From positions 1,767,633 through 1,831,632 of the forward strand of contig CAVUMT010000001.1 of the NCBI GenBank assembly GCA_963742595.1: DNA of 64,000 nucleotides, read 5' to 3'. Shown piece after piece: positions 1 to 64,000 of the stretch. The notes beneath the pieces are model-generated. The model had not been told where the DNA came from. It made no database searches and worked only from the letters and a program-made list of their open reading frames with translations. The DNA is from an uncultured Acidobacteriota bacterium. Lineage in GTDB: Bacteria; Acidobacteriota; Vicinamibacteria; Fen-336. The translations under genes and the position numbers were made by a program. Positions within the stretch are counted from its first letter, which is position 1. Every line of letters begins with the position of its first letter.

Positions 1-29
1 TGAGCGACGCCACGGATTCCGGCCCCCGG

Positions 30-425
30 GTGGAGCTCGACCTCGTCTGGGAAGGCGATCTCCGCTTCCGCGGCCGCTCGGAGGGCGTCGAGCTCGTGCT
101 CGACAGCGACGGGCGGAAGGGAGCCTCTCCCGTCCAGGCCCTCGCGTTCGCGCTCGCGGGCTGCATGGCCATCGACGTCGTCCACATCCTGCGCAAGGGA
201 CGCCTCGACTTGCGCACGCTCCGCGCGGAGCTTTCCGCGGAGCGGGCGCCCCGCGACCCCAAGCGCCTCGTGCGGGCGCGCCTGCACTTCCGCCTGACGG
301 GTGCTTTACCCGCGGAAAAGGTGGAGCGGGCGATCGCCCTTTCGCGCGAGACCTATTGCTCCGTCTGGCACTCGCTGCGCCCGGACCTCGACTTCACGAC
401 TTCGTTCGAGGTGGCCGCGTCGTAG
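30..425 (+). CDS. OsmC/Ohr family peroxiredoxin-like protein (GTG start)
   Basis: 131-aa ORF. Conserved OsmC-like core around the motif SPVQALAFALAGCMAIDVV. Intact reading frame. Confidence 0.8.
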   Translation: MELDLVWEGDLRFRGRSEGVELVLDSDGRKGASPVQALAFALAGCMAIDVVHILRKGRLDLRTLRAELSAERAPRDPKRLVRARLHFRLTGALPAEKVERAIALSRETYCSVWHSLRPDLDFTTSFEVAAS

Positions 426-491
426 GAGCCCCGCCGCGCGGCGACATGCTCGCCTTTCCGCACGAGACGCGGTACCGTTGTCGCCGTATCC

Positions 492-1628
492 ATGGCGGAG
501 GAAGACCGAGCGCCCCCGGACGGCGGAACGACTTACCGGTGGTTCCTGGAAAGCCTCGTGGAGGGCGGGCGCCAGTTGCGTCGGATCGCCGTCTTCCCGC
601 TCCCCTATCGGATCGGCCGTCGTCCCGGCCTCGGCCTCACCCTTCCCTCGGACGGGGTGTCCAAGGACCACGCGGAGATCTACGTCGACGACGGCAGCCT
701 GCGCGTGCGCGACCTCGGCAGCAAGAACGGCACCTTCCTGAACCGCATGAAGGTGGAGGACTCGGCGATCCAGGAGGGCGACATCCTCCACTTCGCGCAG
801 CTCGAGTTCCGGCTGGGGCGGCAGGAGATCGACGAGCCGACGGACGAACCGATGCGCGAGCCCCCGACCCTCTCCATCTCCAACATGGCGCTCCCCAAGC
901 AGTTCCTGGAGCAGACGCGGGAGCTTCCGGAGCTGCTCAGCAAGGGAATGGTGGCGACGACCTTCCAGCCGCTCGTGAGCCTGCCCGGGGAGTCGATCGC
1001 GGGTTACGAAGTGCTCGGACGGGGCAGCCACCCGCGCCTTCCCGAGGACCCGGCGGAGCTCTTCCAGCTCGCGGCGGGAATGTCCACGGAAGCCGAGCTG
1101 TCGCGTCTCTTCCGCCGGGCGGCGCTCGAGGCGGTCGCCGGCAAGCGGGACCTGGGGGCGATCTTCCTGGACACGCACCCCGCCGAGCTCGAGCAGGAGG
1201 GCGACCTCGTGGCCTCGCTCGCCGAGGCCACGGAGCGATACCCCGACTTGAAGCTCGTCCTCGAGATCCACGAGGGCGCCCTCGCCGACCCCGCCAGCAT
1301 CGACGGCCTGCGCACCCAGCTCGCCCGTATAGGCGTGGGGCTCGCCTACGACGACTTCGGGGCGGGGCAGGCCCGCCTGCTCGAGCTGGCGGAGGTGCCC
1401 CCCAACTACTTGAAGTTCGACATCCGCTTCGTGCACAAGATCGACCAGGCCCCCCCGTCGCGTCGCCAGCTCGTGGCCTCGCTCGTCTCGGTGGCCCGCG
1501 ACCTCAAGGTCTACACGGTGGCCATGGGCATCGAGAGCGAGGCCGAGGCCGACGTGTGCGCCAAGCTCGGCTTCACCCACGCCCAGGGCGATCACTACGG
1601 CAAGCCCAGGACCGCGGACGAGCTGTGA
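492..1628 (+). CDS. FHA domain - EAL domain protein (putative phospho-Thr-regulated c-di-GMP phosphodiesterase)
   Basis: N-terminal FHA-like segment (GSKNGTFLN...ILHFAQLEF). C-terminal EAL-domain motifs (YEVLGRG, LEIHE, AYDDFG, KFD). Intact 378-aa ORF. Confidence 0.85.
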   Translation: MAEEDRAPPDGGTTYRWFLESLVEGGRQLRRIAVFPLPYRIGRRPGLGLTLPSDGVSKDHAEIYVDDGSLRVRDLGSKNGTFLNRMKVEDSAIQEGDILHFAQLEFRLGRQEIDEPTDEPMREPPTLSISNMALPKQFLEQTRELPELLSKGMVATTFQPLVSLPGESIAGYEVLGRGSHPRLPEDPAELFQLAAGMSTEAELSRLFRRAALEAVAGKRDLGAIFLDTHPAELEQEGDLVASLAEATERYPDLKLVLEIHEGALADPASIDGLRTQLARIGVGLAYDDFGAGQARLLELAEVPPNYLKFDIRFVHKIDQAPPSRRQLVASLVSVARDLKVYTVAMGIESEAEADVCAKLGFTHAQGDHYGKPRTADEL

Positions 1629-1712
1629 CGCGGTCGTGAAGAGCGACGAGATGCTCCACCCCTCCTCCTCCTCGCTTTCGCCTGGAAGGTCGGGACCGAG
1701 CTCCTCTTCCCC

Positions 1713-2057
1713 ATGACTGGAGACTCCGTCTGGGAGTTCATCGAGCGCGGAGGCAGCTACGGAGCGCCGCTCCCTGCTGATCCTCGTCCGGACCGCGCGG
1801 GCGAGCACGCGGCCTCGGTCCTTCGAAGGGGTCGAAGGCGACGGAGACGAGAGCGCGTCAAGCCGCCAACACGCCGTCGCGCTCTTCGGGTCGAGGACGA
1901 GCGCCTTCTCGTAGTCGGCCCGCGCCGAGCGGTGGAGCTCGCTCCCAAGGAGTTCGACCTCTTGTGCGCGCTCCTCGCCGCGCGGGGGCGGCGGTGCCTA
2001 CGGAGTACCCGGATGGAGAGACGCTTGGGGAGCAGTAGCACATCGCGTGGGGCATGA
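1713..2057 (+). pseudogene. possible degenerate OmpR-type winged-helix DNA-binding fragment
   Basis: 114-aa ORF containing ...LAPKEFDLLCALLAARGRRC..., reminiscent of the trans_reg_C domain. No receiver domain and a low-complexity Arg-rich N-terminus. Weak. Confidence 0.2.
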
Positions 2058-2060
2058 CCG

Positions 2061-3155
2061 TCACAGCGACAGGCGCGGGTCGCGTCCGTCAAACCGCAAC
2101 CGTCGCTCCACCAACAGCTGGACCACGATGTCGGGTCGGGCGTCGCGCACCTCCTCGTCGACCCAGAGCTTGGTCGGCGGGTGCGCAACGACGCCAGGGA
2201 GATACGCCGCCCAGACGTGGGGCAGCACTTGGTACGAGGAATCCGTGTAGACCCAGATCCTCAGCTTCCTCTGGAAGGCCGGCAGGACGAGATCGGCTCT
2301 TGGACTCAGCTGCCAAAAGGTGTCTGAGAACATCGGCGCCAGGTTCAGCATCGTAGCCAGATCGCCACCGCCCGTTCGAGATTGCTGGATGGCGAGGTCG
2401 CCCTCGTTTGGGATGATCAGATCCGGATGGTCTCGGCTGAGCACGTTCATGATCGCGACCAGCCCATGGAGTGCCCCCACCTGGTTCCAATGTGAATCGG
2501 TTCGATAGTAGACCTCCGGTCGCTGCTTGCCGGCCCAGAGTACCTGCGTGAGGTCGAGAAACGAGCCGTCGGGCGCGGGTGTGAGGCGCGCGGCCAGCTG
2601 CTCGAGTGGTTTGCCCCTCCCAACCTGGGTCAGGGCAGCCGGGAGCCATTCCGGATATATGCTGGACTTCTCGGGCACCACGACAAATAGATACCGCCCG
2701 CCCCAGCCGCTGACGAGATCCCTGCGCGTCAGGATCATGTCGGCAAGGACGTCCACTTTCCTTCGGGGCAGGGGCCGACTTCGGCGTGCGTCGGCCATGG
2801 TGTCCAGGCCCGGGGTCCCGGTGGAATCGTAGAAGAGCCAGCCCCCGCGGCCGAGCACGACATGCGACACGGGCGATGCGTGCAAGCCGAAGACGACGAG
2901 ACGGTTGTAGGCTCGCACCGCGGCGTCCCGGAGACCGACGCGATCCTGCACAAAGGCCTCCACGGCGGCCGGCCAAGCGCGCACCTCGGTACGCGTCCGG
3001 GGCATGCCGGGCCACTCGCCGGCCTTGCGTTTCTCCGCGTCAAGACTCACGACTCCCCGGCTCCACTGAGCCAGCGGCAGGCAGAGGGCCACGAGCACTG
3101 TGACGATGAATGCGCTCTGTAGGTGCCGCACGGACGGCAACGCTCGTGGGTCCAC
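2061..3155 (-). CDS. AlgJ/AlgX-like periplasmic polysaccharide O-acetyltransferase (SGNH-like, DSHW motif), membrane anchored
   Basis: 364-aa ORF with N-terminal TM anchor (AFIVTVLVALCLPLA) and the AlgJ/AlgX signature YYRTDSHWN. Starts 3 nt after the upstream MBOAT gene stop. Confidence 0.75.
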   Translation of the reverse strand: MDPRALPSVRHLQSAFIVTVLVALCLPLAQWSRGVVSLDAEKRKAGEWPGMPRTRTEVRAWPAAVEAFVQDRVGLRDAAVRAYNRLVVFGLHASPVSHVVLGRGGWLFYDSTGTPGLDTMADARRSRPLPRRKVDVLADMILTRRDLVSGWGGRYLFVVVPEKSSIYPEWLPAALTQVGRGKPLEQLAARLTPAPDGSFLDLTQVLWAGKQRPEVYYRTDSHWNQVGALHGLVAIMNVLSRDHPDLIIPNEGDLAIQQSRTGGGDLATMLNLAPMFSDTFWQLSPRADLVLPAFQRKLRIWVYTDSSYQVLPHVWAAYLPGVVAHPPTKLWVDEEVRDARPDIVVQLLVERRLRFDGRDPRLSL

Positions 3156-3158
3156 AGC

Positions 3159-4721
3159 TCAGAACCGGTAATAGATGAACGGGCTGTAGGTGCCCGCGAG
3201 CACCTTCAACAGGCTCAAGCCCAATAGCACGATGCACGCCATGGCAATACCCCCCGCCTCGAGCGGACCCCAATGCGGCGGCCAACTGGCGATCACCACT
3301 CGCAGCCGTGAGGGCGACTCTCTCATCAGGCGGCCGTTCCACCATGGAATCGAGAGGGTCACGCCGACCGCCAGCGCGATCAGGATCAGAGGTGACGAGA
3401 AGACACCCCACGTGTACTCGCCCGTGAAGTCGGGATGGTGGCCGAACATCGCCGCCGTGTAGTCGCCCGCCTGGGGCAGTGTCGTCGCACGGAAGATGAC
3501 CCAGCTGAACAGAATGACCGTGAGCGTGTAGAGACGCTCCAGCGGTTGCCGGAGCCAGGCGCCACGCGTCCCGACGACTTCGCCCTGTGGCGGCCTGCGG
3601 AACACCCGCTCGATCACGATAAACGTGCCGTGGTATAGACCCCAGGCCAGGAAGGGCCAGCCCGCCCCATGCCAGAGGCCACACAGTACGAAGACCAGGT
3701 AAAGGTTGAGGACGGTATGCGCGGAGGATCCCCGATTGCCGCCCAAGGGGATGTAGAGATAGTCCCGGAACCAAGTCGACAACGACACGTGCCACCGCCG
3801 CCAGAACTCCGTGATGGAGCGGGAGCTGTAGGGATGCAAGAAGTTCTCAGGGAACGTGAAGCCCATCATGCAGCCCAGTCCGATGGCCATGTCGGAGTAG
3901 CCGGAGAAGTCGTAGTAGATCTGCACGGCGTACGCCACGGCTCCGAGCCAGGCCGCGGGCGTCGAAAGCGCCGCCGCATTCACGCCGAAGACCGCGTCGG
4001 CGGCAACGGCAGCCGTGTCGGCAATCAGGACCTTCTTGGCGAGACCCAAGGCGAAACGGCTGGCGCCGTAGGCCATCTGGGTCCGAGTGATGACGCGCTC
4101 CTGGAGTTGGGCCGCGATTTCCCGATAGCGAACTATCGGGCCGGCGACCAGCTGGGGAAACATCGTCACATAGCACGCGAAATCGACCAGGTTCCGGATG
4201 CCTCGTGTGTCGCCCCGGTACACATCGATCGTGTAGCTCATGGATTGAAACGTGTAGAAGCTGATGCCGATGGGGAGGCTGATCTGGACGATCGAGTGCC
4301 ACTGCCACGCCTGAAGCCCGCTCGCCCCGAGCAGCTGGTTGAGGGCGCTCTGCCCGAAGTGGAAGTACTTGAACCAGGCCAGGAAGCCGAGGTTGCAGCA
4401 CAAAGACGCCACGAGAGCGACACGCTGCCGTCGGCTGCGCAATGTCCCCGAGCCGCGATCCTCCTGCCCCCTGCGGCGAAAGTCCCTTTCGATCGCCCAG
4501 CCCGCCGCATAGTCGATGACGATGGACAGGATCATGACCCAGGTGAGGAGTGGCTCGCCCCACGCGTAGAAGATCACGCTCGCTGTGAGCAGGAAGCCGT
4601 GGGTCAGCATGCGCATCGGCGCGCGATCGCCGCCGTGCTTCTGGATGAAGAAGAGCGCCCAATAGACGCCGAGGACGATCGGCAGGTAGACGAACAAGAA
4701 GATGGGAGAGCTGAATACCAT
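3159..4721 (-). CDS. MBOAT family membrane-bound O-acyltransferase (AlgI/DltB-like)
   Basis: Multi-TM protein; true start at the internal Met MVFSSPIFLFVYLPIVLGVY (ATG at complement 4721). MBOAT motifs FWRRWHVSLSTWFRDYLYIPLGGNR and conserved His. The ORF-track extension to 5072 is upstream read-through. Confidence 0.85.
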   Translation of the reverse strand: MVFSSPIFLFVYLPIVLGVYWALFFIQKHGGDRAPMRMLTHGFLLTASVIFYAWGEPLLTWVMILSIVIDYAAGWAIERDFRRRGQEDRGSGTLRSRRQRVALVASLCCNLGFLAWFKYFHFGQSALNQLLGASGLQAWQWHSIVQISLPIGISFYTFQSMSYTIDVYRGDTRGIRNLVDFACYVTMFPQLVAGPIVRYREIAAQLQERVITRTQMAYGASRFALGLAKKVLIADTAAVAADAVFGVNAAALSTPAAWLGAVAYAVQIYYDFSGYSDMAIGLGCMMGFTFPENFLHPYSSRSITEFWRRWHVSLSTWFRDYLYIPLGGNRGSSAHTVLNLYLVFVLCGLWHGAGWPFLAWGLYHGTFIVIERVFRRPPQGEVVGTRGAWLRQPLERLYTLTVILFSWVIFRATTLPQAGDYTAAMFGHHPDFTGEYTWGVFSSPLILIALAVGVTLSIPWWNGRLMRESPSRLRVVIASWPPHWGPLEAGGIAMACIVLLGLSLLKVLAGTYSPFIYYRF

Positions 4722-4854
4722 GCGGGACGCTCGACCCGGGGCTCCCAGGTCCTCGGCTCGATCCCCCCGATCGCGCAGCGCGTACTTTTGCACAGTGCTC
4801 ACCGACGGACAACCGCTACCGCCTCCCCGGCGTACCGTGTTCAGGCGTTCTTGG

Positions 4855-6130
4855 TCAACGCCCCCCCGGCCACCCAGGGGCGCTCCGTGGAATCTCCCTG
4901 AGCAACGCCTTGCGGAACGGCTCGTAGTCCACCTCCGTCGAGTGCCGGGGCGTGCGCATGAACGTCCGAAGGGTCGTGCGCGCCTCCTCCGCGACGCGCG
5001 ACTCCAGGTCCGCGGGCAGCCGGTAGCGGCCCACGATGGCGTTGGCCACGAGCTGGCCCTGCAGCTCGGCAAGGGGCCAGATGCAACCGACGGGCTGCAA
5101 GAGGCCGATGAAGAAGAGGCTCCGGAGCCGCGGGTGGAAGCAGCGCAGGTAGAGGGGGACGGGGCCGCTCGAGAAGTCGACGAGCGAGCGGTCCAGGAAG
5201 GGGAACGTGATCCGGAATCCCGTGGCCGCGATCACGGCGTCGAATTCCTCGACGCGATCCGTCCGCGAAGCGGACGGATTTCTCTTCAAAGCCGGCCACA
5301 TCCGGCCGAGGGTGAATCCTTCCGTGTCGAATGAAATACAGCAGCTCCGAGTTCACGACCGGATGTGACGAGAGGAATCGGTGGTCCGGTCGGGGGAGAC
5401 CGTAACGCTCGAAGCTCCCCGTCACGAGGCGCAACAGCACGACTCGAGGAGCCGGGCCCGCACGGGGCGCGGCAGGAAAAGGATGCCTCGAGTGGAGCAG
5501 CGTCCGACGGCAAGCCCGAACAGGAACTTGGGGACGAAGTGAGTAGCCCCGACGCATGCTGATCCCGGTGAAGGCAGAGACTCTCGCGGTCTCGACCGCG
5601 ATGTCGCAAGCGGAGTTGCCTCCGCCGACCACGAGCACCCGGCGGTCCCGGTAGGGGGCCGCGCTCTTGAAGGCATGGGAGTGGACGAGCTCCCCCGTGA
5701 AGCGCCCGGGATAGTCCGGCATGCGGGGGTCCCAGTGATGGCCGTTGGCGACGAGCAGGAAGTCGAACCGCTCCGCCGACCCGTCGCCGAGCGTGACGCG
5801 CCACCCTTCCCCGTCGGAACGGCTCTCACCACCTCCGTTCCGAAACGGATGTGGGGTAGCACGTCGAAGCGCCGCGCGTAGCCCTCGAAGTAGGCCTGCA
5901 GCTCCCGGTGGCCGGGGTAGTCGGCCTGCTCCGGCGGCCACGGGTAGTCCGAGTACTGCGAGAGGGCCTTGGAGCTGATGATGTGCGTCGTCTCGAAGAC
6001 GCTGGAGTGCGAGGGTCCGGGATCGAAGACCCAGTTGCCGCCCACGCGGTGGTTGCGGTCGTAGACGACCACGTCCCGGAGGCCGGCCTGGAGCAGGTGC
6101 TTGGCCGCGGTGATCCCGGAAGGACCGGCG
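4855..6130 (-). pseudogene. flavin-containing monooxygenase (FMO-like), split over at least three frames
   Basis: FAD GxGxxG (CVIGAGPSGITAAKHL) in one frame. NADPH GxGxxG (VLVVGGGNSACDIAVE) in a second. C-terminal FMO segment (FFIGLLQPVGCIWPLAELQ) in a third. At least 3 frameshifts. Confidence 0.6.
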
Positions 6131-6476
6131 CCGATGACGCAGCAGCGGGGCACGCCGGAACGGCTCAGCCGACGGGGGTGATGGGCCAGGGACGGCTGAC
6201 GTAGTCGGCGATCGGTGAGGAGGATGAGGATGGCGAGGAACACGAAGCCCCGAGCAGAGCACGAGGGTCGTGAGGCGCGGGCTGTAGCGCACGTGCATGA
6301 AGAAGAGGATCACGAGCGTCGCCTTGATCGACGGCGATGCCGAGGGCGATCGACGGTGTTGAAGGGGCCGAAGTCGCGGCCCGCGCGCCTGGACGGTGAC
6401 CACGGTGAGCGACGGCGAGAGCCAGGAAGATGACCGAGGTAGATCGCGCCAGGAGACGACGTGCGTGGCTCGGCCA

Positions 6477-7240
6477 TCAGTGGTGCCCGATCAGGTAGAG
6501 GAGGGGGAAGAGGAAGATCCAGACGATGTCCACGAAGTGCCAGTAGAGCCCGGTGATCTCCACCGGGGTGTGCCAGGCGGGCGAGAAGCGGCCCCGCGCC
6601 GCCATCGCCCGCGACGATCGGCCAGGATGGGGATGCCGATGATCATGTGAAGCGCGTGGAGGCCGGTCATCCCGAAGTAGAGCGAGAAGTAGATCTGGCG
6701 CCTGGCGGCCCCTGATCCGGCGGCGAGGTGCGAGCGACGGTGGGGTCGAAGCGGTTGCCCGGCACCAGGCACCCCGCATGCGGCCCGTCCCCGAGGCAGG
6801 GTGCGATCTTCTCGCGGTACTCGACGTACTTCACCCCCAGGAAGACGCCGCCGAGGAGGATGGTGAGGACGATCCAGACGACGATCGCCTTCGCTCTTCC
6901 CGCACCGCCGCCGAGTGGACGGCCATGGCCATGGTGAGGCTGCTGCCGATGAGCACGAGGGTGTTGAAGACGCCGAGCTTCCAGACGAGGTGTGGCTCGC
7001 CGCGGCGAAGGCGTCGTAGTAGAGGTAGCGGTAGACCGCGTAGGTCGCGAAGAGGCCGCCGAAGAACATGATCTCCTGGACGATGAAGACCCACATCCCG
7101 AGCGTGCGCGCCTCCTTCTGCTGCTCGAGGTCCGCGAAGTGGTGGACGAGCGGGCCGTGCGCGGCGTGTCCGGACACCGTCGCCTCAGCCATGGAGCGCT
7201 CCCTTGCGAGGGTCGGGTAGTCGTAGACCTCTTCGCGCAC
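6477..7240 (-). CDS. coxC: cytochrome c oxidase subunit III (frameshifted)
   Basis: [36 protein letters not shown]-terminus; middle ([24 protein letters not shown]) and C-terminus ([24 protein letters not shown]) in other frames. Confidence 0.8.
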
Positions 7241-8665
7241 CTCGGGCGTCGTCGTCGAAGTTCTCGGTGGGGGGCGGCGAGGAGGTCTGCCACTCGAGGC
7301 CGGTGGCGGGCCAGGGGTTCGCGGCGGCGATCTTGCCGTAGCGCATCGACCAGGCGAGGTAGAACATCGGGATCAGGTAGCCCACGCCCAGGATCGATGC
7401 GCCCGCGGAGGACATCACGTTCAGCACCTGGAACTCCGGCGGGGTAGACGTGGTAGCGCCGCGGCATGCCCAGGTAGCCCAGGATGAACTGCGGGAAGAA
7501 GGTCAGGTTGAAGCCGACGAAGACGATCACCGCGGACACCCGCGCCCACCACTCCGGGTAGAGCCGGCCCGTGATCTTGGGCCACCAGAAGTGCAGCCCG
7601 CCGAGGTAGCCCATGATCGTGCCCCCCACCATGATGTAGTGGAAGTGGGCCACGATGAAGTAGGTGTCGGTCACGTGGATGTCGAGGCCCAGGGTGGCCA
7701 GGAAGAGTCCGGTGAGGCCGCCGATGGTGAAGAGGCCGATGAAGCCGAACGCGTAGAGCATCGGGGTCTGCCAGGAGATCGAGCCCCGGTAGAGGGTGGC
7801 CATCCAGTTGAAGACCTTGATCGCGGAGGGGATGGCCACCAGGAAGCTCAGGGCGGAGAAGATCATCGCGGCGTAGACGCTGAGCCCCGTCACGAACATG
7901 TGGTGGGCCCAGACCAGGAAGCTGATCCCCGCGATGGCCAGGCTCGACATGGCGATGAAGCCGTAGCCGAAGACGCGCTTGCGCGAGAAGCAGGTCACGA
8001 GCTCGCTGATCACGCCCATGGCGGGCAGGATCATGATGTAGACCGCGGGGTGCGAGTAGAACCAGAAGAGGTGCTGGAAGAGGATGGGGTCGCCGCCCCG
8101 GGTGGGGTCGAAGAAGCCGAAGTTGAAGACGCGCTCCAGGGCCACGAGCAGGATGGTCACCGCGATCACCGGGCGTGCCCAGGATCTGGATGACGCGAGG
8201 TGGCGTAGTGGGCCCACACGAACAGGGGCAGGCGGAACCAGGTCAGGCCGGGGGCCCGCATCTTGTGGATGGTCACGATGAAGTTGAGGCCGGTGAGGAT
8301 CGAGGAGAAGCCGGTGATGAAGATCGCCGACGCCGGCGGCACGACCACGCTGGTTGGAGTAGACGACGTGCTGTACGGGCGTGTAGAAGGTCCAGCCGGT
8401 GTCGAGCCCGCCCACGACGAGCGCGTAGAGCGATGAAGGCGCGCCCGATCACGTAGATGTACCAGGAGAGCAGGTTGATGCGCGGGAAGGCCAGGTCCTT
8501 GGCCCCGATCATGAGGGGGATGAGGAAGTTTCCGAGCACGGCGGGGATGGCGGGGATCAGGAAGAAGAAGACCATGATCACGCCGTGGGCGGTGAAGAGC
8601 TTGTTGTAGGTCTCGGCGGTGACGAGGCTCCCCGTGGGCTCCACGAGGTGCAGGCGGATGAGCAC
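7185..8665 (-). CDS. coxA: cytochrome c oxidase subunit I (frameshifted in at least 3 places)
   Basis: Hallmark CoxA segments spread over four ORF-track frames: [64 protein letters not shown], and C-terminal [14 protein letters not shown]. Confidence 0.85.
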
Positions 8666-8775
8666 CGCGTAGGCCCCGCCCAGGAAGAAGGCGAGCGTGA
8701 CGGAGACGAGGTAGAGGAGCGCGATGCGCTTGTGGTCGATGGTGAGCAGCCACGACTTCCAGCCGTAGTCGGCGT

Positions 8776-9769
8776 TCAGGTAGTGCTGCTTCGGGAGGGA
8801 CGTGCGGCTGTCCTCTCATCATGGCTTCCTCCGCGAGCACGGGGGTGCAGGGACTGGACGTAGGCGATGAGCTGGAGCAGCGACTCCTCGCTCACCTGCC
8901 CGAGGTAGGTCGGCATGACCGGCTGGTAGCCGGCGACGATCCGGGCCGCGGGGTTCAGGATCGATTCCCGGAGGTAGGCCTCGTCCGCCACCACCGTCAC
9001 CTCCGCCCTGGAGGGCGACGCGCTTGCCGAAGAGTCCGTTCAGGACGGGGCCCCGCCCCGCGGAATCCGGCCGATGGCAGGTGACGCAGTTGAGCTCCGT
9101 GAAGAGCTTCTCCCCCGCCTTGGCCGGCGACACCGGGGCGGGACCGCCGGCCAGCCACGTCTGGTAGGCGTCGGGCTCCATCACCACCACCCGGCCGATC
9201 ATCTTCGAATGCTCGGTACCGCAGTACTCGGCGCAGAAGAGGTGGTATGTCCCGGTCTTGGTCGCCTTGAACCAGGCGGTGTTGTAGCGCCCGGGCACCG
9301 CGTCCTTCTTGATGCGGAAGGCGGGCACGAAGAAGCTGTGGATCATGTCCTCCGAGGTGAGGTTGAGGCGCACGGGCTCGCCCACGGGCACGTGCAGCTC
9401 GTTGATCTCGCGCTGGCCGGTCGGGTGCTGGAGCTTCCACATCCAGCGCTTGCCCACCACGTTCACGGTCATCGCGTCGTCGGGCGTCCGGTTCATGTGG
9501 AAGAAGACGCGGGCTCCCCAGACGAACATGACGATGGTGAGGAGGAAGGGGATGATGCTCCAGGTGAGCTCGAGCGCGAGCGAGCCGTGGATCTCCTCGG
9601 GACGGTCGTGCTCGGACCGCCGACGGTAGCGGATCGCGAAGACGACGAGGGTGAGGCCGATTCCCGCCGAGAAGACGATCGTGACCGCGCACAGGAAGAG
9701 GTAGAGCGCGTCCACCTCGCCGGCGATGATGGAGGCCTGCTCGGGAAAGAGCGGAAGACCGGGGCCCAT
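8776..9769 (-). CDS. coxB: cytochrome c oxidase subunit II with C-terminal cytochrome c domain (caa3-type); one frameshift near 9000
   Basis: Two N-terminal TM helices. CuA motif [15 protein letters not shown]. Haem-binding CVTCH. C-terminal cytochrome c tail found in a shifted frame (ORF 8776..9000). Confidence 0.85.
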
Positions 9770-9779
9770 GGCCTACGCC

Positions 9780-10640
9780 GCGCCTCCCGCGAGACGCCGC
9801 CGCCTTCTCCCGCGCCACGAGCGAAAGACGAAGCCCCCGAGGACGAGGACCGTGAGCGCCGAAGCGAGGCGGAGCACGGTCATGATGGTGGCGCTGTAGC
9901 GTCCGGTGACGGGGTCGTACTGGTAGCAGTAGAGGAGGAGCTGGTCGAGCGGGCTCGAGATCTTCCCTTCCCCCGACTCCACGAGGGCGAGGCGCAGGTC
10001 CTTCGGGCGCGTACTCGATGCCGAAGAGGTAGCGCGCGATCTTCCCCTCGGGGGTCAGCACCACGAGCCCCGCGGGATGCGCGAACTGCTTCGTCTCCTC
10101 GTCCCAGGCGTAGCGGAAGCCCACCGCCTTCGCGATTGCCTCGAGGGCCGAGGCGTCGCCGGTCAGGAAGTGCCATCCCGCTGCCGCTTCCGGCTCGCTC
10201 GAGCGGGCGAGGTAGGCCTTCTTCTTGTGCGGCGGCGAGGGCCGGACCCTCCTGGGAGTCGAAGCTGATCGTGACGAGCTCGAACTCGCGGCCCGGGACG
10301 AAGGAGACGACCTCGAGCGCGCTCGCGAGGCCGTTCAGGCTCACGGTGCAGAGCATCGGGCAGTCGAAGTAGACGAGGTTCAGCACGACCGGCTTGCCGC
10401 CGAAGTAGTCGCGAAGGCGCACCGCTCGGCCGCTCTCGTCGCGGAGCGTGAGGTCGAGGGGCAGGCTCTCGCCCAGCTTCTGGTCGAAGCCGATGTCGCG
10501 CAGGGCGTCGGGCGCGGTCGGCCTGGGCGAGCGACCGGCCGCCAGGATGGGCCGGCGAGGAGCGTCACTTCGCCTTCGCCCGAGGACGCGGTCGCGAGAG
10601 AGAGCGTCACTGTGCCCCCCCGGCTCGACCAGGAGCCGCA
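9780..10640 (-). CDS. SCO1/SenC family copper chaperone (frameshifted)
   Basis: Thioredoxin-like core GKPVVLNLVYFDCPMLCT and FRYAWDEETKQFAHPAGLVVLTPEGKIARYLFGIEY; C-terminal hydrophobic tail in a shifted frame. Start not resolved. Confidence 0.6.
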
Positions 10641-10649
10641 TCGCCTCCT

Positions 10650-10989
10650 CGATCGGGATGCGCACGACGCCCTGCTCCTTGTCCACCCAGCCGTAGCCTC
10701 CGAGGATCCGGTCTTCCTGCTCGCGGAAGGCGGTCAGGTCGAGGGCGGGGCCGGTCTGGAGCAGAGGCGGAGGCGGAGCGAGGACACCCGCGGCGGGCTT
10801 CAGGATCGGAGGCGGGGGCTGGCGCGAGGCTTCCTGCCGGACGAAGACGAAGTAGAGCCAGTACAGGAAGAACACGGTCGCGATCGTGACCATGACGATG
10901 ACGAAGCCGGCCTTGAGGAGAGCGCCGGCGTCGACGTCCGTCTTCTCGAACCGGACCTCGGGATTCGAGGGCACGGGGCGCTCGGTCAT
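10650..10989 (-). CDS. small single-TM membrane protein between actF and sco1 (possible ActG-like or oxidase accessory subunit)
   Basis: ATG at complement 10989: MTERPVPSNPEVRFEKTDVDAGALLKAGFVIVMVTIATVFFLYWLYF... The boundary with sco1 is not resolved because there is no stop in frame, so a frameshift is likely. Confidence 0.35.
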
Positions 10990-12140
10990 CGCGACCCCCG
11001 CCGCGAGCCGCCAGGAGCTCCGCCATCTCCGGCTCGCCCACCGGAAGGAGGGGACGGGTGCGGAGCTGCCGCGCGAAGAAGAAGAGCCACAGAGCCACCC
11101 AGCCCCCGCGACCGCGGCCACGTCCAGCCAGTGCACGGTGAGGCGCACCGCCCGCGGTCCGTGCCCGAGGAGGTCGGGGGCGACGAGCCAGTAGAGGTCG
11201 ACGAGCCGGACGAGGATCATGAACCCGGCCAGCGCTCCCCAGGAGCCGCGCGTTGCGCTTCAGGTCGCGCGACAGCAGGAGGAGGAACGGGAACACGAAG
11301 TGGAAGAGCGAGGAGGAAGATGGCCACGTACTGCCAGCCGCCGCGGAAGCGACGCGAGATAGAAGGGCGTCTCCTCCGCGATGTTCCCCGACCAGATGAT
11401 CAGGAACTGCGAGAGGTTCACGTAGGCCCAGAGCATGGTGAAGGCGAGCATCAGCTTGCCGAGGTCGTGGACGGTCCCGGGCCGCACCGCGTCCCGCATC
11501 GGCGCCTCGTCGGCAGGTGCGGGCCACGCAGCACGATCATGAGGGCGAGGGCGGAGAGCGCCTGCCCCACCATGAACAGGACCCCGTAGATGTGCGAGAA
11601 CCAGTGCGGGTTGAGCGACATCGCCCCAGTCGATCGCGGAGAAGGTGATGGTGAGGCCGAGGAGCACGAGCCCGCCTCCGGAGACCCCGCGGAGCTTGCG
11701 CGAGAGCTTGCAGGCTCGTCGCCCGCGTCGAGCTCCCGCGACCACCGGTTCAGGAAGTGCGCGAGCGAGGATCCAGACCGCGAAGTAGAAGACGGCGCGG
11801 CCGAGGAAGAAGGGCACGTTCAGGTAGAGCGCCTTGTGCAGGAGGAGCGAGTCCTGGCCGGGATGCGTCCAGGGGTAGAGCCGACCGAGCCCGAGCGGCC
11901 ACGGGCAGGAAGAGCACCACGAGGAGCGGGAAGAGCCGGGTCCCCGCCTCCAGGAAGCGGCGGATCAGGAGGCCCCACATCCCGCCCGTGAGGTGGCTGA
12001 TGAGCGAGGATCGAGAGGCAGCCGACCGACATCCCCGATCCAGAAGAGGAAGGCGAAGAGCCAGGAGCGGTAGAACTGGTCGGGGACGGTGAGGAGCCCG
12101 ATCCCGCACGCGAGGAGACCCAGCCCGGCTACGGGCAGGG
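10990..12140 (-). CDS. actF: alternative complex III subunit ActF (NrfD-like membrane subunit), frameshifted
   Basis: NrfD/PsrC-like polytopic membrane segments (FFLGRAVFYFAVWIL, LMLAFTMLWAYVNLSQFLIIWSGNIAEETPFY) downstream of actE. Confidence 0.6.
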
Positions 12141-12790
12141 CGCGACGCTCCAGGCGCTCGAGGGAAGCGGGCGTGGGCAGGCGCGGCGCTGCTCAATGGG
12201 TGCCTCGCTTCCGGCGCGTCCAGGGCCGACCGCGCGATCGGCGGGCACGTCCTCGAGCCGCGCGTTCTGGCTGAGCTGGAGCGCGCGCACGTAGGCCACG
12301 ATCGCCCAGCGGTCCTCCACCGGCGATCTGCGCCGAGTAGTCGGACATGGCCCCGAAGCCGTTCGTGATCACGTCGAAGAAGTAGCCGACGGGCATCTCG
12401 CGCAGGCGGTCGACGTGGAACGAGGAGGGCTTCTTGAAGCCGCGCTGCGACGACCATGCCGTCGCCGCGCCCGGTGCGGCCGTGGCAGGGCGCGCAGAAC
12501 GTCTCGAAGCGCTCGCGGCCCCTGCGGAGCGAGCTCCGGGGTGAGGGGCACGGGCAGCTCGCTCGACCGCCGCGCCGTCAACCTTGCCCGTGTGGAGCGC
12601 GTCGTCCTCGCGAGGTGTCCGCGCGCCACCGTGCCCGCGACCCGCGGGCGCGCCGACCGGTGGTCGGAATAGAACGTCGCTTCGCGGCGAGCGGCTTGAA
12701 CTTGGGCTGGTCGTGCATGTCCTGCCGGCAGCCGCCGAGAGCGAGGAGAGCACGAGCAGGAGCGAGGCACCGAGGGCGAGGTGTCGCCCG
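12140..12790 (-). CDS. actE: alternative complex III monohaem cytochrome c lipoprotein ActE (frameshifted)
   Basis: Lipobox LLALGGC; conserved ActE segments [33 protein letters not shown] and [18 protein letters not shown]. Confidence 0.55.
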
Positions 12791-12989
12791 GACCGCGACC
12801 TCGGTGAATCCGAATGTCCGTCCGTGCGCGCGACTCGGCTGAGCGCGTGGCGACTCAGTGCTCGACCTCGCGTCACCGCCGCATGGCGCCCGAGACGCGT
12901 CGCAGGAACTTCTGGTCGTCTTCGCCGGTCGAACTTCGGGTCGCGCGACTCGATGCAGATGAAGAAGCGGTCGCGGCGAGGCGAGGGCG

Positions 12990-13559
12990 AAGCTCGGCAC
13001 GTTGAAGACCGGGTGGTAGGGCTGGGGCAGGCCGTTCAGGGCGAGCATGCCGAAGACCGCCGTCCCCGCCGCGAAGAGGATCGTGGTCTCGAAGGCGGGG
13101 ACGATGAAGGCGGGCCAGGAGTAGAACGGGCCGTCCGCCGATGTTCATCGGGTACTCGATGACCGCGGCCCAGTACTCGAGGCCCCAGCCCGCGAGGCAT
13201 CCCGAGGATGCCCCCGCGAGGACGATCTTGGGCAGGGGCGACTTGTGGAGCTCGAGGGCCTCCGACAGCTCCTCGATGGGATAGGGCGAGTAGGCGTCGA
13301 CCTTCGTGTAGCCCGCCTCGTGCACGCGCTTGCGCCGCCTCCACCACCTCGTGCGGGCGAGTGGAACTCGGCCATGCAGGCCGTAGAGATGGCGCGTGGC
13401 CGCCTTCACGCGCTGCTCCTCCTTCGACTCCGCCTCGGGGAGGATCGTGCGCATCTCGAAGATCGAGATCGCGGGCAGGAAGCGGACGAACAGGAAGAGC
13501 AGGGTGACGAAGAGGCCGAGGGTGCCGACGAAGGCGGCCCAGTCGAAGCGCGTGCCCGC

Positions 13560-13560
<1 letters not shown>
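12990..13560 (-). CDS. actD: alternative complex III subunit ActD (DUF3341-like)
   Basis: [58 protein letters not shown], typical of ActD. Confidence 0.6.
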
Positions 13561-14775
<1,215 letters not shown>

Positions 14776-14789
14776 GCGTGCTCGCGGTA

Positions 14790-17700
14790 CGGGCTCGCTA
14801 GCCAGCGCCTCGCCCTCGCGGCATCTCGGGGTTCGGGTTCCGGACCGCGGCCAGGTAGGTGGTGCGCGGCCGCGTCTGGTAGCTCGGTGAGGAGGCCGTA
14901 GTTCCGCGGCGTCGGCCTTCAGCTCGGCGACCCGGCTCTCCGGGTCGTTCATGGTCGCCGAAGACGATGGCCTCGGCCGGGCAGACCTGCTGGCAGGCGG
15001 TCTGCGATCTCGCCGTCCCGGATCGTCCCGCCCCTCGTTCTTGGCGGCGATGCGCTTCTCGCTGATGCGCTGCACGCAGTAGGTGCACTTCTCCATGACC
15101 CCGCGGCTGCGCACGGTGACGTCGGGGTTGCGCATCATCTTGAAGGTGGGCGTCGTCCAGTCCTGGTAGAGGAAGAAGTTGAAGCGCCGCACCTTGTAGG
15201 GGCAGTTGTTCGAGCAGTAGCGCGTGCCCACGCAGCGGTTGTAGACCATGTCGTTGAGCCCCTCGTCGCTGTGGACGGTGGCGGCCACCGGGCACACCAC
15301 CTCGCAGGGCGCGTTCTCGCAGTGCATGCAGAGCGACGGGCTGGTGGAAGGTCTCGGGGCTCGGGTCTCCGCGGGCCCTCGTAGTAGCGGTCCACGCGGA
15401 TCCAGTGCATCTCGCGGCCGCGGCCCACCTGGTCCTTGCCCACCACGGGGATGTTGTTCTCGGACTGGCAGGCGATCACGCAGGCGTTGCAGCCCACGCA
15501 GGAGTTGAGGTCGATCGCCATGCCCCAGGCGTGGCCCTCGTACTTGTGACGGAGCCCTCGTAGAGGGAGAGGCTCGGCCTCGGGGTCGTGGCCCATGCCG
15601 TGGATGAGGTGCGGGTCCTCGCGTACTCGGCCGCGGTGGCGGCGCGGACGACGTGACGCTCGTCCGCGCCTGTGCGGCGTCTGTCGATGCTCCAGTGGTT
15701 CTGGGTGCAGGCGAGCTTCGTGGTGAGCGCCCGTCTTCACGATCTCGAGGCCCGGCGCCGAACCAGGGCGCGTCGCTCGTGCGCAGCGCGTAGGCGTTGA
15801 AGCCGATGCCGGTGCCCACGCGGCCCGCCCGGGTCCGACCGTGGCCGAGGTGGACGGTGACGGCACCGTCGGGATGCCCGGGCAGGACCCAGACCGGCGC
15901 CCTGCACCGTGCGGCCGCCGATACTTGAGCTCCACCACGTCCGTGACGTGGCCCTGCGACGGTCTCCTCGGGCGTGACGCAGCCCGAGCTGCTGCGCGGT
16001 CGCGGGCGCCGACGATGGCCGCGTTGTCCCAGGTCAGCTTGGTGAGGGGCTTGCTGCAGCTCCTGCAGCCAGCCGTTGTTGGCGAAGCGGCCGTCGCACA
16101 GGCTCCGGGATCGGGGCGGAAGACGAGCTCGAGGCCGAGTCGTCGGCCGCGGCGGGGAGCGCGCTTCGCCCACTCGCCCAGGCTCACTGGTCACGGCGCT
16201 GCGTCGGGGAGCGCCGTGTCCGGCACCACGCCGTCGTGGAGCGCCGCGTCGCCAGCGCTTCTCGAAGTCGGCCTCGCCCAGTCCTTCTCCTTCCAGTGCT
16301 CGCGCACGAGGTCGTAGCCGCGTGCGCTCGGCGCGGCCGTGAAGCGCGGCCAGGACCTCGTGCGCGGACTTGCCGCCGTAGAGCGGCGCGATGAGCGGCT
16401 GCAGGATGGTGACGGTGCCGTCGGCGGCGCGCGCGTCGCTCCAGGCCTCGAGGGAGTGCGCCTGCGGGCACGTGCCAGTGGCAGCGCTCCGCGGTCTCGT
16501 CCTCGTAGAGGCCGAGGTGCACGCGCAGCGCCGACCTTGTCCAGGGCCTCGGCGAAGTCGAGGTCGGCGGGGGCGTCGTAGACGGGGTTGCCGCCGAGGA
16601 TGACGAGCATCTCGACCTTGCCCGCGTGCATGTCCGTCGACCAGCTCGCGCAGCGAGGCCGTCCTGGTCGCCGGCTCGCGCCTCCACGCGAGGCGGTGTA
16701 GACGACGGTCTTGCCCACGGCTCCCAGCCGCTCGTTCATGGCGTGGGCGAGCGCGTGCACGGCGGGCGGCTGCGTCTCTCCCGCGATCACCAGCGCCCGC
16801 GCCGCCGTGGCGCCTGCAGGTCCTTCACCAGCGGGCCGACCCAGTCGGCGTGGTCCGTCGTCGCCGCCCGTCGACCGGCGAGACCCAGGCCCGCCGCGAC
16901 CGCCCGCGCGAGGCCCTCGATCGCGCCGAGGCCGCAGCGACAGCCGATGATCGGCCGACGGCGCCGGTGAGGGTAGGGCGTGCTCTCGACGACGTAGAGC
17001 CGGTTCATCGCCGCCTTCTCGCCCTCCACCTTGCGGCGCGCGGCGAACTCGCGGATGAGGCGGAGGCTCGCCGGCCGCTCGCCCACGAAGTCGGCGTCGA
17101 GGCTCAGGATGACGTCGGCCTCGGTCGAGGCGGTACTGCGCTCCACCACCTCGCCGAAGGCGAGGAGCGCGCCCGCGCGCACGTTGTCGCGGCCCACCGG
17201 CTCGTAGCGCATGCCAGCTGCGCCCCCGGCCAGCTCGGCGAGGATCGCCTGCGATCTGCGCCGCGAGCGTGGGCGAGGTGACGGTGCCGGTGAGGAAGCG
17301 GAGCCCGCGCCCCGCGTCGCGCGCTTCTGCCAGGTCGAGGGCGCCGCGCAGCGCCTCGCAGGAACTCGGCCCAGGTCCGGACCTCGCCCGTGGAACTTCG
17401 ATGGTCTGCGACGCGGTCGGGGTCGTAGAGGCCGAGGATCTGGGCCTGGCCGAAGACGTCGGTGGCTCCGAGCGACTGCGGGTGCTCGGGGTTGCCCTCG
17501 ATCTTGGTGGGCCGGCCCTCGTGGCTCTCGACGAGCACGCCCCGCGCGTAGCCGTCGTGGAGCGACCGCGGTGGCGAAGAAGAGCGGCTTGCCGGGGACC
17601 AGCGCCCTCGGGCTGCTTCACGTAGGGGACGATCTTCTCGTCGGGCTGCCTGGTGCAGCCGGTGAGGCCGGCGAGGGCGAGCGAGGCCCCCATCGAGCTT

Positions 17701-17870
17701 GAGGAACTCGCGCCGGCCCTTCGGGTCCTCGAAGATCGAGGCCTGCTCCGGGAACTCGCGGTGCAGGAACTCGAGGAAGCCCGGGCGTCTCCGCGAGCTC
17801 CTCCAGGCTCTTCCAGTAGCGGCGGCCCGGTGCACGCCGTCGCAGGCGGCGGCGCACGCCCGCGAGCTCG
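14790..17870 (-). CDS. actB: alternative complex III ActB (fused molybdopterin-oxidoreductase-like B1 and 4Fe-4S B2 domains, Tat signal), multiply frameshifted
   Basis: Twin-arginine leader RREFLKL. MopB-like N-half. Ferredoxin-like C-half with multiple Cys clusters (CxxCxxC...[23 protein letters not shown]). Confidence 0.7.
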
Positions 17871-17879
17871 ACGGGCACG

Positions 17880-18556
17880 GCAGGGACGTCGGCGTGCGCT
17901 CATCGGTGGCACGTGGAGCAGGTGGTCGGGTCTTGATCCCGTACTCCTTCACGAGCTCGCGTCCCAGCTCGAGCTGGTCGGCGGGCGGCTCGTAGGCGAT
18001 GTTGTAGACCTCGGTCCTTCGGCCGCACGAAGCGCTCGGGCTGGCGGTGGCACTCGAGGCACCACTCCATCTGCAGCGACTGCTCCTGCCAGACGAGCGG
18101 CATCTGGTCGACGCGGCCGTGGCAGGTCGAGCAGCCCACGCCCTTGTTCACGTGGGCGCTGTGGTTGAAGTACGACGAAGTCGGGCAGGTCGTGGACCTT
18201 CGTCCACTCGATCGAGGTGTCGTTGCGGAAGCTCGCGCGCACCGGCTCGAGGGTCGGGCTCTGGTTCCAGATCTGGGAGTGGCAGTTCATGCAGGTCTTG
18301 GTGGGCGGGATGCCCGCGAAGGCCGACTTGTCCACCGAGGTGTGGCAGTAGCGGCAGTCGACGCCCATGCCCCCCACGTGGTGCGCGTGGCTGAAGGGCA
18401 CCGGCTGCTCGCGCGCCTCGTAGGCGCGGGTGACGTAGGGCGAGCGGTTCACCTCGAGCGAGTACCCAGAGCACGACGCCCGCCACGACGAAGAGCGCCC
18501 CGAAGATGCTGACCTTGCGAGAGGGTGTTCGTGCTGCGGTGGAAGATCTGGGACAT
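17880..18556 (-). CDS. actA: alternative complex III pentahaem cytochrome c ActA (frameshifted)
   Basis: ATG at complement 18556 (MSQIF...). Multiple CxxCH motifs (CRYCH, CMNCH, CSTCH, CLECH) across two frames. C-terminus ...KEYGIKTRPPAP. Confidence 0.7.
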
Positions 18557-18753
18557 GACGCAGCGGCGATCCTTGCCGGACCTTCGGCGGACGGAGAGAT
18601 GCTCGGACGTCAACTGCGGCCCAGACTACTAGAGCCCGTTCGAGAAGGTCAACTAAGACGCGCAACGGGCCGACGCACGCGATAGCGCGATTCACGTCGC
18701 GCGGAAGCGGCGGGGGGTCATAGGCGGGTGCGACGCAGCACCCCCCAGCTCAA

Positions 18754-19403
18754 TTACGTCCCGAAGAGGCGGTCGCCGAAGTCGCCGAGGCCGGGCAGGA
18801 TGTACTTGCGCTCGTTCAGCCCGCGGTCGAGGGCGGCGGCGAAGACGACGGCGTCGGGCGCCGCCGCCTCGAGATGCGCCACCCCCTCGGGCGCGGCCAC
18901 GATCGGAGAGCAGGCGGATCGCGGCGCGCCCCCAGGCCCGCGAGGCCGTCGACGGCCAGGGCCGCCGAGCCGCCGGTGGCGAGCATGGGGTCGAGGAGGA
19001 ACACGACCGCGTCCCCGAGCTTCTTCGGGCACCTTCTCGTAGTAGCGGCGCGCCACCGCCGTCTCCTCGTTGCGCTCGAGGCCGAAGTAGCCCGACCTCG
19101 GCCGAGGGCACGAGCTCGAGGAACGCGTCGAGCATGCCGAGGCCCGCGCGCAGCACGGGCACCGCCACCACCCGCGCGGACAGCCGGCGCACCGCGCGCC
19201 GTCTCGAGCGGCGTCTCCACCGTGCGTCTCGGCCAGCGGCAGGTCGCGCGTGGCCTCGGCGATCAGCGAGCAGGCTCACGCGCCGGGCCAGCCGCCGGAA
19301 CTCGTCGGACGGGCGTCGTCTTGTCGCGCAGGGCCGCGAGCACGTCGTCGACCAGGGGATGGCGGACCACGTGCAGCGGCATGGCGGCGCGGAGGATACT
19401 CAC
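18754..19403 (-). CDS. upp: uracil phosphoribosyltransferase (GTG start, two frameshifts)
   Basis: N-terminus [21 protein letters not shown]...[24 protein letters not shown]. Middle [14 protein letters not shown]-terminus [16 protein letters not shown]. The three parts lie in three frames. Confidence 0.8.
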
Positions 19404-19436
19404 GCGAGCGGCGGATGCTATACTCGGCCTCCGGCG

Positions 19437-19718
19437 ATGCGACTGACCACCGACGAGATCGAGTTCATCTCCCGCAAGATCGTGAAGACGCTGGTGGCCG
19501 AGGGCAAGCTCGAGGTCGACGACGCCGGCCGCGGTGATCGCGGAGCATCGTCCGGGTCATCACCGAGGAGCTGCGCGGTCGAGGACCGCCTCAACGAGGA
19601 GGTCCGCGAGATGCTCATGCAGCACGCCTCCGAGATGGAGCGCTCGAACATCACCTACACGGAGATGTTCAAGATGCTCAAGAAGAAGATGGCCCGGGAG
19701 AAGGGGATCATCCTGTGA
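19437..19718 (+). CDS. DUF507 family protein (paralog 1, one frameshift)
   Basis: MRLTTDEIEFISRKIVKTLVAEGKLEVDD...LNEEVREMLMQHASEMERSNITYTEMFKMLKKKMAREKGIIL. Confidence 0.6.
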   Translation: MRLTTDEIEFISRKIVKTLVAEGKLEVDDAGRGDRGASSGSSPRSCAVEDRLNEEVREMLMQHASEMERSNITYTEMFKMLKKKMAREKGIIL

Positions 19719-19731
19719 GCGCCGGGGGGAG

Positions 19732-20020
19732 ATGAAGCTCTCCCGGGAGAAGATCCTCCGCCTCTCCCACCTCATCCTCGGCCACCTCGACCGAGGACGA
19801 CGGCGATCGAGTACTACGCCGACCCCCAGGAGATCCGCCAGCAGATCGTCAAGCTCATCTCCGACGAGATGAAGACGGACGAGGCCATCGACGCCCTGGT
19901 CCGCCGCAAGATCGAGACCCAGAAGCGCACGATCGTGGAGGGCTCCGACGAGTGGGAGGTCCTCTACCGGAAGTACTACGAGGAGGAGGTCGGCGCGGCA
20001 TCGCAAGGTGATGCCGTAGC
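19732..20020 (+). CDS. DUF507 family protein (paralog 2, one frameshift)
   Basis: MKLSREKILRLSHLILGHLD... resumes in a second frame as ...MKTDEAIDALVRRKIETQKRTIVEGSDEWEVLYRKYYEEEV. Confidence 0.55.
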
Positions 20021-20026
20021 CGACGA

Positions 20027-21745
20027 TCAGGACCGCCACTTGACGCGCACGACGTGCCGACGCCAGTCGGTCTGCAGCTTGACGTAACGGTCGCTCCCCA
20101 CGATTTCCTCGGCGACGGTCCAGGGTCGATCGTCCAGCCATGCCCCCTCGAGCCCTCCCGCGTCCGGAGGGAGACGGATCCGGAGCTCGCCGGACCCCGG
20201 CGCGTTGCTCTCGAACGTCAGGCGGAGCTTCCCGCCGGGGAGGTCCGGCTCGTGGCGGTAGGCGACGAAACGGTCGATCGCCGGCTCGTACGTCCGCACC
20301 GCCCCCGCCAAGGCGCCGAGCCGCACCGTCAGGGCCAGCGACTGCGCGCGGGAGTCGATGCCGAAGAGGCCCTGGAAGATCGCTCCCGAGAGGGCGCCCG
20401 CGCTGCCCGCGTAGCGCGCGCTCCCCTGGCCCCGGCCCGTCCGCGTGTTCCACTCGTAGAGGCCGCCCGCCGCGGCCACGCGCGCGGCGATTTCGCGGAG
20501 CTGGCGGAGCGCGGTCTCCGACGCGCCCCTGTCGAACTCGGCGAGCAGGAAGCGGCCCGCCCACCAGTCCCACTGGCCGCCGTTCTGGTACGTGTACTCG
20601 TCCTTCTGGATCGGGTGGAGGAAGAAGCCGGTGGGGAAGCTGGGCAGGAGGACGGTGGCCACGGTCGCGATCCGGGCCTCGCGGCTCCGTTCCTGCGCCG
20701 TCGCGAAGAGGCGCGCGGCCTCCCGGTCGTCCGCGACGAGGTAGAGGGCAGCGAGGCCGTTGCCTCCGAGCGCGAACATCTGCGAGAGGTCGAAGTCGGG
20801 CGGCCGAGGGTTGGGCAGCGCGCGCGAGACCCGGAAGAAGCCGCGGCCCTCCTGCCACAGCCGCTCGCGAATGCGAGCCCGCAAGCCCGCCGCGCGCTCT
20901 CCCCACGCGCGGCCGCGCTCCGGCTCCCCCACCGCCGCGAAGAGCCCGGCGAGGACGTCCGACGCGCGCACCAGGAGGACGCTGGCGTAGAGGCTCTCCA
21001 CCCGGGGCGTCGCCTCGTCGAGGTAGATGACCCGCTGGTCCGGGTAGACGGGGCTCACGTCGCCCCAGTCGGCGGTGAGGGCCGCGGTCACGAGCCCCTC
21101 GTGCCGCTTCTCGCGCCACACGTACTCGAGTGCTCCATCGAGGCGGTCGAGGAGCCGCCGACCCTCCACGGGCGCCGTGAGCCACTCCCGGCGCCCCATG
21201 AGGGCGAAGACCTGCCCCGCGGCGTCGACGGCGCTCGTCTCCTGGTCGCTCGCGGTCGTGTTCTTGTCCGCGGACAGCACCTTCCCGTTCGCCCGGTAGA
21301 CCTCGGCGACGCGGGGGGCGTTCGTCCGGAAGACCGAGGGCTCGCCGGCGGCGATCCAGTCCCAGAGCGCGCCGTCGGCGCGCTGATGGGCGAGGTGCTC
21401 CTCGAGCCAGCTCGTGAGGTATTCGACGTCGTAGTAGTAGCGCGTGCCCGGGATGAGCGTCGCGCTGTCGCGGAGCCAGACCTGCGGATAGATGTCTCCC
21501 GCGCCGAATCCCCGTACCGTTCCCCGTTTCCCCGCGAACTCCTTCCGGTTCGCCTCGAAGGTGGGGCGGAGGAGGTCCTGCAGGGCGTCGAGCGCGGGAT
21601 CGCCGGTGGCGTACGCGTTCTCGCGGGCGTAGCCGGTGAGGGAGAGCGCGGGCCTTTCCGGCGCGGGGGGAGCCGCGCGACAACCGGCGGCTCCGAGTGC
21701 TATGCCCAGCAGAAGGGCTCGCGCGTTCCCGGCCCCCCGCGGCAT
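20027..21745 (-). CDS. secreted lipoprotein with six-hairpin (alpha/alpha)6 glycosidase-like fold
   Basis: Start MPRGAGNARALLLGIALGAAGC (lipobox) at complement 21745. 572 aa, intact. Segments such as YTYQNGGQWDWWAGRFLLAEF resemble GH63 / glycogen-debranching-type catalytic domains. The ORF-track N-extension to 22339 is spurious. Confidence 0.45.
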   Translation of the reverse strand: MPRGAGNARALLLGIALGAAGCRAAPPAPERPALSLTGYARENAYATGDPALDALQDLLRPTFEANRKEFAGKRGTVRGFGAGDIYPQVWLRDSATLIPGTRYYYDVEYLTSWLEEHLAHQRADGALWDWIAAGEPSVFRTNAPRVAEVYRANGKVLSADKNTTASDQETSAVDAAGQVFALMGRREWLTAPVEGRRLLDRLDGALEYVWREKRHEGLVTAALTADWGDVSPVYPDQRVIYLDEATPRVESLYASVLLVRASDVLAGLFAAVGEPERGRAWGERAAGLRARIRERLWQEGRGFFRVSRALPNPRPPDFDLSQMFALGGNGLAALYLVADDREAARLFATAQERSREARIATVATVLLPSFPTGFFLHPIQKDEYTYQNGGQWDWWAGRFLLAEFDRGASETALRQLREIAARVAAAGGLYEWNTRTGRGQGSARYAGSAGALSGAIFQGLFGIDSRAQSLALTVRLGALAGAVRTYEPAIDRFVAYRHEPDLPGGKLRLTFESNAPGSGELRIRLPPDAGGLEGAWLDDRPWTVAEEIVGSDRYVKLQTDWRRHVVRVKWRS

Positions 21746-23151
21746 CAGGCCCCCCCGCGGCGCGCGCGGTCCTGCAGGCCGTCGTAGGCCGCGTACTTGT
21801 AGGCCTCGCCGAGCGTCGGGTAGTTGTAGACGGACTGGATGAAGTCGTCGATCGTCCCGCCGAAGTGCAGGCAGCTCTGCCCCACGTGCACGAGCTCGGA
21901 GGCCATCTCCCCGAGGATGTGGACGCCGAGGAGCTTCAGGTCGCCGCGGGCGAAGACGAGCTTCACGAGGCCCGACATGTCTCCGATGATCTGGCCGCGG
22001 CTGTTGCCCGTGTAGAACGCCCGCCCCACCGCGTAGTCGATCCCCTTCTCGCGGCACGACTCCTCCGTCTCCCCCACCGCCGCGATCTCGGGGATCGTGT
22101 AGACGGCCATGGGAAGGAGGCGGGAGACGCTCTTCTTGTACCCGAGGTCGAAGGCGTGGCACATCGCGACGCGCGCCTGCTCCATCGAGGTGGAAGCGAG
22201 GGCGGGGAAGCCGATGACGTCGCCCGCCGCGTAGATGTGCGGGACCGCCGTCTGGTAGTTCTCGTCCACGTCCAGGTGGCCGCGGGGGCCCGCCCGGAGG
22301 CCGGCCTTCTCGAGACCGAGCCCGCTCGTGGCGCCCCATGCGTCCGGTGGCGAAGAGGACGCGCTCCGCCTCCAGCCACTCGCCCGCTCCGGAGGCGCAG
22401 GCCGACGACAGGCCCGTCGAGCGCTACCTCCACGACCCCGTCGTTCAGGATCACGTCCAGGCCGAGCAGCTCCATCTGGAGGCGCAGGCGCTCGGAGATC
22501 TCGCTGTCGAGAAAGGGGAGCAGGCGGTCCGATCCGCCGACGAGCTTCACCTCGATGCCGAGAGCGCGGAATATCGTGGCGTACTCGCAGCCGATGACCC
22601 CCGCCCCCACCACCACCAACGACCGCGGGCAGGCTCTCCATCCGCAGGATGCTGTCGCTGTCGTAGAGCCGGCCGTCCCGGGGGATCCCGTCCGGCCAGC
22701 TCGGGAAGGACCCGGTGGCGATCAGGACCACGGGCGCGCGGAGCTCGCGATCGGGGGCTCCCGCCGCGCCCTCGACCCGGACGGTATGCGGATCGGCGAA
22801 GGACGCCTGTCCTCGGGCGACCTCCACCCGGTGCCGTCCCAGGTTGGCCTCGATCAAGCCCCGCAGGGTACGGACGACCTCCTGTTCCCGGTACATGAAG
22901 TCCGGGATGCTGATGTCCTGCTTGACCGTGTAGTCGACCCCGTACAGCCCTCGCTGCCGCAGCCCCGAGAAATAGAGCGCGGTCTCGCGGAGGGTCTTGC
23001 TGGGGACGGTCCCGGTATTGACCCCCGCCCCGCCGAGATTGCGCTCCCGCTCCACGAGCAACACACTCTTGCGGAAATAGGCGGCCTGCGCGGCCCCTTT
23101 CTCCCCTGCCGGGCCCGAGCCGATGACGATGAGGTCGAAGGTCTCCGCCAT
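21745..23151 (-). CDS. sthA: soluble pyridine nucleotide transhydrogenase / FAD-dependent disulfide oxidoreductase (SthA-like), two frameshifts at a G-homopolymer
   Basis: TFDLIVIGSGPAGEKGA, YDSDSIL, VVVGAGVIGCEYATIFR, C-terminal NYPTLGEAYKYAAYDGL. The stop TGA overlaps the ATG of the downstream lipoprotein (TGATG). Confidence 0.8.
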   Translation of the reverse strand: MAETFDLIVIGSGPAGEKGAAQAAYFRKSVLLVERERNLGGAGVNTGTVPSKTLRETALYFSGLRQRGLYGVDYTVKQDISIPDFMYREQEVVRTLRGLIEANLGRHRVEVARGQASFADPHTVRVEGAAGAPDRELRAPVVLIATGSFPSWPDGIPRDGRLYDSDSILRMESLPAVVGGGGGGGHRLRVRHDIPRSRHRGEARRRIGPPAPLSRQRDLRAPAPPDGAARPGRDPERRGRGGSARRACRRPAPPERASGWRRSASSSPPDAWGATSGLGLEKAGLRAGPRGHLDVDENYQTAVPHIYAAGDVIGFPALASTSMEQARVAMCHAFDLGYKKSVSRLLPMAVYTIPEIAAVGETEESCREKGIDYAVGRAFYTGNSRGQIIGDMSGLVKLVFARGDLKLLGVHILGEMASELVHVGQSCLHFGGTIDDFIQSVYNYPTLGEAYKYAAYDGLQDRARRGGA

Positions 23152-23311
23152 GAGCCTCAAGAATTTACCCCGGGACGGCCGGGGAAGGGTGCGGTCGAGC
23201 CGTGGCTCGGCGCAAGCCTTGCATAGGACCAAGGTCGCATTGCGGTTACGTTACCCACAGGTATATAGTCTGCGGGCTTGTCTTCTGGCGCACCACATTA
23301 GGAGGACGGTC

Positions 23312-24995
23312 ATGAAGGGACGAATCACGGCCGCTTGGGCGCTGGCGACCCTCCTGCCCCTGGCCGGTTCGGCCTGGGCGCAGAGTTCGGCGTCCGGGTC
23401 GACTGAGGAAAAGGGATCCACGAGAACGGTCAAGAAGGAAGACATCAAGACGTGGACGATGACCGTCGACGGAAAGGAATGGAGCGTACGACCGGCCGCC
23501 CCCACCGTCGACGGGGACACCGGCCTCTTCCGACTTTCCTCGGCCTACACGCTTCCGCGGCGCGCGTTCTCCTTGAGCCTCGGCCGCGACAACTACGACC
23601 GCGATCCCAAGGGGATCGACTACTCCGAGCACGGGCTCAACGTCGGCTACGGCGCGACGGATCGAGCTCGAGCTCTTCGGCCACATCGGGGTGCAGCACC
23701 GGACGAAGGCCCACTATCTCTTCCAGCCGGGCTTCTGGAACGAGGCCCCCTTCATCAACTCGGGCTGGGAGACGGGCTTCGGCGACATCAGGATCGGAGC
23801 CAAGTACAAGATCCTCGACGACTACCTGGGCGAGGGCGTGGGCCTCGCCTTGAAGGGCAAGGTCAAGTTCGGCACCGCGGACGAGGCGAAGGGCCTCGGC
23901 ACGGGAACGACCGCGTTCGGGGTGGACCTCGTCCTGTCCAAGACCATCAACTACGCGGTGGACCTCCACGCGTCGATCGGCTACGAGGTCACGGGAGATC
24001 CGGACGGCGTCGATCTCGCCAACGCCTTCAAGTGGGGCGTCGGCCTGAACATTCCCGCCTGCCGCTGGTTCCAGCTCCAGGCCGAGGTGACGGGCAAGGT
24101 CTACGGCGACACGGCGCCGCACCAGACCGATGCCACCGACCTCATCATCGGCCCGGCGGTCTGGTTCGCCAAGGGCTGGTTCGTCCGCCCGGCTTACTCC
24201 TACGCGCTCAACTACGACGACCACGGGGTGGGCGGGTCCACGGCCAAGAAGTCCGGCATTCAATTTCGCGGTGGGCTACCACGGCGGGACGCCGTGCTGC
24301 GAGGTGTACGTGCCGCCCCCGCCGCCGCCGGCACCGGTCAACCGGCCGCCTACGGTGTCCCTCGACTGCGTCAAGGACACGGTTCTCCAGGGTGAGACGA
24401 CGCCCTGCAACGCGACCGCGGCCGACCCCGACGGCGACCCCCTGACCTACACCTGGTCCACGAGCGCGGGGCGCATCACCGGCACCGGCGCCAACACCAC
24501 CCTCGATACCGGCGGCGTTCCCTGCGACACCACGATCACGGTGACCGTGCAGGTCTCGGACGGCCGCGGCGGCACGGCGAGCGCTATCGGACTCGCGTCC
24601 GCGTCCGCTGCCCGGAGAAGGCGAAGCCCGAAGCGGTGACCTGCACGTCCGGCGGCTTCCCGCGGAACCTGGCCCGCCTGAACAACGTGGACAAGGCCTG
24701 CCTGGACGACGTGGCCAGCAAGCTCCGGTCCGATCCGCGCAGCCGCGTGGTCGTCGTGGGCCATGCCGACAGCTCCGAGCGCTACGCCGACGTCACGGGC
24801 CGCAAGCGCGCGGAGGCGGTGAGGAACTACCTCGTCAAGGAGCGCGGAGTCGAAGAGGCCCGCGTCACCGCGAAGAGCGCCGGCGCCACCAAGCCCCTCG
24901 ACACCGGCAAGACCGCCGCCGCCCGGGCCAAGAACCGGCGCGTCGACGTGATCTTCGTGCCGGAGGGCGCGACCGTGCCGGAGGACGACGACTAG
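23312..24995 (+). CDS. OmpA-family outer membrane protein (signal peptide, beta-barrel region, PKD-like domain, C-terminal OmpA peptidoglycan-binding domain), about 3 frameshifts
   Basis: Signal MKGRITAAWALATLLPLAGSAWAQ. PKD-like DPDGDPLTYTWSTSAG. OmpA_C motifs VVVVGHADSSERYADVTGRKRAEAVRNYLV...NRRVDVIFV. Confidence 0.7.
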
Positions 24996-25016
24996 CGCGT
25001 CGCTTCCGTTTCCTTC

Positions 25017-25051
25017 AGGGGCGCGGCCTTCGGGTCGCGCCCCTTTTTTCT

Positions 25052-25052
<1 letters not shown>
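25017..25052 (+). terminator. rho-independent terminator (11-bp GC stem, TTCG loop, T6 run)
   Basis: agggGCGCGGCC ttcg GGTCGCGCCCC followed by TTTTTTCTT immediately after the ompA-like stop. Confidence 0.8.
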
Positions 25053-26281
<1,229 letters not shown>

Positions 26282-26364
26282 GACCGTCTCCCATTCTCGG
26301 CCGGCGGCGCACGAGGGGCAACGCCGTGCTTCACACGCGGAGCGGGCATGCTCCAAAATCGCTC

Positions 26365-26393
26365 TTGACAGTTTGGAGGTCGGTACCTACATT
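26365..26393 (+). promoter_or_regulatory. near-consensus sigma70-type promoter (TTGACA-17 nt-TACATT) driving a short transcript toward the tRNA island
   Basis: ctcTTGACAgtttggaggtcggtaccTACATTgggg in the AT-richer rtcB / tRNA-island intergenic region. Exact 17-nt spacer. Confidence 0.55.
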
Positions 26394-26399
26394 GGGGTG

Positions 26400-26637
26400 C
26401 TGAGACTCAAGTGACGATTCGAATTCTCAATTCGAAGTGCACGTCGGTGGCGAGGCCATCTTATTTGGCCGCGCTACGACCCGTCGTCGGCGTGTCGATA
26501 TCCATGGCCGAGCTCTGGATCGACCGGCTGAGCGGCGCGCTGGATAGCGGGAAGGAGGGCGAAACGCCCTAAAGGGTCTGCACTCATTGAGAAACAGGCC
26601 TTCTAGGGCGATCCCCTTGAAGGCCTTTTTTTGTTTT
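26400..26637 (+). ncRNA. candidate small RNA (~235 nt) bounded by the promoter above and an intrinsic terminator
   Basis: No convincing CDS (only a 22-aa ORF at 26504-26572 without an SD). Perfect 8-bp inverted repeat ttcgaatt-ctc-aattcgaa (26418-26436). Possible long-range pairing tctcaat / attgaga and gtgca / tgcac closing about 130 nt. Confidence 0.3.
26596..26637 (+). terminator. rho-independent terminator (aggccttc ... gaaggcct stem followed by TTTTTTTGTTTT)
   Basis: 8-bp stem, 15-nt loop with internal ggg/ccc, T7 run on the plus strand only. Confidence 0.7.
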
Positions 26638-26794
26638 GGTCTGCACTCCGCGGAAATACCGGAGCCAGGCCGGAGGGAGGTTGTGTCTTCGCGACGGGAG
26701 AGTCGTTAGGTGCCGTGGGCTCACCAGCTCGAAAGAGCGGGGTCTTTGACAACCGACGCATGTCGATGGGCCGGTGAACGACACCGGTCCATGT

Positions 26795-26868
26795 TCGGCC
26801 TGGGTGTGGAGGAAGCATCCCACGCTGCCCGCGTGGGGGGACGGGTTCGATTCCCGTAGGCCGATCCA
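26795..26868 (+). tRNA. tRNA-Gly(GCC)-like, non-canonical (D-arm does not fold canonically; pyrimidine at position 37)
   Basis: Acceptor tcggcct/aggccga. T-arm acggg-ttcgatt-cccgt. Anticodon stem ccacg/cgtgg with loop ctGCCcg. CCA encoded. Confidence 0.45.
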
Positions 26869-26870
26869 GA

Positions 26871-26945
26871 GCGAGTGTCGTCCAACGGCAGGACCTCGGG
26901 CCTCCAACCCGATGACGACCGGTTCGAATCCGGCCACTCGCTCCA
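26871..26945 (+). tRNA. tRNA-Gly(UCC) with C at position 33
   Basis: Acceptor gcgagtg/cactcgc. D-stem gtcc/ggac. Anticodon stem tcggg/cccga with loop ccTCCaa. T-loop ttcgaat. Discriminator t, CCA. 2 nt after the previous tRNA. Confidence 0.6.
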
Positions 26946-26951
26946 CGTTCC

Positions 26952-27021
26952 CCCTCTGTCAACGCAGCATGCCGGGCCCTTGACCCGTGCGGTGGTGGTT
27001 CGAGTCCACCCGGAGGGACCA
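26952..27021 (+). tRNA. degenerate 70-nt tRNA-like element (acceptor and T-arm intact; D and anticodon arms do not fold canonically)
   Basis: Acceptor ccctctg/cggaggg with one G-U pair. T-arm ggtgg-ttcgagt-ccacc. Discriminator a, CCA. The central 40 nt give no assignable anticodon. Confidence 0.3.
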
Positions 27022-27049
27022 GTAGCGAATCCGTTCATGGCCACCATCT

Positions 27050-27125
27050 CGGCTCGTGGCGCAATCGGTAGACGCGGCACGTTCAGACCGTGCAGATCGG
27101 GGTTCGAATCCCCGCGAGCCGACCA
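27050..27125 (+). tRNA. tRNA-Leu(CAG)-like with Leu-type D-arm but no long variable arm (class II converted to class I)
   Basis: Acceptor cggctcg/cgagccg. D-arm tggcgcaatcggtagacgcg closely matches bacterial tRNA-Leu. Anticodon stem gcacg/cgtgc with loop ttCAGac. Variable region only agat. T-arm cgggg-ttcgaat-ccccg. A73, CCA. Confidence 0.5.
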
Positions 27126-27155
27126 TCCCCGCGTCACGCGCGGGACCATCCCGGG

Positions 27156-27229
27156 GGGGACATAGTCGAAGGGAAAGACACCGCGTTGTCAGTGCGGCAG
27201 TACGGGTTCGAGTCCCGTTGTCCTCGCCA
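27156..27229 (+). tRNA. tRNA-Asp(GUC)
   Basis: Acceptor ggggaca/tgtcctc. U8. Anticodon stem ccgcg/tgcgg with loop ttGTCag. T-arm acggg-ttcgagt-cccgt. G73, CCA. Atypical D-loop gaagggaaa. Confidence 0.7.
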
Positions 27230-27245
27230 GGATGGGCTCGTCTGT

Positions 27246-27321
27246 TGCGGAGGGAAGGGACGGCGACCTTGGAGGTCTCATAAGCCTCGAAATGCGGGTT
27301 CGATTCCCGCCTCCGCCACCA
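27246..27321 (+). tRNA. tRNA-Met or tRNA-Ile2 (CAU)
   Basis: Acceptor tgcggag/ctccgcc with a 1:72 mismatch. Anticodon stem gaggt/gcctc with loop ctCATaa. T-arm gcggg-ttcgatt-cccgc. A73, CCA. Confidence 0.6.
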
Positions 27322-27323
27322 AT

Positions 27324-27397
27324 AGCCGGTTCGTCCAATGGCAGGACAGCGGTCCTACAAACCGCATACGGGGGTTCGATTCCCTCACCGGCCACCA
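27324..27397 (+). tRNA. tRNA-Val(UAC) with C at position 33
   Basis: Acceptor agccggt/accggcc. D-stem gtcc/ggac. Anticodon stem gcggt/accgc with loop ccTACaa. T-arm ggggg-ttcgatt-ccctc. A73, CCA. 2 nt after the previous tRNA. Confidence 0.6.
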
Positions 27398-27405
27398 GTC
27401 TCGAT

Positions 27406-27481
27406 GGTGAGCGTAAGATAACGGCCATTCGGGGAGGCTGTGTCCCTCCCAGTGCCGGTTCGATTCCGGCCGCTCACCCCA
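27406..27481 (+). tRNA. tRNA-His(GUG) with G-1:C73
   Basis: Extra 5' G before acceptor gtgagcg/cgctcac with discriminator C (the His identity pair). Anticodon stem ggagg/cctcc with loop ctGTGtc (U37). T-arm gccgg-ttcgatt-ccggc. CCA. Confidence 0.65.
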
Positions 27482-27487
27482 GAACAC

Positions 27488-27562
27488 GTCGACGAAGTGT
27501 TACCGGAAGCACGGCGCCCTCGTAACGCGCAAGCGCGGGTTCGACCGCCGCCGTCGGCTCCA
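27488..27562 (+). tRNA. tRNA-Thr(CGU)
   Basis: Acceptor gtcgacg/cgtcggc. D-stem gtgt/gcac. Anticodon loop ctCGTaa. T-loop ttcgacc with a G:G mismatch at 53:61. U73, CCA. Confidence 0.55.
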
Positions 27563-27566
27563 CTCC

Positions 27567-27642
27567 GACCAGCGAGCTTGTGTGGTCATAGCGCTCGGCT
27601 GAAGCCCGAGAGAACGTGGTTCGATTCCACGGCTGGTCACCA
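27567..27642 (+). tRNA. tRNA-Phe(GAA)
   Basis: Acceptor gaccagc/gctggtc. D-arm agcttgtgtggtcatagc. Anticodon stem ctcgg/ccgag with loop ctGAAgc (G37). T-arm cgtgg-ttcgatt-ccacg. A73, CCA. Confidence 0.65.
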
Positions 27643-27646
27643 ACCT

Positions 27647-27760
27647 TCGCTCACGCTTGTCAACCAAGGCGTGAGCTACGGTTGGCAAGCCACGCAAAGG
27701 TTGTCCGCCGTAGCATTCGCGAAGGCGGACCCAACATTCCACTCTTTCGTCAGCACTCTC
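27647..27760 (+). other. highly structured leader region between the tRNA array and the MopB gene (stacked stable hairpins)
   Basis: Hairpin gctcacgc-N12-gcgtgagc (27647-27676). Hairpin gctacgg-N26-ccgtagc. Hairpin tccgcc-N14-ggcgga. Downstream tRNA T-arm remnant ggcggttcgattgaatcga at about 27797-27815. Confidence 0.4.
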
Positions 27761-27923
27761 AGACGGCGCTAAGAAGCTGAAAAGCGGTGCCGTTACGGCG
27801 GTTCGATTGAATCGATTTCCGTCGTACGCGATTCCTTCCGGGAAGAACAGCAGGTGCTGCGGCCACTCGGTACGCTTCACCCTCTGGAGACCGAGGCGAT
27901 CGGACCTACAATGGCAGCAGGCC

Positions 27924-29951
27924 ATGTCGATCCAGATCGTTCGCGGCGCCTGCGGGCACGACTGCCCGGACACGTGCAGTTGGATAGTGGAAGCGCAGAA
28001 CGGTACTGCCGGGAAGCTGTACGGCGACCCGGCGCATCCGTTCACCCGCGGCACCCTCTGCGCCAAGGTTAACCATTATCTCGAGCGCGTCTACCACCCC
28101 GATCGCGTCCTCCATCCGCTGAAGCGCGCGGGCCGCAAGGGCGAGGGACAGTTCGTCCGCGTAACCTGGGACGAGGCGCTGACCGAGATCGCGGCGCGGT
28201 GGAAGGCGATCGTCGAGGAATCGGGCGCCGAAGCCATCCTGCCCTACAGCTCGGCGGGCGTGCAGGGGCTGATTCAGCAGGCCTCGCTCGACATGCGGCT
28301 GTTCGGGTCGATGGGGTGCAGCGGCCTCGATCGCAACATCTGCGGCGCGGTCGCTTCCGCGGGCCTCACGTCCACGATTGGAACCGGGACCGGAATCGAT
28401 CCGGAGGAAGTTGTCCATAGCCGGTACGTCGTGTTGTGGGGGACGAACACGATCGTCACGAACCTCCACTTCTGGCCGTTCGTGCGCGAGGCGCAGCGTC
28501 GGGGCGCGAAGATCATCGTGGTGGATCCGGTCCGAACCCGCACTGCGGAAGCGGCCGACTGGCACCTTGCGATCAAGCCGGCCAGCGACGCGGCGCTGGC
28601 GCTCGCGATGATGCACGTCATCGTCCGCGACGGCCTGGTGGATCACGAGTACGTCTCGCGGTATGCGGTCGGGTACGAGGCGCTCGCGGAGCACGTGCGG
28701 CAATACGCTCCGGAGAGCGTGGCGAACACGGTCGGCCTGCCGGCGAGCGACATCGAGCGATTCGCGCGCGAGTACGCGACGACGCAGCCGTGCCTGCTGC
28801 GGCCGCTCATCGGCCCCGAGCACCATCGCAACGGCGCGATGCAGTTCCGTACGATGGCCTGCCTTCCGGTACTGACCGGAGCATGGAGGCATCGCGGCGG
28901 CGGCCTCGCCCGGTCCACGCACAAGCTGCAGTTCGCGGTGCTGGCCAAGGATCGCGTGGAAATGCCGGAGGTGCACAAGCCCGGCGTCCGCGTGCTGAAC
29001 ATGCGCGATCTCGGCAAGGATCTGTGCGACCTGCGGCCACCGATCCGATCGCTCATCGTCTATGGCGCCAATCCGATGGTGTCGATGCCGAATCAGAGCC
29101 GGATTCGCGAAGGCCTCCTGCGCGACGACCTGTTCGCGGTCGTGCAAGACCTGTTCGTCACGGACACCGCGTTGTACGCCGACTACGTGCTGCCGGCCAC
29201 GAGCCAGATCGAGCATCTGGATCTGTCACCCGCCTGGGGGCACCTGTATCTGGCGTTGAATCGCCCGGCCATCGCGCCGCGCGGCGAGTCGGTGTCGAAC
29301 ACCGAGCTCTTCCGACGGCTGGCACGGGCGCTGGGCCGCACGGAGGCGTACTTGTTCGAGAGCGACGAGTCCATGCTGCGCGCGGCGCTGGCGAGCGGGC
29401 ATCCGTGGCTCGACGGGATCACGTACGAACGGTTGTGGAAACAGGGATACGCGCGTCTGAACCGTCCGGAGGACTGGCGCCCCTTTGCAAACGGCGGGTT
29501 CCCGACGCGGAGCGGGAAGGCAGAGCTCTACTCCGAGCCGCTGCGCGAGGCCGGGCACGACCCGCTGCCATCGCCCGGCGAGATTCGATCGAACGGCGGC
29601 CTGCAGTTGATCACCGGGAAGCAGCTGCACTTCCTGAATTCGGGATACAGCAACCAGGACCGGCATCGCCGGCGGGCGGGCGAGTTGTTCATCGAGATCC
29701 ACCCCGACGACGCGAGGACGCGAGGGGTCGCCAACGGGGATTACGTGTCCGTCCGAAACGGGAGCGGCGAAGTGCGCGCCGTCTGCCGTGTATCGGACCG
29801 CGTCCGGCCGGGCGTGGCCTGGATGCCATTCGGCGGCTTCACGGATGCGGGTGGCAAGCGCCTCTCGGTCAACGTCCTCACCCAGGAGGAGCCGACCGAT
29901 TGGGGCGGCGGAAGCGGTTTGTACGATGCGTTCGTAGAGGTTGAGCGCTAA
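27924..29951 (+). CDS. molybdopterin-dependent oxidoreductase, MopB family (assimilatory nitrate reductase / formate-dehydrogenase-like catalytic subunit), cytoplasmic
   Basis: N-terminal 4Fe-4S motif CGHDCPDTCSW. Molybdopterin_binding and molydop_binding domains throughout. 675 aa, intact. No Tat signal and no partner subunit genes. ATG at 27924; the ORF-track TTG at 27807 lies inside the tRNA-remnant region. Confidence 0.75.
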   Translation: MSIQIVRGACGHDCPDTCSWIVEAQNGTAGKLYGDPAHPFTRGTLCAKVNHYLERVYHPDRVLHPLKRAGRKGEGQFVRVTWDEALTEIAARWKAIVEESGAEAILPYSSAGVQGLIQQASLDMRLFGSMGCSGLDRNICGAVASAGLTSTIGTGTGIDPEEVVHSRYVVLWGTNTIVTNLHFWPFVREAQRRGAKIIVVDPVRTRTAEAADWHLAIKPASDAALALAMMHVIVRDGLVDHEYVSRYAVGYEALAEHVRQYAPESVANTVGLPASDIERFAREYATTQPCLLRPLIGPEHHRNGAMQFRTMACLPVLTGAWRHRGGGLARSTHKLQFAVLAKDRVEMPEVHKPGVRVLNMRDLGKDLCDLRPPIRSLIVYGANPMVSMPNQSRIREGLLRDDLFAVVQDLFVTDTALYADYVLPATSQIEHLDLSPAWGHLYLALNRPAIAPRGESVSNTELFRRLARALGRTEAYLFESDESMLRAALASGHPWLDGITYERLWKQGYARLNRPEDWRPFANGGFPTRSGKAELYSEPLREAGHDPLPSPGEIRSNGGLQLITGKQLHFLNSGYSNQDRHRRRAGELFIEIHPDDARTRGVANGDYVSVRNGSGEVRAVCRVSDRVRPGVAWMPFGGFTDAGGKRLSVNVLTQEEPTDWGGGSGLYDAFVEVER

Positions 29952-30102
29952 GTTAGGGTCCAGGCCCTTCCACATACTGTCGAGCACTTTGCGCGACTCG
30001 CGCAGGATGTCTAGACCGGCGCGCGGTGATCTTCACGCAGCGCCGCGGCTTTCCGCCGCGCTCAGGGGTGGAATCGCTCATCGAGGACGTCAACAGGCCC
30101 TT

Positions 30103-30267
30103 CTATTCGAGGCGGCGTAGAGTGATGTACACCGCAGCTGGTGCGACGGTCCTTCCGGTTCGTCGGTGGATTTCGTCCACGATGGGCACACCATAGACGC
30201 CATCGCCGAGGTGGAGAATCGCGAGGAGGACCATGTGCTCGAACTCGCCGAGCGCTTCCCGAGTCAT
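30103..30267 (-). pseudogene. PadR family transcriptional regulator interrupted by an in-frame TAG after the HTH
   Basis: MTREALGEFEHMVLLAILHLGDGVYGVPIVDEIHRRTGRTVAPAAVYITLRRLE-TAG-KGLLTSS...; the PadR-like sequence continues downstream of the stop. Confidence 0.55.
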
Positions 30268-30436
30268 GCCGCACCCGCGTTCAGCGATGTCTGGTCCAAC
30301 AACGACAAAAACATACAACGCTAATAATAAGGACGGCCGGCACGGTTTGTTCACGGTGCGTTCCGAAGCGAGTTCACACGCCTGACCCATTCGCCAATCC
30401 GGTTCCAACTCGCGAAAATGCGGCTCACCAACCGCT

Positions 30437-30511
30437 CCCCTCGTAGGCTAATGCATAGACCACCGGGTTACGAACCCGTCAGTGGAGGTTGGAGTCCTCC
30501 CGAGGGGACCA
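30437..30511 (+). tRNA. tRNA-Arg(ACG) with G at T-loop position 56 and a D-loop lacking GG
   Basis: Acceptor cccctcg/cgagggg. U8. Anticodon loop ttACGaa. T-arm ggagg-ttGgagt-cctcc. D-loop aatgcat (possible C19:G56 swap). A73, CCA. Confidence 0.6.
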
Positions 30512-30543
30512 TCCCCGCTTCGTCTAACGCACAGACGCATCAT

Positions 30544-30635
30544 CCCGGTCGGGAGGCCAGCGCCTCGAGCGGGCTTATACCCCGTTGCGCCAGATCAGCG
30601 CCTAGATCCAGGGGCAGCACCTGGGGCCGGGACCA
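30544..30635 (+). tRNA. class-II-sized (92 nt) tRNA-like element with non-TPsiC T-loop; anticodon unassigned (possibly UAU)
   Basis: Acceptor cccggtc/ggccggg with a G-U pair. A73, CCA. T-stem ccagg/cctgg with loop ggcagca. Candidate anticodon stem gcggg/cccgt with loop ctTATac. Confidence 0.25.
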
Positions 30636-30636
30636 C

Positions 30637-30726
30637 GGAGAGGAAAGGGCGAGCGGGGAGCCCAGCACACTGCTAACGTGCCGAGGCCAGGCGGCCGCGA
30701 GAGTTCGAATCTCTCCCTCTCCGCCA
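30637..30726 (+). tRNA. tRNA-Ser(GCU), class II
   Basis: Acceptor ggagagg/cctctcc. D-stem gggc/gccc. Anticodon loop ctGCTaa. Long variable arm cgaggccaggcggccgc. T-arm gagag-ttcgaat-ctctc. G73, CCA. Starts 1 nt after the previous element. Confidence 0.65.
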
Positions 30727-30750
30727 TTGACCTCGGGTGGCTCCTGAGTC

Positions 30751-30810
30751 AACTCCGTCCGGACGGAGTTGCTTCAGAAACTACTTGAGGTGACTCGTTC
30801 CGGAACGAGT
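30751..30810. repeat. two tandem perfect palindromes with TCCGGA cores (aactccgtcc|ggacggagtt and actcgttcc|ggaacgagt)
   Basis: 10-bp and 9-bp perfect inverted repeats 22 nt apart; the second ends exactly at the 5' end of tRNA-Cys. Confidence 0.6.
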
Positions 30811-30884
30811 GGTGGGTTGGCCGAGCGACGAGGCGCTGGCCTGCAAAGCCAGTTAGCGGGGTTTGAGTCCCCGACCCACCTCCA
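30811..30884 (+). tRNA. tRNA-Cys(GCA) with U at T-loop position 56
   Basis: Acceptor ggtgggt/acccacc. U8. Anticodon stem ctggc/gccag with loop ctGCAaa. T-arm cgggg-ttTgagt-ccccg. U73, CCA. D-loop without GG. Confidence 0.6.
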
Positions 30885-31029
30885 CCACGGATCCGAAACA
30901 GAGCTCAGCGGCGAGGCCGCGAACGAGCTGATACCCCCGGGCCGGCGGTGCGTGTCGCCCCACTTTCGTGGTCGGCGGTGCGCATTCCGCGTACGGGATC
31001 TAACGAAGGAGGTGTCAGGACTGGAGATG

Positions 31030-31054
31030 GCGGGTTCGACACCCGCCATCACCC
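31030..31054 (+). other. tRNA 3'-half fragment (T-arm plus acceptor 3' strand) without a matching 5' half
   Basis: gcggg-ttcgaca-cccgc followed by catcacc c. No complementary 5' acceptor within 80 nt upstream. No CCA. Confidence 0.35.
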
Positions 31055-31125
31055 ATTGGCTAGCTCAGTGGCAGAGCACCGAGCCATTAACTCGGGGGTC
31101 GCAGGTTCAAATCCTGCTCCAAAGT
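31054..31125 (+). tRNA. tRNA-like gene with canonical D- and T-arms but unusual anticodon loop (ccATTaa) and imperfect acceptor stem; no CCA
   Basis: D-arm tagctcagtggcagagca. Anticodon stem ccgag/ctcgg. T-arm gcagg-ttcaaat-cctgc. Acceptor cattggc/tccaaag pairs at 5 of 7 positions. Possible pseudo-tRNA or att-site remnant. Confidence 0.35.
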
Positions 31126-31445
31126 CGTGAGTCGTGAGTGCGGTCTCCGGAGGGCGGCCGTCGTGATCCGCCGGCCGATCGCGGGCGCTCGTGAGGTCCG
31201 CGGACGGCAGCGCGCAGAGGCGTCCTGAAGCGCGCGGATACCGGCCCCGCCCAAACACCCCGATCCCCCGGGGCGCTGCGCGTGACGCTCGGTCGAGGTC
31301 GCGCGTGGCCCTCTCGGGTGACGGGTGGATTCGGCGGGGCCTCAAGTCGCGCTCCATGCCCGAGGCGTGGCGGCCGACGTCCCGCCCTTCGGGGACCATC
31401 TTGTCGTCAGGCAGGCGATTGGATAGCGAGAAAGAGAGGTGCCCA

Positions 31446-32555
31446 TTGTGGGTTCTATTCCGTCGTTTCAAGGTTCGTGAGAACGAGCGCGGTCTCCTGT
31501 TCAAGGACCGCGATTTCCAGCGTGTCCTCGGTCCCGGCCGCCGCTTCGTCTGGGACCCCCTGCTGAACGTCCATGCCGACGTCGTGTCGGTGCGCGACGT
31601 GTGGCTCGACCACCGTGACCTGGAAGTGATCGTCCGCTCGGGCGCGCTCGAGGGAGAGGCGAAGGTCCTCGACCTCAAGGACCACGAGCGTGCCGTGGTG
31701 TGGGTGGACGGCCGCGTGGAGGCGGTCCTCAAGGCGGGCCTCTACGCGCTCTGGACGGTCTTCCACGACGTGCGGGTCGAGGTCTTCGACGCCCGCACGG
31801 TCCGCTTCGAGCACCCCGACCTCGCGGTCATCACCCAGGCGCGGAACGCACAGGCGCTCCTGGAGGCGGTGACCGTGGAGGCGGGCCACGCCGGTCTCTT
31901 CTTCAAGGACGGACGCCACGAGGCAACGCTCGCCTCGGGCGCCCACGCCTTCTGGAAGGGCTTCGGCAAGGCCCGCATCCTCGACGTGGACCTCCGCGAG
32001 CAGGTCGTGGACGTGGCCGGCCAGGAGATCATGACCGCGGACAAGGTGACGCTGCGCCTGAACGCGGTCGTGACCTTCAAGGTCGCGGATCCCCTGAAGG
32101 CCGTGAGCGCGGTGGAGGACTACCGTCAGGCCCTCTACCGCGAGGCGCAGCTCGCGCTGCGGGGCGTCGTGGGCACGCGCGTGCTCGACGCGCTCCTGGG
32201 CGACAAGGACGCGGTCGCCCGCGAGCTCGACGGCCTCGTCCGCGGCCGAGTGGCCGGCTTCGGTGTCGAGGTCGTGGCCCTCGGCATCCGCGACGTCATC
32301 CTTCCCGGCGAGATGAAGGACCTCATGAACAAGGTGACCGAGGCCCAGAAGGCGGCCGAGGCCGCCCTCATCACGCGCCGCGAGGAGACGGCGGCCATGC
32401 GATCGCAGGCCAACACCGCGAAGATCCTCGAGTCGAGCCCCACCCTGATGCGTCTGCGTGAGCTCGAGGTCCTCGAGAAGGTCGCGGAGAAGGCCAACCT
32501 GACGGTCGTCCTCGGCGAGAAGGGTCTCGCCGATCGTGTCGTCAAGCTGCTCTGA
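31446..32555 (+). CDS. SPFH/band 7 (stomatin-like) domain protein
   Basis: TTG start preceded by GAGAGG. ...FRRFKVRENERGLLFKDRDF..., two band-7 repeats, C-terminal coiled region. The ORF-track extension upstream to 31191 has no start codon support. Confidence 0.7.
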   Translation: MWVLFRRFKVRENERGLLFKDRDFQRVLGPGRRFVWDPLLNVHADVVSVRDVWLDHRDLEVIVRSGALEGEAKVLDLKDHERAVVWVDGRVEAVLKAGLYALWTVFHDVRVEVFDARTVRFEHPDLAVITQARNAQALLEAVTVEAGHAGLFFKDGRHEATLASGAHAFWKGFGKARILDVDLREQVVDVAGQEIMTADKVTLRLNAVVTFKVADPLKAVSAVEDYRQALYREAQLALRGVVGTRVLDALLGDKDAVARELDGLVRGRVAGFGVEVVALGIRDVILPGEMKDLMNKVTEAQKAAEAALITRREETAAMRSQANTAKILESSPTLMRLRELEVLEKVAEKANLTVVLGEKGLADRVVKLL

Positions 32556-32569
32556 GACGTGTCTCGCGT

Positions 32570-32602
32570 GGAGGGCGGCGGCGGCGAAGGCCGCCGCCCT
32601 CC
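32570..32602. terminator. GC-rich 13-bp hairpin between convergent genes (no U-tract)
   Basis: ggagggcggcggc-ggcgaag-gccgccgccctcc between the SPFH stop (32555) and the PQQ-propeller stop (32614). Confidence 0.4.
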
Positions 32603-32613
32603 GGCGGGAAGAA

Positions 32614-33849
32614 CTAGCCGTCGATCTCCACCGCTGCGATCTCCTCTTCGTTCCTCACGAAGATGCGGCCCCCCGCGAAGCTGGGAGGTGTCTCGCACGA
32701 GGGGCCGCGGCCCAGCACCTCGAGCCGCGCTTTCTCCCGGTACCCCGCCGGCGTCGCTTCCACCACTCGGACGATGCCGGACACCGTGCCCACCGTCACG
32801 AGGTGGCCGTCCACGAGGATCAGCGAGCCCGGGTACGTCTTCTCCGTCCACACGACGCGCCCACTCGCCGCCTCCACGCAGATGAGGTCGTCCCCTCCGA
32901 AGCCGTAGAGGTGCCCCTTGTAGTGGACGGGCGGGCTCACGCGCGACTTCAATCCGGCGGCCACCCAGACCGGCTGGGCCTCCAGCTTCCCCTCGCGGCC
33001 CGCGAGTCGCACGAGCTTGGCGTCGTTCCAGCTCAGGAGCAGCACGCGGTCGTCGGGCAGGGCCACCGGCGTCTCCCACGAGGCTTCCTTCTCGAATGTC
33101 GTGCTCCAGAGCGGCGTCCCATCCGAGAGCTTGAGCCCGGTGAGCCCGCTCGCGGCGGGGGGACCCGGACGGATGTGGTGCACCAGCAGGTGGCGGACGC
33201 CGGCGAGATCCGCGGGAACGGGAGAGGCGTAGCTGACGCGCTCCGAGCCCTTGAACGACCAGACGAGCTCGCCAGTCGCCGCGTCGAGGCCGACCACCCG
33301 ATGGTCGTCCTTTCCCGCGGCCTGCACGACGAGCCGGCCCCCCTCGACGAACGGGGAGTTCAGGCAGCCCAGCCGCAGCTGGTTGCCGAACTTGGCCTTG
33401 ACGTCGACCGCCCAGGCGACCTTGCCCGTCTCCGTGTCGAGAGCTCGCAGCTGGCAGGCCGTGCTCAGCGTGAAGACGCGCCCGCCCGCGACGGCGGGGG
33501 TGCTCGCGGGCCCTATGCCCTCCGCGTTGGCGAGGGGATCGAGCTTGACGCGCCACTTCTCCTTGCCGTCCTTCGAGTCGACGGCGAGCGCGTACTCGGC
33601 CTCGTCGTCGGCCTCCAGGGTGTAGAGGGAGCTCCCGACCACGGCCAGCCCCGAGCGTCCTCCGTCGATCTCGTGGCGCCAGGCCTTCTTCAGCCCGAGC
33701 GAGGGCCGTCCCGAGAAGACGCCCGTCTCCGAGGAGAGGCCGTCGTGGGTGGGGCCGAGCCATTGCGGCCAGTCGCTGCCGGGAGAGGAGGCGAGGGCTC
33801 CCGCCGCGGCGAGGGCCAGGGTGAAGACGACGGCCGCGAGGCGTTTCAT
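32614..33849 (-). CDS. secreted PQQ-like beta-propeller repeat protein (BamB/quinoprotein-like), paralog 2
   Basis: Signal MKRLAAVVFTLALAAAGALA. Repeated ...LYAL/GxVxW... blades. Its ATG overlaps the upstream paralog stop (ATGA). Confidence 0.7.
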   Translation of the reverse strand: MKRLAAVVFTLALAAAGALASSPGSDWPQWLGPTHDGLSSETGVFSGRPSLGLKKAWRHEIDGGRSGLAVVGSSLYTLEADDEAEYALAVDSKDGKEKWRVKLDPLANAEGIGPASTPAVAGGRVFTLSTACQLRALDTETGKVAWAVDVKAKFGNQLRLGCLNSPFVEGGRLVVQAAGKDDHRVVGLDAATGELVWSFKGSERVSYASPVPADLAGVRHLLVHHIRPGPPAASGLTGLKLSDGTPLWSTTFEKEASWETPVALPDDRVLLLSWNDAKLVRLAGREGKLEAQPVWVAAGLKSRVSPPVHYKGHLYGFGGDDLICVEAASGRVVWTEKTYPGSLILVDGHLVTVGTVSGIVRVVEATPAGYREKARLEVLGRGPSCETPPSFAGGRIFVRNEEEIAAVEIDG

Positions 33850-35078
33850 GGAACCTCCAGGGCCACGATCTCCTCGACGTTCCGCAGGAAGAGCTTCCCC
33901 CCCGCGAAGGTCGGTCCCGTCGAGGAGGTGGCGCCCGCGTTGAAGACCGGCACGCGAAGCCTCTCGCGGTAGCCGTCCGGCGAGGCCTCGGCCACCCGCA
34001 CGTCCCCCGACTCCGCGCCAAGGATGACGAGGTGCCCGTCCACGAGGATGAGCGAGCCCGGGTAGACCTTCTGCCGCCATCGTACGTCCGCGGACGCGGG
34101 ATCGAGGCAGACGAGGTACCCCGAGTTCAGGCCGAACAGGTGCCCGCGGTGAAACACGGTGGGGCTGAAGCTCGACTTGAGCCGCGGCGACCGCCAAAGC
34201 TCGGCCACGGAGAAGACGCCGTCCTTGGCCGAGACCTTGACGAGCTTCGCTTCCTCCCACGAGGGGAGGAGCACGCGGTCGTCGCCCAGCAGCAGCGGAG
34301 ACCGCGACGCCTCCCCCTGGGCACCCGTGGGATGGCTCCAGAGCAAAGCGCCGTCCTCGGGCTTCACGCCGTAGAGCAGGTCGTTGCCGTGAACGATCAC
34401 CTGCTCCTTCCCCGCGAGCGTGCCGAGCACCGGGCTCGCGTAGGTCGCCCCCTTCGAGTGGGCCACGGACCAGAGGAGCGCGCCGCTCTTGGCGTCCAGC
34501 GCGAGGAGCGGACGTTTGTCCCCGCCCGCCTGGACGATGACGCGGTCTGCCACCACGAGGGGCGAGGTGGCGAAGCCGTACGAGGGCTCCGCCGCTCCGT
34601 CCTCCGCCTTGAGATCGCGTTGCCACAGCTTCTTGCCGGAAGGCCCCTCGAGGGCAAAGAGGACGCCGTGGGCGCTGACGAGGAAGACGCGCTCTCCCGT
34701 CACCGCGGGAGTGGAGATCGGCCCGTCGCGCGATCCGTCGTGCCCGCGGTAGGTGGGACCGAGGGGCGTCCGCCAGACCTCGCGCCCGGTCGCGACGTCG
34801 AACGCGACGGCGTTGTCCTCCTTCCCGTCGGACTCTCCCGTGTACCCGCGCCCCGCCACCACGGAGATGCCAGAGAAGCCGCTCCCTATGGAGCGCCGCC
34901 AGAGCTCGCGGGCCTTGGGGGCCTCGCCCCGCGCGACGTGTCCCTCTCCCTGGAACCGCGCGTCGCCCTGGGGTCCCCAGAGGCGCGGCCAGTCCTCGTC
35001 GGTGCCCGCCCACGCGGACGAGGACACCACGATCAGCCCCGCGAGCGCGAGCACACCGCGGCCTCGCACATCGATCAT
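33846..35078 (-). CDS. secreted PQQ-like beta-propeller repeat protein, paralog 1
   Basis: Signal peptide; same blade architecture as the downstream paralog (e.g. VYPGSLILVDGHLV conserved in both). Confidence 0.7.
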   Translation of the reverse strand: MIDVRGRGVLALAGLIVVSSSAWAGTDEDWPRLWGPQGDARFQGEGHVARGEAPKARELWRRSIGSGFSGISVVAGRGYTGESDGKEDNAVAFDVATGREVWRTPLGPTYRGHDGSRDGPISTPAVTGERVFLVSAHGVLFALEGPSGKKLWQRDLKAEDGAAEPSYGFATSPLVVADRVIVQAGGDKRPLLALDAKSGALLWSVAHSKGATYASPVLGTLAGKEQVIVHGNDLLYGVKPEDGALLWSHPTGAQGEASRSPLLLGDDRVLLPSWEEAKLVKVSAKDGVFSVAELWRSPRLKSSFSPTVFHRGHLFGLNSGYLVCLDPASADVRWRQKVYPGSLILVDGHLVILGAESGDVRVAEASPDGYRERLRVPVFNAGATSSTGPTFAGGKLFLRNVEEIVALEVP

Positions 35079-35199
35079 CTGTCCACCCTCCGCCCCTCGT
35101 GTGTCTGGCGGATAACTTACGGGCGGGCGGCCTCGAACACAATGCCCCCGCCACGGCTTGTCAACTTTTGACGACGTCGTCCAGACGAGTGGACGCGGC

Positions 35200-35628
35200 T
35201 CAAGGAGCGGGCGAGGGGGCGGGCGGCGCTGCCGCCGCCGGTGCGCGCTCGACGCACCCGGGTGCGAACGTGGACCACGCGTGCACTTCCGCGGAGAACG
35301 TCCCCGCCGCCACGGAAGCGTCGCGGTCGATCTGTGCCCGTGCCTCCGCCTCGTCCTGGGCTTCGATGAGGACGAACCCGTACTCGCCGAACCGGCCCCC
35401 CAGCTTCAGGCGCCCCTCGCTGCGCATCCGGCCGATGTTCTGCGAGTGCTCCTTGAAGTTCTTCTGCTGGGGTGGGGCGAGCGCCTTGTCCCAGGTCGGC
35501 CCCGTCTTGAAGACGACCGCGAACAGCCGCGGTGCGGGAGCCGCGGGGGTGGGAGCCTGCGGACGCGCCACCGCCGGCGCCATGGCCGCGAGGAGCACGA
35601 CGAGAGCCGAAGTGCCCGCACTCTTCAC
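35200..35628 (-). CDS. secreted YciI-like / Dabb-type small protein
   Basis: GTG start overlapping the peptidase stop (TTGTGAAG). Signal VKSAGTSALVVLLAAMAPAVA. ...GRLKLGGRFGEYGFVLIEAQDEAEARAQIDRD... Confidence 0.5.
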   Translation of the reverse strand: MKSAGTSALVVLLAAMAPAVARPQAPTPAAPAPRLFAVVFKTGPTWDKALAPPQQKNFKEHSQNIGRMRSEGRLKLGGRFGEYGFVLIEAQDEAEARAQIDRDASVAAGTFSAEVHAWSTFAPGCVERAPAAAAPPAPSPAP

Positions 35629-37670
35629 AATCCACCTCCGGGAGCGAACTCCTTCAGCCAATCGCGCACGGCCCCGTACCAGAAGATCGAGTTCTGCGGC
35701 TTCAAGACCCAGTGGTTCTCGTCGGGATAGTGGACGAGCCGGCTCTTCACCCCGCGGCTTCTGCAGCGTGTTGAAGAGCTCCAGCCCGTTGTTGTCGGGG
35801 ACGCGGTAGTCGCGGGCGCCGTGGATCACGAGCGTCGGCGTCTTGAAGTTCGCGGCCGCGAAATGCGGCGAGTTCGCCTGGAACCGCTGGGGGTCCTTCC
35901 AGAAGTCGCCGTGACGCTGGTTCCACACCGCCCCGCACGTCCGCGCCGTATTGCGCGAAGAGGTCGTAGACGGCGGCGTGGGCGACGAGCGCCTGGAAGG
36001 GATGCTCGCGCCCGAGGAGCACGGTCGTCAGGTAGCCGCCGTAGCTTCCCCCGCCCGCGACCATCCGCTTCGCGTCCACCCACGGCTTGTCGGCGAGGAA
36101 CTTCGCCGCGGCCACGACGTCCTGGTAAGGCTTGTCCGCCCAGTCCCGCGAGATCGAGTCCGCGAAGGCCTGGCCGAATCCCGAAGAGCCGTGGAAGTTC
36201 GGCCAGGCCGTGACGTAGCCCCATCCGGAGAACACCTGCGCGTTCCAGCGGAAGGTGTACGCGTCCAGCCAGCCGTTGTGGGGGCCGCCGTGGATCAGCG
36301 AGGAAAACGGGGTAGCGGCGGCTCGGGTCGAAGCCGGGCGGATAGTTCACCCACATCTGGATGTCCGCTCCGTCTGCGCCCTTGTAGGTCACGCTCTCGT
36401 AGCTGCCGGTGGCGACGTTGTCGAAGAGCGTGTCGTTGAACGCCGAGAGCTTGCGCGCGGCCCCGGAGCGCGGATCGAGGCGGACGAGCGTCGGGGGCTC
36501 CTGGAGGCTCTGCCGGAGGGCGACGAGCGTCTTCCCGTCGCGCGAGAAGGCGAGATCGGAGTAGCTGCGCTCGCGGGTGATCGGCGTGGGCCGCTCCCCC
36601 GCCACGTCGATCCGGTAGACCCTCTGCGTCCCCCCGTCCTCGACCGCCCCGTAGAGCGACTGGCTGTCCGGCGCCCACACGAGCCCGCCCGCCGAGCGGT
36701 CCCATTTCTCGGCGATGAGCTTGCTCGTCCCCGCCTTGCGGTCGTGCAGGACGACGCGCACGCGGTCGCCGGAGAAGCCCTTGATCGTCTGGCGTCCGAA
36801 GGCGAGATAGCGCCCGTCCGGGCTGTAGAGGGGACCCGCGTCGCTTCCCGGATTGTCGGACGAGAGGTTCCGGGCCGTTCCTCCGGCGCTCGGGACAACG
36901 AACACGTCGACGTTCGAGTCCGTGCCCTTCGAGTCGAGGTCGGAGGCGAACGCGATCTCCGCGCCGTCCGGCGAGATGTCGTAGGACGAAGCCGTGACCT
37001 CGTTGCGCGAGAGCGGGTGGCCGGTGCCCAGGGTGACGGACACGGGATCGCCTCCCTCGATCGCCACCGTGTAGACGTGGGCTTCCCGGTCGTCGAGCCA
37101 GCGGTCCCAGTAGCGCACGCGCGCGTCGTCGAAGACGCGCGCGCTCATCTTGGCGTCCTTGCGCTCCTTCTGCCGCTGGCCCATCTCGTCCCACGTCTTG
37201 AGGTCGGGGAAGACGCGGCTCACGAACGTCAGACGCTTCCCGTCCGGAAACCATTTGGCGACGGAGGCCCCGGTGGGCACCTTCGTGAGGCGCCGCGCCT
37301 CGCCCCCGCTCGAGGAGATGAGGTAGATCTGGGGGTTCTCGTCGTCCCCGCGCTTGCTCTCGAAGGCGATCCATTTCCCGTCGGGGCTCCACGCCGGCCC
37401 GCTGTCGCCCGCCTCGTGGCTGGTGAGGGCCCTCGCCTCGCCGCTCTCCGTGGAAAGGAGCCAGATATCCGACGGCATCTTGTCCTGCTTGACGTCAGGG
37501 GTGGTGACCGACACGGCGGTCCACCGCCCGTCGGGAGAGACCGTGGGCGCCCCCACGCGCTTGATCTCCCAGAGCGTTTCCGCGGTCAGCGGACGGCGTT
37601 CGGCGCCCGTCTGGGCGACCGACGGCAGTGCCACGCCGAACATCAAGGAAATGAACGCGAAGAGTCGCAT
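35625..37670 (-). CDS. S9 family serine peptidase (prolyl oligopeptidase / acylaminoacyl-peptidase-like) with N-terminal beta-propeller; 3 or more frameshifts
   Basis: Signal MRLFAFISLMFGVALPSVAQ. Propeller repeats (SPDGKWIAF, FPDGKRLTF, SPDGRYLAF). Catalytic Ser GGSYGGY. C-terminal TPTLVIHGARDYRVP...HYPDENHWVLKPQNSIFWY recovered in a shifted frame. Confidence 0.75.
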
Positions 37671-37791
37671 CCCGCCTCCCGAAGAGAAGCGCAAAGGGTA
37701 CAGGAAGGCGCTCCCGGACGGAAGTGCCCGGCCCGCCACGGGTTTGCGCGGCGGACGCGAGGGGCCTAGAATCACCGTGCGGAGGAAGCCG

Positions 37792-38358
37792 ATGATGCGA
37801 TTCGTGCGCAGAGGCGTGCTCGTCGTTGCGATCGGCGGCGCGTTCTTTCTTCCGGGCTGCGACGACGAGGTGGCACCCCCCACGCCGCTTCCCACTCCGG
37901 TGCCCAGCGTACGGGCGGTCGTTTACTCGACCGCGGACCAGCCGTCGCAGCCGTTCACGAACTTTCAGCCCGGCCAGCTGTACTATGTCCCCATCCCCCT
38001 CGGCCAGCCAGGCCGCCTCGACTTCACGCTGGACTGGACGTTTCCCAATACCTACATGCTCATGGCTTTCGGTACCCAGCTCTGCAGCTTCGAGGATCTC
38101 GACGCCGGCAGGTGCCCTTTCATCGTTAGAACGGAGGGCAGCACGCCGAAGCCCCGGGTGATGACCACGACGGCCTTGCCCACCGGAACCTACTATCTCT
38201 ATCTGTATAGCCAGCCGTGGGACCCGAGGCTGGGCTACGGCAACGACGCGATCGAATCGCTCGCGTTGACGATCGGCCTGACCGTAGGTCCGGCCGTCAC
38301 GTCGCAGACGATTCCGATCGAGCCCATCCGGCTCCAGCCCCGGTTCATCGGCCAGTGA
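37792..38358 (+). CDS. lipoprotein of unknown function
   Basis: GGAGGA SD 8 nt upstream. MMRFVRRGVLVVAIGGAFFLPGC lipobox. 188 aa. Confidence 0.6.
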   Translation: MMRFVRRGVLVVAIGGAFFLPGCDDEVAPPTPLPTPVPSVRAVVYSTADQPSQPFTNFQPGQLYYVPIPLGQPGRLDFTLDWTFPNTYMLMAFGTQLCSFEDLDAGRCPFIVRTEGSTPKPRVMTTTALPTGTYYLYLYSQPWDPRLGYGNDAIESLALTIGLTVGPAVTSQTIPIEPIRLQPRFIGQ

Positions 38359-40322
38359 GCCGCGGCCCCGCCAGGGGCCGCGCGGCCATCCGATTGGAGC
38401 GGGCCTTCCGAACACTCTCCCTCCTCGCCACCCTCGTCGTGTCCGCCGCCGCCACCGTGCGCGCCCAGTCCTGGGCGCCCGTGGGGCCTTTCGGGGGCGA
38501 CGTGCGCTCGCTCGTCACCGCCCCGCAGGACCCGCGCGTCGTCTACCTCGGGACCGCGAGCGGCAGCGTTTACCGCTCCGAGGACTCGGCGCTCCACTGG
38601 CGCCGTGCCCAGCCGGGCTTCCCCCTCCGGGACGCGAGCATCGACGACATCGTGGTGGACCCCGCGGGCGTCCTGTACGCCGGGTACTGGGAGATCCACG
38701 GGGCGGGCGGGGGGGTGGCGCGGAGCGAGGACGGCGGGCGGACCTTCACGGTGCTGCCCGGGATCGCGGGCCAGGCCGTGCGGTCGCTCGCCCTCGCCCC
38801 CTCCAACCCCCGGGTCCTCGTCGCAGGCACCCTCACCGGCGTCTTCCGCACGCGGGACGCCGGCCAGACGTGGGAGCGAATCAGCCCGGAGGGCGACGTC
38901 GAGATCCGTAACGTCAACTCGGTGGCCATCGACCCCGCCGATGCGGAGACGATCTACGTCGGGACCTGGCACCTTCCCTGGAAGACGCGCGACGGGGGGG
39001 GCTCCTGGCGCTCGATCCACGTGGGCATCATCGACGACTCCGACATCATGACCCTCACCCTCGACCGCCGCCTGCCCGACGTCCTCTACGCCACCGCGTG
39101 CAGCGGCATCTACCGCAGCCGCGACGCGGCCCAGCGCTGGACCAAGGTCCGCGGCATCCCCTCGAGCAGCCGTCGCACCCGCGCCTTCGCGCTCCACCCG
39201 CTCCGCACGGACACGCTCTACGCGGGCACCACCGAGGGCTTCTGGAGCAGCGAGGACGGAGGGACGTCGTGGCGGCTCCGGACCGACCGCCGCCTGGTGG
39301 TGAACGCCGTCCTCGTCCTCCCCGACGGGACGCTGCTCCTCGGGGCGGACGGGGCCGGCGTCCTTCGCAGCTCGAGCGGCGGCGCGGCCTGGGCGCCGTC
39401 CAACCTCGGATTCTCCGAGCGGTTCGTGTCCCGCGTCCTCTTCGATCCCGCGAGCGGGAGGGTCCTCGCCGGCATCCTGGGCGATCGGCAGTTCGGAGGC
39501 GTCTTCGCCGCTCCCCGCCCCGAAGGGCCCTGGAACCGCGTGGCCTCGGGTCTCGAAGGGCGCGAGGTGCTCTCGCTCGCGCTCGCCGGCCCCTCCCTGC
39601 TCGCGGGGACGGACGACGGCCTCTTTCTCGCGGCGCCCGGCGAGCCGTGGCGGCGCCTGCCCACGCTCGTGAACGGCGTCGACACGCACCCCAGGGTCGT
39701 GGACGTGGTGGCGGTGTCCGACCGCTCCTTCCTCGCGGCTTCGCCAAACGGCGTGCTGCGCTCGGTGGACGGGGGCAACCGATGGGAGCGGAAGTCGCTC
39801 GACGTGGGAGGACCGGTGCTCGCCCTGGGGGGCGCCCTCACCGACCGGCGCCGGGTCATGGCCGTGACCTCGCTCGCGTTCTACGTCAGTCCCGACGGCG
39901 GGGGCTCCTGGGAGATCACGGCGGAGGCTTCGAAGCAGATCCGGGTCCACGCACTCGCCTTCCTGCCCGGCGACGACAGCGTGGTATTCGCGGCCACTGC
40001 CGGCGGATTGCTCAAGTCGTCGGACCAGGGCCGAACCTGGCAGCCTCGCGGCGGAGGCCTGCCCCAGCTGGACATCACAGGATTGGCCTTGCACCCCGAC
40101 GGGCGCACGCTCGCCGCGAGCGACTACAGCACGGGCGGCCTCTGGCGAAGCGTCGACGCCGGCGACACCTGGACCGCCTTCCCCACCGAGGGGCTCGTCT
40201 CCAAGCGCGTGTGGACCCTGGCCCTCGATCCCGGAGTCCCCTGGCGACCGGTCGCCGCTCCCAGCGCCGGGGGGCTCCACTCCTGGCGGGCCGCGGAGGA
40301 GGCCGCTCCGGGCGCTCAATAG
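38355..40322 (+). CDS. secreted BNR/Asp-box repeat beta-propeller protein (sialidase-like / Ycf48-like glycosyl-hydrolase fold)
   Basis: GTG start overlapping the upstream stop (GTGA); alternative TTG at 38394. Signal ...LSLLATLVVSAAATVRAQS. Multiple SxDxGxTW Asp-box motifs (SEDGGRTF, TRDAGQTW, SRDAAQRW, SEDGGTSW, SVDGGNRW, SPDGGGSW, SSDQGRTW, SVDAGDTW). Confidence 0.75.
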   Translation: MSRGPARGRAAIRLERAFRTLSLLATLVVSAAATVRAQSWAPVGPFGGDVRSLVTAPQDPRVVYLGTASGSVYRSEDSALHWRRAQPGFPLRDASIDDIVVDPAGVLYAGYWEIHGAGGGVARSEDGGRTFTVLPGIAGQAVRSLALAPSNPRVLVAGTLTGVFRTRDAGQTWERISPEGDVEIRNVNSVAIDPADAETIYVGTWHLPWKTRDGGGSWRSIHVGIIDDSDIMTLTLDRRLPDVLYATACSGIYRSRDAAQRWTKVRGIPSSSRRTRAFALHPLRTDTLYAGTTEGFWSSEDGGTSWRLRTDRRLVVNAVLVLPDGTLLLGADGAGVLRSSSGGAAWAPSNLGFSERFVSRVLFDPASGRVLAGILGDRQFGGVFAAPRPEGPWNRVASGLEGREVLSLALAGPSLLAGTDDGLFLAAPGEPWRRLPTLVNGVDTHPRVVDVVAVSDRSFLAASPNGVLRSVDGGNRWERKSLDVGGPVLALGGALTDRRRVMAVTSLAFYVSPDGGGSWEITAEASKQIRVHALAFLPGDDSVVFAATAGGLLKSSDQGRTWQPRGGGLPQLDITGLALHPDGRTLAASDYSTGGLWRSVDAGDTWTAFPTEGLVSKRVWTLALDPGVPWRPVAAPSAGGLHSWRAAEEAAPGAQ

Positions 40323-40469
40323 TGGCGTTGTGACCGGCATCACCGGCGACCCACCGCGACTGAGCTTGACTAGACGGGGCTTCTTGCCCTTACCCTAGTG
40401 TCAGGTCGGCCGGTCCCAGGAGGGACGGCAGGGCCGCCCCGAACCCCCCGAACCTAAGGAGCCAAGGCC

Positions 40470-40835
40470 ATGCTTCTCTCCAGCCTCGTCCTCGCCTCCG
40501 CGCTCGTCGCCGCGCAAGAGCCCGCCCCCATGACGGCCCCGCCCCCCCAGGACCCTTCTGCGAGCGCCGCCACCGGCGGCGGACAATCCAGCATCGACGC
40601 CGGCCTCGCCGCCTTCAAGAAACGCCGCTTCTCCAAGGCCGAGGCCGAGTTCCAAAAGGCGGTCGCGGCCGACCCGTCGAGCGCGGCCGCGAACTTCTAT
40701 CTCGGCTACACCTACTACAAGATCGCGGAGCCCCGCCGCCGCGACTCCGCGGGCAAGCAGAAAGCGCTCGAGTACTTCGACAAGGCCTTCGAGCTCGACC
40801 CTTCGTTCACGCCGGTCTGGCAGAGCCGCAAGTAG
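40470..40835 (+). CDS. small secreted TPR-like protein
   Basis: AAGGAG SD. Signal MLLSSLVLASALVAAQ. ...EFQKAVAADPSSAAANFYLGYTYYKIAEP... TPR-like helix pair. 121 aa. Confidence 0.55.
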   Translation: MLLSSLVLASALVAAQEPAPMTAPPPQDPSASAATGGGQSSIDAGLAAFKKRRFSKAEAEFQKAVAADPSSAAANFYLGYTYYKIAEPRRRDSAGKQKALEYFDKAFELDPSFTPVWQSRK

Positions 40836-40859
40836 CGGGCTAGGGCAGGAATTTCCCGA

Positions 40860-42167
40860 AGAGAGCTCGTCTTGCTCAGGTCGGAATAGAGGACGAGCCC
40901 GACGAGCAGGAAGCATGACCGCGGCCCCCGCGTTCATGATCCACGTCTTGACGGACAGGCTGAAGTCGCGGCGGAGGAGACCCTCGCCGGCGAGGATCGC
41001 GAGGTGGCCGCCGTCGAGGGGGGCCAGCGGGAAGAGGTTCAGGAGCCCGACCTGGAGGCTGATGACCGCGACGAGAAAGACGAGCCGGTCCCATCCCTCG
41101 CGCGCGGCGTCCCCCGAGGCCTGGGCGATGCCCAGCGGGCCCATCATCGTCTTCGGCGAGAGCTGCGCCGTGAGGAGCCGCTTCAGGATGTCGAGGGTCT
41201 GCAGCGTCATGTCCCAGGCCCAGCGGCAGGCCGCGACGAACGCCCCTCCCGGCCCGAATTTCTTGACCACCAGCTTGGGCGCGATCCCGATGCGCGGTCC
41301 CGCCCCGGAATCCTTCGGAGTGACGGAGAGCGTCCGGACGTCGCCGTCGCGCCAGATCTCGACGTCGAGGGGCTTGCCCGCGGCCGCGCCCACGAGGGGC
41401 AGGATGTCGTTGAAGGAGCCGATCGGCTTTGTCCCCGATCTTGAGGATCGCGTCGTCCGCCTTGAAGCCCGCGCCCTCCGCGGGCTGACCCTCGATCACC
41501 TGGCCGATGCGGACGAGCGGGTGGACGCCGATGGAGCCCACCCTTTCCGCGGTTGCGCTCTCCGCGACGACCTCGATCTGGCGCTCCTCGCCTCCTCGGC
41601 GCAGGCGGATCGGGTACTTCCGGCCGGGGCGGACGAGGATCTGGTAGTGCGCTTCCTCCCAGTTCGCGACCGGCTCGCCCTCGATGGCCAGGATCTCGTC
41701 GCCCGTCCGGATCCCCGCCGCCTCCGCGGGTGAGCCGGCGTCCACCGCTCCCACGACGGCCTTCTCGTAGCGGCTGTCGAAGGTCGCGAAGCCGATCATG
41801 TAGAAGACCGTGAGCAGCGAGATGGTGAGGACGGCGTTCATCGCCGGGCCCGCGAGGTAGACGAGGAAGCGCTGCCAGCGGGGGCGGCTCGTGAAGTCGC
41901 GGCCGTCTCCGACGACCACGGCGCTCGTGTCCTCGCTGAGGTGGTCGTCGGGCTCGCCCTCGAGCTTGACGTAGCCGCCCGAGGGGGATGAGCGAGACGC
42001 CGGCAGTCGGTGTCGCCCCACTTGAAGCCGAAGAGGCGCTTGCCGAAGCCGAAGGAGAAGATGAACACCCGCATGCCGAAGGCCTTGGCCGTGATGAGGT
42101 GTCCGAACTCGTGCACGAAGATGATGACGCCGAGCACGAAGACGAAAGCGAGGAGCGTGGTGATCAT
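40860..42167 (-). CDS. rseP: RIP metalloprotease RseP (site-2 protease), frameshifted
   Basis: N-terminal HEFGHLITAKAFGMRV (HExxH). PDZ domains. C-terminal LNLFPLAPLDGGHLAILAGE in a second frame. Confidence 0.75.
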
Positions 42168-42189
42168 AGGGTCTCGGGCTAGATGACTC

Positions 42190-43367
42190 AGGAAATGGCG
42201 CGTGCCACGGAAAGGCGCCGGAGAGCCTCTCGGGATCTCTCGCGCGCCCAGCGCGTCGGCGGCGAGCACGTCCTCGAGCCGCGCGAGCGGCGCGGCGGGA
42301 TGGGCGTCCAGCACCTCCAGGATGGACTCGGGGATGGCGGGGAAGGGGATCCGGCCGTCCAGGAAGGCGGCCACCGCCTCCTCGTTGGCCGCGTTCAGCA
42401 CCGCGGGAGCGGAGCCGCCCGCCTCGAGGGCCGCGTAGGCGAGGCCGAGGCAGGGGAAGCGCTCGCGGTCGGGCGGGTCGAAGTCGAGGCGCAGGGGCCG
42501 CGTGAAGTCCATCCCCGGGATGGCCGCCTCCCAGCGCTCGGGGTGGCTGAGCGCGTACTGGATGGGCAGGCGCATGTCGGTGACGCCGAGCTGGGCGAGC
42601 ACGGTGCCGTCCACGAACTCGACCATGGAGTGGACGACCGACTGCGGGTGGATGAGCACCTCGATGCGGGCGGCGGGAACGCCGAAGAGCCAGCGCGCCT
42701 CGATGACCTCGAGGCCCTTGTTCATGAGGGTCGCGGAGTCGATCGTGATCTTGCGGCCCCATGGTCCAGGTGGGATGGTTGAGCGCCTCGTCGCGGGTGA
42801 TGCGTCGAAGGTCTCGCGCGGCCGGTTGCGGAAGGGGCCGCCGGAGGCGGTGAGCACGAGCCGGCGCACCTCCTCGGGCCCGCGGCCGTCCAGGCACTGG
42901 TGGAGCGCGCAGTGCTCGCTGTCGATGGGCAGGAGCCGGCCCCCCGCGCCCGGGCCTGCGCGATCATGAGCTCGCCCGCCATCACCAGCGTCTCCTTGTT
43001 GGCGAGGGCCACGTCCTTGCCCGCCTCGAGCGCGCGGTAGGTGGGGACGAGGCCGACCGCTCCCACCGCCGAGGCCACCACGATGCGCGGCCTCGGGGTG
43101 GGTGGCGACCTCCACCATCCCCGCCTCGCCGATCGCCGACCCGCAGGCCCGAGAGGTCGACGAGCCGCCCGAGGGCCTCGCGGGCGGGGCCGCGTCGCCA
43201 CGGAGACGACCCGCGGCCGGTGGCGCGCCACCTGCTCGGCCAGGCGCTCCGACGTTCGCTCCCGCGGAGAGGCCAATCACCCGGAAGCGATCGGGAAAGG
43301 CCTCCACGATCCGCAGCACGTTCGTGCCCACGGAGCCGGTGGAGCCGAGGATGGAAAGGCCTTTCAT
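42190..43367 (-). CDS. dxr: 1-deoxy-D-xylulose 5-phosphate reductoisomerase (two frameshifts)
   Basis: [35 protein letters not shown] (shifted frame), C-terminal domain ...[11 protein letters not shown]... Confidence 0.8.
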
Positions 43368-43411
43368 GAGGGGGCTCTAAGCGCGAACGGCCCCGTCGAG
43401 CGGGGCCGCTT

Positions 43412-44267
43412 TCAGCGCACGTACAGAAAGTAATAGTACAGGACCGGCGCGCCGAACAGCAAGCTGTCGAGGCGATCGAGCATCCCCCCGTGGCCGGGGA
43501 AGAGCGCGCCCGAATCCTTGACGCCCGCCCAGCGCTTGAGCAGGCTCTCGTCGAGGTCGCCCACGATCCCGAGCGCCGCGACGGCGACCCCCAGGACGAT
43601 CGCGTGGACGAGCGGCAGGTCGGGCAGGCCGAGGGCCCGAACCGCGAGCGCTCCCACGACGCCGCCCAGCGAGCCCCCCCAGCGCGCCCTCGACCGTCTT
43701 GCCGGGCGAGATCGCGGGGGCGAGCGCGTCGGCGTCCCGACAGGCGTGCCCCACGAAGAAGGCGAGCGTGTCGGAGACCATGATGATGGCGAGGAGCAGG
43801 ACGAGGCGCCAGGCGCCCTTCGGCGACGGGCTCGACGACGAGGAGGGCGGCCATCGTGCCCCCGAGCGCCCCCAGGTAGACGGCTCCGAGCAGCGTGGCC
43901 GCGGCCGCGGGGACTCGCTCTGCCGAACGTCTCCGCGGGCGAGGGTCGGCCACGAACAGCACGAGCAGCGCCAGGGGCCAGAGGGGGCATCCGCACCAGT
44001 CCCGGAATCGCCACTTCCACGAAGATCGCGGCGGCCAGGACGAAGCCCGTGCCGTCGTCATCGGGCGCGAGTCCGCCGCGCCCGCAGGAGCCCGAAGAAC
44101 TCGTAGGCCCAACCAGCGTCACCGCCGCTACCACGCTCCACCCGAGCGCGGGGGGGCCCAGGAAGAGGGCGGCCACGAGCGCGGGCAGGGCGACGACGGC
44201 GGTCGTAACGCGTCGAGCGAGGTTGGCGAGGAATCCGGGCGGGACCCGCGTGACCTCGGGGGTCAAA
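43412..44267 (-). CDS. cdsA: phosphatidate cytidylyltransferase (frameshifted), TTG start overlapping the uppS stop
   Basis: CdsA signature TLAFFVGHA...[12 protein letters not shown] in one frame. C-terminal ...[39 protein letters not shown] in another. Confidence 0.75.
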
Positions 44268-45046
44268 CCGCGGTGATGCCGCCGTAGCGCCGCTCGCGCT
44301 TCTGGTAGTCGGCGATCGCCTGGAGCAGGTGCTGGCGGCGGAAGTCCGGCCAGAGCACGTCCGTGACCCAGATCTCGGCGTAGGCGATCTGCCAGAGCAG
44401 GAAGTTCGAGACCCGCAGCTCGCCGCTCGTGCGGATGAGGAGGTCGGGGTCGGGCTGGCCCGCGGTGTAGAGATACGACGAGATCGTCTCCTCGTCGATG
44501 CTTGTTCGGGTCGCGGCCGTTCGCCACCACGTCGGCGAGGAGCCGGCGCACGGCGTCCGTGATCTCCGCCCGTCCCCCGTAGTTGAGCGCGATGTTGAAG
44601 AGGAGCCCCGTGCTCTCCGCGGTCCTCTCCATGCCCCGCTCCAGCTCCTCCTGCACGTCCCGGGGCAGGTCGTCCATGCGGCCGATGACCTGGAAGCGGA
44701 TGTTGTTCTTCAGGAGGGTGTTGAGCTCCATGCGCAGGTAGTGCTTGAGCAGGCCCATGAGGGTCGTGACCTCGGTCTCGGGCCGCTTCCAGTTCTCGAT
44801 CGAGAAGGCGTAGAGGGTCAGCACCTGCAGACCGAGCCGGGCCGAGGTCTCGACCACGTCGCGCACGGCGTCGATGCCCGCCCGGTGCCCCTCGACCCGG
44901 CGCTTGCGCCGCTGCTTCGCCCAGCGGCCGTTGCCGTCCATGATGATGGCGACGTGCCGCGGAAGGCGGGCGAAGTCGATGGCGCGGAGGAGCGACTGCT
45001 CCTCCGAGCCGGCGGGGACGACGTCCAGCAGGTCCTGCAGGGACAT
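44262..45046 (-). CDS. uppS: undecaprenyl diphosphate synthase (isoprenyl transferase), one frameshift
   Basis: [13 protein letters not shown], ...[13 protein letters not shown]..., C-terminal ...YGGITAV recovered by translating the shifted frame. Confidence 0.8.
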
Positions 45047-45050
45047 TGGG

Positions 45051-45861
45051 CTAGACGGGGGGCATCGTCGCATCGAAAGGCTCAATGGTAGCACCGGGTA
45101 GTCGCACGCGCACGAGGGTGAGGCCGCAGGCGGGCGCGGGGGCGGGCCAGCGCCGGCGGTCGCGGGCTTCGAGCGCCCGCGCCAGATCGTCCACGGTGAG
45201 GGCGCCCCGCCCCACGGCGACGAGGCCACCCACCATGCTGCGCACCATCTTGCGCAGGAAGCCGTCGGCCTCCACCTCGTAGACGAGCGTCCGCTCCCCC
45301 TCGGCTCCGTCGCGTCGTGGCTCGAAACGCGCGGCGGAGCTCGTCACCGTGCGCTCGGTCGTCCTCGCCGATCCTCCCGCCGACGCGAGCGACGCGAAGT
45401 CGTGGCGCCCGACGTAAAGGCTCGAGGCGCCGCACGACCGCGGGCTCGGTCCAGCGACCAGGGCGTGTGCGCCGCGTACGCCGCCGCTGGGGCACGCTGG
45501 ATCCCGCCGGTGTCGAGGACGTAGCGGTAGAGCTTGGAGCGCGCGCTCTTCCGCGCGTGGAACCCCTCGGGGGCGCGGGCGGCGTCGAGCACGCGCACGT
45601 CCTCGGGGAGCAGCCCGTTCAGGGCGCGGGCGAGGTCGTCGGGGCGAAGCTCGCGGGGCAGCTCGAACGAGGCGACCTGGCCCAGCGCGTGGACTCCGGC
45701 GTCGGTGCGTCCCGCCCCCGCCACCGCCACCCGCCCGTTCGCCGCGAGCCGGGCGAGGGCCCTCTCCAGCACCCCCTGCACGGTACGCGCCCCCGGGCCT
45801 GCGACTGCCAGCCCTGGAAGTCCGTGCCGTCGTAGGCGAGGGTGATCCGGTAGAGGGGCAC
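45051..45861 (-). CDS. truA: tRNA pseudouridine(38-40) synthase TruA (about 2 frameshifts)
   Basis: YRITLAYDGTDFQGWQ, GRTDAGVHALGQVASF, C-terminal ...GFLRKMVRSMVGGLV... Confidence 0.75.
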
Positions 45862-45864
45862 GGG

Positions 45865-46420
45865 GCTAGGACGACGCGCGCGATCCCGGCTTCTCCGGCT
45901 TCGCGCCCGTGGCGCAGAGCGGACACGACGACGCCGGCCAGCTCGGGACCTCGAGCGTGAGCAGGCTCCGCTCGCGGCAACCCCAGGTCCACGGCTCCCC
46001 CGCTCCGGTCCACGAGGCTCCCCACGGCCGAGCGCCACGCGCCCCGTGGGCGCGCGACCGCGTCCAGCACCTCGCGGGTCGAGCCTCCGGTGGTGATCAC
46101 GTCCTCCACCACCACCACCGGCTTCGCCCCGGTCGAGCTCGAACCCGCGCCGCAGGATCATCCGCCCGTCCTGACGCTCGGTGAAGAGGCCGCGGCATCC
46201 GAGAGCGCGCGCCACCTCGTGGGCCACGAGGACGCCGCCGAGCGCGGGAGCCACCACCGCCGCGGGCGCGCGCGGGCCGAGGACGGGAAGGAGCGCCGCC
46301 GCGAGATCCTTGCCGAGCGCGTGGCGAGCACCGGATCCATGAGCACGCGCGCGCACTGGAGGTAGCGGGGCGAGTGGAGACCGGAGGAGAGCAGGAAGTG
46401 CCCGTAGAGCAGGGCGCCGC
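45865..46420 (-). CDS. pyrE: orotate phosphoribosyltransferase (frameshifted)
   Basis: PRTase motif [12 protein letters not shown]; upstream ...[20 protein letters not shown]... Start not resolved. Confidence 0.6.
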
Positions 46421-46505
46421 GCTCCTCGAACGATGCGGAGGAGCGTCCCCGTGGCCGTCGGCGTCGCTCACGCGGCGTATCTTACACGCCGGATATACTG
46501 CCCCG

Positions 46506-47274
46506 GTGACGCTGCTCTCCGCGGTCCTCATCACGCAGAACGAGGAAGACAAGCTCGCCGACGCGATGGAGAGCGTGCGCTTCTGCGACGAGATCGTGGT
46601 GGTGGACTCGGGGTCCGACGGACCGCACGCGCGAGGTCGCGCAGGCGGGAGGCGCCCGCGTGCTCGTCAACGCTCCCTGGCCGGGCTTCGTCGCCCAGCG
46701 CAAGTCGCGGTGCGACGCGGCCCGCCACGACTGGGTCCTCGCCCTCGACGCCGACGAGCGGGTGACTCCGGGCCTGCGCGAGGAGATCGAAGGGCAGCGC
46801 GCCCGCGGCTTCGCCCACGCCGGCTACCGCATCCCCCGCGTGGCCTTCTACCTCGGCCGCTGGGTGCGGGGCACGGACTGGTATCCGGACCCGCAGGTCC
46901 GCCTCTTCGACCGGACGCGGGCGCGATGGGAGGGCGACCTCGTCCACGAGTCGGTGCGCGCGCACGGGCACGGTGGGGCGTCTGCACGGCGAGCTCGCTC
47001 CACTACCCCTACGCCGACATCAGCGACCACCTGCGCAAGATCGACCGCTACACGACGCTCTGGGCCCGCCAGTTCTTCGCGGCGGGGCGGCGTACGGGAC
47101 CGCTCGACATGGCCTCGGCCGGGCTCTGGGCCTTCTTCCGGAACTACGTGCTGAAGCGGGGCTTCCTCCTCGGCACTCCCGGGCTCACGATCTCCACCCT
47201 GAACGCCTACTACACGTTCGTCAAGCTCGCCAAGCTGCGCGAGCTCGCGCCAGGTCCGCCCGCTCGCCCGATGA
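46506..47274 (+). CDS. family 2 glycosyltransferase (LPS-core / KdtX-like), frameshifted
   Basis: GTG start. VLITQNEEDKLADAMESVRFCDEIVVVDSGS... DxD region in a second frame, C-terminal TM segment in a third. Confidence 0.6.
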
Positions 47275-48344
47275 GGGTGCTCCACGTGGACACGGCCCGC
47301 ACCTGGCGCGGCGGGCAGAACCAGGTGCTCCTCACGGCGCTCGGACAGGCCGCGCGCGGCCACGAGGTCGTGGTCGCGTGCCGGTCGGGGCGGGGCTCTC
47401 GAGACGCGCGCCCGGGACGAGGGGATCGCGGTGCGGCCGCTGCCGTTCCACGGGGACCTGTGGCCGCCCGCGGTCTGGGGTCTGGCGCGAGCGCTCCGCG
47501 AGGCGCGTCCGGACGTCCTGCAGCTCCACGACCCGCATGCCGTGGGAAGCGGCTGTGGCGGCGGCGCGGATCGCCGGGGTGGCCACCGTGGCCACCCGCC
47601 GCGTCGACTTCCGGTTGCGGGGCCCCCTCTCCCGGGGGAAGTACGGACGCTGCGAGCGCGTGATCGCGGTGAGCCGCGCCATCGCCTCTGTCCTGGAGGC
47701 GGACGGCATCCCCGGCGAGCGCGTCGCGCCTCGTGTACGAGGGCGTCCCCGACCGGGAGCCTCCCGCGGGCGGGGACGAGGCGCTGCGCGCGCTCGGCGT
47801 GCCCGAGGGCGCCCCCGTCGTCGGGAACGTGGCCGCGCTCACCGGCCACAAGGACCACGCGACGCTGCTCGACGCGGCCCAGGTCGTCCTGCGCCGGCGC
47901 CCGGACGTGCGCTTCGTGATCGCGGGAGAGGGACCGCTGCGCGGCGAGCTCGAGTCGCGCGCCCGCGAGCAGGGGCTCGAGGGTCGCGTGATCTTCGCGG
48001 GATTCCGCAGAGACGTCGACCGGCTGCTCCCCGCCTTCTCCGTCTTCTGCCTCTCTTCGCACCTCGAGGGACTGGGAACGAGCCTCCTCGACGCCATGGC
48101 CTTCGGACGGCCGGTGGTGGCGACCGCCGCGGGAGGCATCCCGGAGGCGGTGGAGGACGGCGTGACGGGGATCGTGGTCCCTGTCCGCAACCCGGTGGCG
48201 CTCGGGCAGGCCCTGCTCGACGTGCTCGGCGACGCCGGCCTCCGCCGGCGTCTGGGGAGCGCGGGCCGCGCGCGATTTCTCGAGCGGTTCACGGCGGACC
48301 GGATGGTGGAGGAGACCCTGGACGTCTACCGGGGGACGCGGTGA
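47271..48344 (+). CDS. family 4 glycosyltransferase (frameshifted)
   Basis: MRVLHVDTARTWRGGQNQVLL N-terminus. C-terminal GT4 motifs FAGFRRDVDRLLPAFSVFCLSSHLEGLGTSLLDAMAFGRPVVATAAGGIPE. Confidence 0.65.
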
Positions 48345-49261
48345 GCGTCCACGCGATCTGGAACCCGCGCGCGGGGGTCGCGGCCCGGCGCGCCCTCGAC
48401 GCGCTCCGAAGCGGGGGGTCGCCCTGGAAGGACGCGACCGTTCGCGAGACGACGGCGCCCGGGGACGCCCAGGTCTTCGCGGCGGAAGCGGTGGCGGCGG
48501 GAGCCGAGATCGTCCTGTCCATGGGAGGCGACGGGACCGTGAACGAGACCGCGCGGGGCCTGCTCGGCTCCGACGTGCCCCTCGGGATCGTCCCCGTGGG
48601 CTCCGGCAACGGACTCGCCCGCGCTCTGCGGGTGCCTCTCGACCCCGCGCGCGCGCTCATGGCGCTCGCGGCGGGGGCGCGACGCCGCATGGACGTCGGC
48701 GTCGTGAACGACAAGCCCTTCCTGAACGTGGCGGGCGTGGGCTTCGACGCCGTCGTGGGGTGGGCCTTCCACATGGCGGGCCGCGATGGCGGCCGCCGCG
48801 GCATCCTCACATACCTGCGGATGAGCTTCTCGCTGGTCAGCGCCTTCCGGCCCACTCCCCTCGTCATCGACACGGGGAGCGACCGCCTCGAAGCGAGTCC
48901 CTTCGTTCTCGTCGTCGCCAACGGACCGCAGTACGGGGCGGGCGCCCTCATCAATCCGGGGGCACGGCTGGACGACGGCCGGTTCGAGATCGTGGTGTTC
49001 GACGACGCGCCGCTCCCCGAGATCGCCTGGAACGCGCCGCGGCTCTTCCTGGGGCGTCTCAGCCGCTCGCGCCGCCACCGGCGGCTCGAGGCGAGCCACG
49101 TCGTGATCACGCCCGCGGTCGCGGTCGAGCATCACCGCGACGGCGAGCCGGAGCCCGAGGCGAGCCGGCTCGAGATCGCGCTGCGCCCCCGGGCCCTGAA
49201 CGTCCTCGTGCCGCGGGCGACCGTGCAGGATCCGCAGGGACCGTTCGGGGAAACGGAATGA
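48341..49261 (+). CDS. diacylglycerol kinase catalytic-domain family lipid kinase (YegS/BmrU-like)
   Basis: GTG start overlapping the GT4 stop (GTGA). GGDGTVNE, intact 306 aa. Confidence 0.7.
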   Translation: MSVHAIWNPRAGVAARRALDALRSGGSPWKDATVRETTAPGDAQVFAAEAVAAGAEIVLSMGGDGTVNETARGLLGSDVPLGIVPVGSGNGLARALRVPLDPARALMALAAGARRRMDVGVVNDKPFLNVAGVGFDAVVGWAFHMAGRDGGRRGILTYLRMSFSLVSAFRPTPLVIDTGSDRLEASPFVLVVANGPQYGAGALINPGARLDDGRFEIVVFDDAPLPEIAWNAPRLFLGRLSRSRRHRRLEASHVVITPAVAVEHHRDGEPEPEASRLEIALRPRALNVLVPRATVQDPQGPFGETE

Positions 49262-49282
49262 GCCACGTGTCCGCGGGCCGCT

Positions 49283-49309
49283 CCACTCCTCGACTTCGTC
49301 GAGGAGTGG
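49283..49309. terminator. perfect 12-bp hairpin between convergent genes (no U-tract)
   Basis: ccactcctcgac-ttc-gtcgaggagtgg between the lipid-kinase stop and the dapA-like stop. Confidence 0.4.
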
Positions 49310-50242
49310 CTAGACCGCGCCCTCCGCACGCTCGAGAAGCACGCGGAGCTCGTCGCGCACGGCGGGAGCCGCGGGCAGGAGAGGCGAGCGCACGGAGCCG
49401 CCGCGGCGGCCCGCGAGATCCATCGCGACCTTCAGACCGGCGACGCCGTGCGTCGCGGTGACGGCGACGGCGAGAGGCGAGAGCGCCTCCTGCAGGCGGC
49501 GCGCCCGCGAGTGGTCGCCCGATTCGAACGCGCGGTAGAGCGCGGCCACCGGACGAGGCGCGCAGTTCGCGACGGCGAGGACGCCTCCCGGGGAGCCGAC
49601 GCAGAGGGCGGGATAGAAAACCGGTCCCGAGCCGCACAGCACGGCGAACGACGAGGGGACCGAGGCCACGATCCGGCCCATGAGTCCGAGGTCGCCGCTG
49701 GATTCCTTCATGCCGAGGATCCGGGGATTCGCGGCGAGAGCGGGTGCCAAAGCCACGGGCCAGGCGAGGCCCGTGAAGACCGGGACGGAATAGAGAAGGA
49801 CGGGGATCGGCGAGGCTTCGGCCACGGCCTCGAAATGGCGTCGAAGGGCCTCCACCGACATCTGCGGCTTGTAGTAGCAGGGCGTGAGGACGAGGGCCAT
49901 GTCGACGCCGGCGTCGGCCGCCGTGCGCGTGAACGCGATCGTCCCCCGGGTGCTCTCGAGCCCCGTTCCCGCGAGGAGAACGCGCCGCCCCGCGTGCTTG
50001 CGCGCGGCGCGCAGTAGCGCCACCTTCTCGCTCTCCTCGAGGCTCGCCGCTTCGCCGTTCGAGCCCAGCGCGAGGTAGCCCGCGAGGTCGTTCTCGCCCA
50101 GGGACTCGAGGTTCGCCTCGAACGACGCGAGATCCAGCCCCCCGTCGGGCAGGAATGGGGTGACGAGGGGGGGGATGACGCCGCGAAGGCGTTCCCGCCC
50201 TCCCGCCGTCTCACCCGACGGGGAGGGAGCCGGAGAAGGCAC
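49310..50242 (-). CDS. DapA/NanA (dihydrodipicolinate synthase) family lyase
   Basis: ...VIPPLVTPF...LALGSNGEAASL... Intact 310 aa. Confidence 0.6.
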   Translation of the reverse strand: MPSPAPSPSGETAGGRERLRGVIPPLVTPFLPDGGLDLASFEANLESLGENDLAGYLALGSNGEAASLEESEKVALLRAARKHAGRRVLLAGTGLESTRGTIAFTRTAADAGVDMALVLTPCYYKPQMSVEALRRHFEAVAEASPIPVLLYSVPVFTGLAWPVALAPALAANPRILGMKESSGDLGLMGRIVASVPSSFAVLCGSGPVFYPALCVGSPGGVLAVANCAPRPVAALYRAFESGDHSRARRLQEALSPLAVAVTATHGVAGLKVAMDLAGRRGGSVRSPLLPAAPAVRDELRVLLERAEGAV

Positions 50243-50245
50243 CGG

Positions 50246-50767
50246 TCAGGCGGAGGGGGTCTTCTTGCCCAGCGCCTGCGCCACGCGCCCGATGAGCCGG
50301 ACGTCCTGCTGCGTGAAGGCGTCGCGGAAGTCGCTCCAGACCTCGAGGATGGCCCAGAGCCCGGCGTCCGTCCTCACCGGCGCCACCAAGGCACTCCCGG
50401 TGGCCAGGCCCACTCCCGCCCAGGCCGGCACGGTGGAGACGTCGGAGACGACCGTGGGGTTGGCGCCTTGCGCCGCCTCGGCCAGAGGCCCCGCGCCCGT
50501 CCAGATTCGGTCGGGACCGGTCGGCCTCTCGAGTGCTATGTGAACGGCCAGGTCTTCTCCGTCCGCCACGTAGGCGGTGATCGAGGAGAAGCGCGCGAAG
50601 CGCTTCTTCATGATCTCCACCGCCTGGCGCAGGGACTCCTCGAAGGAGGGCGCCTTCTTGATCGATTCCTCGACCTCTTGCAGCACCTGTTCGCGGCGCT
50701 GCGCGCTCTTGCGCGCGAGGTCCGTCTTCCAGGGCTTGTCTTCCTCGTGAATCGACGTCATGTTCAC
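50246..50767 (-). CDS. GAF domain protein
   Basis: 173 aa, intact. GAF-like fold segments (ITAYVADGEDLAVHIA..., AWAGVGLATGSALVAPV...). Confidence 0.55.
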   Translation of the reverse strand: MNMTSIHEEDKPWKTDLARKSAQRREQVLQEVEESIKKAPSFEESLRQAVEIMKKRFARFSSITAYVADGEDLAVHIALERPTGPDRIWTGAGPLAEAAQGANPTVVSDVSTVPAWAGVGLATGSALVAPVRTDAGLWAILEVWSDFRDAFTQQDVRLIGRVAQALGKKTPSA

Positions 50768-50789
50768 CTCGGAACGATCTCCTTTCCTC

Positions 50790-51518
50790 TCATACGATCG
50801 CGCGCCCCCCGTCCAGCCGGAGGACGTCGCCCGTCGTAAAGCTCGCCCCCACGAGCAGGAACACCACCGCCTCGACCACTTCCGCCGCGCGGCCGAAGCG
50901 CCCTTGCGGGATCCGACGCCGCACCTCCTCGTCCGCCCCCGGGGGGTCCACGACTCCCGGGGCCACCGCGTTCACGCGGATGTCCGGGGCGAGGGCCAGG
51001 GCAAGGCAGCTCGTGGCCATGACGAGAGCCGCCTTCGAGGCGCAGTACGGCAGATACGACTTCCAGGGTCGGAGTCCGCCCACGCTGGCCACGTTCACGA
51101 TGGCGCCCCCGCCGCGACGGCGCATGTGCGGCGCCGCCGCCCGCGAGGCCATGACCGCGGCCTTGACGTTCACGTCGAAGGCCTCGTCGAGGACCTCCTC
51201 CGTCAGCTCCCCGAGCGGTACCTTCCGGAAGACTCCGACGTTGTTCACGAGGTAGTCGAGACCGCCGAGGACGCCGGCCGCCTCGTCCACGAAGCCCGCC
51301 ATCTCGCCGGGCATCCGGGCGTCGGCGGGTCCGATATGGACGCGGCGACCGAGACGCCGGATGGCGTCCGCCTCGTCCTCCGCTCCTCGCCGGCTCTCCC
51401 GATAGGAGAAGGCCACGTCGGCCCCCTCCTCCGCGAGCGCCTTCACCAGCGCCCGACCCAGACCCTTGCCCCCGCCCGTGACGGCCGCGATCCTTCCTCG
51501 GAGCCTCGGCTCATGCAT
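50790..51518 (-). CDS. SDR family short-chain dehydrogenase/reductase
   Basis: TGGGKGLGRAL Rossmann motif. YxxxK (YCASKAAL). NAVAPGVVD. Intact. Confidence 0.75.
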   Translation of the reverse strand: MHEPRLRGRIAAVTGGGKGLGRALVKALAEEGADVAFSYRESRRGAEDEADAIRRLGRRVHIGPADARMPGEMAGFVDEAAGVLGGLDYLVNNVGVFRKVPLGELTEEVLDEAFDVNVKAAVMASRAAAPHMRRRGGGAIVNVASVGGLRPWKSYLPYCASKAALVMATSCLALALAPDIRVNAVAPGVVDPPGADEEVRRRIPQGRFGRAAEVVEAVVFLLVGASFTTGDVLRLDGGRAIV

Positions 51519-51539
51519 GTGTGGGGCAAAACCTTGGGA

Positions 51540-53200
51540 TTATAGCACCACGCCCTCCGGCCTTTGTGTGATGCCCGGCAATAGGCTCATTTCAAACGGC
51601 TTCACTTCTTCGGCGCGGGCCTGAAGTCCAGGTCCTGGTAGTCGAAGCTGAAGTCCGCGAGGGGCGAGACCGCGCGCATGCTGATGCGGTCGATGCTCGC
51701 CATCCGCCTTGAGCGCGAACGTCACGTAGGCCGGCTCGATCAGAGGGTCGCGCCAGTCGACGCGAAACGTGTCGTACTGCCAGTGCGTCAGCACGCCCGT
51801 CATGCCGGGCGTCTGCTTGAAGTCCATCGTCAGCCGGCCGTCGCGGTGAGCGATGACCATCGGCCCGTACCAGGCATCGGCGAACTCGCCGGCGTAGCGC
51901 TCGAGGGGCAGCGACGGGCCGACGCGCGCGGGCGTGCTCGTCTGCTCCTTCAGGAGCGCCACCACCCGCTCGTCGCGCTGACGAACCACCTCCTGCCAGG
52001 CGGCTCCCCAGTCGTAGCGCGGCTGCTCGAGGTAGTGGTCGAGCAGCTCGTAGGCGATGCCCAGCGCGGCTTCCCCGTCTTCGCAGTTGATCATCACCGA
52101 GAAGCCGACGTTCGCGGTCGGGGATCAGCATGATGATCGCCTGCGCGCCGAACACGGCGCCGCTGTGCGTGAGGAGCCGGCGGCCCGCGGTAGTCCCGCT
52201 CCACCCAGCCGAGAGCGTAGCCGTTGAATTGCGGCGTCGCCGCCGCGGTGGGGCCGGGCGAGGGCGAGATGGGCAGGTGCACGCGCGGCGTCCACATCTG
52301 GCGCGACGCCGCTTCGCTGAACAGGCGGCCCGAGCCCTCGGGGAGCGCGCCGCGCGCGAGCTGGATCGCGATCCAGCGGGCCATGTCGTTGGCGCTGGCC
52401 GCGACGCCCCCGGCCGGCGCCGCGTTCTGCGCCCAGCTCGGGATCGAACTCGGCCTGCCCGCTGTCGTCGAGCGCCTGCTGCGTGCCCATGCCGTGCATC
52501 GGGCCGTCGCGGCGCGCGTGCGGCCAGGCGCGGTTCGCCGTCCGGCGGCGGTCGACACGGTCCGAGGTCGCCGTGCGCATGCCCGCGGGGACGAGGACGT
52601 CCTCGCGCACGAAGCGCTCCCAGCTCTTGCCGCTGACCTCTTCGATGAGCTGGCCGGCGACGACGTAGAGCACGTTGTCGTAGGCATAGGCGCTGCGGAA
52701 GCTCGTCGCGGGACGGATGTAGCGAAGGCGCCGCACCGTCTCGGCGCGGCTCAGCGTCGAGCGCGGCACGAACATCAGGTCGCCGGCGCCGAGGCCCAGC
52801 CCGCTGCGATGCACGAGGAGATCGACTACCGTCATCTCGCGCGTGACCCAGGGGTCGTACATCTGGAACCAGGGGATGTGCTTGGTCACCGGGTCGTCCC
52901 ACGCGATCTGGCCGCGATCCACGAGCACGGCCAGGGCGGCGGTCGTGAACGCCTTCCCGACGGAGCCGAGCTGGAAGATCGTGTCCGCGTCGACGGGCGC
53001 CGTCGTCGCCCAGCCGCCGTATGCCGTAGCCGCGCGCCAGGGTCACCCTGCCGCTGCTCCACGATCGTCACGGCGAGGCCCGGAACGCCGACCGCGGTCC
53101 GGATCTGCTCGACGCGCGCGTCGAAGCCCGTCGGGCGGGTCGGCCCGCGCCGCGCCGGCCAGACACCAGGCCGCGGCCGCGAACGTGGCCGCTCTCGACA
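51540..53200 (-). CDS. beta-lactamase/transpeptidase-fold serine hydrolase with C-terminal extension domain (3 or more frameshifts)
   Basis: ATG at complement 53200 with signal MSRAATFAAAAWCLAG. SxxK = SVGK. Middle ...YAYDNVLYVVAGQLIE... C-terminal domain ...WQYDTFRVDWRDPLIEPAYVTFAL... Confidence 0.65.
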
Positions 53201-53227
53201 TCCGCTTTCGACGCACCTGGCCGGCCG

Positions 53228-55597
53228 CTACGAGCCCCAGAACCTCGTCGATACGGACAGCCCGATCGTCCGCGGCCGGATCAGGCCCAGGCCGAGCGCG
53301 CCGTTGGGAAGGGGGCCGGCGTCGCCGATGCTGACGTGACGCCCTGCTCGTTCGTGAGGTTCTTTCCGTAGAGCTCGACGGACCATCGACCGAGGTAGAC
53401 GCCCGCGCGAAGGTCCAGGGTCACGAAGCTGTCGAGCCTGGCGAAGGCTGCCGTCGGGCAGCCCGGTTGTCGAACTGGACCGTTCGTTCGCCGGTGTAGC
53501 CCAGGCGTGCCGCCGACATAGGCCCGCGTGCTGCCCTTCACCGTCCATTCGTAGTCCGCGTTCAGCGCGAAGCTCCATTCCGGCACGTACGGGAGCGGAT
53601 CGCCGTCCTCGCCGCCGACGACGGGATCGGTGTCCTCCGTGAGCTTGGCGTCCGTGTACGCTCCGTTCAGGGACAACGCCAGGCCACTCGCCGGAAAGAC
53701 GCTGGCCGCGAGCTCGAGGCCCTTGCTCACGGCGGTTCCACCGTTGCCGTTGATTCCGAAGTTGTTCACCACCAGGAACAGCTGGATGTCCTCCCAATCG
53801 AGGTAGAAGGCGCTGAAATCGAGCGAGAACTTGTCCGCCGGGCCCGCCCCCCGCCTTCAGGCCGAGCTCGTAGCTCGTCAGGCTGTCCGAGTCGTACGTC
53901 CTCGGAATGTCCGGCGGAGCGCCCGGCGGCAGCACGTTGGGTCCGCCCGGCCGGAAGCCCGTGGCGACGCGGCCGTAGATCGACGCGTTCTGCTTCAGCT
54001 CGAAGCGCGGCGCGAACGACAAGGTGAACGGGCTCTCCGAGGACTCCACGTCGTCGAACCTCGACGAGTCCGCCGACCAGGGGGCCGTCGGAGAGCTGCG
54101 ACGCGACCTGCTCGTTGTGGCTCAGCGCGGCCGCCGAACGACGAGGTCCAGGCGCGGCGTGGCGTGCCAGGTGGCGTTGGCGAACCCGGCGAACTCCTCG
54201 TACGTCGAGTCGAGCGAGACGTCGGCCAGGGTCGGGACGCCGGTGGCGACGTTGTCCGTGCCGGCTTCGACGGCCACGATCTTCTGCTTGATGGCGGAGT
54301 CCTCGTCGGTGTAGTACGCGCCGACCAGCCACTCGAAGGACTCGCTCTTGGGCGAGACGAGGCGCAGCTCCTGGCGTGAACTTGTCGGTGCTGGTCGTCT
54401 GCGGCAGGACCGCGCTCAGCGGCCGCGTCTGCGGCATCGCCGAAGAGGAGGGTCACGAGCGAGGCCAGGGGCGGACCGCCCGTCAGGTTGGTCGCGATGG
54501 CCAGGTCGGTCTGGAAGTCCGTCTCGAACGTGCCGTAGCTCGTGATGGACTCGAGGCTGGCGGGCCCGAGGTCCCAGTCGATGGTGCCGCTGTAGACCCG
54601 ATACTTCGTGTCGTTGAACTCCGACTGGTAGCGGGACTGCACCGGAGTGCTCGTTCAGCGGCTCGAGGCTGTCCGGGTCGCCGTCGACCGTGCTGGACGC
54701 GTCGCTCTCCATGTTCTGCAGCTGCACCGCCAGGTTGACCGAGAGCTTGTCGGAGGGCTTGAACAGCGCGGCGAAGCGCCCTCCGAACCGGTCGAGCGAG
54801 TTGAGGCCGTCGTCGACGAGCGTGCCGTCGATGACGTTGATCGCCGGGTTCGTGAGGCTGGGGATCGGGTTGTTGCCGATCGAGTCGATGAAGCCGCTGT
54901 CGAACCGATAGAAGCCGCTGGCCCGGACCGCGACCTTGTCGCCGAGCGGCACGTTCACGAGGCCCGGTCAGGGAGTACCCGGGGTCGCCGTTGGCGACGG
55001 TCTCCGCGCTGCCCATGAACGCGCGCCTCGAACCTCTCGGTGCTGGGCCGGTTCGGAACGTACTTCATGACGCCGCCGAGCGAGCTCGCTCCGTACAGGG
55101 TGCCCTGCGGGCCACGCAGCACTTCGACCCGGGCGATGTCGAACGTGTCGAAGTCGCCGGACGACGATCGCGGCGTTGGCCAGGCCGGTGCTCGAGCCGA
55201 ACGGCACGTCGTCGAAGTAGACGCCGATGGTCGACGCGACGCCGTCGGTGTTGATGCCGCGCAAGGTGATGCGGGTGACTCCCGGCCGGGCGGTGGTGAC
55301 GCTCAGGCCCGGCACCAGCGGCACGAGGTCCTGGAAGTCGTCGGCCCGCTGCTGTTCCAGCAGCTGGCCGCCGACGACCGTGACCGAGGCCGGAATGTCC
55401 GCGATGGCCTCCGTGCGCTTCTGGGCGGTGACGACGACCTCCTCGCGAAAGGCCAGGGGCTTCGACGGATCGTCCGCCGCGGCTTGCGTCGGCGGCTCCT
55501 TCGTCCTCGGTCGGAGCGGCGGCGGTTCCTGGGCCCAGGCCAGGCGGGGCACAGCAGGCCGAGTCAGGACAAGGACGCTCGTTCTCGAAGGACGCAT
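53228..55597 (-). CDS. TonB-dependent outer-membrane receptor (5 or more frameshifts)
   Basis: Plug domain ...EVVVTAQKRTEAIADIPASVTVV...ITLRGIN... Barrel segments in four further frames. C-terminal ...RTIGLSVSTRFWGS. Confidence 0.7.
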
Positions 55598-55648
55598 GAA
55601 CCACCTCCCGGAGTTGCCGGTGCGCGTGGCTGCGTGGACACGATCAAA

Positions 55649-55767
55649 GCATCAGGTGTTGCAGCGTTGTCAAGCCGCGCATGCGCGCGGCGCTGTCGAG
55701 CCGGACGCCGCCTTGACGGCTTCCCGGCGGATGGGATAAGACACCGGAGCATCAAGTGTTGCAAGTG
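55649..55767. repeat. direct repeat of an 18-nt motif AGCATCA(A/G)GTGTTGCA exactly 100 nt apart in a divergent promoter region
   Basis: aaGCATCAGGTGTTGCAgcg at 55649 and gaGCATCAAGTGTTGCAagtg at 55749. A related caagtgttga occurs at 58885 upstream of the RpiR regulator. Confidence 0.45.
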
Positions 55768-55818
55768 ACGGGCGGATCGGCGGAGCCCGCTCTCCCGGCT
55801 TCAGGGGGTCGAATCGCC

Positions 55819-57832
55819 ATGACTCGCTCGTCACGCCGCGTGACCGCTGTGCCGGCGGGCCGCCCTCGCCTCGGCCCTCGGCCTCCTGGCCGCCATCGTG
55901 GGGGCGGCCGACACGCCCGCGCGCGCCTTCGACGCGGGAGGCGACCCGACCTACCGGCCCGTCGAGGCGGCCGCGCCGCAGCCGCTGGCCGACGCGCGGC
56001 CTCCGCAGCCCCGAGGAGCTCGAGGCCTTCGTGGACGGCTTCGTGGGCGGCGAGCTGCGAGGCCTACGACGTGGCCGGCTTGACCGTGGCCGTGGTCAAG
56101 GACGGGCAGCTCTTCTTCGCCAAGGGCTACGGCTGGGCGGACGTGGAGCGCCGGGTCCCGGTCGACGCGGAGGAGACGCTGTTCCGGCCCGGGTCGGTGT
56201 CCAAGCTCTTCACCTGGACCGCGGTCATGCAGCTCGTCGAGCAGGGCAAGCTGGATCTCGACGCCGACGTGAACACCTACCTGACGCAGTTCAAGATCCC
56301 CGCCACCTACGACGGCGCCCATCACGCTCCGGCACGCGCTCACCCACACGGTGGGGCTGGAGGACGGCGGCATCGGATACCTGATGGCGCGCAGCCCGCG
56401 AGCAGATCGTGCCCCTGGCCCGGTCCCTGGCCGCAGCATCAGCCCGCCCGCGTGCGGCCGGTGGGCACGAGCGGCGAGGGCCTGAGCTCGTCCTATTCCA
56501 ACTGGGCCACGTCCCTGGCGGGCCTGATCGTGGCCAACGTCTCCGGCGTGTCGTTCGAGGACTACGTGCAGGCGAACATCCTGCGCCCCCTGGGCATGGA
56601 CAGCAGCACGTTCAAGGAGCCGCTTCCGGAGGCGCTCGAGAAGCGCATGTCGGTCGGCTACACCTTCGAAGCGGGTGCGTTCAAGCCGCACGGCTACGAG
56701 TTCATCGCGAACTTCGGTCCCGCCGGCTCGCTGGCCGCCACCGCCACCGACATGGCCCGCTTCATGATCGCGCACCTCCAGGAGGGGGCGCTGGGAGACG
56801 CGCGCATCCTGAAGCCGGAGACGGCCCGCGCCATGCACGCGCGCGTCTTCAGCCCTCACCCCGCCGTGAACGGGTCCGGCCTCGGCTTCTACGAGACCTA
56901 CATGAACGGCCGGCGGATCATCGGGCACGGCGGGGACACGAACTACTTCCACAGCGAGCTCGGGCTGCTCGAGGAGGAAGGCGTCGGGTTCTTCGTCTCC
57001 GTCAACACGGGCGGCAAGGCGGCGCTCGTGCCCCGGCACTTCGTCCGTGCCTTCATGGACCACTACTTCCCGGCGCGGCTGCCCGTGGTCAAGCCCCCCG
57101 CCGACTTCGGCGCGCGGGCCGGAAAGTACGCCGGACGCTACCGCGCGCTCCGCCATTCCTACACCCGGTTCGAGAAGGTCTTCGCCCTGCTGGGAGGAGC
57201 TACCGTCGCCGCCACCGGGGACAACACGCTCGTCATCCCCGGCCTGCTCGGGGACAGCGCCCAGTACGTGGAGGTGGCGCCCGGTGTCGTTCCGCGAGGT
57301 CGACGGGGACAGGACGGTCGCGTTCATCGAGAACGGCGCCGGCCAGGTCGTGGGGATGGTCGGCCAGTTCGCCTTCATCCCCTTCTACAAGCTGCGCTGG
57401 TACGAGAGCTCGCCCTTCCACTTCACGCTGCTCGGGCTCTCCCTCCTGCTCTTCCTGATCGCCCTCGTCTCGGCGCTGCGGAACTGGAAGACGCGACAAG
57501 GCGGGGCCGCGAGCCGCCCGCTGGGCCCGGCGCAACCTCGGCGCGCTCGCCGCCCTCAACCTGGCCTTCCTGGTGGGCTTCGCCTCGATCTTCGCCGCCG
57601 GCCTGGACGAGCTGATCTTCGCCGTGCCCAGGAGCCTGTACGCCGTGCTGACCCTGCCGCTGATCGGGCTCGCGCTCACCGCGCTCGCGGTGGTCCTGCG
57701 CCGTGCGCGTCTGGCGGGAGTCGTACTGGACGCGCGGGCGCGCGTCTGCTTCACACCGCGGGGGTGGTGGCGGCGATCGCCTTCGTGTGGTTCCTGAACT
57801 ACTGGAACCTCCTGGGCTACCGGATCGGATAG
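55819..57832 (+). CDS. membrane-anchored beta-lactamase-family serine hydrolase (3 or more frameshifts)
   Basis: SxxK = SVSKLF. ...GYGWADVERRVPVDAEETLFRPGS... C-terminal TM helices ...FHFTLLGLSLLLFLIALV... and ...VVAAIAFVWFLNYWNLLGYRIG. Confidence 0.65.
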
Positions 57833-57839
57833 AGCGCCG

Positions 57840-58812
57840 TCACTCCCGCCTTCGCGTGCCTCGTCCGCGCCGCGACCTCGGCCTGTCCTCGTCGCGTCCC
57901 GGCGCTTCCTCGTACCAGCGCGGACCCGAGAGGTACTCCTTCTCCGTCTGACGGAGCAGGGCGAGGGCGCGGCTCGGAGCGATCTCCGCGCAGGCGAGGA
58001 CGATGGCGTTCAGGAGAGCCATGGGAGCCACGTACGAGCCGCTGAACGTCGCGCCCGCGGTCGAGGCCACGAAATAGCCGTCGCATTCACGGGCCAGGGG
58101 TGTCGTGTCGCTGTCCGTGATGGCGACGGTCGGGACCCCCCGGCTCCGCGCGAGCTTCGCCGCCTCCACGGTGACGCGGAGACAGCGGCCGAAGCTGATG
58201 GCGACGAGCAGGTCCTTCCTGGCCGAGCAGTCGAACCTTGTGCTGCAGGTTGCCCCCGGTCCCCACCGGGGCTTCGGCGTCGAACCCGAGGGGCAGGAGG
58301 GCGTAGGCGAAGAACGAGGCCAGCGAAGCGGCGAGGTCCGACCCCACCACCAGGATGCGCCGCGCCTGGTGGATGCGGCGGGCGAAGCCCACCACGCGTT
58401 CGGGGTCGAGGCCGCTCTGCAGCCGGTTCAGGTTCCCGAGGTCCCGCTCGAGGCTGTGCCGAACGTGGTCGGCCAGGCTGCGCTTCTCGTCGGTGGTGGC
58501 CTTGAGGATCCGGTAAGGGGTGAGCCGCGAGACGAAGTGCTCGCGGAGATCGGTGGCGAAGTCGGTGTAGCGCTCGTAACCGAGGGCCTGCACCGTGCGC
58601 ACGATCGTGGCGGGGTCGACGCGGTAGCGACGGGCCAGGGCCCGCGAGGAGAGGAAGAAGGTCTCGTCGGGGTTCTCCAGGGTGGCCTGCAGCAGCCGCC
58701 GCCGGTTCGGCGAGAGCCGGTCCTCGTAGCGGGCGATCCTCTTCTCGATGGCCGTGCGGGTCGGAATGCCGCGCCTCGTCGCATCATTCGCTGCATGACC
58801 CGCGGTGCTCAT
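57840..58812 (-). CDS. MurR/RpiR family transcriptional regulator (HTH plus SIS domain), one frameshift
   Basis: HTH_6 region ...LSSRALARRYRVDPATIVRTVQALGY...; SIS domain ...ILVVGSDLAAS...VAITDSDTTPLA... Confidence 0.65.
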
Positions 58813-58907
58813 GGCGCGATCCGATATACCACGGCTCGGGCTCCGCCCAAAAGGCCGGCGGGGAGCGCCGCGGTGGGGGTGCAACAAGTGTTGAGGCCCC
58901 CGCCCGG

Positions 58908-60125
58908 TCAGCGGTCGCGGCCCGACCGCTCACGGAGGAGGTCGCTCAGGCGGGGGTCGTCGGGGGCGACGAGGGCCAGCTCCGCGATGGCCTTTCGGGC
59001 CTCCGGGTCCGGTGCGCCGGGCCGCGCCCGATGAAGGAGCGCGGCGATGCGGGCCTCCGCCTCCGGGCTGCGGCGGGCCTCCGGGCGTCGGCCCGCGGGC
59101 CGTCGCCGGACGGTGTTCCAGAGGGCCTCCGCGGCTTCCCGGCTGTCGGGGTCGATGGCGAGCGCGGCCCGAAGCTCGTCCGCCGCGGCGTCCGCCTGCC
59201 CACCGTCCTGGTGCTTCTTGCTCCGAGCCACCAGCTCGCGCACGCGCGCCCGGTCGCTGTCGTGGAGCGCCGCGGCTCCGGCGCGGGGCATTGCGGACCG
59301 GCCGTGCGACCGGCGAAGGGCGCCGTGGACGCGCCAAAGCTCGCGTCCGGCCTCCTCGAACGACGGGTAGCGCTCCTCGGGGGCCTTGCGCAGCATGCGG
59401 TGCACCACGAGGGCGAGACGCGCCGGGAGCTCGGGGTTCACGGTGAGGAGCGGGTCCGGCTCCTCGGAGATGATCTGGTAGAGCACGCCGTGGAGGCTCT
59501 TCCCCCGGAACGGCTTCTGCCGGCACAGGAACTCGTAGAACACCGCTCCCGCGGAGAAGATGTCCGTGCGGTTATCCAGGGGCTTGCCCATGGCCTGCTC
59601 GGGCGACATGTAGTCGGGAGTCCCCAGGATGATCCCCCGGCGGGTGATGGTCTCGAGGGTGGCCACGCGAGCGAGACCGAAGTCCAGCACCTTCACCCGG
59701 CCCGCGCCGGTGACGAAGATGTTGGCGGGCTTGACGTCGCGGTGCCAGACGCCTTTCGAATGGGCGTATCCGAGGCCGTCGCAGATCTGGGCGAGGATGT
59801 GGACGCGGTCGGCGAGGGGCACGTCCGTCCCGCGCTCGAGGAGTGCGCGCAGGTCGTCCCCCTCGAGCAGCTCCATCGCCATGTAGAGGTGGCCGTCCGT
59901 CTCCCCCACGTCGAAGACGGAGACGATGTTCGGATGGTTGAGCCGGCCGATCGCCTCCGCCTCTCGCGCGAAGCGGTGGTGCAGATCGTCGTCCGCCCGG
60001 AGGTCGGCGGAGAGCATCTTGAGCGCCACCACGCGGTCGAGGCTCGTGTCGCGGGCCCGGTGGACGATACCCATGGCCCCTTCGCCGATCTTCCCGAGGG
60101 TCTCGTAGCGGCCGAACCGGGCCAT
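58908..60125 (-). CDS. Hanks-type Ser/Thr protein kinase
   Basis: GxGxxG (GKIGEGAMG), VALK, HRDVKPANI, DFGLA, GTPDYMSPE. Intact 405 aa with Pro/Arg-rich C-terminus. Confidence 0.85.
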   Translation of the reverse strand: MARFGRYETLGKIGEGAMGIVHRARDTSLDRVVALKMLSADLRADDDLHHRFAREAEAIGRLNHPNIVSVFDVGETDGHLYMAMELLEGDDLRALLERGTDVPLADRVHILAQICDGLGYAHSKGVWHRDVKPANIFVTGAGRVKVLDFGLARVATLETITRRGIILGTPDYMSPEQAMGKPLDNRTDIFSAGAVFYEFLCRQKPFRGKSLHGVLYQIISEEPDPLLTVNPELPARLALVVHRMLRKAPEERYPSFEEAGRELWRVHGALRRSHGRSAMPRAGAAALHDSDRARVRELVARSKKHQDGGQADAAADELRAALAIDPDSREAAEALWNTVRRRPAGRRPEARRSPEAEARIAALLHRARPGAPDPEARKAIAELALVAPDDPRLSDLLRERSGRDR

Positions 60126-60141
60126 TGCCCGCGGGGCCGCG

Positions 60142-60903
60142 CTACTCCGTGTAGCGCAGCAGGACGACGGTGACGTTGTCCTTGCCCCCGGCTTCGTTCG
60201 CGGCGCCGATGAGCTTGCCCGCCGCTTCTTCGAGCGAGGGCGCCATCGGGTGGAGGAGACGCTGGATCTCCTCGTCCGCGATCATCGCGTGGAGGCCGTC
60301 GGAGCAGATGAGGGCCACGTCGCCCACCTTGAGCTTCTGCTCGACCACGTCCAGCTCGATCGACTCCTTGGCCCCCACCGCCTTGGTGATCACGTTTCGG
60401 AGGGGGTGGCGCTCGATCTCGTCCGAGTTCAAGATGCCTTCCCCGAGGGCGGCGGAGACCCAGGAGTCGTCCTTGGTCACCTGCGTAAGAGCGCCCGCCC
60501 GCATCAGGTAGCAGCGGCTGTCCCCCGCCGACCCCACGGTCATGACGTCTTCGGAGACGAGGGCGGCGACCACCGTCGTCCCCATGCCCGTGTACTCCTC
60601 GCGGTTGTCCGCGGCCCGGAAGACCTTCTTGTTCGCGAGCTTGATCGCGGTCTTGATCCGGTTGCCGTCGTAGGAGAGGTTCACGTCCAGCCCGTAGGGC
60701 CAGGTGATCTCCTTCTCCTTGTGGCTCCTCTCGATGAAGGAGGCGAGGGTTTCGATGGCCATCTGGGAGGCCACCTCTCCTGCGTTGTGACCGCCCATGC
60801 CGTCGCAGACGGCGTAGAGGCTCGGCTCGGGGGCGACCAGGAAGTTGTCTTCGTTGAGCTTGCGGCGGCGCCCTACATCCGACCGGCCAAACGCCTCGAG
60901 CAT
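60142..60903 (-). CDS. PP2C-family Ser/Thr protein phosphatase
   Basis: ...RKLNEDNFLV...CDGMGGHNAGEVAS...DGLHAMI..., intact; immediately downstream of the kinase. Confidence 0.8.
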   Translation of the reverse strand: MLEAFGRSDVGRRRKLNEDNFLVAPEPSLYAVCDGMGGHNAGEVASQMAIETLASFIERSHKEKEITWPYGLDVNLSYDGNRIKTAIKLANKKVFRAADNREEYTGMGTTVVAALVSEDVMTVGSAGDSRCYLMRAGALTQVTKDDSWVSAALGEGILNSDEIERHPLRNVITKAVGAKESIELDVVEQKLKVGDVALICSDGLHAMIADEEIQRLLHPMAPSLEEAAGKLIGAANEAGGKDNVTVVLLRYTE

Positions 60904-60952
60904 ATCTGGATCAGCAGGATACGGGCTTTGTTTCCCACGGTCAATCGAGAGC

Positions 60953-61681
60953 TCAGAGCGCGGCTCGGCGCTGGATCGCGGCCACCATCTCCTGGACGGC
61001 TCTCTCCATGCCCACGAGGGCGGCGCGGGCGACGATGTTGTGTCCGATGTTCAGCTCCGCCATCTCGGGAAGGGCGGCGACCCGCCCCACGTTCGCGTAC
61101 GTGAGCCCGTGACCGGCGTTTACGGCGAGGCCGAGCTTCCCTCCCAGGCGGGCCGCGTCCGCGACCTTCCGGAGGGCCTCGTCCCGCGCCCGCCCTTCCC
61201 GGGCGTCGGCGTAGGCGGCGGTGTTGATCTCGATCGCGTGGGCGTCGAGCTTGTGCGACTCCTTGACCTGCTCGAGGTCGGGATCCACGAACAGGCTGAC
61301 CTGGATCCCCCCGTCCCGCAACGTCTTGACGATCGGCTTGAGCTGGACGCTGTTCAGGACGACGTCCAGTCCGCCCTCGGTGGAGACCTCCTCCCGCCGC
61401 TCGGGCACGAGCGTCACCTGGTCGGGCTTCACCGTGAGGGCGATCCGCACCATCTCCTGAGTGGCCGCCATCTCCACGTTGAGGCGCGTCTTCACCACCT
61501 GGCGCAGGATCTCCACGTCTCGGTCCTGGATGTGGCGGCGGTCGCCCCGCAGATGGACGGTGATCCCATGGGCCCCTCCCATCTCCGCGAGGACGGCGGC
61601 GTGGACGGGGTCGGGTTCGGTTGCGCGACGGGCCTGGCGCAGCGTGGCCACGTGGTCGATGTTCACGCCGAGGCGAGGCAC
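60953..61681 (-). CDS. pdxJ: pyridoxine 5'-phosphate synthase
   Basis: [19 protein letters not shown]...[13 protein letters not shown]... Intact 242 aa. Confidence 0.85.
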
Positions 61682-61687
61682 CGCGGG

Positions 61688-61697
61688 GAGTATACTC
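61688..61697. promoter_or_regulatory. perfect 10-bp palindrome GAGTATACTC overlapping a TATACT -10-like hexamer 9 nt upstream of the blaI start (candidate autoregulatory operator)
   Basis: gagTATACTc ttcccgtc ATG. BlaI/MecI/CopY-family repressors bind dyad operators overlapping their own promoters. Confidence 0.4.
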
Positions 61698-61705
61698 TTC
61701 CCGTC

Positions 61706-62113
61706 ATGGCGCTCGCCGGCTCACTCGGCCCCCTCGAACGCCGCGTCATGGAGCATTTCTGGGCGAACCCCGGCGCGGGCACCGTCCGCGACGTGCGCGC
61801 GAAGGTCGACTCGGGGCTCGCGTACACCACGCTCATGACGACACTCGATCGGCTTCACAAGAAGGGGTTCCTGGACCGCCGCCGCGAAGGCCGCGCGTTC
61901 GTGTACGCCGCGCGCCAGAGCCGGGGAGAGTTCCACGGAGGCGTGCTGCGCCGCCTTCTCGACGGAGCCCTGGGAAGCGGCGCGAGCGCGGCTCCCGTCT
62001 TGTCCTCGCTCGTGGATACGGTGGGAGAGCACGACCGCGCCCTTCTCGACGAGCTTTCGGATCTCGTCCGGCGCAAGCGGCGGTCGCAGGTCCGGTCGCG
62101 GGGTACGCCGTGA
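61706..62113 (+). CDS. blaI: BlaI/MecI/CopY family transcriptional repressor
   Basis: Penicillinase_R winged-helix N-terminus (...[21 protein letters not shown]...[16 protein letters not shown]...). 135 aa, intact. Confidence 0.75.
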
Positions 62114-63072
62114 GCCGCCTCGCTCTTCTCGTCGTCCTGACCTTCGGAGCGTTCCTCGTGGCCCATCTCGCGGGGACCGTCGTCGCCCTCGGCTTCGCGT
62201 GGATGCGCCGCACCCCCTCCGCGGCCGCGCGCGCCCGTCGGTGCCTCGTGCTCCGGCTCCTGCCCACCGCGTCCGCCCTCCTCCTCGCCCTGCTCGTCGC
62301 CGTCGCATTCGCGCGTCACGAGCCCCCGCACACGGGAGAGCGCGCGGGACCGGTCCTCCTCGCCGCGGGCGCGCTCGGCGCCTGGCTCGTCCTCGTCTTT
62401 GCCTGGCGCGCGGTCTCCTCCCTCGTGGTCACGAGCCGGCTCCTCGGCGAGTGGGAGAAGCGCGCCCGTCCGATCGCGCTCCCCGGGGCGCCCGCACCCG
62501 CCCGGCGCCTCGACGACGCCTTCCCCATCGTGGCCGTGGTCGGTGTCCTTCGTCCCCGCCTCTTCCTGGCGAGCTCCGTACTCGACCGTCTGTCCGCGTC
62601 GGAGCTCCGTGCCGTCCTCGATCACGAGAGGGCCCACGTCGACCGCCGGGACAACCTCAAGCGGTGGCTCGTTCGCTCGTGCCCCGACCTCCCGTGGCTC
62701 GGCCGGCTCGCGGACCGGCCGCGGCGCGAGTGGGAGGAAGCGTCGGAGGAGGCGGCGGACGATCGGGCGACCCGACGGAATGGCCGGGTCGCGGCCGACC
62801 TCGCTTCGGCGCTGGTGAAGGTGGCTTCGCTCTCTCCGAGAGGAGCGCGCCTGTCCGTTTCGGCAGTAGCGCTCCTCTCGGAGAGTAATCTGCGAGGCCG
62901 AGTCGAGCGTCTCCTCTCGCACGACCGATCCCTTCCTTCCTCCCGCGCTCCGATCGGCGCGATCGTTGCGCGGTTCACTCTGGCGTTGACCGTCGTCGCC
63001 GTCCTCGTGTCGTCCAGCCCCCTCAGGGCAATCCACGCCCTCCTCGAGAGGATCGTCCTCACACTCTCCTGA
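62110..63072 (+). CDS. BlaR1/MecR1-like M56 family membrane peptidase (signal transducer) lacking a C-terminal sensor domain
   Basis: GTG start overlapping the blaI stop (GTGA). N-terminal TM helices. Zinc motif LDHERAHVDRRD (HExxH). 320 aa. Confidence 0.7.
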   Translation: MSRLALLVVLTFGAFLVAHLAGTVVALGFAWMRRTPSAAARARRCLVLRLLPTASALLLALLVAVAFARHEPPHTGERAGPVLLAAGALGAWLVLVFAWRAVSSLVVTSRLLGEWEKRARPIALPGAPAPARRLDDAFPIVAVVGVLRPRLFLASSVLDRLSASELRAVLDHERAHVDRRDNLKRWLVRSCPDLPWLGRLADRPRREWEEASEEAADDRATRRNGRVAADLASALVKVASLSPRGARLSVSAVALLSESNLRGRVERLLSHDRSLPSSRAPIGAIVARFTLALTVVAVLVSSSPLRAIHALLERIVLTLS

Positions 63073-63086
63073 GCCGCTCCCGGCGG

Positions 63087-63105
63087 CTACTACGGCTGGT
63101 AGTAG
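63087..63105. promoter_or_regulatory. 7-bp inverted repeat CTACTAC-N5-GTAGTAG between blaR1 and the TonB-dependent receptor gene
   Basis: gctactacggctggtagtagg, 39 nt upstream of the receptor ATG. Either an operator or a weak terminator hairpin. Confidence 0.3.
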
Positions 63106-63143
63106 GTCGAAGCCGTCGCTAGATTCAGATCGCGAGGCTCCCC

Positions 63144-64000
63144 ATGACATTCCTGCTGCTAGCCGTGGCCGCGCTCGGCATCTCCGCCGAGAGCGCGGCG
63201 GTCATCGGACACGTCCGGGACGCGACGGGCGGGGTGGTGGCCGAGGCGTCGGTCTCCCTGCTGAGCCCCCAACAGGCGCTGGTCGCGTCCACGAGGACGG
63301 ACGCGCAGGGCCAGTTCCGTTTCGAGGGGGTGGGCCACGGATCGTACCTCGTCATCGCCCATGCCCCCGGCTTCACGGCGCAGCGGGCGGCGGTGCTCGT
63401 GAAGGAGGGAGCCGCCACTCCCTCCGTGGACCTGGTGCTCGAGACGTGGGTCTTCGAGGAGGAAGTCACGGTGAGCGCCCGTCTCGGCAACGTGGACGAC
63501 GTCGGGCGCGTGGCCCAGAGGGTCAACCTCATCGACGAGAGGGACATCGCGTTCCGGGTCAAAGCGGTGGTGGCCCAGGCCGCTCTCGAGGAGCCGGGCG
63601 TCCACCTCCAGCGCACGAGCCCCACGATGGGCGAGTTCTACGTGCGCGGCCTCACCGGCACGAAGGTGAACGTCTACGTGGACGGCGTCCGCTTCACGAC
63701 GGGCGCGCAGCGGGGAGGCGTCTCCACGTTCTTCAACCTCATCGAGCCCGCGGCCGTGGGATCGGTGGAAGTGCTCCGCGGCCCCTCGAGCGCCGAGTAC
63801 GGCAGCGACGCGATGGGAGGCAGCGTCCAGTTCCTCACGAAGATCCCCACGATCCCGGCGGGAGGCGGGGCCTGGCGAGGCTCGTGGGACGTGAACTTCG
63901 GCAGCGCCGACGTGAGCTACGGCACCGCGCTCAGCGTCTCCCAGGTCGGCCCGCGCTTCGCCGTCGCCGCGTCCCTCGCGGGCCGGCGCAGCAACACCCT
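63144..64000 (+). CDS. TonB-dependent receptor with N-terminal carboxypeptidase-regulatory-like domain (5' partial; continues beyond the window)
   Basis: Signal MTFLLLAVAALGISAESAA. CarbopepD_reg_2-like ...GHVRDATGGVVAEASVSLLSP...GQFRFEGV...GSYLVIAHAPGF. Plug motifs ...VRGLTG...VDGVRF... Confidence 0.75.
   Translation, partial: MTFLLLAVAALGISAESAAVIGHVRDATGGVVAEASVSLLSPQQALVASTRTDAQGQFRFEGVGHGSYLVIAHAPGFTAQRAAVLVKEGAATPSVDLVLETWVFEEEVTVSARLGNVDDVGRVAQRVNLIDERDIAFRVKAVVAQAALEEPGVHLQRTSPTMGEFYVRGLTGTKVNVYVDGVRFTTGAQRGGVSTFFNLIEPAAVGSVEVLRGPSSAEYGSDAMGGSVQFLTKIPTIPAGGGAWRGSWDVNFGSADVSYGTALSVSQVGPRFAVAASLAGRRSNT

Follow-up and report, generated by a model that had tools for sequence, protein, structure and literature searches.

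Cassettes in which an MBOAT-family membrane O-acyltransferase is paired with an SGNH-like partner form a very large set; their mechanism is now understood, while their acceptor polymers mostly are not. The synthase-dependent systems of Gram-negative bacteria (alginate, cellulose) use extra proteins, namely AlgF/AlgX and WssF/WssG. The acyl-shuttle mechanism has been experimentally established for PatA/PatB and proposed as general, and the role of the conserved MBOAT histidine in PatA and DltB, the FxYxxF motif and the auto-acetylation of its tyrosine have all been described (PMC12148441). Within the SGNH proteins, Gram-negative PatB is a member of the DUF459/PatB family; in PatB1 the nucleophilic serine sits in a KDS block, and the protein has an insertion of approximately 80 residues (PMC9487903). 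In cellulose acetylation an MBOAT has an AlgJ-like partner, WssI or CcsI (PMC10302187, PMC12148441).

The window (the whole 64-kb stretch of DNA analysed here) carries a pair of this kind, an MBOAT gene followed by a gene for an AlgX-family SGNH-like protein (Table 1). The first-pass annotation had described a two-gene pair, MBOAT then anchored SGNH protein, 3 nt apart and with a DSHW motif, and the open reading frames, Pfam matches, junction and hydropathy bear this description out. The junction reads ...TTC ATC TAT TAC CGG TTC TGA gct GTG..., and given this spacing the two genes are likely to constitute one operon and to be co-translated. In other loci the two genes are typically separated by a short gap or overlap. 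The spacer upstream of the MBOAT gene yielded neither a sigma-70-like promoter nor an Rfam element, and no terminator that rose above background. Around the pair, flanking repeats and mobile-element signatures gave nothing over background, and tblastn picked up neither a further MBOAT match nor a further AlgX-like one in the window. Most probably, the co-transcribed pair acetylates a sugar polymer that lies beyond the inner membrane, the acceptor being, at a guess, neither alginate nor peptidoglycan.

Table 1. Features of the MBOAT-SGNH pair and its flanks (positions in the window; gene coordinates of the pair include the stop codon).
Feature	Position	Strand	Remarks
FHA-EAL protein gene	492-1628	plus	convergent with the pair
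AlgX-family (AlgJ-like) SGNH-like O-acetyltransferase gene	2061..3155	minus	364 aa
Ser306 codon (in YTDSSY), predicted nucleophile	2238..2240	minus	aligns with PatB1 KDS block
DSHW block, residues 220-223: Asp220, His222 (predicted triad), Trp223	2487..2498	minus	alignment
N-terminal hydrophobic segment, residues 8-36	3048..3134	minus	hydropathy; predicted single membrane anchor
3-nt spacer, MBOAT stop to SGNH GTG start	3156..3158	minus	junction read directly
MBOAT-family membrane O-acyltransferase gene	3159..4721	minus	520 aa
C-terminal acyl-shuttle hexapeptide FIYYRF (FxYxxF)	3162..3179	minus	Tyr517 codon 3171-3173
His351 codon (WHG), conserved MBOAT catalytic histidine	3669..3671	minus	aligns with 'fWHG' of DltB
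Spacer 5' of MBOAT, from FMO-like gene end	4722..4855	minus	~134 nt
FMO-like gene	about 4855-6162		frame interrupted

The MBOAT protein matched the Pfam families MBOAT (E=8e-31) and MBOAT_2 (E=8e-6), and hydropathy revealed several hydrophobic segments. Over its full length it is 72% identical to the MBOAT of locus L003. Among solved structures, the DltB entries 8jem and 6bug were matched at 2e-28. The protein ends in ...YSPFIYYRF, and a tail of the FxYxxF form closes nearly every MBOAT paired with an AlgX-like gene (59/60). MBOAT acyl donors vary, and DltB, the best PDB sequence match, moves D-alanine; AlgJ, for its part, shows esterase and not transferase activity in vitro (PMC9487903). These points would suit a pair that handles a non-acetyl acyl group, serves a non-glycan acceptor (lipid-linked or protein) or has an SGNH partner acting mainly as an esterase. 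However, no dltA/dltC/dltX-type genes lie near the pair, and the FxYxxF tail is part of the MBOAT itself, an arrangement shared with the PatA/AlgI type, which transfers acetyl, and not with DltB (PMC12148441). The characterised AlgX/DHHW-family partners, moreover, all act on glycans with acetyl groups (PMC9487903), and such a departure from glycan acetylation is considered very unlikely.

ALGX (PF16822) was the sole Pfam family of the SGNH protein (E=8e-17, score 62.2 against a cutoff of 26.5), which places it outside the DUF459/PatB type. No match to PF14286 (DHHW) was obtained at E<=0.01; the protein has TDSHW and TDS. In phmmer the top PDB match was AlgJ (4o8v, 3e-8), and a family profile search recovered PatB1 (4e-26), AlgJ (7e-25), a DHHW protein (4e-8) and AlgX (1e-5). 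Since PatB1 is a strong profile match, the relationship to PatB1 is real, although the SGNH protein falls outside the DHHW family definition. An AF2 model with a pLDDT of 85 was obtained from a 21-sequence alignment; 7 close homologues only gave a pLDDT of 42. When the former model was used in Foldseek, AlgJ came out on top (1.4e-11) and the significant matches were only AlgJ, AlgX, DHHW and PatB1. The PatB structures 7TJB and 8TLB were not among the significant HMMER or Foldseek matches. A structure-prediction comparison of this kind had been proposed in the first-pass annotation. Its statement that orphan pairs of this sort acetylate peptidoglycan (PatA/PatB) or secondary cell-wall and exopolysaccharides is weak as regards Gram-negative PatA/PatB. 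By profile and predicted fold, the protein appears about equally near AlgJ and Bacillus cereus PatB1, with an identity to each characterised SGNH partner of only 12-22%.

The N-terminal anchor segment was modelled by AF2 as a helix (residues 7-32). The DSHW block aligns with TDTHW of AlgJ and TDHHW of PatB1, and it precedes Ser306 in the chain, i.e. the block order is permuted. D220, H222, W223, D305 and S306 are invariant in an alignment of 59 diverse homologues, and Asp220/His222/Ser306 is the predicted catalytic triad. JGI names the homologues 'alginate O-acetyltransferase complex protein AlgJ'. If this automatic annotation were right, the two genes would be true AlgI/AlgJ orthologues acetylating alginate, and AlgJ is indeed the top PDB match in both phmmer and Foldseek. 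Identity to AlgJ is about 21-22%, however, and PatB1 is its equal in the profile search. No alg8/44/K/E/G/X/L/F genes were seen among the window fragments scanned, AlgF was absent from the Pfam scans, and the 64 kb hold no second AlgX-family gene. The host appears to be Acidobacteriota-like, and the AlgJ names were carried over at family level and test nothing; in organisms that make no alginate, 'AlgI/AlgJ' denotes the family and does not assign a function. Alginate as the acceptor is therefore extremely improbable.

Both open reading frames are full length relative to their homologues and stand intact beside heavily frameshifted neighbours. The 14 kb next to the pair, a respiratory block at 4.8-18.5 kb, are full of frameshifts, which might suggest a non-functional relic or an assembly artefact in a decaying region. 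Against this, the reading frames are complete, all catalytic residues are kept, and dN/dS for the pair relative to a 95%-identical copy is 0.33, a value indicating purifying selection; decay or artefact is thus highly improbable. The frame-switch zones beside the pair, checked for nanopore-type error, are mostly without homopolymer runs of 4 or more. The pair has a lower GC and GC3 (0.64-0.66 compared to about 0.70), within the range of other window genes. Together with the non-conserved flanks, this is suggestive of horizontal acquisition, which is not claimed here. Family, residues, shuttle motif, fold and gene order agree with the earlier description of a stand-alone glycan O-acetylation module without alginate genes, and on sequence and modelled structure the pair is a real and probably functional module of that type. 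A working module can be recognised reliably by the FxYxxF tail together with the D-x-H-W / D-S blocks.

The genes around the pair are OsmC-like, FHA-EAL, FMO-like and cytochrome oxidase genes. The first-pass annotation had listed an FHA-EAL protein and a broken FMO as neighbours. Both are present; the break in the FMO-like gene is not specific to it, as this is one of many frameshifted genes in the adjoining block. The FHA-EAL gene adjoins the pair only in the 95%-identical metagenome contig L085, and the other clade members (L001, L003 and L004) have DUF418/ROK genes in its place. Being convergent with the pair and not conserved beside it, it is no evidence that the target is an exopolysaccharide; no c-di-GMP or other riboswitch was found around the pair. 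The c-di-GMP hint at exopolysaccharide is hence not supported.

The window fragments scanned contained no alg, bcs, wss, pel or Ape-type genes and no other synthase genes, in agreement with the earlier statement that alg, pel and bcs/wss partners are missing nearby. No polysaccharide genes were detected within about 40 kb of the pair in these fragments, and the only glycosyltransferases found in them are 42 kb away. That the acceptor polymer is not readable from the sequence, as had been stated before, is consistent with the lack of a context signal and with flanking synteny that is not conserved. A role in cellulose acetylation, with the pair as a WssH/WssI- or CcsH/CcsI-like module for a bcs-type synthase encoded elsewhere in the genome, draws on the AlgJ-like, MBOAT-paired nature of WssI and CcsI (PMC10302187, PMC12148441), on the AlgJ-type best fold match and on the bare two-gene form of the Gram-positive CcsHI module. 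It is nonetheless unlikely: BcsA-type synthase, Bcs accessory families, other bcs/wss genes and WssF/WssG equivalents were all absent from the scanned window fragments, and the EAL neighbour that might point to c-di-GMP-controlled cellulose is not conserved.

The SGNH protein matched 8,021 protein clusters at 50% identity in an index-free search, and a profile search of a 5.8-billion-protein index added almost no members. An MBOAT gene lies directly upstream on the same strand in about 70 of 80 distant loci, which span many phyla. Because the same order recurs in so many unrelated loci, the gene order is not a matter of chance. The pair is thus an ordinary example of a known and very common cassette, present in thousands of bacteria. 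Clustering of the neighbours in 82 loci yielded no third conserved partner; the commonest neighbour family was an ABC ATPase (18 loci). One neighbour cluster that looked conserved was rejected, being made up of ORFs antisense to the two genes of the pair. In a minority of distant loci the pair is found among GT2, GT4, ABC-transporter, sulfotransferase and epimerase genes, and many others are without glycan-synthesis neighbours. The subclade to which the window pair belongs is small and Acidobacteriota-like. Its SGNH protein has 6 close homologues, synteny beyond the pair is not conserved among clade members, and in L001, the closest species-representative genome, the SGNH homologue has no MBOAT gene within 10 kb.

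These distributions bear on peptidoglycan O-acetylation, in which the pair would be a functional PatA/PatB equivalent acetylating the MurNAc C6-OH in a diderm periplasm. A pair standing alone among housekeeping and respiratory genes is what a universal acceptor would lead one to expect, the many distant loci free of glycan-synthesis neighbours point the same way, and the MBOAT bears the same FxYxxF motif as PatA. On the other hand, all matches of the SGNH protein are of the AlgJ/AlgX/DHHW type and none is to Gram-negative PatB (DUF459), no Ape-type esterase gene lies near the pair, and a rare subclade with 6 close homologues and no adjoining MBOAT in L001 is unlike a core cell-wall function. 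Peptidoglycan is accordingly an unlikely acceptor.

The acceptor favoured here, as a best guess, is a polysaccharide of the exopolysaccharide, capsule or O-antigen type that is secreted or located on the cell surface and whose synthesis genes lie elsewhere in the genome. The minority of distant loci mentioned above, with GT2 and GT4 genes among those around the pair, speak for this class. Against it, the ~40 kb around the pair hold no polysaccharide genes in the fragments scanned, and flanking synteny is not conserved. In the best-guess arrangement, by analogy, the pair may need no more than its two proteins, in the manner of PatA1/PatB1 or CcsH/CcsI, and work independently of AlgF/AlgX-type helpers. 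The absence here of the AlgF/AlgX and WssF/WssG helpers was counted against this explanation. There is also a small chance that the subclade represents a minimal diderm AlgJ-type system, operating with neither AlgF/AlgX nor WssF/WssG, for a polymer that has no known MBOAT/AlgX-family route. Candidate polymers for such a route are an uncharacterised acidobacterial exopolysaccharide and peptidoglycan, for which an AlgX-family protein would take the part that PatB (DUF459) plays in the known route.

In the preferred reading, transfer of acetyl to a secreted or cell-surface polysaccharide, the steps are deduced from homology to PatA/PatB and DltB/DltX/DltD, and the chemistry, the acetyl nature of the acyl group and the acceptor are inferred. 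Cytoplasmic acetyl-CoA would be the acetyl source and a sugar polymer beyond the inner membrane the destination. The acetyl-Tyr peptide of the MBOAT would swing to the membrane-anchored AlgJ-like partner and acetylate Ser306, after which the SGNH protein would hand the acetyl on to a hydroxyl group of the glycan that serves as acceptor. The pair adds one uncharacterised lineage to the MBOAT-SGNH cassettes, and its significance is modest. Given a cultured Vicinamibacteria-like carrier, it would be an easy handle on which acidobacterial envelope glycan is O-acetylated.

Among the known systems, the teichoic acid D-alanylation system DltB/DltX/DltD includes the nearest solved structure to the MBOAT core (DltB) and has the same acyl-Tyr shuttle logic. 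It differs in carrying the shuttle motif on DltX, a microprotein of its own, in using D-alanyl-DltC as donor, and in its SGNH partner DltD, which is of another family. PatA/PatB of Neisseria and Campylobacter peptidoglycan provides the mechanistic template, with the MBOAT histidine, the FxYxxF acetyl-Tyr shuttle and an anchored periplasmic SGNH protein (PMC12148441). The MBOAT halves are homologous to each other, whereas Gram-negative PatB has the canonical block order and matches the window protein significantly neither in sequence nor in fold. In AlgI/AlgJ of Pseudomonas alginate, as in the window, the MBOAT is followed by an anchored, circularly permuted ALGX-family SGNH-like protein with a DxHW block. 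The nucleophile block of the window protein is xDS(F/S), as in PatB1, in place of GTSY in AlgJ. Unlike the alginate system, the pair is accompanied in the fragments scanned neither by genes for the synthesis or export of alginate nor by an AlgF or AlgX partner, and its host is probably an acidobacterium.

WssH/WssI and CcsH/CcsI of cellulose, compared by description only, also combine an MBOAT with an AlgJ-like partner. They sit within cellulose synthase operons, in contrast to the window pair, as no bcs, wss or ccs genes occur in the scanned fragments; Gram-positive CcsHI shares with it the bare two-gene form. PatA1/PatB1 of Bacillus cereus (DHHW family) is, like the window pair, a bare two-protein system of MBOAT and SGNH protein, in a Gram-positive host and with the secondary cell wall polysaccharide (SCWP) as acceptor. 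PatB1 has TDHHW where the window protein has TDSHW, and the two are 12% identical in a structural alignment. PatB1 is nevertheless the top profile match of the SGNH protein, and the (K/x)DS nucleophile block and the permuted fold are common to both.

The MBOAT gene and the AlgX-family SGNH-like gene were both found as ORFs of full length compared with homologues, and these ORFs, their Pfam matches and the junction between them confirm the pair at the coordinates given in the first-pass annotation, whose core reading is supported. The junction reads TTC ATC TAT TAC CGG TTC TGA gct GTG, which confirms the spacing of 3 nt. The GC3 peak stays in one phase through both genes without a phase switch, and the pair is under purifying selection (dN/dS 0.33 against L085, a metagenome contig 95% identical to the window). 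In a window of 69.7% GC, positions 2001-5000 have a GC of 0.64-0.66 compared to about 0.70 in the flanks, and GC3 is about 0.80-0.87 in the pair compared to 0.90-0.98 in the EAL gene next to it. Such a composition, taken with flanks that are not conserved, would fit a cassette acquired laterally, yet the values are inside the range of other window genes.

Features of the gene pair and its surroundings (window positions)
Feature	Position	Strand	Details
OsmC-like ORF	left of pair		from a reading of frame 3
FHA-EAL protein	492-1628	plus	convergent with pair; Pfam EAL 7e-39, FHA 2e-15
SGNH-like gene	2061-3155	minus	364-codon ORF; Pfam ALGX PF16822 E=8e-17, 62 bits (cutoff 26.5)
MBOAT gene	3159-4721	minus	520-codon ORF; Pfam MBOAT E=8e-31, also MBOAT_2
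FMO-like gene, caa3-type cytochrome oxidase subunits, SCO1	right of pair	same as pair	
Alternative-complex-III-like genes (NrfD, 4Fe-4S, multihaem cytochrome)	right of pair	same as pair	
GT2 and GT1 glycosyltransferase genes	46443-48344	plus	beside truA, uppS, cdsA, dxr, rseP; 42 kb from pair

DltB structures align with the core of the MBOAT protein (2e-28), including the conserved WHG histidine, His351. The protein ends in ...AGTYSPFIYYRF, which matches the FxYxxF 'acyl shuttle' motif exactly, Tyr517 being its tyrosine. The same motif ends 59 of the 60 MBOATs found upstream of AlgX-like genes, mostly as ...YNPFIY(F/Y)RF. In C. jejuni PatA, the Tyr of FxYxxF is auto-acetylated in a His-dependent manner and the acetylated hexapeptide can be used by PatB as donor; the authors argued for the same mechanism in AlgI, WssH, CcsH and PatA1 (Anderson et al., PMC12148441).

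The SGNH protein carries the DSHW motif at residues 220-223. The description of the protein as membrane-anchored fits, since residues 8-36 are hydrophobic and were modelled as a single long helix. In an alignment of 59 sequences from many phyla, only G102, Y167, D220, H222, W223, D305 and S306 are invariant, a set that takes in the catalytic triad known from AlgJ, AlgX and PatB1: Asp and His in the DxHW block, Ser in the xDS block (PMC9487903). Profile searches with the family matched PatB1 (4e-26) and AlgJ (7e-25) about equally, followed by the DHHW protein 4nzk (4e-8) and AlgX (1e-5). With the AF2 model (pLDDT 85, pTM 0.78), all ten significant Foldseek matches were AlgJ, AlgX, 4nzk or PatB1, the top one being AlgJ (1.4e-11). 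The analogy drawn earlier with Gram-negative PatA/PatB was not borne out: the PatB structures 7TJB and 8TLB are absent from the profile-search and Foldseek matches, and Gram-negative PatB belongs to the DUF459 family, distinct from the AlgX type (PMC9487903).

The catalytic and shuttle residues of an acetyl relay are thus all present in the sequence. By analogy with PatAB, DltBXD, AlgJ/X, PatB1 and WssI, the pair most likely works as such a relay: acetyl-CoA would acetylate Tyr517 of the MBOAT protein in a His351-dependent step, the acetyl group would then pass to Ser306 of the SGNH partner, and from there to a glycan hydroxyl.

The pair had been described as stand-alone, and this label holds for the window fragments scanned, given the neighbours surveyed, the distance to the glycosyltransferase genes (no other glycan-synthesis genes were seen in these fragments), and the finding that the 64-kb window has just one MBOAT gene and one AlgX-like gene. 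Further right follows a mix of housekeeping and other genes: pyridine-nucleotide oxidoreductase, RtcB, molybdopterin oxidoreductase, SPFH, PQQ-propellers, an S9-type peptidase region, BNR, RseP, Dxr, CdsA, UppS, TruA, DHDPS, beta-lactamase-fold proteins, CarboxypepD_reg-TonB receptors, Ser/Thr kinase, PP2C and PdxJ. For the DHDPS-family gene (49313-50245, minus), the one homologue with a taxonomic assignment comes from a Vicinamibacteria MAG (73% identity), and metagenome proteins reach 91%. This match and the CarboxypepD_reg-TonB receptors point to an Acidobacteriota-like host, probably an uncultured soil bacterium related to Vicinamibacteria.

On the minus strand from 4855 to ~18500, frame switches recur within single Pfam domains of the FMO-like, cytochrome oxidase subunit I/III/IV and ACIII-like genes, with at least three frames needed to cover COX1 and at least two to cover FMO. 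The 'broken FMO' of the first-pass annotation was therefore an over-reading of a feature that runs across the whole block. Homopolymer runs are mostly absent from the frame-switch zones, and the pair, the EAL gene and several long ORFs in other parts of the window, namely RtcB (25052-26386), the Mo-oxidoreductase (27714-29951) and the kinase (58908-60281), are intact. The switches could be errors of local assembly, or the respiratory cluster could really be decaying.

The c-di-GMP protein beside the pair had been taken as a hint of exopolysaccharide. This adjacency recurs only in L085, with a spacer differing by about 370-400 nt; with the clade members L001, L003 and L004, tblastx detected no shared flanks outside the pair; the genes are convergent and so not co-transcribed; and Rfam elements, c-di-GMP riboswitches included, were not found in window 1-7000. 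The EAL neighbour is therefore uninformative on the substrate. The segment missing from L085 falls in 1645-2044, between the two convergent genes, where a 114-codon plus-strand ORF (1713-2057) looks like the C-terminal remnant of a winged-helix regulator and has no Pfam match.

The subclade to which the window SGNH protein belongs is small: six proteins have 55-94% identity, and in the clustered search one 50%-identity cluster, P0004, is followed by a fall to 43% and 34%. Loci L003, L004 and L087 retain both genes. Among species-representative genomes, a close SGNH homologue occurs only in an Acidobacteriota MAG (MFD02416.bin.1.351; L001), with no MBOAT within 10 kb of it; this homologue (L001/L005 10001-11116, 55% identity) has an MshEN/T2SSE-type ATPase gene upstream and may be an orphaned SGNH partner. 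In L001, L003 and L004, DUF418 and ROK genes occupy the downstream side instead of FHA-EAL. The DUF418 membrane-protein gene lies directly downstream of the SGNH gene on the opposite strand (L001 11172-12443, L002 1647-2918, L003 3529-4794), followed by ROK-family genes in L001 and L004; the window lacks this synteny.

In an index-free search, SGNH homologues fell into 8,021 clusters (50% identity) with a cutoff of E<=1e-3, of which 3,968 passed E<=1e-10. Scanning of genome collections gave 80 loci from Desulfobacterota, Acidobacteriota, Planctomycetota, Bacteroidota, Burkholderiales, Spirochaetota, Clostridia and others. At about 70 of these, an MBOAT gene (product 35-48% identical to that of the window) is directly upstream on the same strand, usually with a gap or overlap of a few bases. 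Clustering of all neighbours of the collected loci revealed no third conserved partner. Some pairs are found amid GT2, GT4, ABC-transporter, sulfotransferase, epimerase and asparagine-synthase-like genes, surroundings that are a surface-polysaccharide context; others, for example betaproteobacterial ones, have a sigma-54 response regulator, LptD and an M3 peptidase as neighbours.

As acceptor, we tentatively favour a polysaccharide, secreted or on the cell surface, whose genes lie elsewhere in the genome, because such polymers are, to our knowledge, the acceptors of all characterised AlgX/DHHW-type partners, some of the related loci sit inside glycan clusters, and the Gram-negative peptidoglycan route relies on a different SGNH family. 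Peptidoglycan is an unlikely acceptor, cellulose about equally so, and alginate proper very unlikely. The basic periplasmic domain of the SGNH protein (pI 9.6) hints at an acidic polymer only very faintly, if at all.

The whole cassette is duplicated in tandem at L051, L072 and L074. At L006, L037, L046, L077 and L081 the SGNH partner alone is duplicated, giving two AlgX-like genes, an arrangement in distant loci that resembles AlgJ plus AlgX. Cassettes of the algI/algJ type outside alginate producers are reportedly long recognised, as by Franklin et al., and the present pair is a member, not characterised before, of this well-known and very widespread cassette type.

Follow-up and report, generated by a model that had tools for sequence, protein, structure and literature searches.

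Kilobase patches of single-base insertions in an acidobacterial assembly very probably mark consensus errors

Conserved genes along the window, the whole 64,000-nucleotide stretch of acidobacterial DNA analysed here, are repeatedly broken by changes of reading frame, which raises the question of whether the genes of the organism or only their assembled sequence are damaged. An earlier note had described such frame changes as widespread, and this is confirmed, with at least 177 (about 180) frameshifts distributed over at least 30 genes that are otherwise conserved. We are confident that the frameshifts are consensus errors of a long-read-based assembly, made in poorly supported stretches, and that the real genes of the organism are intact.

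Distribution of frameshifts across the window

Reading frames were segmented using a codon-usage HMM, adopted in place of a raw GC-frame plot that was too noisy to read, and the coding sequence was found to consist of approximately 170 frame segments. Events were located by our own frameshift-aware protein-to-DNA dynamic-programming alignment, with the intact operon of a relative, L081, as the reference for the act/cox genes; in genes without a homologue alignment, they were taken as HMM junctions crossed by a continuous Pfam domain. A tblastn search using all ORFs of the relatives was dropped because, in DNA of such high GC content, it produced antisense shadow matches and ran compensating shifts together. 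Frameshift-aware alignment returned zero events for the intact controls OsmC, a 141-aa ORF, SDR and DHDPS. Over the whole window, 141 events are insertion-type (+1) and 36 deletion-type, approximately 80% being insertions.

The densest region is block A (5331..19795), where alignment to L081 together with Pfam places approximately 115 frameshifts. It carries FMO, coxD, coxC, coxA, coxB, a 270-aa ORF, actF-E-D-C-B-A and upp on the minus strand and a DUF507 gene on the plus strand, and the density of events peaks at 16 frameshifts per kb at 16–17 kb. The most damaged gene is actB (14813..17873, minus strand), with 41 frameshifts (36 insertions and 5 deletions) in 3.06 kb. Alignment to L081 gives 6 frameshifts in ActA, 11 in ActC, 3 in ActD, 6 in ActE, 13 in ActF and 4 in the 270-aa ORF of the cluster, while the cox genes contain 1 (CoxB), 7 (CoxA; 7194..8798, minus strand), 5 (CoxC) and 8 (CoxD). 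Pfam continuity over HMM junctions indicates a further 4 in FMO, 4 in Upp (UPRTase) and 2 in DUF507. In DNA alignment of the act/cox genes (85% identity), 96 single-base insertions stand against 12 deletions, a ratio of 8:1.

The remaining patches are smaller or less dense. A sparse patch at 22338..24597, delimited by HMM and Pfam, includes sthA on the minus strand, with three insertion-type shifts at approximately 22622, 22387 and 22338, through which positions 1–291 of the 291 in the Pyr_redox_2 profile are matched, and an OmpA-like gene on the plus strand with up to three candidate junctions from the HMM only. The C-terminal third of an S9 peptidase (35758..36296, minus strand) has exactly three single-base insertions, at 36296, 35937 and 35758, in DNA alignment to L162 (86% identity), and the Peptidase_S9 domain crosses these junctions. 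Block C (40912..47728) holds approximately 28 frameshifts, identified by alignment to L082, L084, L086 and L094 and by Pfam; alignment to the relatives finds 4–8 in Dxr, 1 in UppS, 3 each in TruA and PyrE and 4 in GT2, and Pfam continuity finds 3 each in RseP, CdsA and the N-terminal half of GT4. In block D (51697..58235), mapped by HMM junctions and Pfam continuity only, approximately 24 frameshifts fall in a first beta-lactamase-fold hydrolase (5), a TonB-dependent receptor (10), a second beta-lactamase-fold hydrolase (7) and an RpiR/SIS regulator (2). Earlier counts per gene were mostly too low.

Between the patches lie long stretches free of events. The longest, 11.2 kb at 24598..35757, carries rtcB, a tRNA array, MopB, a second tRNA cluster, Band_7 and two PQQ propellers, with genes that are single intact ORFs and Pfam matches that are full-length; as a control of the method, the same DNA alignment procedure found zero internal 1-nt indels relative to L162 in 4.8 kb of clean genes. 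By HMM and L162 alignment, a second stretch (36297..40911) spans the N-terminal part of the S9 peptidase, a BNR-like propeller gene and a TPR-like ORF. A third (47729..51696) contains the C-terminal half of GT4, DAGK, DHDPS, GAF and SDR, with zero events in the homologue alignments of SDR and DHDPS. The last (58236..64000) covers a kinase, PP2C, pdxJ, BlaI/BlaR-like genes and the start of a TonB receptor, and here the PdxJ profile is matched over positions 1–234 of 234 and Pkinase over 1–256 of 263. The claim that other genes in the window are intact holds for rtcB, MopB, Band_7, the two PQQ propellers, GH, DAGK, DHDPS, GAF, SDR, pdxJ, PP2C and the kinase; these genes are grouped in blocks rather than interspersed.

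This patchiness is far from what a uniform rate would give: the per-kb counts of events are overdispersed (index of dispersion 5.2), and the probability of an 11.2-kb gap without events under a uniform rate is 4e-14. The patches are kilobase-sized, ignore gene boundaries and cut through single genes, with errors confined to the last 540 nt of the S9 peptidase, whose N-terminal 1.5 kb is clean, to the first half of GT4, and to 22338–22622 in sthA. GC content was considered as a cause of the patches and rejected, as dense and clean blocks both span 0.64–0.75 GC.

Sequence context of the inserted bases

The earlier note attributed the frameshifts to homopolymer errors, and miscalled homopolymer lengths from long-read, 454 or Ion Torrent sequencing would be a natural expectation for high-GC DNA: the contig has 70% GC and comes almost certainly from long reads, and indels at homopolymers predominate among nanopore and PacBio CCS errors, with deletions at 4–5-mers (PMC12007338). 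The inserted bases do not follow this pattern. Runs near the events are no longer than elsewhere, the maximum within 8 nt averaging 2.66 at events and 2.76 at random positions, and among 85 precisely placed inserted bases 60 (71%) are singletons, whereas insertion at random would give 48% (p = 5e-5). The region 6101–18650 has 23 homopolymers of at least 5 nt, and not one of them carries an insertion; runs of 3–4 nt hold only 5 of the 85 insertions, and the deletions also lie in runs of 1–4 nt. Most of the inserted bases are an isolated G or C, which lengthens no existing run. In sthA, where a homopolymer at 22594–22615 had been proposed as the cause and a G5 run does lie near one shift, direct reading of the sequence puts the shift near 22624, in gcgGtcg, which lies outside the G-run and upstream of it. 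Together with the 8:1 excess of insertions over deletions in the act/cox block, these observations make homopolymer miscalling very improbable. Of the earlier reading, the attribution to assembly or sequencing error stands, given the absence of stops, of violated invariant columns and of any shift in dN/dS described below, but its homopolymer indel mechanism does not.

A milder bias is present among the singletons, of which 37 of 60 are complementary to the base on their 5' side, against 42% expected (p = 0.004). A strand- or motif-specific insertion rule built on this property shrank once conditioned on singletons, leaving a mild and roughly symmetric effect (62% and 53% vs 42%), and was not used as evidence.

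Tests for gene decay and recoding

A second possibility is that the pseudogenization is real and massive, in a decaying symbiont-like lineage or in DNA from dead cells. Decaying genomes with bacterial pseudogenes, such as those of Mycobacterium leprae and recent symbionts, share with this window a large number of frameshifted genes, and those broken here include essential ones. Unlike such pseudogenes, however, the genes of the window show no further trace of decay. Once single bases are taken out, the full-length proteins are recovered and run collinear with their orthologues (the Prenyltransf profile, for example, is matched over positions 1–219 of 219), and the corrected act/cox proteins share 79–90% identity with those of L081. 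No in-frame stop was found in the corrected act/cox genes or in the other homologue-aligned genes, and amino-acid gaps are few. Corrected ActC, ActB and ActA keep all of their 131, 137 and 35 invariant columns, with zero violations in 303 (52–81 relatives; the 137 columns of ActB were defined over 52), when relatives tested singly show 0–5 violations each. Corrected CoxA, of which residues 7–539 align at 90% identity to intact 541-aa CoxA proteins, keeps 204 of the 206 columns that do not vary among 120 homologues, and the two exceptional columns may adjoin an unresolved pair of closely spaced insertions at 8380 and 8353. Values of dN/dS are 0.17–0.33 for broken genes compared with 0.24–0.31 for their intact neighbours.

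Nor does the form of the damage resemble decay. Bacterial mutation is deletion-biased, whereas the spectrum here is insertion-biased, and events reach 13–16 per kb; ActB carries 41 shifts and yet, once corrected, retains 79.5% identity to the protein of the relative. The patches disregard gene boundaries and alternate with stretches as long as 11 kb without any event, and a genome of 4.7 Mb and 70% GC is not reduced. In the relatives the genes are whole: ActC gives a single unbroken match in 80 of 80 genomes, the entire act/cox operon of L081 is intact, CoxA homologues at 90–91% identity are intact, and the frameshift sites are missing from every relative examined. True decay is accordingly very improbable.

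Least probable of all, and scarcely credible, is that approximately 140 extra nucleotides truly belong to the genome of a living acidobacterium and are skipped (by +1 ribosomal frameshifting or bypassing) or removed by deletional RNA editing in a patch-wise system, for although nearly all events are +1, the coding sequence is otherwise perfect and the inserted bases have a mild context bias, the contexts of the 85 mapped sites are diverse and share no slippery or recognition motif, the sites are absent from every relative examined, and the events follow kilobase patches, not genes or operons. We know of no such pervasive recoding or editing system in bacteria.

Probable consensus error and its consequences

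Consensus error in poorly supported stretches is the reading to which the insertion bias, the lack of decay signs, the intact relatives and the patchiness all lead. A protein 100% identical to the RtcB of the window lies on a contig of 4,731,796 bp in NCBI/ENA, and a contig of this size from an uncultured-type Acidobacteriota lineage points to long reads. Stretches in which the consensus is poorly supported, possibly because read depth is locally low or polishing uneven, would keep spurious single bases, and well-supported stretches would come out error-free; the origin of the patches in depth or polishing is inferred, as is the platform used for sequencing. Unpolished or low-coverage long-read assemblies behave similarly, in that single-base indels split genes into adjacent out-of-frame fragments, intact orthologues restore full-length proteins and errors gather where support is poor, a case that tools such as Kastor address (PMC12007338). 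The profile here nonetheless departs from that of nanopore and CCS data in the same source, with approximately 80% insertions that avoid homopolymers (PMC12007338). Almost every event consists of a 1-nt insertion, substitutions are very few, and a check of the literature found no platform documented with an insertion-dominated, homopolymer-avoiding error profile. Raw errors in PacBio continuous long reads are stochastic, dominated by insertions and even across contexts, with few substitutions. The errors of the window share this dominance of insertions, independence of context and scarcity of substitutions, but they stand in a finished consensus, in which such errors should be voted out, and survive in patches only.

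There is no novel biology in these frameshifts, and their value lies only in quality control, as a warning about this window. The dirty stretches, at 5.3–19.8, 22.3–24.6, 35.8–36.3, 40.9–47.7 and 51.7–58.2 kb, make up approximately half of the window and carry up to 1.3% spurious inserted bases, and gene calls, pseudogene counts and sequence-level oddities within them are not to be trusted. As the inserted bases are lone and avoid homopolymers, polishing or filtering aimed at homopolymers would leave the errors of this assembly in place.

Little remains of the concern that the same errors might distort the unusual tRNAs of the window. The two tRNA clusters fall inside the 11.2-kb stretch without a detected frameshift, and 12 of the 13 tRNAs have the same length as their orthologues in an independent relative and align to them without gaps. 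The region from 24.6 to 35.8 kb appears clean, and findings on the tRNA arrays can therefore be judged on their own merits.

Extent of frameshifting in the window

The 64-kb window has a GC content of 64-75%, and its genes are nearest to those of uncultured Acidobacteriota of Vicinamibacteria, Thermoanaerobaculia and Pyrinomonadaceae type. RtcB is 100% identical to a single database protein, the next nearest (JGI Ga0683580_0002740) being 94% identical, while the nearest homologues of CoxA, at 90-91% identity, are intact. In L081 (NCBI GCA_974054535.1), the genome of a relative, the operon consisting of actA-F, two ORFs and coxB-A-C-D is complete and intact. There, at 11981-12305, coxD directly adjoins the FHA-EAL gene, whereas in the window (1627-6200) the two are separated by approximately 4.5 kb containing a gene for a flavin monooxygenase (4927-6145) as well as two intact minus-strand ORFs (2106-3110 and 3351-4703).

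When a hidden Markov model of codon usage, with the window as its training set, was used to segment the coding sequence by frame, approximately 170 segments resulted. Within 4.9-19.3 kb and 43.4-58.8 kb the frame switches on the same strand every 100-400 nt, while outside these regions the segments are long and uninterrupted. Translations of the joined segments look like normal proteins, and gene identities were confirmed by Pfam, with domain matches unbroken over the junctions, for example FMO-like, UPRTase, Beta-lactamase, TonB barrel and plug, SIS, Pyr_redox_2 (1-291 of 291), Peptidase_M50 (1-221 of 221), Prenyltransf (1-219 of 219) and CTP_transf_1 (2-263 of 264).

L081 proteins were then aligned to the window with a purpose-written protein-to-DNA aligner permitting 1-nt insertions and deletions. 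This placed 6 frameshifts in ActA, 41 in ActB, 11 in ActC, 3 in ActD, 6 in ActE, 13 in ActF, 4 in the 270-aa ORF, 1 in CoxB, 7 in CoxA, 5 in CoxC and 8 in CoxD. After correction the act and cox proteins are 79-90% identical to those of L081, and this frameshift-aware alignment found no in-frame stops in the corrected genes. The intact genes for OsmC, the 141-aa ORF, SDR and DHDPS gave no events, and the false-positive rate of the aligner is therefore low. Against metagenome relatives, UppS has 1 frameshift, TruA 3, PyrE 3, GT2 4 and Dxr 4-8, while the S9 peptidase has exactly three 1-nt insertions relative to L162, the genome of a closer relative. In all, at least 177 events were compiled across at least 30 genes, a lower bound because close compensating pairs are merged, as is probable for the coxA insertions at 8380 and 8353. 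The pervasive frameshifting of conserved genes described in the earlier note is thus real, and was under-counted there.

Sequence error or gene decay

Genuine gene decay fits poorly with the state of the corrected proteins. ActC violates none of 131 columns invariant in 81 relatives, ActB none of 137 invariant in 52, and ActA none of 35 invariant in 65; single relatives put through the same test show 0-5 violations. Of 206 columns invariant across 120 homologues CoxA keeps 204, and its two exceptions may lie beside the probably merged insertions at 8380 and 8353. The presence of 41 real frameshifts in one gene is incompatible with the retention of every invariant residue. Relative to L081, dN/dS is 0.17-0.33 in the broken genes and 0.24-0.31 in their intact neighbours, and in each of the 80 genomes retrieved ActC matches in one unbroken piece. 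Bacterial mutation is deletion-biased, and the insertion bias of the window events (141 insertion-type, 36 deletion-type) runs opposite to it. The absence of invariant-column violations in ActA, ActB and ActC, the unchanged dN/dS and the intact relatives uphold the earlier reading of sequence error rather than decay, and we regard the frameshifts as very probably an artefact and not a biological feature.

The kind of error

The errors had been attributed to homopolymer indels, with the sthA shift placed in a G-run at 22594-22615. That shift is instead an extra G in gcgGtcg near 22624. Direct DNA alignment of 6101-18650 to L081 (85% identity) gave 96 single-base and 17 two-base insertions in the window vs 12 single-base deletions. 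G or C accounts for 79% of the 85 confidently placed inserted bases, and 60 of them are singletons, lengthening no run (random expectation 48%, p = 5e-5). The region contains 23 homopolymers of at least 5 nt, all free of insertions; deleted bases lie in runs of only 1-4 nt, and the maximum run length within 8 nt of the events matches background. The excess of singletons, the untouched long runs and the background run lengths therefore refute the homopolymer mechanism. In published profiles, indels in homopolymers dominate long-read errors, and nanopore deletions occur at 4-5-mers (PMC12007338); the window shows a different pattern. Mismatch errors are well below insertion errors, bounded by the near absence of substitutions.

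Read on the minus strand, singleton insertions are the complement of their 5' neighbour in 37 of 60 cases (42% expected, p = 0.004), and with this neighbour 45 of the 85 mapped insertions in 6101-18650 make up a CG or GC dinucleotide; the 3' neighbour shows the same trend more weakly. This complement bias may be the fingerprint of a basecaller or consensus tool.

Patches of error and the tRNA genes

Events per kb are strongly over-dispersed (index 5.2): density peaks at 16 per kb between 16 and 17 kb, and the remaining dirty patches have 3-6 per kb. Event-free stretches span 482-5331, 19795-22338, 24597-35759, 36301-40912, 47728-51697 and 58235-64000, and a gap as long as the third (11.2 kb) has a probability of 4e-14 given a uniform rate. 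The DNA alignment procedure, applied to 4.8 kb of clean block as a control, found no internal 1-nt indel. Patch borders fall inside genes, events being confined to the last 540 nt of the S9 peptidase gene, the first half of the GT4 gene and 22338-22622 of sthA, and the patches correspond neither to GC content nor to strand. Their kb scale is that of long reads, and they would be produced by local variation in consensus support, via read depth or patchy polishing. Inside the densest block, the 141-aa ORF (370 nt, 10618-10987), flanked by actF and the 270-aa ORF, is free of frameshifts where approximately 3 events are expected at the local rate, perhaps by chance or because this short stretch is well supported.

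All 13 tRNA genes lie within the 11.2-kb clean stretch. Ten give full-length matches at the Rfam gathering score, though at only 35-59 bits, and the ARAGORN predictions Gly-GCC (26795-26868), His (27407-27481) and Ser (30637-30726) fall below it; each of these three has an almost identical orthologue in L162. A syntenic array of 22 tRNAs lies between Band_7 and RtcB in L162 (7065-9524), and the window genes (26795-27642 and 30437-31126) match part of it in the same order, without nine members and split by a gene for a MopB-type molybdopterin oxidoreductase (28014-29891). This synteny and shared order make the array a lineage-conserved feature rather than an assembly artefact. Twelve of the 13 tRNAs equal their L162 orthologues in length and align without gaps, three being identical. 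Given this agreement and their clean location, there is little reason to distrust the tRNAs on grounds of error, and the concern that the same process had distorted them is not borne out. The sole length mismatch, one base in a G-run, is in a tRNA-like gene at 31054-31126. For this gene ARAGORN calls Asn(ATT), and for its L162 orthologue (7065-7136) Leu(GAG). Besides that one G (GGGGG vs GGGG), their anticodon loops are different, and the gene is odd in both genomes.

Follow-up and report, generated by a model that had tools for sequence, protein, structure and literature searches.

A putative leader-ORF transcription attenuator heading a long tRNA-gene array in an uncultured Acidobacteriota bacterium

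Long tRNA arrays occur widely, spread horizontally and are for the most part silent; to our knowledge, the control that switches them on is known in one case only, the TrcR repressor of Anabaena. In the window (the whole stretch of 64,000 nt analysed here, from an uncultured Acidobacteriota bacterium whose genome is a complete contig of 4.7 Mb), a compact promoter-to-terminator unit lies between the RNA ligase gene rtcB and an array of tRNA genes, raising the question of what this unit encodes and which of its neighbours it serves. A sequence-only reading took it for a structured small RNA of ~235 nt, reminiscent of the Y RNAs from bacterial rtcB loci. Our comparisons suggest that the region is probably a ribosome-dependent (leader-ORF) transcription attenuator that heads the tRNA-gene array. 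The in silico basis for this proposal is a leader ORF conserved in start, stop and spacing, two predicted, mutually exclusive hairpins, a link to the array devoid of sigma-70-like promoters, a near-neutral peptide and the amino-acid completeness of the leader; from these observations, we infer that the leader is translated, the direction in which the switch operates, and its physiological trigger. The features on which the argument draws are:

25052–26281, reverse strand: rtcB (RNA ligase), a divergent neighbour outside the unit (Pfam RtcB, E = 8e-132)
26365–26393, forward strand: sigma-70-type promoter, with −35 TTGACA (26365–26370), a 17-nt spacer and −10 TACATT (26388–26393), from consensus match and homologue conservation
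26402–26413, forward strand: ribosome-binding region, with SD-like GAGA (26402–26405), a 5-nt spacer and a GTG start (26411–26413), from homologue conservation
26411–26572, forward strand: leader ORF of 53 codons, MTIRILNSKCTSVARPSYLAALRPVVGVSISMAELWIDRLSGALDSGKEGETP, ending Pro-TAA (stop 26570–26572), open in 71/72 distinct homologues
26454–26470, forward strand: small hairpin GGCCA-loop-TGGCC in codons 15–20 of the ORF, with 77.8% of alignment cells pairing
26552–26559, forward strand: SD-like AAGGAGGG in the ORF (codons Lys-Glu-Gly), with GGAGGG near-invariant and without a following start codon
26567–26580, forward strand: predicted antiterminator 5′ strand, CCCUAAAGGGUCUG, including the last sense codon CCC and the stop TAA (26570–26572), which pairs with 26595–26608
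26581–26594, forward strand: antiterminator apex, a 3-bp mini-stem CUC/GAG around a triloop, from folding and alignment
26595–26608, forward strand: shared strand, CAGGCCUUCUAGGG, which is both the antiterminator 3′ strand and the terminator 5′ arm, from folding
26596–26637, forward strand: intrinsic terminator, with stem 26596–26608/26614–26626, loop CGAUC, T-run 26627–32 and then GTTTT, from folding energy
26638–26794, forward strand: conserved spacer to the tRNA genes, devoid of sigma-70-like promoters in a promoter scan
26795–31126, forward strand: tRNA gene array of 13 genes, the proposed regulated cargo

A metagenome scan yielded 86 related loci, with 72 distinct sequences that are 52–87% identical, and their RNAs were compared in codon-anchored alignments of 47 and 71 sequences. 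Because the loci were retrieved by their terminator sequence, the shared strand and the 3′ arm of the terminator are invariant by ascertainment, and covariation is unable to support the antiterminator and terminator pairings. Two pattern scans of viral contigs for the unit gave no matches. A phage origin of the window was rejected, because, in a phage database search of 25000–31200, rtcB alone found matches, at ~70% identity, in Caulobacter phages of the phiCbK type.

The promoter proposed from the sequence alone withstood comparison. It matches 10/12 consensus positions and is the best of four promoter-like sites in 24000–32000 (shuffles give 0.5), and both of its hexamers are kept in homologues, with ATTGACA near-invariant and the −10 box maintained as TA(C/G)ATT. 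Transcription is predicted to start at ~26399–26401, which places at +19 to +37 a perfect inverted repeat (26418–26436) previously suggested as a possible protein operator. The repeat is indeed present, and unique in the window (0 expected by chance), but it is perfect in the window only, and 53% of its cells pair across homologues.

Downstream of the promoter, the region had been described as devoid of any credible coding sequence, except for a 22-aa ORF without an SD. This ORF proved to be the tail of the 53-codon leader ORF, and the SD-like GAGA found upstream in the window is GAGG in 69/71 homologues. In all 71 ORF-bearing homologues, the SD lies 5–7 nt before a GTG, TTG or ATG start. The ORF varies between 43 and 55 codons through indels that are multiples of 3, Pro is the final encoded residue in 70/71 cases, and the ORF ends at a TAA or TAG located 22–26 nt ahead of the terminator motif; in the window, the stop is separated from the terminator hairpin by 23 nt. 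Among the alternative frames, +1 is open in 0/71 sequences and +2 in 15/71, and 21% of shuffled leader ORFs lack a stop, as compared with the 71/71 observed.

The constraint on this frame differs from that on a typical protein. The dN/dS of the leader ORF is ~0.8, versus 0.08–0.13 for rtcB in the same genome pairs, suggesting that the conserved thing is the act of translation, and not the peptide. Additionally, entropies are equal among codon positions (44.4, 46.3 and 46.3), with no excess at the third. These values bear on a first alternative, an ordinary gene for a small protein of 53 aa with its own terminator, whose peptide would act in trans (for example, in tRNA repair or on the ribosome), the array being independent or reached by leaky readthrough. 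Conservation of the ORF, its SD, start and stop would fit such a gene, as would the 13 unnamed proteins already called from the leader ORF among 5.8 billion database entries, and residues T2, R4, R44, H45 and G61, which are kept although their third base varies, are a hint of peptide-level constraint, as might bear on an arrest peptide or on a product that acts in trans. Yet the near-neutral dN/dS is difficult to reconcile with a selected protein, the peptide belongs to no Pfam or NCBIfam family, its AF2 fold is not confident (pLDDT 55, pTM 0.16), and the retained residues tend to change position. Moreover, the 23 untranslated nt past the stop show conservation equal to or above that of the ORF, together with complementarity to the terminator arm, and no promoter was found for the array (see below). 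A small-protein gene is thus an unlikely explanation.

Classical leader peptides are enriched in codons for the amino acid that they sense, whereas no run or enrichment of codons for one amino acid was found in the 71 homologous leaders. They average 19.2 distinct amino acids and hold all 20 in 33/71 cases, compared with 17.0 and 17.6 for shuffled stop-free ORFs, 15.6 for other frames and 16.0 for real window proteins, statistics that overstate independence because the leader sequences are phylogenetically related; grouped at 60% identity, they form 13 clusters with a mean content of 19.0. The leader of the window itself contains 17/20. Rare residues shift position instead of disappearing: His occurs elsewhere in 10/14 leaders without His45 versus 7/57 with it, and the same type of comparison for Asp gives 5/5 versus 7/66. 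As judged from these sequences, amino-acid completeness argues for selection on what the leader would decode and, because nearly every amino acid is represented, the leader would be a general sensor of decoding capacity and not of one amino acid. More tentatively, and with less confidence than in the attenuator as such, we consider it possible that the leader is a universal sensor, selected to hold at least one codon per amino acid and switching on a complete spare tRNA set; shortage, charging failure or nuclease damage of any tRNA species would then delay the ribosome and lead to the antiterminator.

The 3′ end of the ORF overlaps an alternative structure, since its last codon and stop (26567–26572) are within the predicted antiterminator 5′ strand. 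The partner strand (26595–26608) is common to both hairpins, making terminator and antiterminator mutually exclusive. The intrinsic terminator noted from the sequence alone is real and conserved: the hairpin at 26596–26626, followed by the T-run to 26632, folds at −20.1 kcal/mol (z = −3.94), and its stem, with one U.U mismatch in the window, is a perfect 13 bp in most homologues. The length of the stem and its mismatch caused a simple terminator scan to overlook it. For the predicted antiterminator hairpin (26567–26608), we obtained −18.8 kcal/mol (z = −3.64), and 0/200 shuffles fold as well. In 47 homologues, with the shared strand fixed by the search pattern, 93.6% of the antiterminator cells are paired, versus 19–58% with a slid partner. 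One-sided changes are mostly pair-preserving transitions; the mini-stem CUC/GAG has C to U opposite G in 16/47 sequences, with the pair preserved, one antiterminator position is unpaired in 21/47, and, within the apex, only the third loop base varies freely. Shuffle controls on this alignment carry no information because its columns barely vary.

Folding of the homologous leaders is consistent with a choice between the two hairpins. In the nascent leader, before the terminator 3′ arm, the antiterminator is in the minimum-energy fold of 60/71 homologues; with the 3′ arm included, the terminator prevails in 68/71. Averaged over homologues, the energies are −17.8 kcal/mol for the antiterminator and −24.3 kcal/mol for the terminator. 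In the consensus fold minus the terminator 3′ arm, GGAGG can also pair with CCUUC of the terminator 5′ arm. The window copy appears slightly degenerate, with GAGA as its SD, a U.U in the terminator, 17/20 amino acids and a decayed array. Codons 5–8 of the leader and the antiterminator loop show a conservation at the nucleotide level that the attenuator model leaves unexplained.

A terminated transcript of ~235 nt, as the sequence-only reading had proposed, is expected from this conserved unit whenever termination occurs. A different matter is whether this RNA would be a stand-alone, structured non-coding sRNA, similar to Y RNAs, closed by a stem between its 5′ and 3′ segments and tied to rtcB. 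The window RNA alone folds well (z = −4.3), the segments of the closing stem are complementary in the window and both well conserved, and a terminated leader would be a discrete RNA, as are known attenuator-derived sRNAs such as rnTrpL (PMC7968998). However, an Rfam search of 26394–26640, a check advised together with the sRNA proposal, gave no match at the gathering threshold or at E up to 10, either for Y-RNA or T-box covariance models or for any other family, and five homologous loci produced tRNA matches only. Likewise, folding the homologues did not reveal a conserved body: RNAalifold on 47 and 71 sequences found only the terminator and a 4-bp hairpin, and the consensus fold of the body has a covariation term of −0.09 with 0 compensatory pairs. 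The closing stem is not predicted by RNAalifold; 68.6% of its cells pair, 3/12 pairs almost never form, and its compensatory counts are no better than those of shuffles. The 5′ palindrome is not conserved either, and no RNA structure can account for the ORF signature. The small hairpin at 26454–26470, in which one pair swaps G-C to C-G in five sequences and which RNAalifold does not choose, may either serve to pause RNA polymerase or be incidental.

The pairing of an sRNA with rtcB, to which the same reading attached meaning, did not generalize. The leader adjoins rtcB only in the window and in loci L081, L082/L083 (with rtcR between) and L162, and 80 GTDB loci reached through RtcB have no leader homologue beside rtcB, even at 85% RtcB identity. 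Exact look-ups of the window RtcB, and of a database entry 100% identical to it, returned no record. Also, rsr (Ro60/TROVE) is absent from the ten neighbouring window ORFs that were scanned and from the called genes around homologues. Taken with the folding results, these data make the stand-alone sRNA extremely unlikely. The rtcB gene is functionally related to the unit, though not part of it, and in some lineages the array sits beside the gene for the RNA ligase RtcB.

The constant partner of the leader is the downstream tRNA array, and not rtcB or rsr. Upstream neighbours are diverse among loci, one class being a transposase, indicating that leader and array move together. Where the downstream sequence is long enough, the array begins 82–111 nt after the terminator in most loci. 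Homologous loci contain up to 26 tRNA genes on the same strand, together covering all 20 amino acids, and fit the definition of a long tRNA array (L-array sensu PMC8421152), with many close same-strand genes in varied contexts. The array of the window comprises nine genes (26795–27642) and four more (30437–31126), split by a 2.8-kb insertion, and a deletion scar at ~26716–26731 of its spacer marks the loss of tRNA-Trp and tRNA-Tyr relative to L081. Promoter-like sites of the sigma-70 type (≥9/12) were found in 0/66 distinct terminator-to-tRNA spacers. Overall, the comparative evidence favours what the proponents of the sRNA had themselves named as the finding that would count against it, namely that the region is the 5′ leader of a longer operon, with transcription reading through the hairpin.

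The terminator could also be a constitutive, partial one, an insulator keeping a horizontally acquired array at a low level, with the ORF and the complementarity as by-products and any regulation residing at the promoter, for instance through a repressor on the inverted repeat near +20. In favour of this reading, near-silence is expected of long arrays (PMC8421152), the Anabaena array is controlled by a repressor at its promoter (PMC10272220), and the palindrome at +19 to +37 of the window is perfect. We nonetheless consider an insulator very unlikely. The palindrome lacks conservation, and the direct-repeat motif of TrcR type, TGTWNWWNWNNWGTANYNWA, has 0 matches in the window at up to 2 mismatches. 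In addition, a by-product would not be expected to keep its 53-codon frame, start and stop through the 52–87% identity range, given that shuffles are stop-free 21% of the time, and the amino-acid completeness of the leader points to selection on its decoded content.

We thus propose that the unit operates as an attenuator in the following manner. A strong constitutive promoter would start the transcript, and ribosomes would translate its first 53 codons. One antiterminator strand would extend from the last sense codon through the stop and a further 8 nt, the other being the terminator 5′ arm. A ribosome advancing in step with RNA polymerase and occupying the Pro-stop site would mask the former strand, as well as the nearby GGAGG; the terminator would then fold and transcription would end, releasing the ~235-nt RNA. 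With a late ribosome, the antiterminator would form first and the polymerase would continue into the tRNA genes. Lateness could be due to any missing, uncharged or damaged tRNA, or to a drug that slows translation. There is no convincing conserved protector (1:2) hairpin, so any delay, or no translation, should give readthrough. As to the geometry, a ribosome at the stop lets a terminator fold at spacings above ~27 nt, and partly at 17–23 nt (PMC4824070).

The same architecture might follow another logic, in which a particular ligand or state of the release factor causes an arrest peptide to stall the ribosome at the Pro-stop or close to it, or a coupled ribosome sterically blocks the terminator, with opposite polarity. 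Pro precedes the stop in all but one of the 71 leaders, motifs INRH, LD and KEG are conserved, and the SD-like AAGGAGGG is placed 11 nt before the stop; moreover, a spacing of 23 nt is within the range where a terminating E. coli ribosome partially represses the terminator (PMC4824070). Known arrest peptides, however, have a fixed geometry, whereas the conserved Asp sits at a variable distance from the stop (−8 or −6) and rare residues relocate. The overall dN/dS of ~0.8 also speaks against a selected peptide, and the CCC codon for Pro is additionally constrained by its pairing with GGG. Such a logic is therefore improbable.

The proposed attenuator resembles the leader-peptide attenuators trpL, hisL, pheL, thrL, the ilv leaders and pheM-pheST in having a constitutive promoter, a short, putatively translated ORF and an intrinsic terminator before the structural genes, as well as a predicted alternative hairpin that shares a terminator strand, a more stable terminator and a proposed choice of hairpin by ribosome position. 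It differs from them in that the putative cargo consists of tRNA genes instead of protein-coding genes, in its long ORF (43–55 codons) with approximately all 20 amino acids and not one enriched, and in a stop codon located inside the antiterminator strand. Stress-sensing upstream ORFs, such as toiL of topAI-yjhQ (PMC12121999) and the vmlR leader (PMC9226507), are similar in that the slowing of ribosomes, sensed on a short ORF, lifts the premature termination ahead of the downstream genes; they work through Rho, or through stalling that a given drug causes at certain codons, and their targets are resistance or toxin genes, unlike the intrinsic terminator, the leader sampling every amino acid and the tRNA output suggested here.

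With respect to its cargo, the closest system is the long tRNA array (trn operon) of Anabaena sp. PCC 7120, which is silent and induced by translational stress together with rtcB (PMC8421152, PMC10272220). Both are long same-strand arrays of some 20–26 supernumerary tRNA genes covering the amino acids (their supernumerary status being putative in our loci), arrays of this kind are expected to stay silent until translational stress makes them necessary, and both have a functional or genomic link to rtcB (PMC8421152, PMC10272220). Conversely, TrcR is a ribbon-helix-helix repressor that binds direct repeats spanning the −10 box and the transcription start, whereas control here would depend on a cis-acting translated leader and a terminator. 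The likeness to bacterial Y RNAs of rsr-rtcB loci lies in a small transcript beside rtcB in an RNA-repair context; the transcript described here differs by the lack of an Rfam match and of a conserved closing stem or tRNA-like module, by its predicted translation, by its link to the array instead of rtcB, and by the absence of rsr among the neighbours tested. Similarly to rnTrpL of Sinorhizobium (PMC7968998), the terminated leader (~235 nt) would form a distinct RNA species, abundant and in principle able to act in trans, but we found no evidence of a trans target.

The literature that we searched contains no leader ORF or attenuator on tRNA arrays. Likewise, we know of no earlier attenuator whose output is the tRNAs themselves. 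Our results also carry a caution, because promoter-to-terminator units in high-GC genomes can hide regulatory ORFs initiated at GTG or TTG. The element, of ~270 nt, is portable and hence easy to test. If our proposal is correct, an attenuator that senses general status, and not that of a single amino acid, would represent a new design principle, and would parallel the TrcR stress response while acting in cis and needing no protein. Such a device would account for the coupling between spare tRNAs and tRNA damage, for example by anticodon nucleases, toxins or antibiotics, and would plausibly provide soil Acidobacteriota with a counter-measure to anticodon nucleases and translation-targeting antibiotics.

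The unit lies on a high-GC bacterial chromosome. The window does not come from a phage, and the nearest relatives of its RtcB in GTDB come from MAGs of Vicinamibacteria (Acidobacteriota). It is arranged as follows.

25052-26281, minus strand: rtcB (Pfam RtcB, E = 8e-132), divergent from the leader unit
26365-26370, plus strand: -35 hexamer TTGACA of a near-consensus promoter
26388-26393, plus strand: -10 hexamer TACATT of the same promoter, after a 17-nt spacer
26402-26405, plus strand: SD-like GAGA, ahead of the GTG start of the leader ORF
26411-26572, plus strand: leader ORF, GTG start
26567-26580, plus strand: 5' strand of the predicted antiterminator, CCCUAAAGGGUCUG, comprising the final sense codon, the stop codon and 8 nt beyond it
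26595-26608, plus strand: 5' arm of the terminator, CAGGCCUUCUAGGG, complementary to 26567-26580
26596-26626, plus strand: terminator, a strong hairpin followed by a T-run (-20.1 kcal/mol, z = -3.94)
Starting at 26795, plus strand: nine tRNA genes, first block of the array
30437-31126, plus strand: four tRNA genes, second block of the array

The near-consensus promoter and the intrinsic terminator proposed by the sequence-only reading were both confirmed. Of four promoter-like sites within 8 kb, where shuffles give 0.5, this promoter scores best, and a promoter scan found no second good plus-strand promoter before the tRNAs in the window. A simple terminator scan made no call at the hairpin, because its stem is long and contains one U.U mismatch.

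The 80 GTDB loci reached via RtcB had no homologue of the leader region beside rtcB. Closer RtcB proteins in a large protein collection led to three contigs: L081 (RtcB 94% identical), with the layout of the window but an array of 22 tRNA genes, and L082 and L083 (RtcB 91% identical), in which rtcR separates the unit from rtcB and rtcA follows rtcB. The L081 unit is 93% identical to that of the window and the L082 unit about 73%; both have the same promoter hexamers and terminator as the window. When the terminator pattern GGCCTTCTAGGGNNNNCCCCTNGAAGGCC was used to scan metagenome contigs, 86 loci were recovered, with 72 distinct sequences of a 354-nt region that are 52-87% identical to the window; as they were retrieved by their terminator, the strand shared by the two hairpins cannot vary in this sample.

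The decisive observation on the unit is a conserved, presumably translated ORF. An ORF of 43-55 codons is open in 71 of the 72 distinct homologues, the sole exception, L096, having lost its 5' half through rearrangement. ORF-bearing homologues carry a GAGG motif, a gap of 5-7 nt and a GTG, TTG or (once) ATG start; the stop, TAA or TAG, falls 22-26 (mostly 24) nt ahead of the terminator pattern, and the ORFs differ in length by multiples of three. The same stretch is free of stops in frame +1 in 0/71 and in frame +2 in 15/71 homologues, and in 21% of shuffled ORF bodies. The earlier view that the unit holds no credible CDS is superseded; the 22-aa ORF noticed then is the C-terminal part of this leader ORF.

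The sequence of the peptide itself is barely constrained. Entropy sums are 44.4, 46.3 and 46.3 for the first, second and third codon positions, Nei-Gojobori pN/pS is 0.7-0.9, and median dN/dS is 0.46-0.84 across divergence bins, as compared with 0.08-0.13 for rtcB in the same genome pairs. The peptide has no family match in Pfam or NCBIfam, a profile of the leaders matches no more than 13 proteins, all unnamed, out of 5.8 billion, and AlphaFold2 gives pLDDT 55 and pTM 0.16. An ORF that persists as its peptide drifts is the hallmark of regulatory leader ORFs. At residues T2, R4, R44, H45 and G61 the amino acid is kept and third positions are free; the peptide itself may also have some role, for instance through an influence of the nascent chain on pausing. 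The final residue is Pro in 70/71 leaders, and termination in E. coli is slow after a C-terminal Pro.

Leader peptides contain on average 19.2 distinct amino acids in about 53 residues (minimum 17), although shared ancestry means that this completeness, and the relocation counts that follow, overstate independence.

Distinct amino acids in leader peptides and comparison sets
Leader peptides: mean 19.2; all 20 present in 46% (33/71)
Real proteins encoded in the window, taken in 53-residue stretches: mean 16.0; all 20 in 1.7%
Mononucleotide-shuffled stop-free ORFs: mean 17.0; all 20 in 1.9%
Codon-position-preserving shuffles: mean 17.6; all 20 in 4.3%
Other two reading frames: mean 15.6; all 20 in 0%

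When residues were shuffled within alignment columns, the mean fell to 18.60 ± 0.08, and the observed value was reached in 0/2000 shuffles. Leaders that lack a rare residue at its usual column tend to carry it elsewhere: Trp in 16/33 as against 1/38 of those with the usual Trp, His in 10/14 against 7/57, and Asp in 5/5 against 7/66. Grouped at 60% identity, the leaders fall into 13 clusters, across which the mean remains 19.0, with Trp, His, Cys and Asp spread over many different columns. The pattern is consistent with selection that keeps each amino acid represented, not with selection on peptide sequence. The leader of the window has 17, without Phe, Gln and His.

The end of the ORF takes part in one of two hairpins that are predicted to be mutually exclusive. 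The antiterminator, 26567-26608, folds at -18.8 kcal/mol (z = -3.64; 0/200 shuffles fold as well). In 60/71 homologues it belongs to the minimum-energy fold predicted for the whole nascent leader ending there and, once the 3' arm of the terminator is added, the terminator wins in 68/71 (mean energies -17.8 for the antiterminator versus -24.3 kcal/mol). Terminator-based retrieval fixes the shared strand, so that true covariation is absent and shuffling provides no useful control; in 47 homologues 93.6% of antiterminator cells pair, versus 19-58% with slid partners. Most changes on the free strand in these 47 keep the pair: opposite G, U becomes C in 14; opposite U, G becomes A in 4 and A becomes G in 5. 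One position is unpaired in 21, and in about ten of the 71 sequences a TAA to TAG change swaps a single A.C mismatch for G-C. The sole freely varying base of the hairpin is its apex. A nearly invariant SD-like GGAGG (26554-26558) can pair with CCUUC of the same terminator arm; a ribosome with its P site on the last codon is estimated, from the usual extent of ribosome-protected fragments, to cover both candidate strands.

The body of the leader, in turn, shows no conserved RNA structure. Rfam recognised only tRNAs in the window and in five homologous loci, and the search proposed earlier returned no known family for 26394-26640 at E up to 10 save generic terminator look-alikes. The window RNA folds well as a single sequence (z = -4.3); RNAalifold on the codon-anchored alignment of 71 sequences, and separately on 47, retained only the terminator and a 4-bp hairpin, with a covariation term of -0.09 and 0 compensatory pairs. 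The long stem thought to close the molecule is not borne out: 68.6% of cells pair (22-46% with the strands slid), three of the 12 pairs are hardly ever formed, and compensatory changes are no more numerous than in shuffles. The 5' inverted repeat is indeed perfect in the window, but only there, with 53% of cells paired across homologues. Nucleotide-level conservation is seen at codons 5-8 (UUCUUCAAUUCG in most homologues) and in the antiterminator loop GCACUCAUNGAGAAC. The two are partly complementary, which is all that is left of that closing stem, and no covariation supports pairing between them. A perfect SD-like AAGGAGGG lies inside the ORF (26552-26559), 11 nt ahead of the stop codon; its GGAGGG is nearly invariant, with no start codon after it.

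In most loci with enough downstream sequence, a same-strand tRNA array begins 82-111 nt after the terminator. Its first gene is tRNA-Trp(CCA), although a minority of loci lack the leading tRNAs or carry a decayed array; arrays reach 26 genes and collectively cover all 20 amino acids. The terminator-to-array spacer is itself conserved, and none of 66 distinct spacers holds a sigma-70-like site of at least 9/12. Upstream neighbours vary (glycosidase-like proteins, a histidine kinase, a transposase, small unknown proteins), and RtcB adjoins only in the window, L081, L082/L083 and L162. The leader thus belongs to the array and not to rtcB, contrary to the association first suggested, and array, leader and promoter travel together. 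Directly upstream of the unit in one locus, L147, lies an ORF (3391-5073, oriented locus), presumably an IS21-family transposase by the look of its sequence, which fits mobility of the array.

The spacer (window 26638-26720; L081-L169) contains a hairpin whose stems differ yet remain complementary (GCCCG/CGGGC, GCGCG/CGCGT, CACTC/GAGCG), and which could serve processing or be a second regulatory structure. A conserved intra-array element, CTCGAAAGAGCGGGGTCTTTGACAACCGACGCATGTCGATGGGCCGGTGAACGACACCGGTCC (window 26728-26794), with TTGACA and no -10 box, precedes tRNA-Gly(GCC) here and in many loci. Those tRNAs of the array that carry Leu anticodons (CAG, GAG) measure just 76-77 nt (window 27050-27125, L081 6854-7009 and many other loci), and so lack the long variable arm that bacterial tRNA-Leu normally has. 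At 31054-31126 ARAGORN predicts a 'tRNA-Asn' whose anticodon is ATT. CCA is encoded at the array tRNA 3' ends listed by a repeat finder (26842-27562), and additional T-arm-plus-CCA fragments, uncalled as tRNAs (about 26984-27013, 27794-27808 and 31030-31050), are probably decayed genes.

The switch may be partly decayed in the window genome. Its SD (GAGA) is weaker than in most homologues, the U.U mismatch in the terminator leaves the two hairpins nearly isoenergetic, and the array has lost two genes and gained an insertion. The lost genes, tRNA-Trp(CCA) and tRNA-Tyr(GTA), are the first two after the leader in L081 and many other loci; comparison with L081:7290-7530 places the deletion at 26700-26735 (junction GTGGGC|TCACCAG). 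The 2.8-kb insertion (27647-30435) separates tRNA-Phe from tRNA-Arg, 80 nt apart in L081, and contains a molybdopterin oxidoreductase ORF (27807-29951, same strand as the array; Pfam Molybdopterin, Molydop_binding, Fe4S4); a protein gene within a tRNA operon is unusual. On the rtcB side, rtcR and rtcA flank rtcB in L082/L083 and are absent from the window and L081. A sigma-54-type GGCATG-N4-TTGC lies upstream of rtcB in L082 (7328-7513), with counterparts AGCACG...TTGC in the window (26282-26364, minus strand) and AGCAGG...TTGC in L081; having lost the -24 GG, rtcB in these two would now have to be expressed differently.

The leader unit has the same architecture as leader-peptide attenuators. 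During normal decoding, a ribosome trailing RNA polymerase would arrive at the Pro-stop site and mask the antiterminator strand, so that the terminator forms and an RNA of roughly 235 nt is released; a delay at any codon would let the antiterminator form first, and polymerase would go on into the tRNA genes. Homologue folds and RNAalifold revealed no convincingly conserved protector hairpin, so readthrough would also be expected without any leader translation. In E. coli, termination is complete where the stop codon lies more than about 27 nt from the terminator, and varies at a distance of 17-18 nt (PMC4824070); in the window this spacing is 23 nt. The proposed switch fits the stress-induced behaviour of the long tRNA array of Anabaena, which is silent and is induced together with rtcB when translation is impaired, although control there is exerted by the TrcR repressor at the promoter (PMC8421152, PMC10272220) and the TrcR-type repeat motif is absent from the window. 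No tRNA array with a leader-ORF attenuator came up in full-text literature searches, whose coverage was incomplete. We infer that the element is a ribosome-dependent attenuator, unusual on two counts: its output would be tRNA genes, and its leader would sample all amino acids.

Follow-up and report, generated by a model that had tools for sequence, protein, structure and literature searches.

A compact array of ten tRNA and tRNA-like genes with unusual anticodon loops near an RtcB RNA ligase gene in an uncultured soil acidobacterium

For supplementary tRNA gene arrays, functional data come from Anabaena alone. Translational stress induces its L-array, which promotes survival (Santamaria-Gomez et al. 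2021, PMC8421152); 23 of its 26 tRNAs are aminoacylated in vivo, three of the 26 genes are pseudogenes, and rtcB is co-regulated with the array and neighbours it in other cyanobacteria (PMC8421152). The same study counts Acidobacteria among the phyla without L-arrays, in which stand-alone tRNA genes predominate. Among the members of the TrcR regulon are a slipin/Band-7 gene, rtcB and the trn array itself (PMC10272220). The definition of tRNA array units asks for at least 20 tRNA genes at a density of at least two per kb (Tran et al. 2016, PMC4758250), and tRNA clusters with altered anticodon loops are known from phages (van den Berg et al. 2023, PMC10264068). RtcB itself takes part in an RtcB/Band-7/b7a-tRNA system, attributed to Burroughs & Aravind 2016 in bioRxiv 10.1101/312249, which cites it, and in Rsr-YrlA-RtcB-RtcA RNA-repair operons (Chen et al. 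2014, PMC4201824; Hughes et al. 2020, PMC7790460).

The stretch of DNA analysed here, a 64-kb window from an uncultured Acidobacteriota bacterium of the Vicinamibacteria, holds ten tRNA or tRNA-like units at 26795-27642 (Table 1). All lie on the + strand, their ten anticodons are all different and the order of isotypes is non-periodic. Ten units in 848 nt amount to ~12 tRNA genes per kb, and the spacers between successive units measure 2, 2, 28, 30, 16, 2, 9, 6 and 4 nt. CCA is encoded at the end of every unit. A first reading made from the letters alone (the sequence-only reading) had described a compact head-to-tail array with encoded CCA and spacers of 2-30 nt, and ARAGORN and inspection of the sequence agree with it. 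ARAGORN called nine units by default and the tenth, degenerate one only at a relaxed threshold (-ps80), as tRNA-Lys(CUU), while seven of the ten passed the Rfam model RF00005 at 35.3-58.6 bits (gathering score 29 bits). In this check, proposed together with that reading, three units stay under the gathering score, namely the degenerate one, Gly(GCC) and His. A paired acceptor stem, a T-arm and CCA are kept in all ten. The T-arm motif GGTTCRANYCC occurs ten times in the 850 nt of the array, nine times exactly; set against the whole window, which has 38 matches where ~20 are expected by chance, the array lies far beyond chance. The ten units are real tRNA or tRNA-like sequences. Besides the array and the set at 30437-31126, ARAGORN found no tRNA genes in the 64-kb window, and the array and the second cluster together cover only about 12 amino acids.

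Table 1. Features of the array locus, in window coordinates
Feature	Position	Strand	Evidence
RtcB RNA ligase gene (3'-phosphate/2',3'-cyclic-phosphate to 5'-OH)	25052..26281	-	Pfam RtcB, E=1e-131, full length
Sigma70-like promoter, TTGACA-17-TACATT	26365-26393	+	Promoter scan
Structured region of ~240 nt, following the promoter	26365..26645 (including promoter)	+	Fold z-score -4.07
Gly(GCC)-like unit	26795..26868	+	ARAGORN; loop CUGCCCG (C37)
tRNA-Gly(UCC)	26871..26945	+	ARAGORN; RF00005 50.8 bits; C33, loop CCUCCAA; good cloverleaf
Degenerate tRNA-like unit	26948..27021	+	RNAfold; ARAGORN Lys(ctt) at -ps80
tRNA-Leu(CAG), type I (short variable arm)	27050..27125	+	RF00005 58.6 bits
tRNA-Asp(GUC)	27156..27229	+	ARAGORN; RF00005 57.4 bits; loop UUGUCAG, G73
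CAU-anticodon tRNA (Met, or possibly Ile2/initiator-like)	27246..27321	+	ARAGORN Met(CAU); RF00005 38.9 bits
tRNA-Val(UAC)	27324..27397	+	ARAGORN; RF00005 56.2 bits; C33, loop CCUACAA
tRNA-His(GUG)	27406..27481 (ARAGORN 27407-27481)	+	G-1, C73, U37, loop CUGUGUC
tRNA-Thr(CGU)	27488..27562	+	ARAGORN; RF00005 35.3 bits
tRNA-Phe(GAA)	27567..27642	+	ARAGORN; RF00005 48.6 bits; loop CUGAAGC
tRNA-Arg(ACG), tRNA-Ser(GCU), tRNA-Cys(GCA), looser second cluster	30437..30884	+	ARAGORN
tRNA-like element, ARAGORN 'Asn(AUU)'	31054..31126	+	RF00005 46.4 bits; loop CCAUUAA
SPFH/Band-7 domain protein	31191..32555	+	Pfam Band_7, E=4.8e-35

The RtcB gene, whose start codon was picked from the translation, is divergent from the array and ~0.5 kb away; its closest matches among reference genomes and metagenomes are Vicinamibacteria RtcB proteins (85% identity). 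The sequence-only reading mentioned neither this gene nor the four tRNA or tRNA-like genes at 30437-31126. The structured region that follows the promoter is closed by a hairpin and T-run at 26592-26640 (inverted repeat I1) and, judging by these sequence features, is a candidate leader, attenuator or small RNA ahead of the array. The palindrome TTCGAATTCTCAATTCGAA at 26418-26436 occurs once in the window, and a palindrome search within the window found no shared operator. A molybdopterin oxidoreductase gene (714 aa) separates the array from the second tRNA cluster; this gene and the RtcB gene, which flank the array, are intact ORFs. A candidate PadR regulator between the clusters was discarded as a 54-aa fragment below threshold (E=0.005). 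All three tRNAs of the second cluster have encoded CCA and U33, with RF00005 scores of 47.1 bits for Arg and 53.1 bits for Cys and Ser below threshold. The tRNA-like element, which immediately precedes the Band-7 gene, lacks CCA and is mismatched at two places in its acceptor. At two other RtcB loci (L004, L005) the DNA ahead of Band-7 is ~80% identical to it, with an 'anticodon' that varies, and at both of these a Band-7 homologue adjoins RtcB. The second cluster, the element and the Band-7 gene lie 2.8-4.9 kb downstream of the array. RtcA, Rsr and YrlA were not detected in the window, and an Rfam search for a YrlA/Y RNA beside its RtcB gave none, the sole match being partial (22.5 bits, 31022-31082). 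The wider surroundings are chromosomal, with dxr, rseP, uppS, cdsA, OmpA and BamB-like genes. No integrase, transposase or HNH genes were found among the ORFs scanned, which span ~10-45 kb of the window.

The comparison covered 160 RtcB loci of other origin, in genomes and metagenomes; tRNA arrays were present at 19 of them, patchily distributed over Acidobacteriota, Planctomycetota and Myxococcota. These related arrays near RtcB hold 20-34 genes, against ten here. At one locus (L032) the array, Rsr(Ro60), YrlA (82 bits), RtcB and RtcA follow each other on one strand, and at another (L018) the order is RtcB, RtcA, array; RtcB-adjoining arrays with RtcA, Rsr or YrlA recur in several phyla. Encoded CCA is one of their common hallmarks; the others are Leu genes with a short arm, covariance scores below par and a C33 in both Gly(UCC) and Val(UAC). 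The same oddities in the window are signatures common to these arrays. RF00005 gives array tRNAs 37-72 bits and stand-alone tRNAs 66-75 bits, a range that includes a stand-alone tRNA-Glu of Vicinamibacteria (L001). Within the RtcB neighbourhood, the span compared, no array was present at the nearest loci (81-85% RtcB identity; L001, L081, L082, L086) or at loci of 72-73% identity (L002-L005). The sequence-only reading had likened the array to horizontally acquired ones rather than to a housekeeping operon, a likeness borne out by the arrayless close RtcB relatives and the patchy recurrence of the hallmarks. The window tRNAs are 60-76% identical to those of other arrays, which is too low to establish orthology, except weakly for Leu(CAG), and does not demonstrate common descent.

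Bacterial housekeeping Leu tRNAs are, to our knowledge, all expected to have a long variable arm. The Leu(CAG) of the window had been singled out for combining a Leu-type D-arm and A73 with the loss of this arm, and that description is accurate: the gene is 76 nt long, with a variable region of 4-5 nt, U8, the D-loop AAUCGGUAGA and A73, and has the features of a type I tRNA-Leu. Every unique array Leu gene (14 of 14) is short-armed, at 75-78 nt, and so are those that phage tRNA clusters and the Anabaena L-array carry. In an alignment of the window gene with 13 short Leu genes of other arrays (alignment A1), the D-arm and A73 are conserved, and the stem sequences vary across lineages while their pairing stays. 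One exception to the long arm has been described in Streptomyces, a type I tRNA-Leu(CAA) that is charged by the LeuRS of S. coelicolor, whereas E. coli LeuRS charges type II tRNA-Leu only (PMC6614811). Because the E. coli enzyme takes only type II, it is up to the LeuRS of the host whether the short Leu is charged.

The base before the anticodon, U33, is near-universal in tRNAs. Five of the ten window units are canonical at both position 33 (U) and position 37 (purine) of a 7-nt loop. The other five deviate: Gly(UCC), Val(UAC) and the degenerate unit by C33, Gly(GCC) by C37 and His by U37. The C33 bases of Gly(UCC) and Val(UAC) and the pyrimidines at position 37 of Gly(GCC) and His, all noticed in the first reading, are present as described. 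The Gly(UCC) loop is identical at four other loci (L014, L017, L023, L032), and that of Val(UAC) recurs at two (L032, L033), with CCUACAC at a third (L067). Across the arrays, C33 is found in 51 of 206 unique tRNAs (25%), compared with 1 of 28 stand-alone tRNAs (p=0.008), and in 47% of family-box versus 12% of split-box array tRNAs (p=6e-8), a bias that holds in independent lineages. It is concentrated in Ala, Val, Gly, Thr and Ser-UCN tRNAs. U33 is retained in array Lys, Asn, His, Gln and Arg(ACG) tRNAs and mostly in Asp and Tyr, and these seven are the classical anticodon-nuclease targets. Because C33 falls mainly in four-fold boxes, the array tRNAs appear to be constrained by decoding and hence to be used in translation now or to have been so recently, and we infer that C33 is tolerated or favoured mainly where wobble precision matters little. 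C33 as a general trait of L-arrays or phages was rejected, with 0 of 24 cases in Anabaena, 0 of 35 in Streptomyces phages and 1 of 35 at IMG/VR RtcB loci.

Variation in the anticodon loop had been attributed at first to possible selection for escape from anticodon nucleases. Two observations speak for this: the locus is one of RNA repair, and in orthologous array tRNAs no sites evolve faster than positions 32, 33 and 38, at ~3x the tRNA average (varying in 16-19% of 37 ortholog clusters versus 6% overall; p=1e-5). A simple escape from the classical nucleases through C33 is, however, weakened by the family-box bias and by the indifference of gamma-toxin, the K. lactis anticodon nuclease, which cuts U33C substrates normally (PMC2275089). 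Nuclease escape as the cause of the loop variation is plausible but unproven.

Gly(UCC) has the Gly identity features (G1-C72, C2-G71, G3-C70, U73). Val(UAC) has an A1xC72 mismatch and A73 and is 80-82% identical to tRNA-Val genes of Streptomyces phages, which have U33; the CAU unit combines a U1xC72 mismatch with G8, and Phe has G37, G8 and A73. Thr and His, previously thought to look functional, are less healthy than that: Thr has C31xC39 and G53xG61 mismatches and A8, and His a D-stem of only two pairs and a tRNA-Sec match of 27.6 bits starting at 27406. The G-1:C73 feature noted for His does exist, with G-1 encoded at 27406 opposite C73, and its U37 is also seen in the His tRNA of phage Manuel. 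The degenerate unit retains its acceptor stem (CCCTCTG/CGGAGGG), T-arm, A73 and CCA, its loop is CCCUUGA (CUU, C33, G37), its D-arm is missing and it has no Rfam match even at E<=10; it had been called unfoldable, which RNAfold contradicts: the fold resembles a tRNA in which the D-arm is absent and the anticodon stem extended. In the Gly(GCC) unit position 8 is G, U1 pairs with A72 and nucleotides 9 and 26 are missing; Rfam gives it only a tRNA-Sec match of 19.4 bits. It is probably a pseudogene or hit by sequence error. Its C37 is absent from every Gly(GCC) of the other RtcB-linked arrays and, being unique to the window and part of a structurally defective unit, may stem from decay or error and not from adaptation. 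Of the ten units, at least three are probably non-functional (Gly(GCC), the degenerate unit and possibly His or Thr).

These defects, together with the three failures against RF00005 and the replacement of U8 in four units, would also fit a non-functional, decaying remnant of an acquired array, in which relaxed constraint, not adaptation, accounts for the odd positions and neither expression nor charging takes place. The small size relative to the related arrays, the metabolic gene that splits the cluster and the precedent of pseudogenes in the Anabaena array lean the same way. We nevertheless consider this rather unlikely, since all ten units retain their acceptor pairing, T-arm and CCA, and the seven that pass the covariance model score inside the range of large arrays (at L014, 27 of 33 units pass, at 37-72 bits). 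Random decay would not yield the isoacceptor-specific, codon-box-dependent pattern into which C33 fits, and the stems of short-arm Leu stay paired across lineages despite their differing sequences.

That the array is an ordinary housekeeping tRNA operon of the Vicinamibacteria lineage, with odd positions typical of that lineage, is improbable. The chromosomal surroundings, the lack of mobility genes among the ORFs scanned and a window that offers no other tRNA genes for comparison are compatible with it, but stand-alone tRNAs of related genomes score 66-75 bits and have U33 in 27 of 28 cases, the closest RtcB loci have no array, the Leu gene lacks the arm expected of a housekeeping Leu, and the features fit mobile arrays and phage clusters instead.

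The assembly may have flaws of its own. The Peptidase_M50 profile is split over three ORFs (segments 1-48, 55-106 and 109-219, in frames 2, 0 and 2, at 40.4-43.4 kb), the M50 N-terminus is joined to dxr, and a single ORF holds fragments of both uppS and cdsA, which points to roughly one indel per kb. Such apparent frameshifts in nearby essential genes suggest assembly indels, so oddities of the indel type, such as the nucleotides missing from Gly(GCC), are insecure. Consensus errors in otherwise ordinary tRNA genes are nonetheless a scarcely credible source of the odd positions as a whole, because C33, U37 and the short Leu arm differ from the canon by substitution or by several bases and not by single homopolymer indels, the exact CCUCCAA and CCUACAA loops, like the short Leu, are seen again in many independent assemblies, and the ORFs on either side of the array are intact.

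The reading that we favour, with moderate confidence, is that the array is a small, partly decayed supplementary set of the L-array or tRNA-array-unit type inside an RtcB/Band-7/b7a-tRNA RNA-damage-response locus. Counting against it are a gene number below the 20 of the array-unit definition, the coverage of only about 12 amino acids, the low identity to tRNAs of other arrays, the divergent RtcB gene, the lack of RtcA, Rsr, YrlA and a shared operator, the oxidoreductase gene between the two clusters, the dependence of Leu charging on the host LeuRS and several defects at normally invariant positions (U8, G53-C61, D-stem). Under this supplementary-set reading, the array would normally be silent or weakly expressed until ribotoxins, phage or antibiotics, for instance, lead to cut host tRNAs or to stalled translation. 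It would then supply replacement tRNAs whose anticodon-loop flanks are unlike those of the housekeeping ones, while RtcB would reseal cleaved tRNAs in parallel ('repair and replace'). More tentatively, RtcB-linked arrays in general might be the 'replace' arm of a two-armed immunity against anticodon-loop ribotoxins, made of translation-competent spares that would be under diversifying selection at positions 32, 33 and 38, so that cleavage is avoided, and would take up C33 where decoding affords it, in the four-fold boxes; we regard this as possible, though doubtful.

If it were true, C33 tRNAs would be a natural, widespread class of functional bacterial elongators that breaks the U33 rule. The locus and its relatives tie tRNA arrays physically to RtcB, RtcA, Rsr, Y-RNA and Band-7 in at least three further phyla, and in the arrays one of the best-conserved rules of tRNA structure is broken in a patterned way. 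Annotation pipelines should not call such genes pseudogenes by default.

Like the trn L-array of Anabaena PCC 7120, the window array lies on one strand, is non-periodic and tightly spaced, mixes many isotypes and includes some pseudogenes, and in both every Leu gene is short-armed. It shares with L-arrays a patchy distribution, an rtcB gene as neighbour or co-regulated partner and a Band-7/slipin gene in the same regulon or locus. It differs in size, with 10 genes (13-14 with the second cluster) against 26-43, in having no HNH endonuclease nearby and in carrying C33 in two or three units, against 0 of 24 in the Anabaena array. Ten genes is long for Acidobacteria and short beside the large arrays near RtcB. 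Measured against tRNA array units as Tran et al. 2016 define them, the array has fewer than 20 genes and more than two per kb. It resembles such units, including those of Mycobacterium (PMC4758250; PMC5966550, PMC12803027), in its high density and HGT-like distribution, in its presumed redundancy with housekeeping genes and in the anti-defence role proposed for both. Unlike them, it has no plasmid, ICE or phage backbone evident in the window.

With the RtcB/Band-7/b7a-tRNA system, as outlined in its citing source, the locus shares RtcB, Band-7 and, immediately before the Band-7 gene, a tRNA-like element that lacks CCA. Published RtcB systems have one tRNA-like cofactor RNA, in contrast to the arrays of 10-34 CCA-encoding tRNAs considered here. 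The adjacency is not operon-like either, since the window RtcB (-) and the b7a-tRNA/Band-7 pair (+) are 4.8 kb apart with the array and the oxidoreductase between them, while at L004 the b7a-tRNA, Band-7 and RtcB lie on one strand within 2.8 kb and at L005 RtcB comes first, with the b7a-tRNA and the Band-7 gene starting ~1.5 kb further on. Some related arrays, unlike that of the window, sit inside Rsr-YrlA-RtcB-RtcA operons; the window is without Rsr, YrlA and RtcA.

Phage tRNA clusters, including those of the Streptomyces phages NootNoot and Manuel, are likewise compact and multi-isotype, with short-arm Leu and loops differing from those of the host, and NootNoot encodes a Ro-like protein and a band-7-like protein with tRNA-Asn directly upstream. 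Those examined differ from the window array in being nearly free of C33 (0 of 35 and 1 of 35) and mostly without encoded CCA. No phage genes were seen in the window. A phage origin was rejected, as matches were limited to RtcB (~75% identity) and single tRNA genes (~80%), and so was a plasmid origin, a plasmid collection having given no DNA match. The type I tRNA-Leu(CAA) of S. coelicolor has the same variable loop of ~5 nt and the same U8-A14, G18G19 core as the Leu(CAG) of the window; that tRNA is encoded by a single chromosomal gene, whereas the window Leu belongs to a family present in every mobile array examined.

The window array is a real, compact tRNA array. ARAGORN calls nine plus-strand tRNA genes (Gly-GCC, Gly-UCC, Leu-CAG, Asp-GUC, Met-CAU, Val-UAC, His-GUG, Thr-CGU and Phe-GAA). 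The tenth unit, between Gly-UCC and Leu, retains its paired acceptor stem, T-arm, A73 and CCA but is missing its D-arm; it is called as Lys-CUU at a relaxed threshold only, and has no Rfam match even at E≤10. CCA is encoded in all ten units and the spacers are 2-30 nt, as the sequence-only reading had described; about 12 amino acids are covered. The T-arm motif GGTTCRANYCC occurs 10 times within the array's 850 nt, and 38 times in the whole 64 kb window against ~20 expected by chance. The base-level oddities claimed for the array are also present: C33 in Gly-UCC (loop CCUCCAA) and Val-UAC (CCUACAA), pyrimidines at position 37 in Gly-GCC (C37, loop CUGCCCG) and His (U37, loop CUGUGUC), and a 76-nt Leu-CAG with a Leu-type D-arm, A73 and a short variable region. 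The judgement that the other members look functional was too generous: His does encode a G-1 (27406) facing C73, but its D-stem has two pairs, and Thr carries C31×C39 and G53×G61 mismatches. Four members of the array carry a substitution at U8, 1×72 mismatches are present in Met and Val, and Gly-GCC is without nucleotides 9 and 26. The proposed check against RF00005 gave a mixed outcome, with seven of the ten units clearing the threshold at 35-59 bits and three failing.

Features of the array and its surroundings in the window
Feature	Position	Strand	Remarks
RtcB RNA ligase gene, full-length	25052-26281	opposite to array	directly upstream of array; Pfam E=1e-131
Promoter-headed region	26365-26645	+	sigma70-like promoter TTGACA-17-TACATT at its head
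Perfect palindrome	26418-26436		TTCGAATT-CTC-AATTCGAA
Hairpin and T-run	26592-26640		17-bp hairpin; direct repeat GGTCTGCACTC on its flanks
tRNA array	26795-27642	+	ten units
Tenth array unit	26948-27021	+
Molybdopterin oxidoreductase gene	27807-29951		downstream of array
PadR-like 54-aa ORF	30104-30268	-	between oxidoreductase gene and tRNA-Arg
tRNAs Arg-ACG, Ser-GCU, Cys-GCA			downstream of PadR-like fragment; CCA encoded in all three
T-arm-like minihelix	31026-31053		GATGGCGGG-TTCGACA-CCCGCCATC-ACCC; just 5' of tRNA-like element
CCA-less tRNA-like element	31054-31126		ARAGORN 'Asn-AUU', loop CCAUUAA; directly upstream of Band-7 gene
Band-7/SPFH gene	31191-32555		directly after tRNA-like element
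dxr, M50/PDZ, uppS and cdsA ORFs	40401-45229	-	apparent frameshifts or fusions of essential genes

The window has a G+C content of ~70% and carries Gram-negative chromosomal genes (OmpA, BamB-like, dxr, rseP, uppS and cdsA). The nearest relatives of its RtcB, which is divergent from the array and not co-oriented with it, are found in Vicinamibacteria (Acidobacteriota) MAGs at 85% identity. The CCA-less tRNA-like element shows ~80% identity to the DNA immediately preceding Band-7 at the acidobacterial RtcB loci L004 and L005, and its 'anticodon' is not constant across the three. [quoted passage not shown] Because RtcB adjoins the array and this element upstream of Band-7 matches b7a-tRNA, the array lies within a rearranged RtcB/Band-7/b7a-tRNA locus for RNA repair. 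A weak, partial YrlA match (22.5 bits) covers the minihelix and the b7a-like element. The window's tRNA-then-Band-7 order is also seen in Streptomyces phage NootNoot (L163): its tRNA-rich region (78159-90224) has genes for a Ro-like RNA-binding protein and for a band-7-like membrane protein, and a tRNA-Asn(GUU) lies 33 nt upstream of the latter gene. The 54-aa ORF matches a PadR winged-helix regulator weakly, in the N-terminal half only and below threshold (E=0.005, 17 bits), and could derive from a regulator gene by truncation or a frameshift.

Between RtcB and the array, the ~240 nt that follow the promoter fold much better than shuffled sequence (z=-4.07), contain a unique perfect palindrome and are closed by the hairpin and T-run. 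The region has no Rfam match and could be a small RNA or attenuator controlling the array; no shared operator was found.

The quality of the assembly bears on which oddities can be trusted. Downstream, Peptidase_M50 segments 1-48, 55-106 and 109-219 of the rseP-type M50/PDZ gene are split over three ORFs in frames 2, 0 and 2, dxr continues into the M50 N-terminus with no stop codon between, and one ORF holds both uppS and cdsA fragments. This pattern suggests assembly indel errors at about one per kb, as with unpolished long reads, which makes indel-type anomalies insecure, among them the geometry of Gly-GCC and perhaps some of the degenerate unit. Recurrence in independent assemblies supports the short Leu arm and the substitution-type features C33 and U37.

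Among 160 RtcB loci (80 from GTDB species representatives and 80 from metagenomes), 19 have same-strand arrays of 4-33 tRNAs nearby; where reference-genome records name the host, it belongs to Bryobacterales (Acidobacteriota), Planctomycetota or Myxococcales. A Bryobacterales locus (L032, 5313-12298) reads, on one strand, 25-tRNA array, Rsr/Ro60, YrlA Y-RNA (82 bits), RtcB and RtcA, and a Planctomycetota MAG (L018, 9992-13500) has RtcB, RtcA and a 10-tRNA array; such arrays appear to be optional modules of classical RNA-repair operons. At a further RtcB locus (L025, 9636-9774), YrlA sits beside RtcB and an array is absent. The RtcB loci closest to the window's (81-85% and 72-73%) have no array, their common content being RtcB alone or RtcB and Band-7, so the distribution of arrays is patchy. 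Identity between the window array and other arrays is only 60-76%. The patchiness, the array-less nearest relatives and the signatures common to other arrays support the earlier suggestion that this is a horizontally acquired array and not a housekeeping operon. Many array-less RtcB loci have one tRNA-sized element ~60-170 nt upstream of RtcB (L041, L054, L059, L154 9839-9926, L052, L156, L016, L139 and L112); in Melainabacteria/Obscuribacterales it is an 88-nt 'Ser(GCU)' without CCA, and elsewhere such elements carry odd loops, e.g. GUUAUGC and GUCUUGC. Rather than tRNAs, they are probably tRNA-like cofactor RNAs of the YrlA or b7a type.

The short-arm Leu is one such common signature. All 14 unique Leu genes in arrays are 75-78 nt long, whereas Ser and Tyr retain long arms. 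Aligned with 13 short Leu genes from other arrays, the window gene shares with them the Leu-type D-arm and A73; the sequences of the acceptor, D and anticodon stems vary from gene to gene. Short-arm Leu is also found in all four Leu genes of the Anabaena trn L-array, in NootNoot (two Leu(UAG) genes) and phage Manuel, and in an IMG/VR RtcB contig. A type I tRNA-Leu is charged by S. coelicolor LeuRS, whereas E. coli LeuRS is reported to charge type II only (PMC6614811). Covariance scores are 37-72 bits for array tRNAs versus 66-75 bits for stand-alone tRNAs, and in L014 27 of 33 array members are above threshold; the window's scores and pass rate are at the low end of normal for such arrays. The pyrimidines at position 37 are less well backed: the His U37 is seen again in phage Manuel, and the Gly-GCC C37 is unique to the window and sits in the array's most defective unit. 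Anticodons unusual for bacteria include Cys(ACA) and a 92-nt 'Ile(UAU)' in L014 (8600-8676 and 8845-8936), Arg(GCG) in comparison locus L017 (9490-9567) and Thr(AGU) in phage Manuel (L164, 2646-2721); these tRNAs may have a misassigned identity, or need A34 or other modification.

Of 206 unique array tRNAs, 51 carry C33; among the 28 stand-alone tRNAs of these loci one does (Fisher p=0.008), and it lies at a contig edge beside another tRNA. C33 is isoacceptor-specific: every Ala and Val has it, as do most Gly-UCC, Ser-CGA and Ile-GAU and roughly two-thirds of Thr-UGU and Thr-GGU, whereas Asn, His, Phe, Lys, Gln, Trp and Leu-CAG never do. The window follows this pattern, with C33 in Gly-UCC and Val-UAC, in loops exactly as elsewhere, and U33 in the rest of the nine ARAGORN tRNAs. 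The possibility that C33 is a general trait of mobile tRNA clusters was rejected (Anabaena, 0/24; two Streptomyces phages, 0/35; IMG/VR RtcB loci, 1/35). Across 37 orthologue clusters of array tRNAs (identity ≥80%), 6% of columns vary overall, compared with 16% of clusters at position 32 and 19% at positions 33 and 38 (binomial p=1e-5), and 0-8% in the stems and at position 37. Evolution in array tRNAs is therefore fastest at the bases that flank the anticodon, and all changes at position 33 are U↔C. C33 is found in 35 of 74 family-box tRNAs (47%) versus 16 of 132 split-box tRNAs (12%; p=6e-8), and is the majority state for 10/16 versus 3/21 anticodons (p=0.005); the contrast holds within the Myxococcales array (6/10 versus 3/17) and in other metagenome arrays (10/23 versus 4/49). 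Array tRNAs thus look decoding-constrained: codon-box dependence is expected under such constraint and unexpected for dead pseudogenes or pure decoys.

The codon-box bias disfavours a simple escape from classical anticodon nucleases: U33 is retained in their targets Lys, Asn, His, Gln and Arg(ACG), and for the most part in Asp and Tyr. K. lactis gamma-toxin, which cleaves U33C substrates as usual (PMC2275089), also counts against it. Escape where decoding can afford it stays viable because some toxins cut next to position 33; CdiA-CT EC536 cuts between 32 and 33, leaving a 2',3'-cyclic phosphate and a 5'-OH, ends that RtcB joins (PMC11724271). The nuclease-escape idea of the sequence-only reading is a plausible hypothesis that needs refining given the codon-box pattern. 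In our reading the window array is a supplementary tRNA set of the L-array type, small and partly decayed, that lies in the RNA-repair locus. Most likely it would provide, or once have provided, replacement tRNAs on induction, in parallel with RtcB-mediated resealing.

We found no report in the searchable literature of frequent, patterned C33 in such arrays, of raised variability at 32, 33 and 38, of universal short-arm Leu, or of arrays within Rsr-YrlA-RtcB-RtcA operons outside cyanobacteria. Long, horizontally spread tRNA arrays are known, as tRNA array units (PMC5966550, PMC4758250) and L-arrays (PMC8421152), and an anti-defence role has been put forward for them (PMC12803027, citing van den Berg 2023), so both the kind of array and the functional idea have precedents. 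Acidobacteria are listed as a phylum without L-arrays (PMC8421152). In Anabaena, translational stress induces the L-array, which aids survival and has 23 of its 26 tRNAs aminoacylated; rtcB is co-regulated, and in other cyanobacteria it is a genomic neighbour of L-arrays (PMC8421152). The TrcR repressor controls rtcB, the tRNA array, an HNH gene and a slipin/Band-7 gene (PMC10272220), and the trio of rtcB, array and Band-7 is present both in this Anabaena regulon and in the window.
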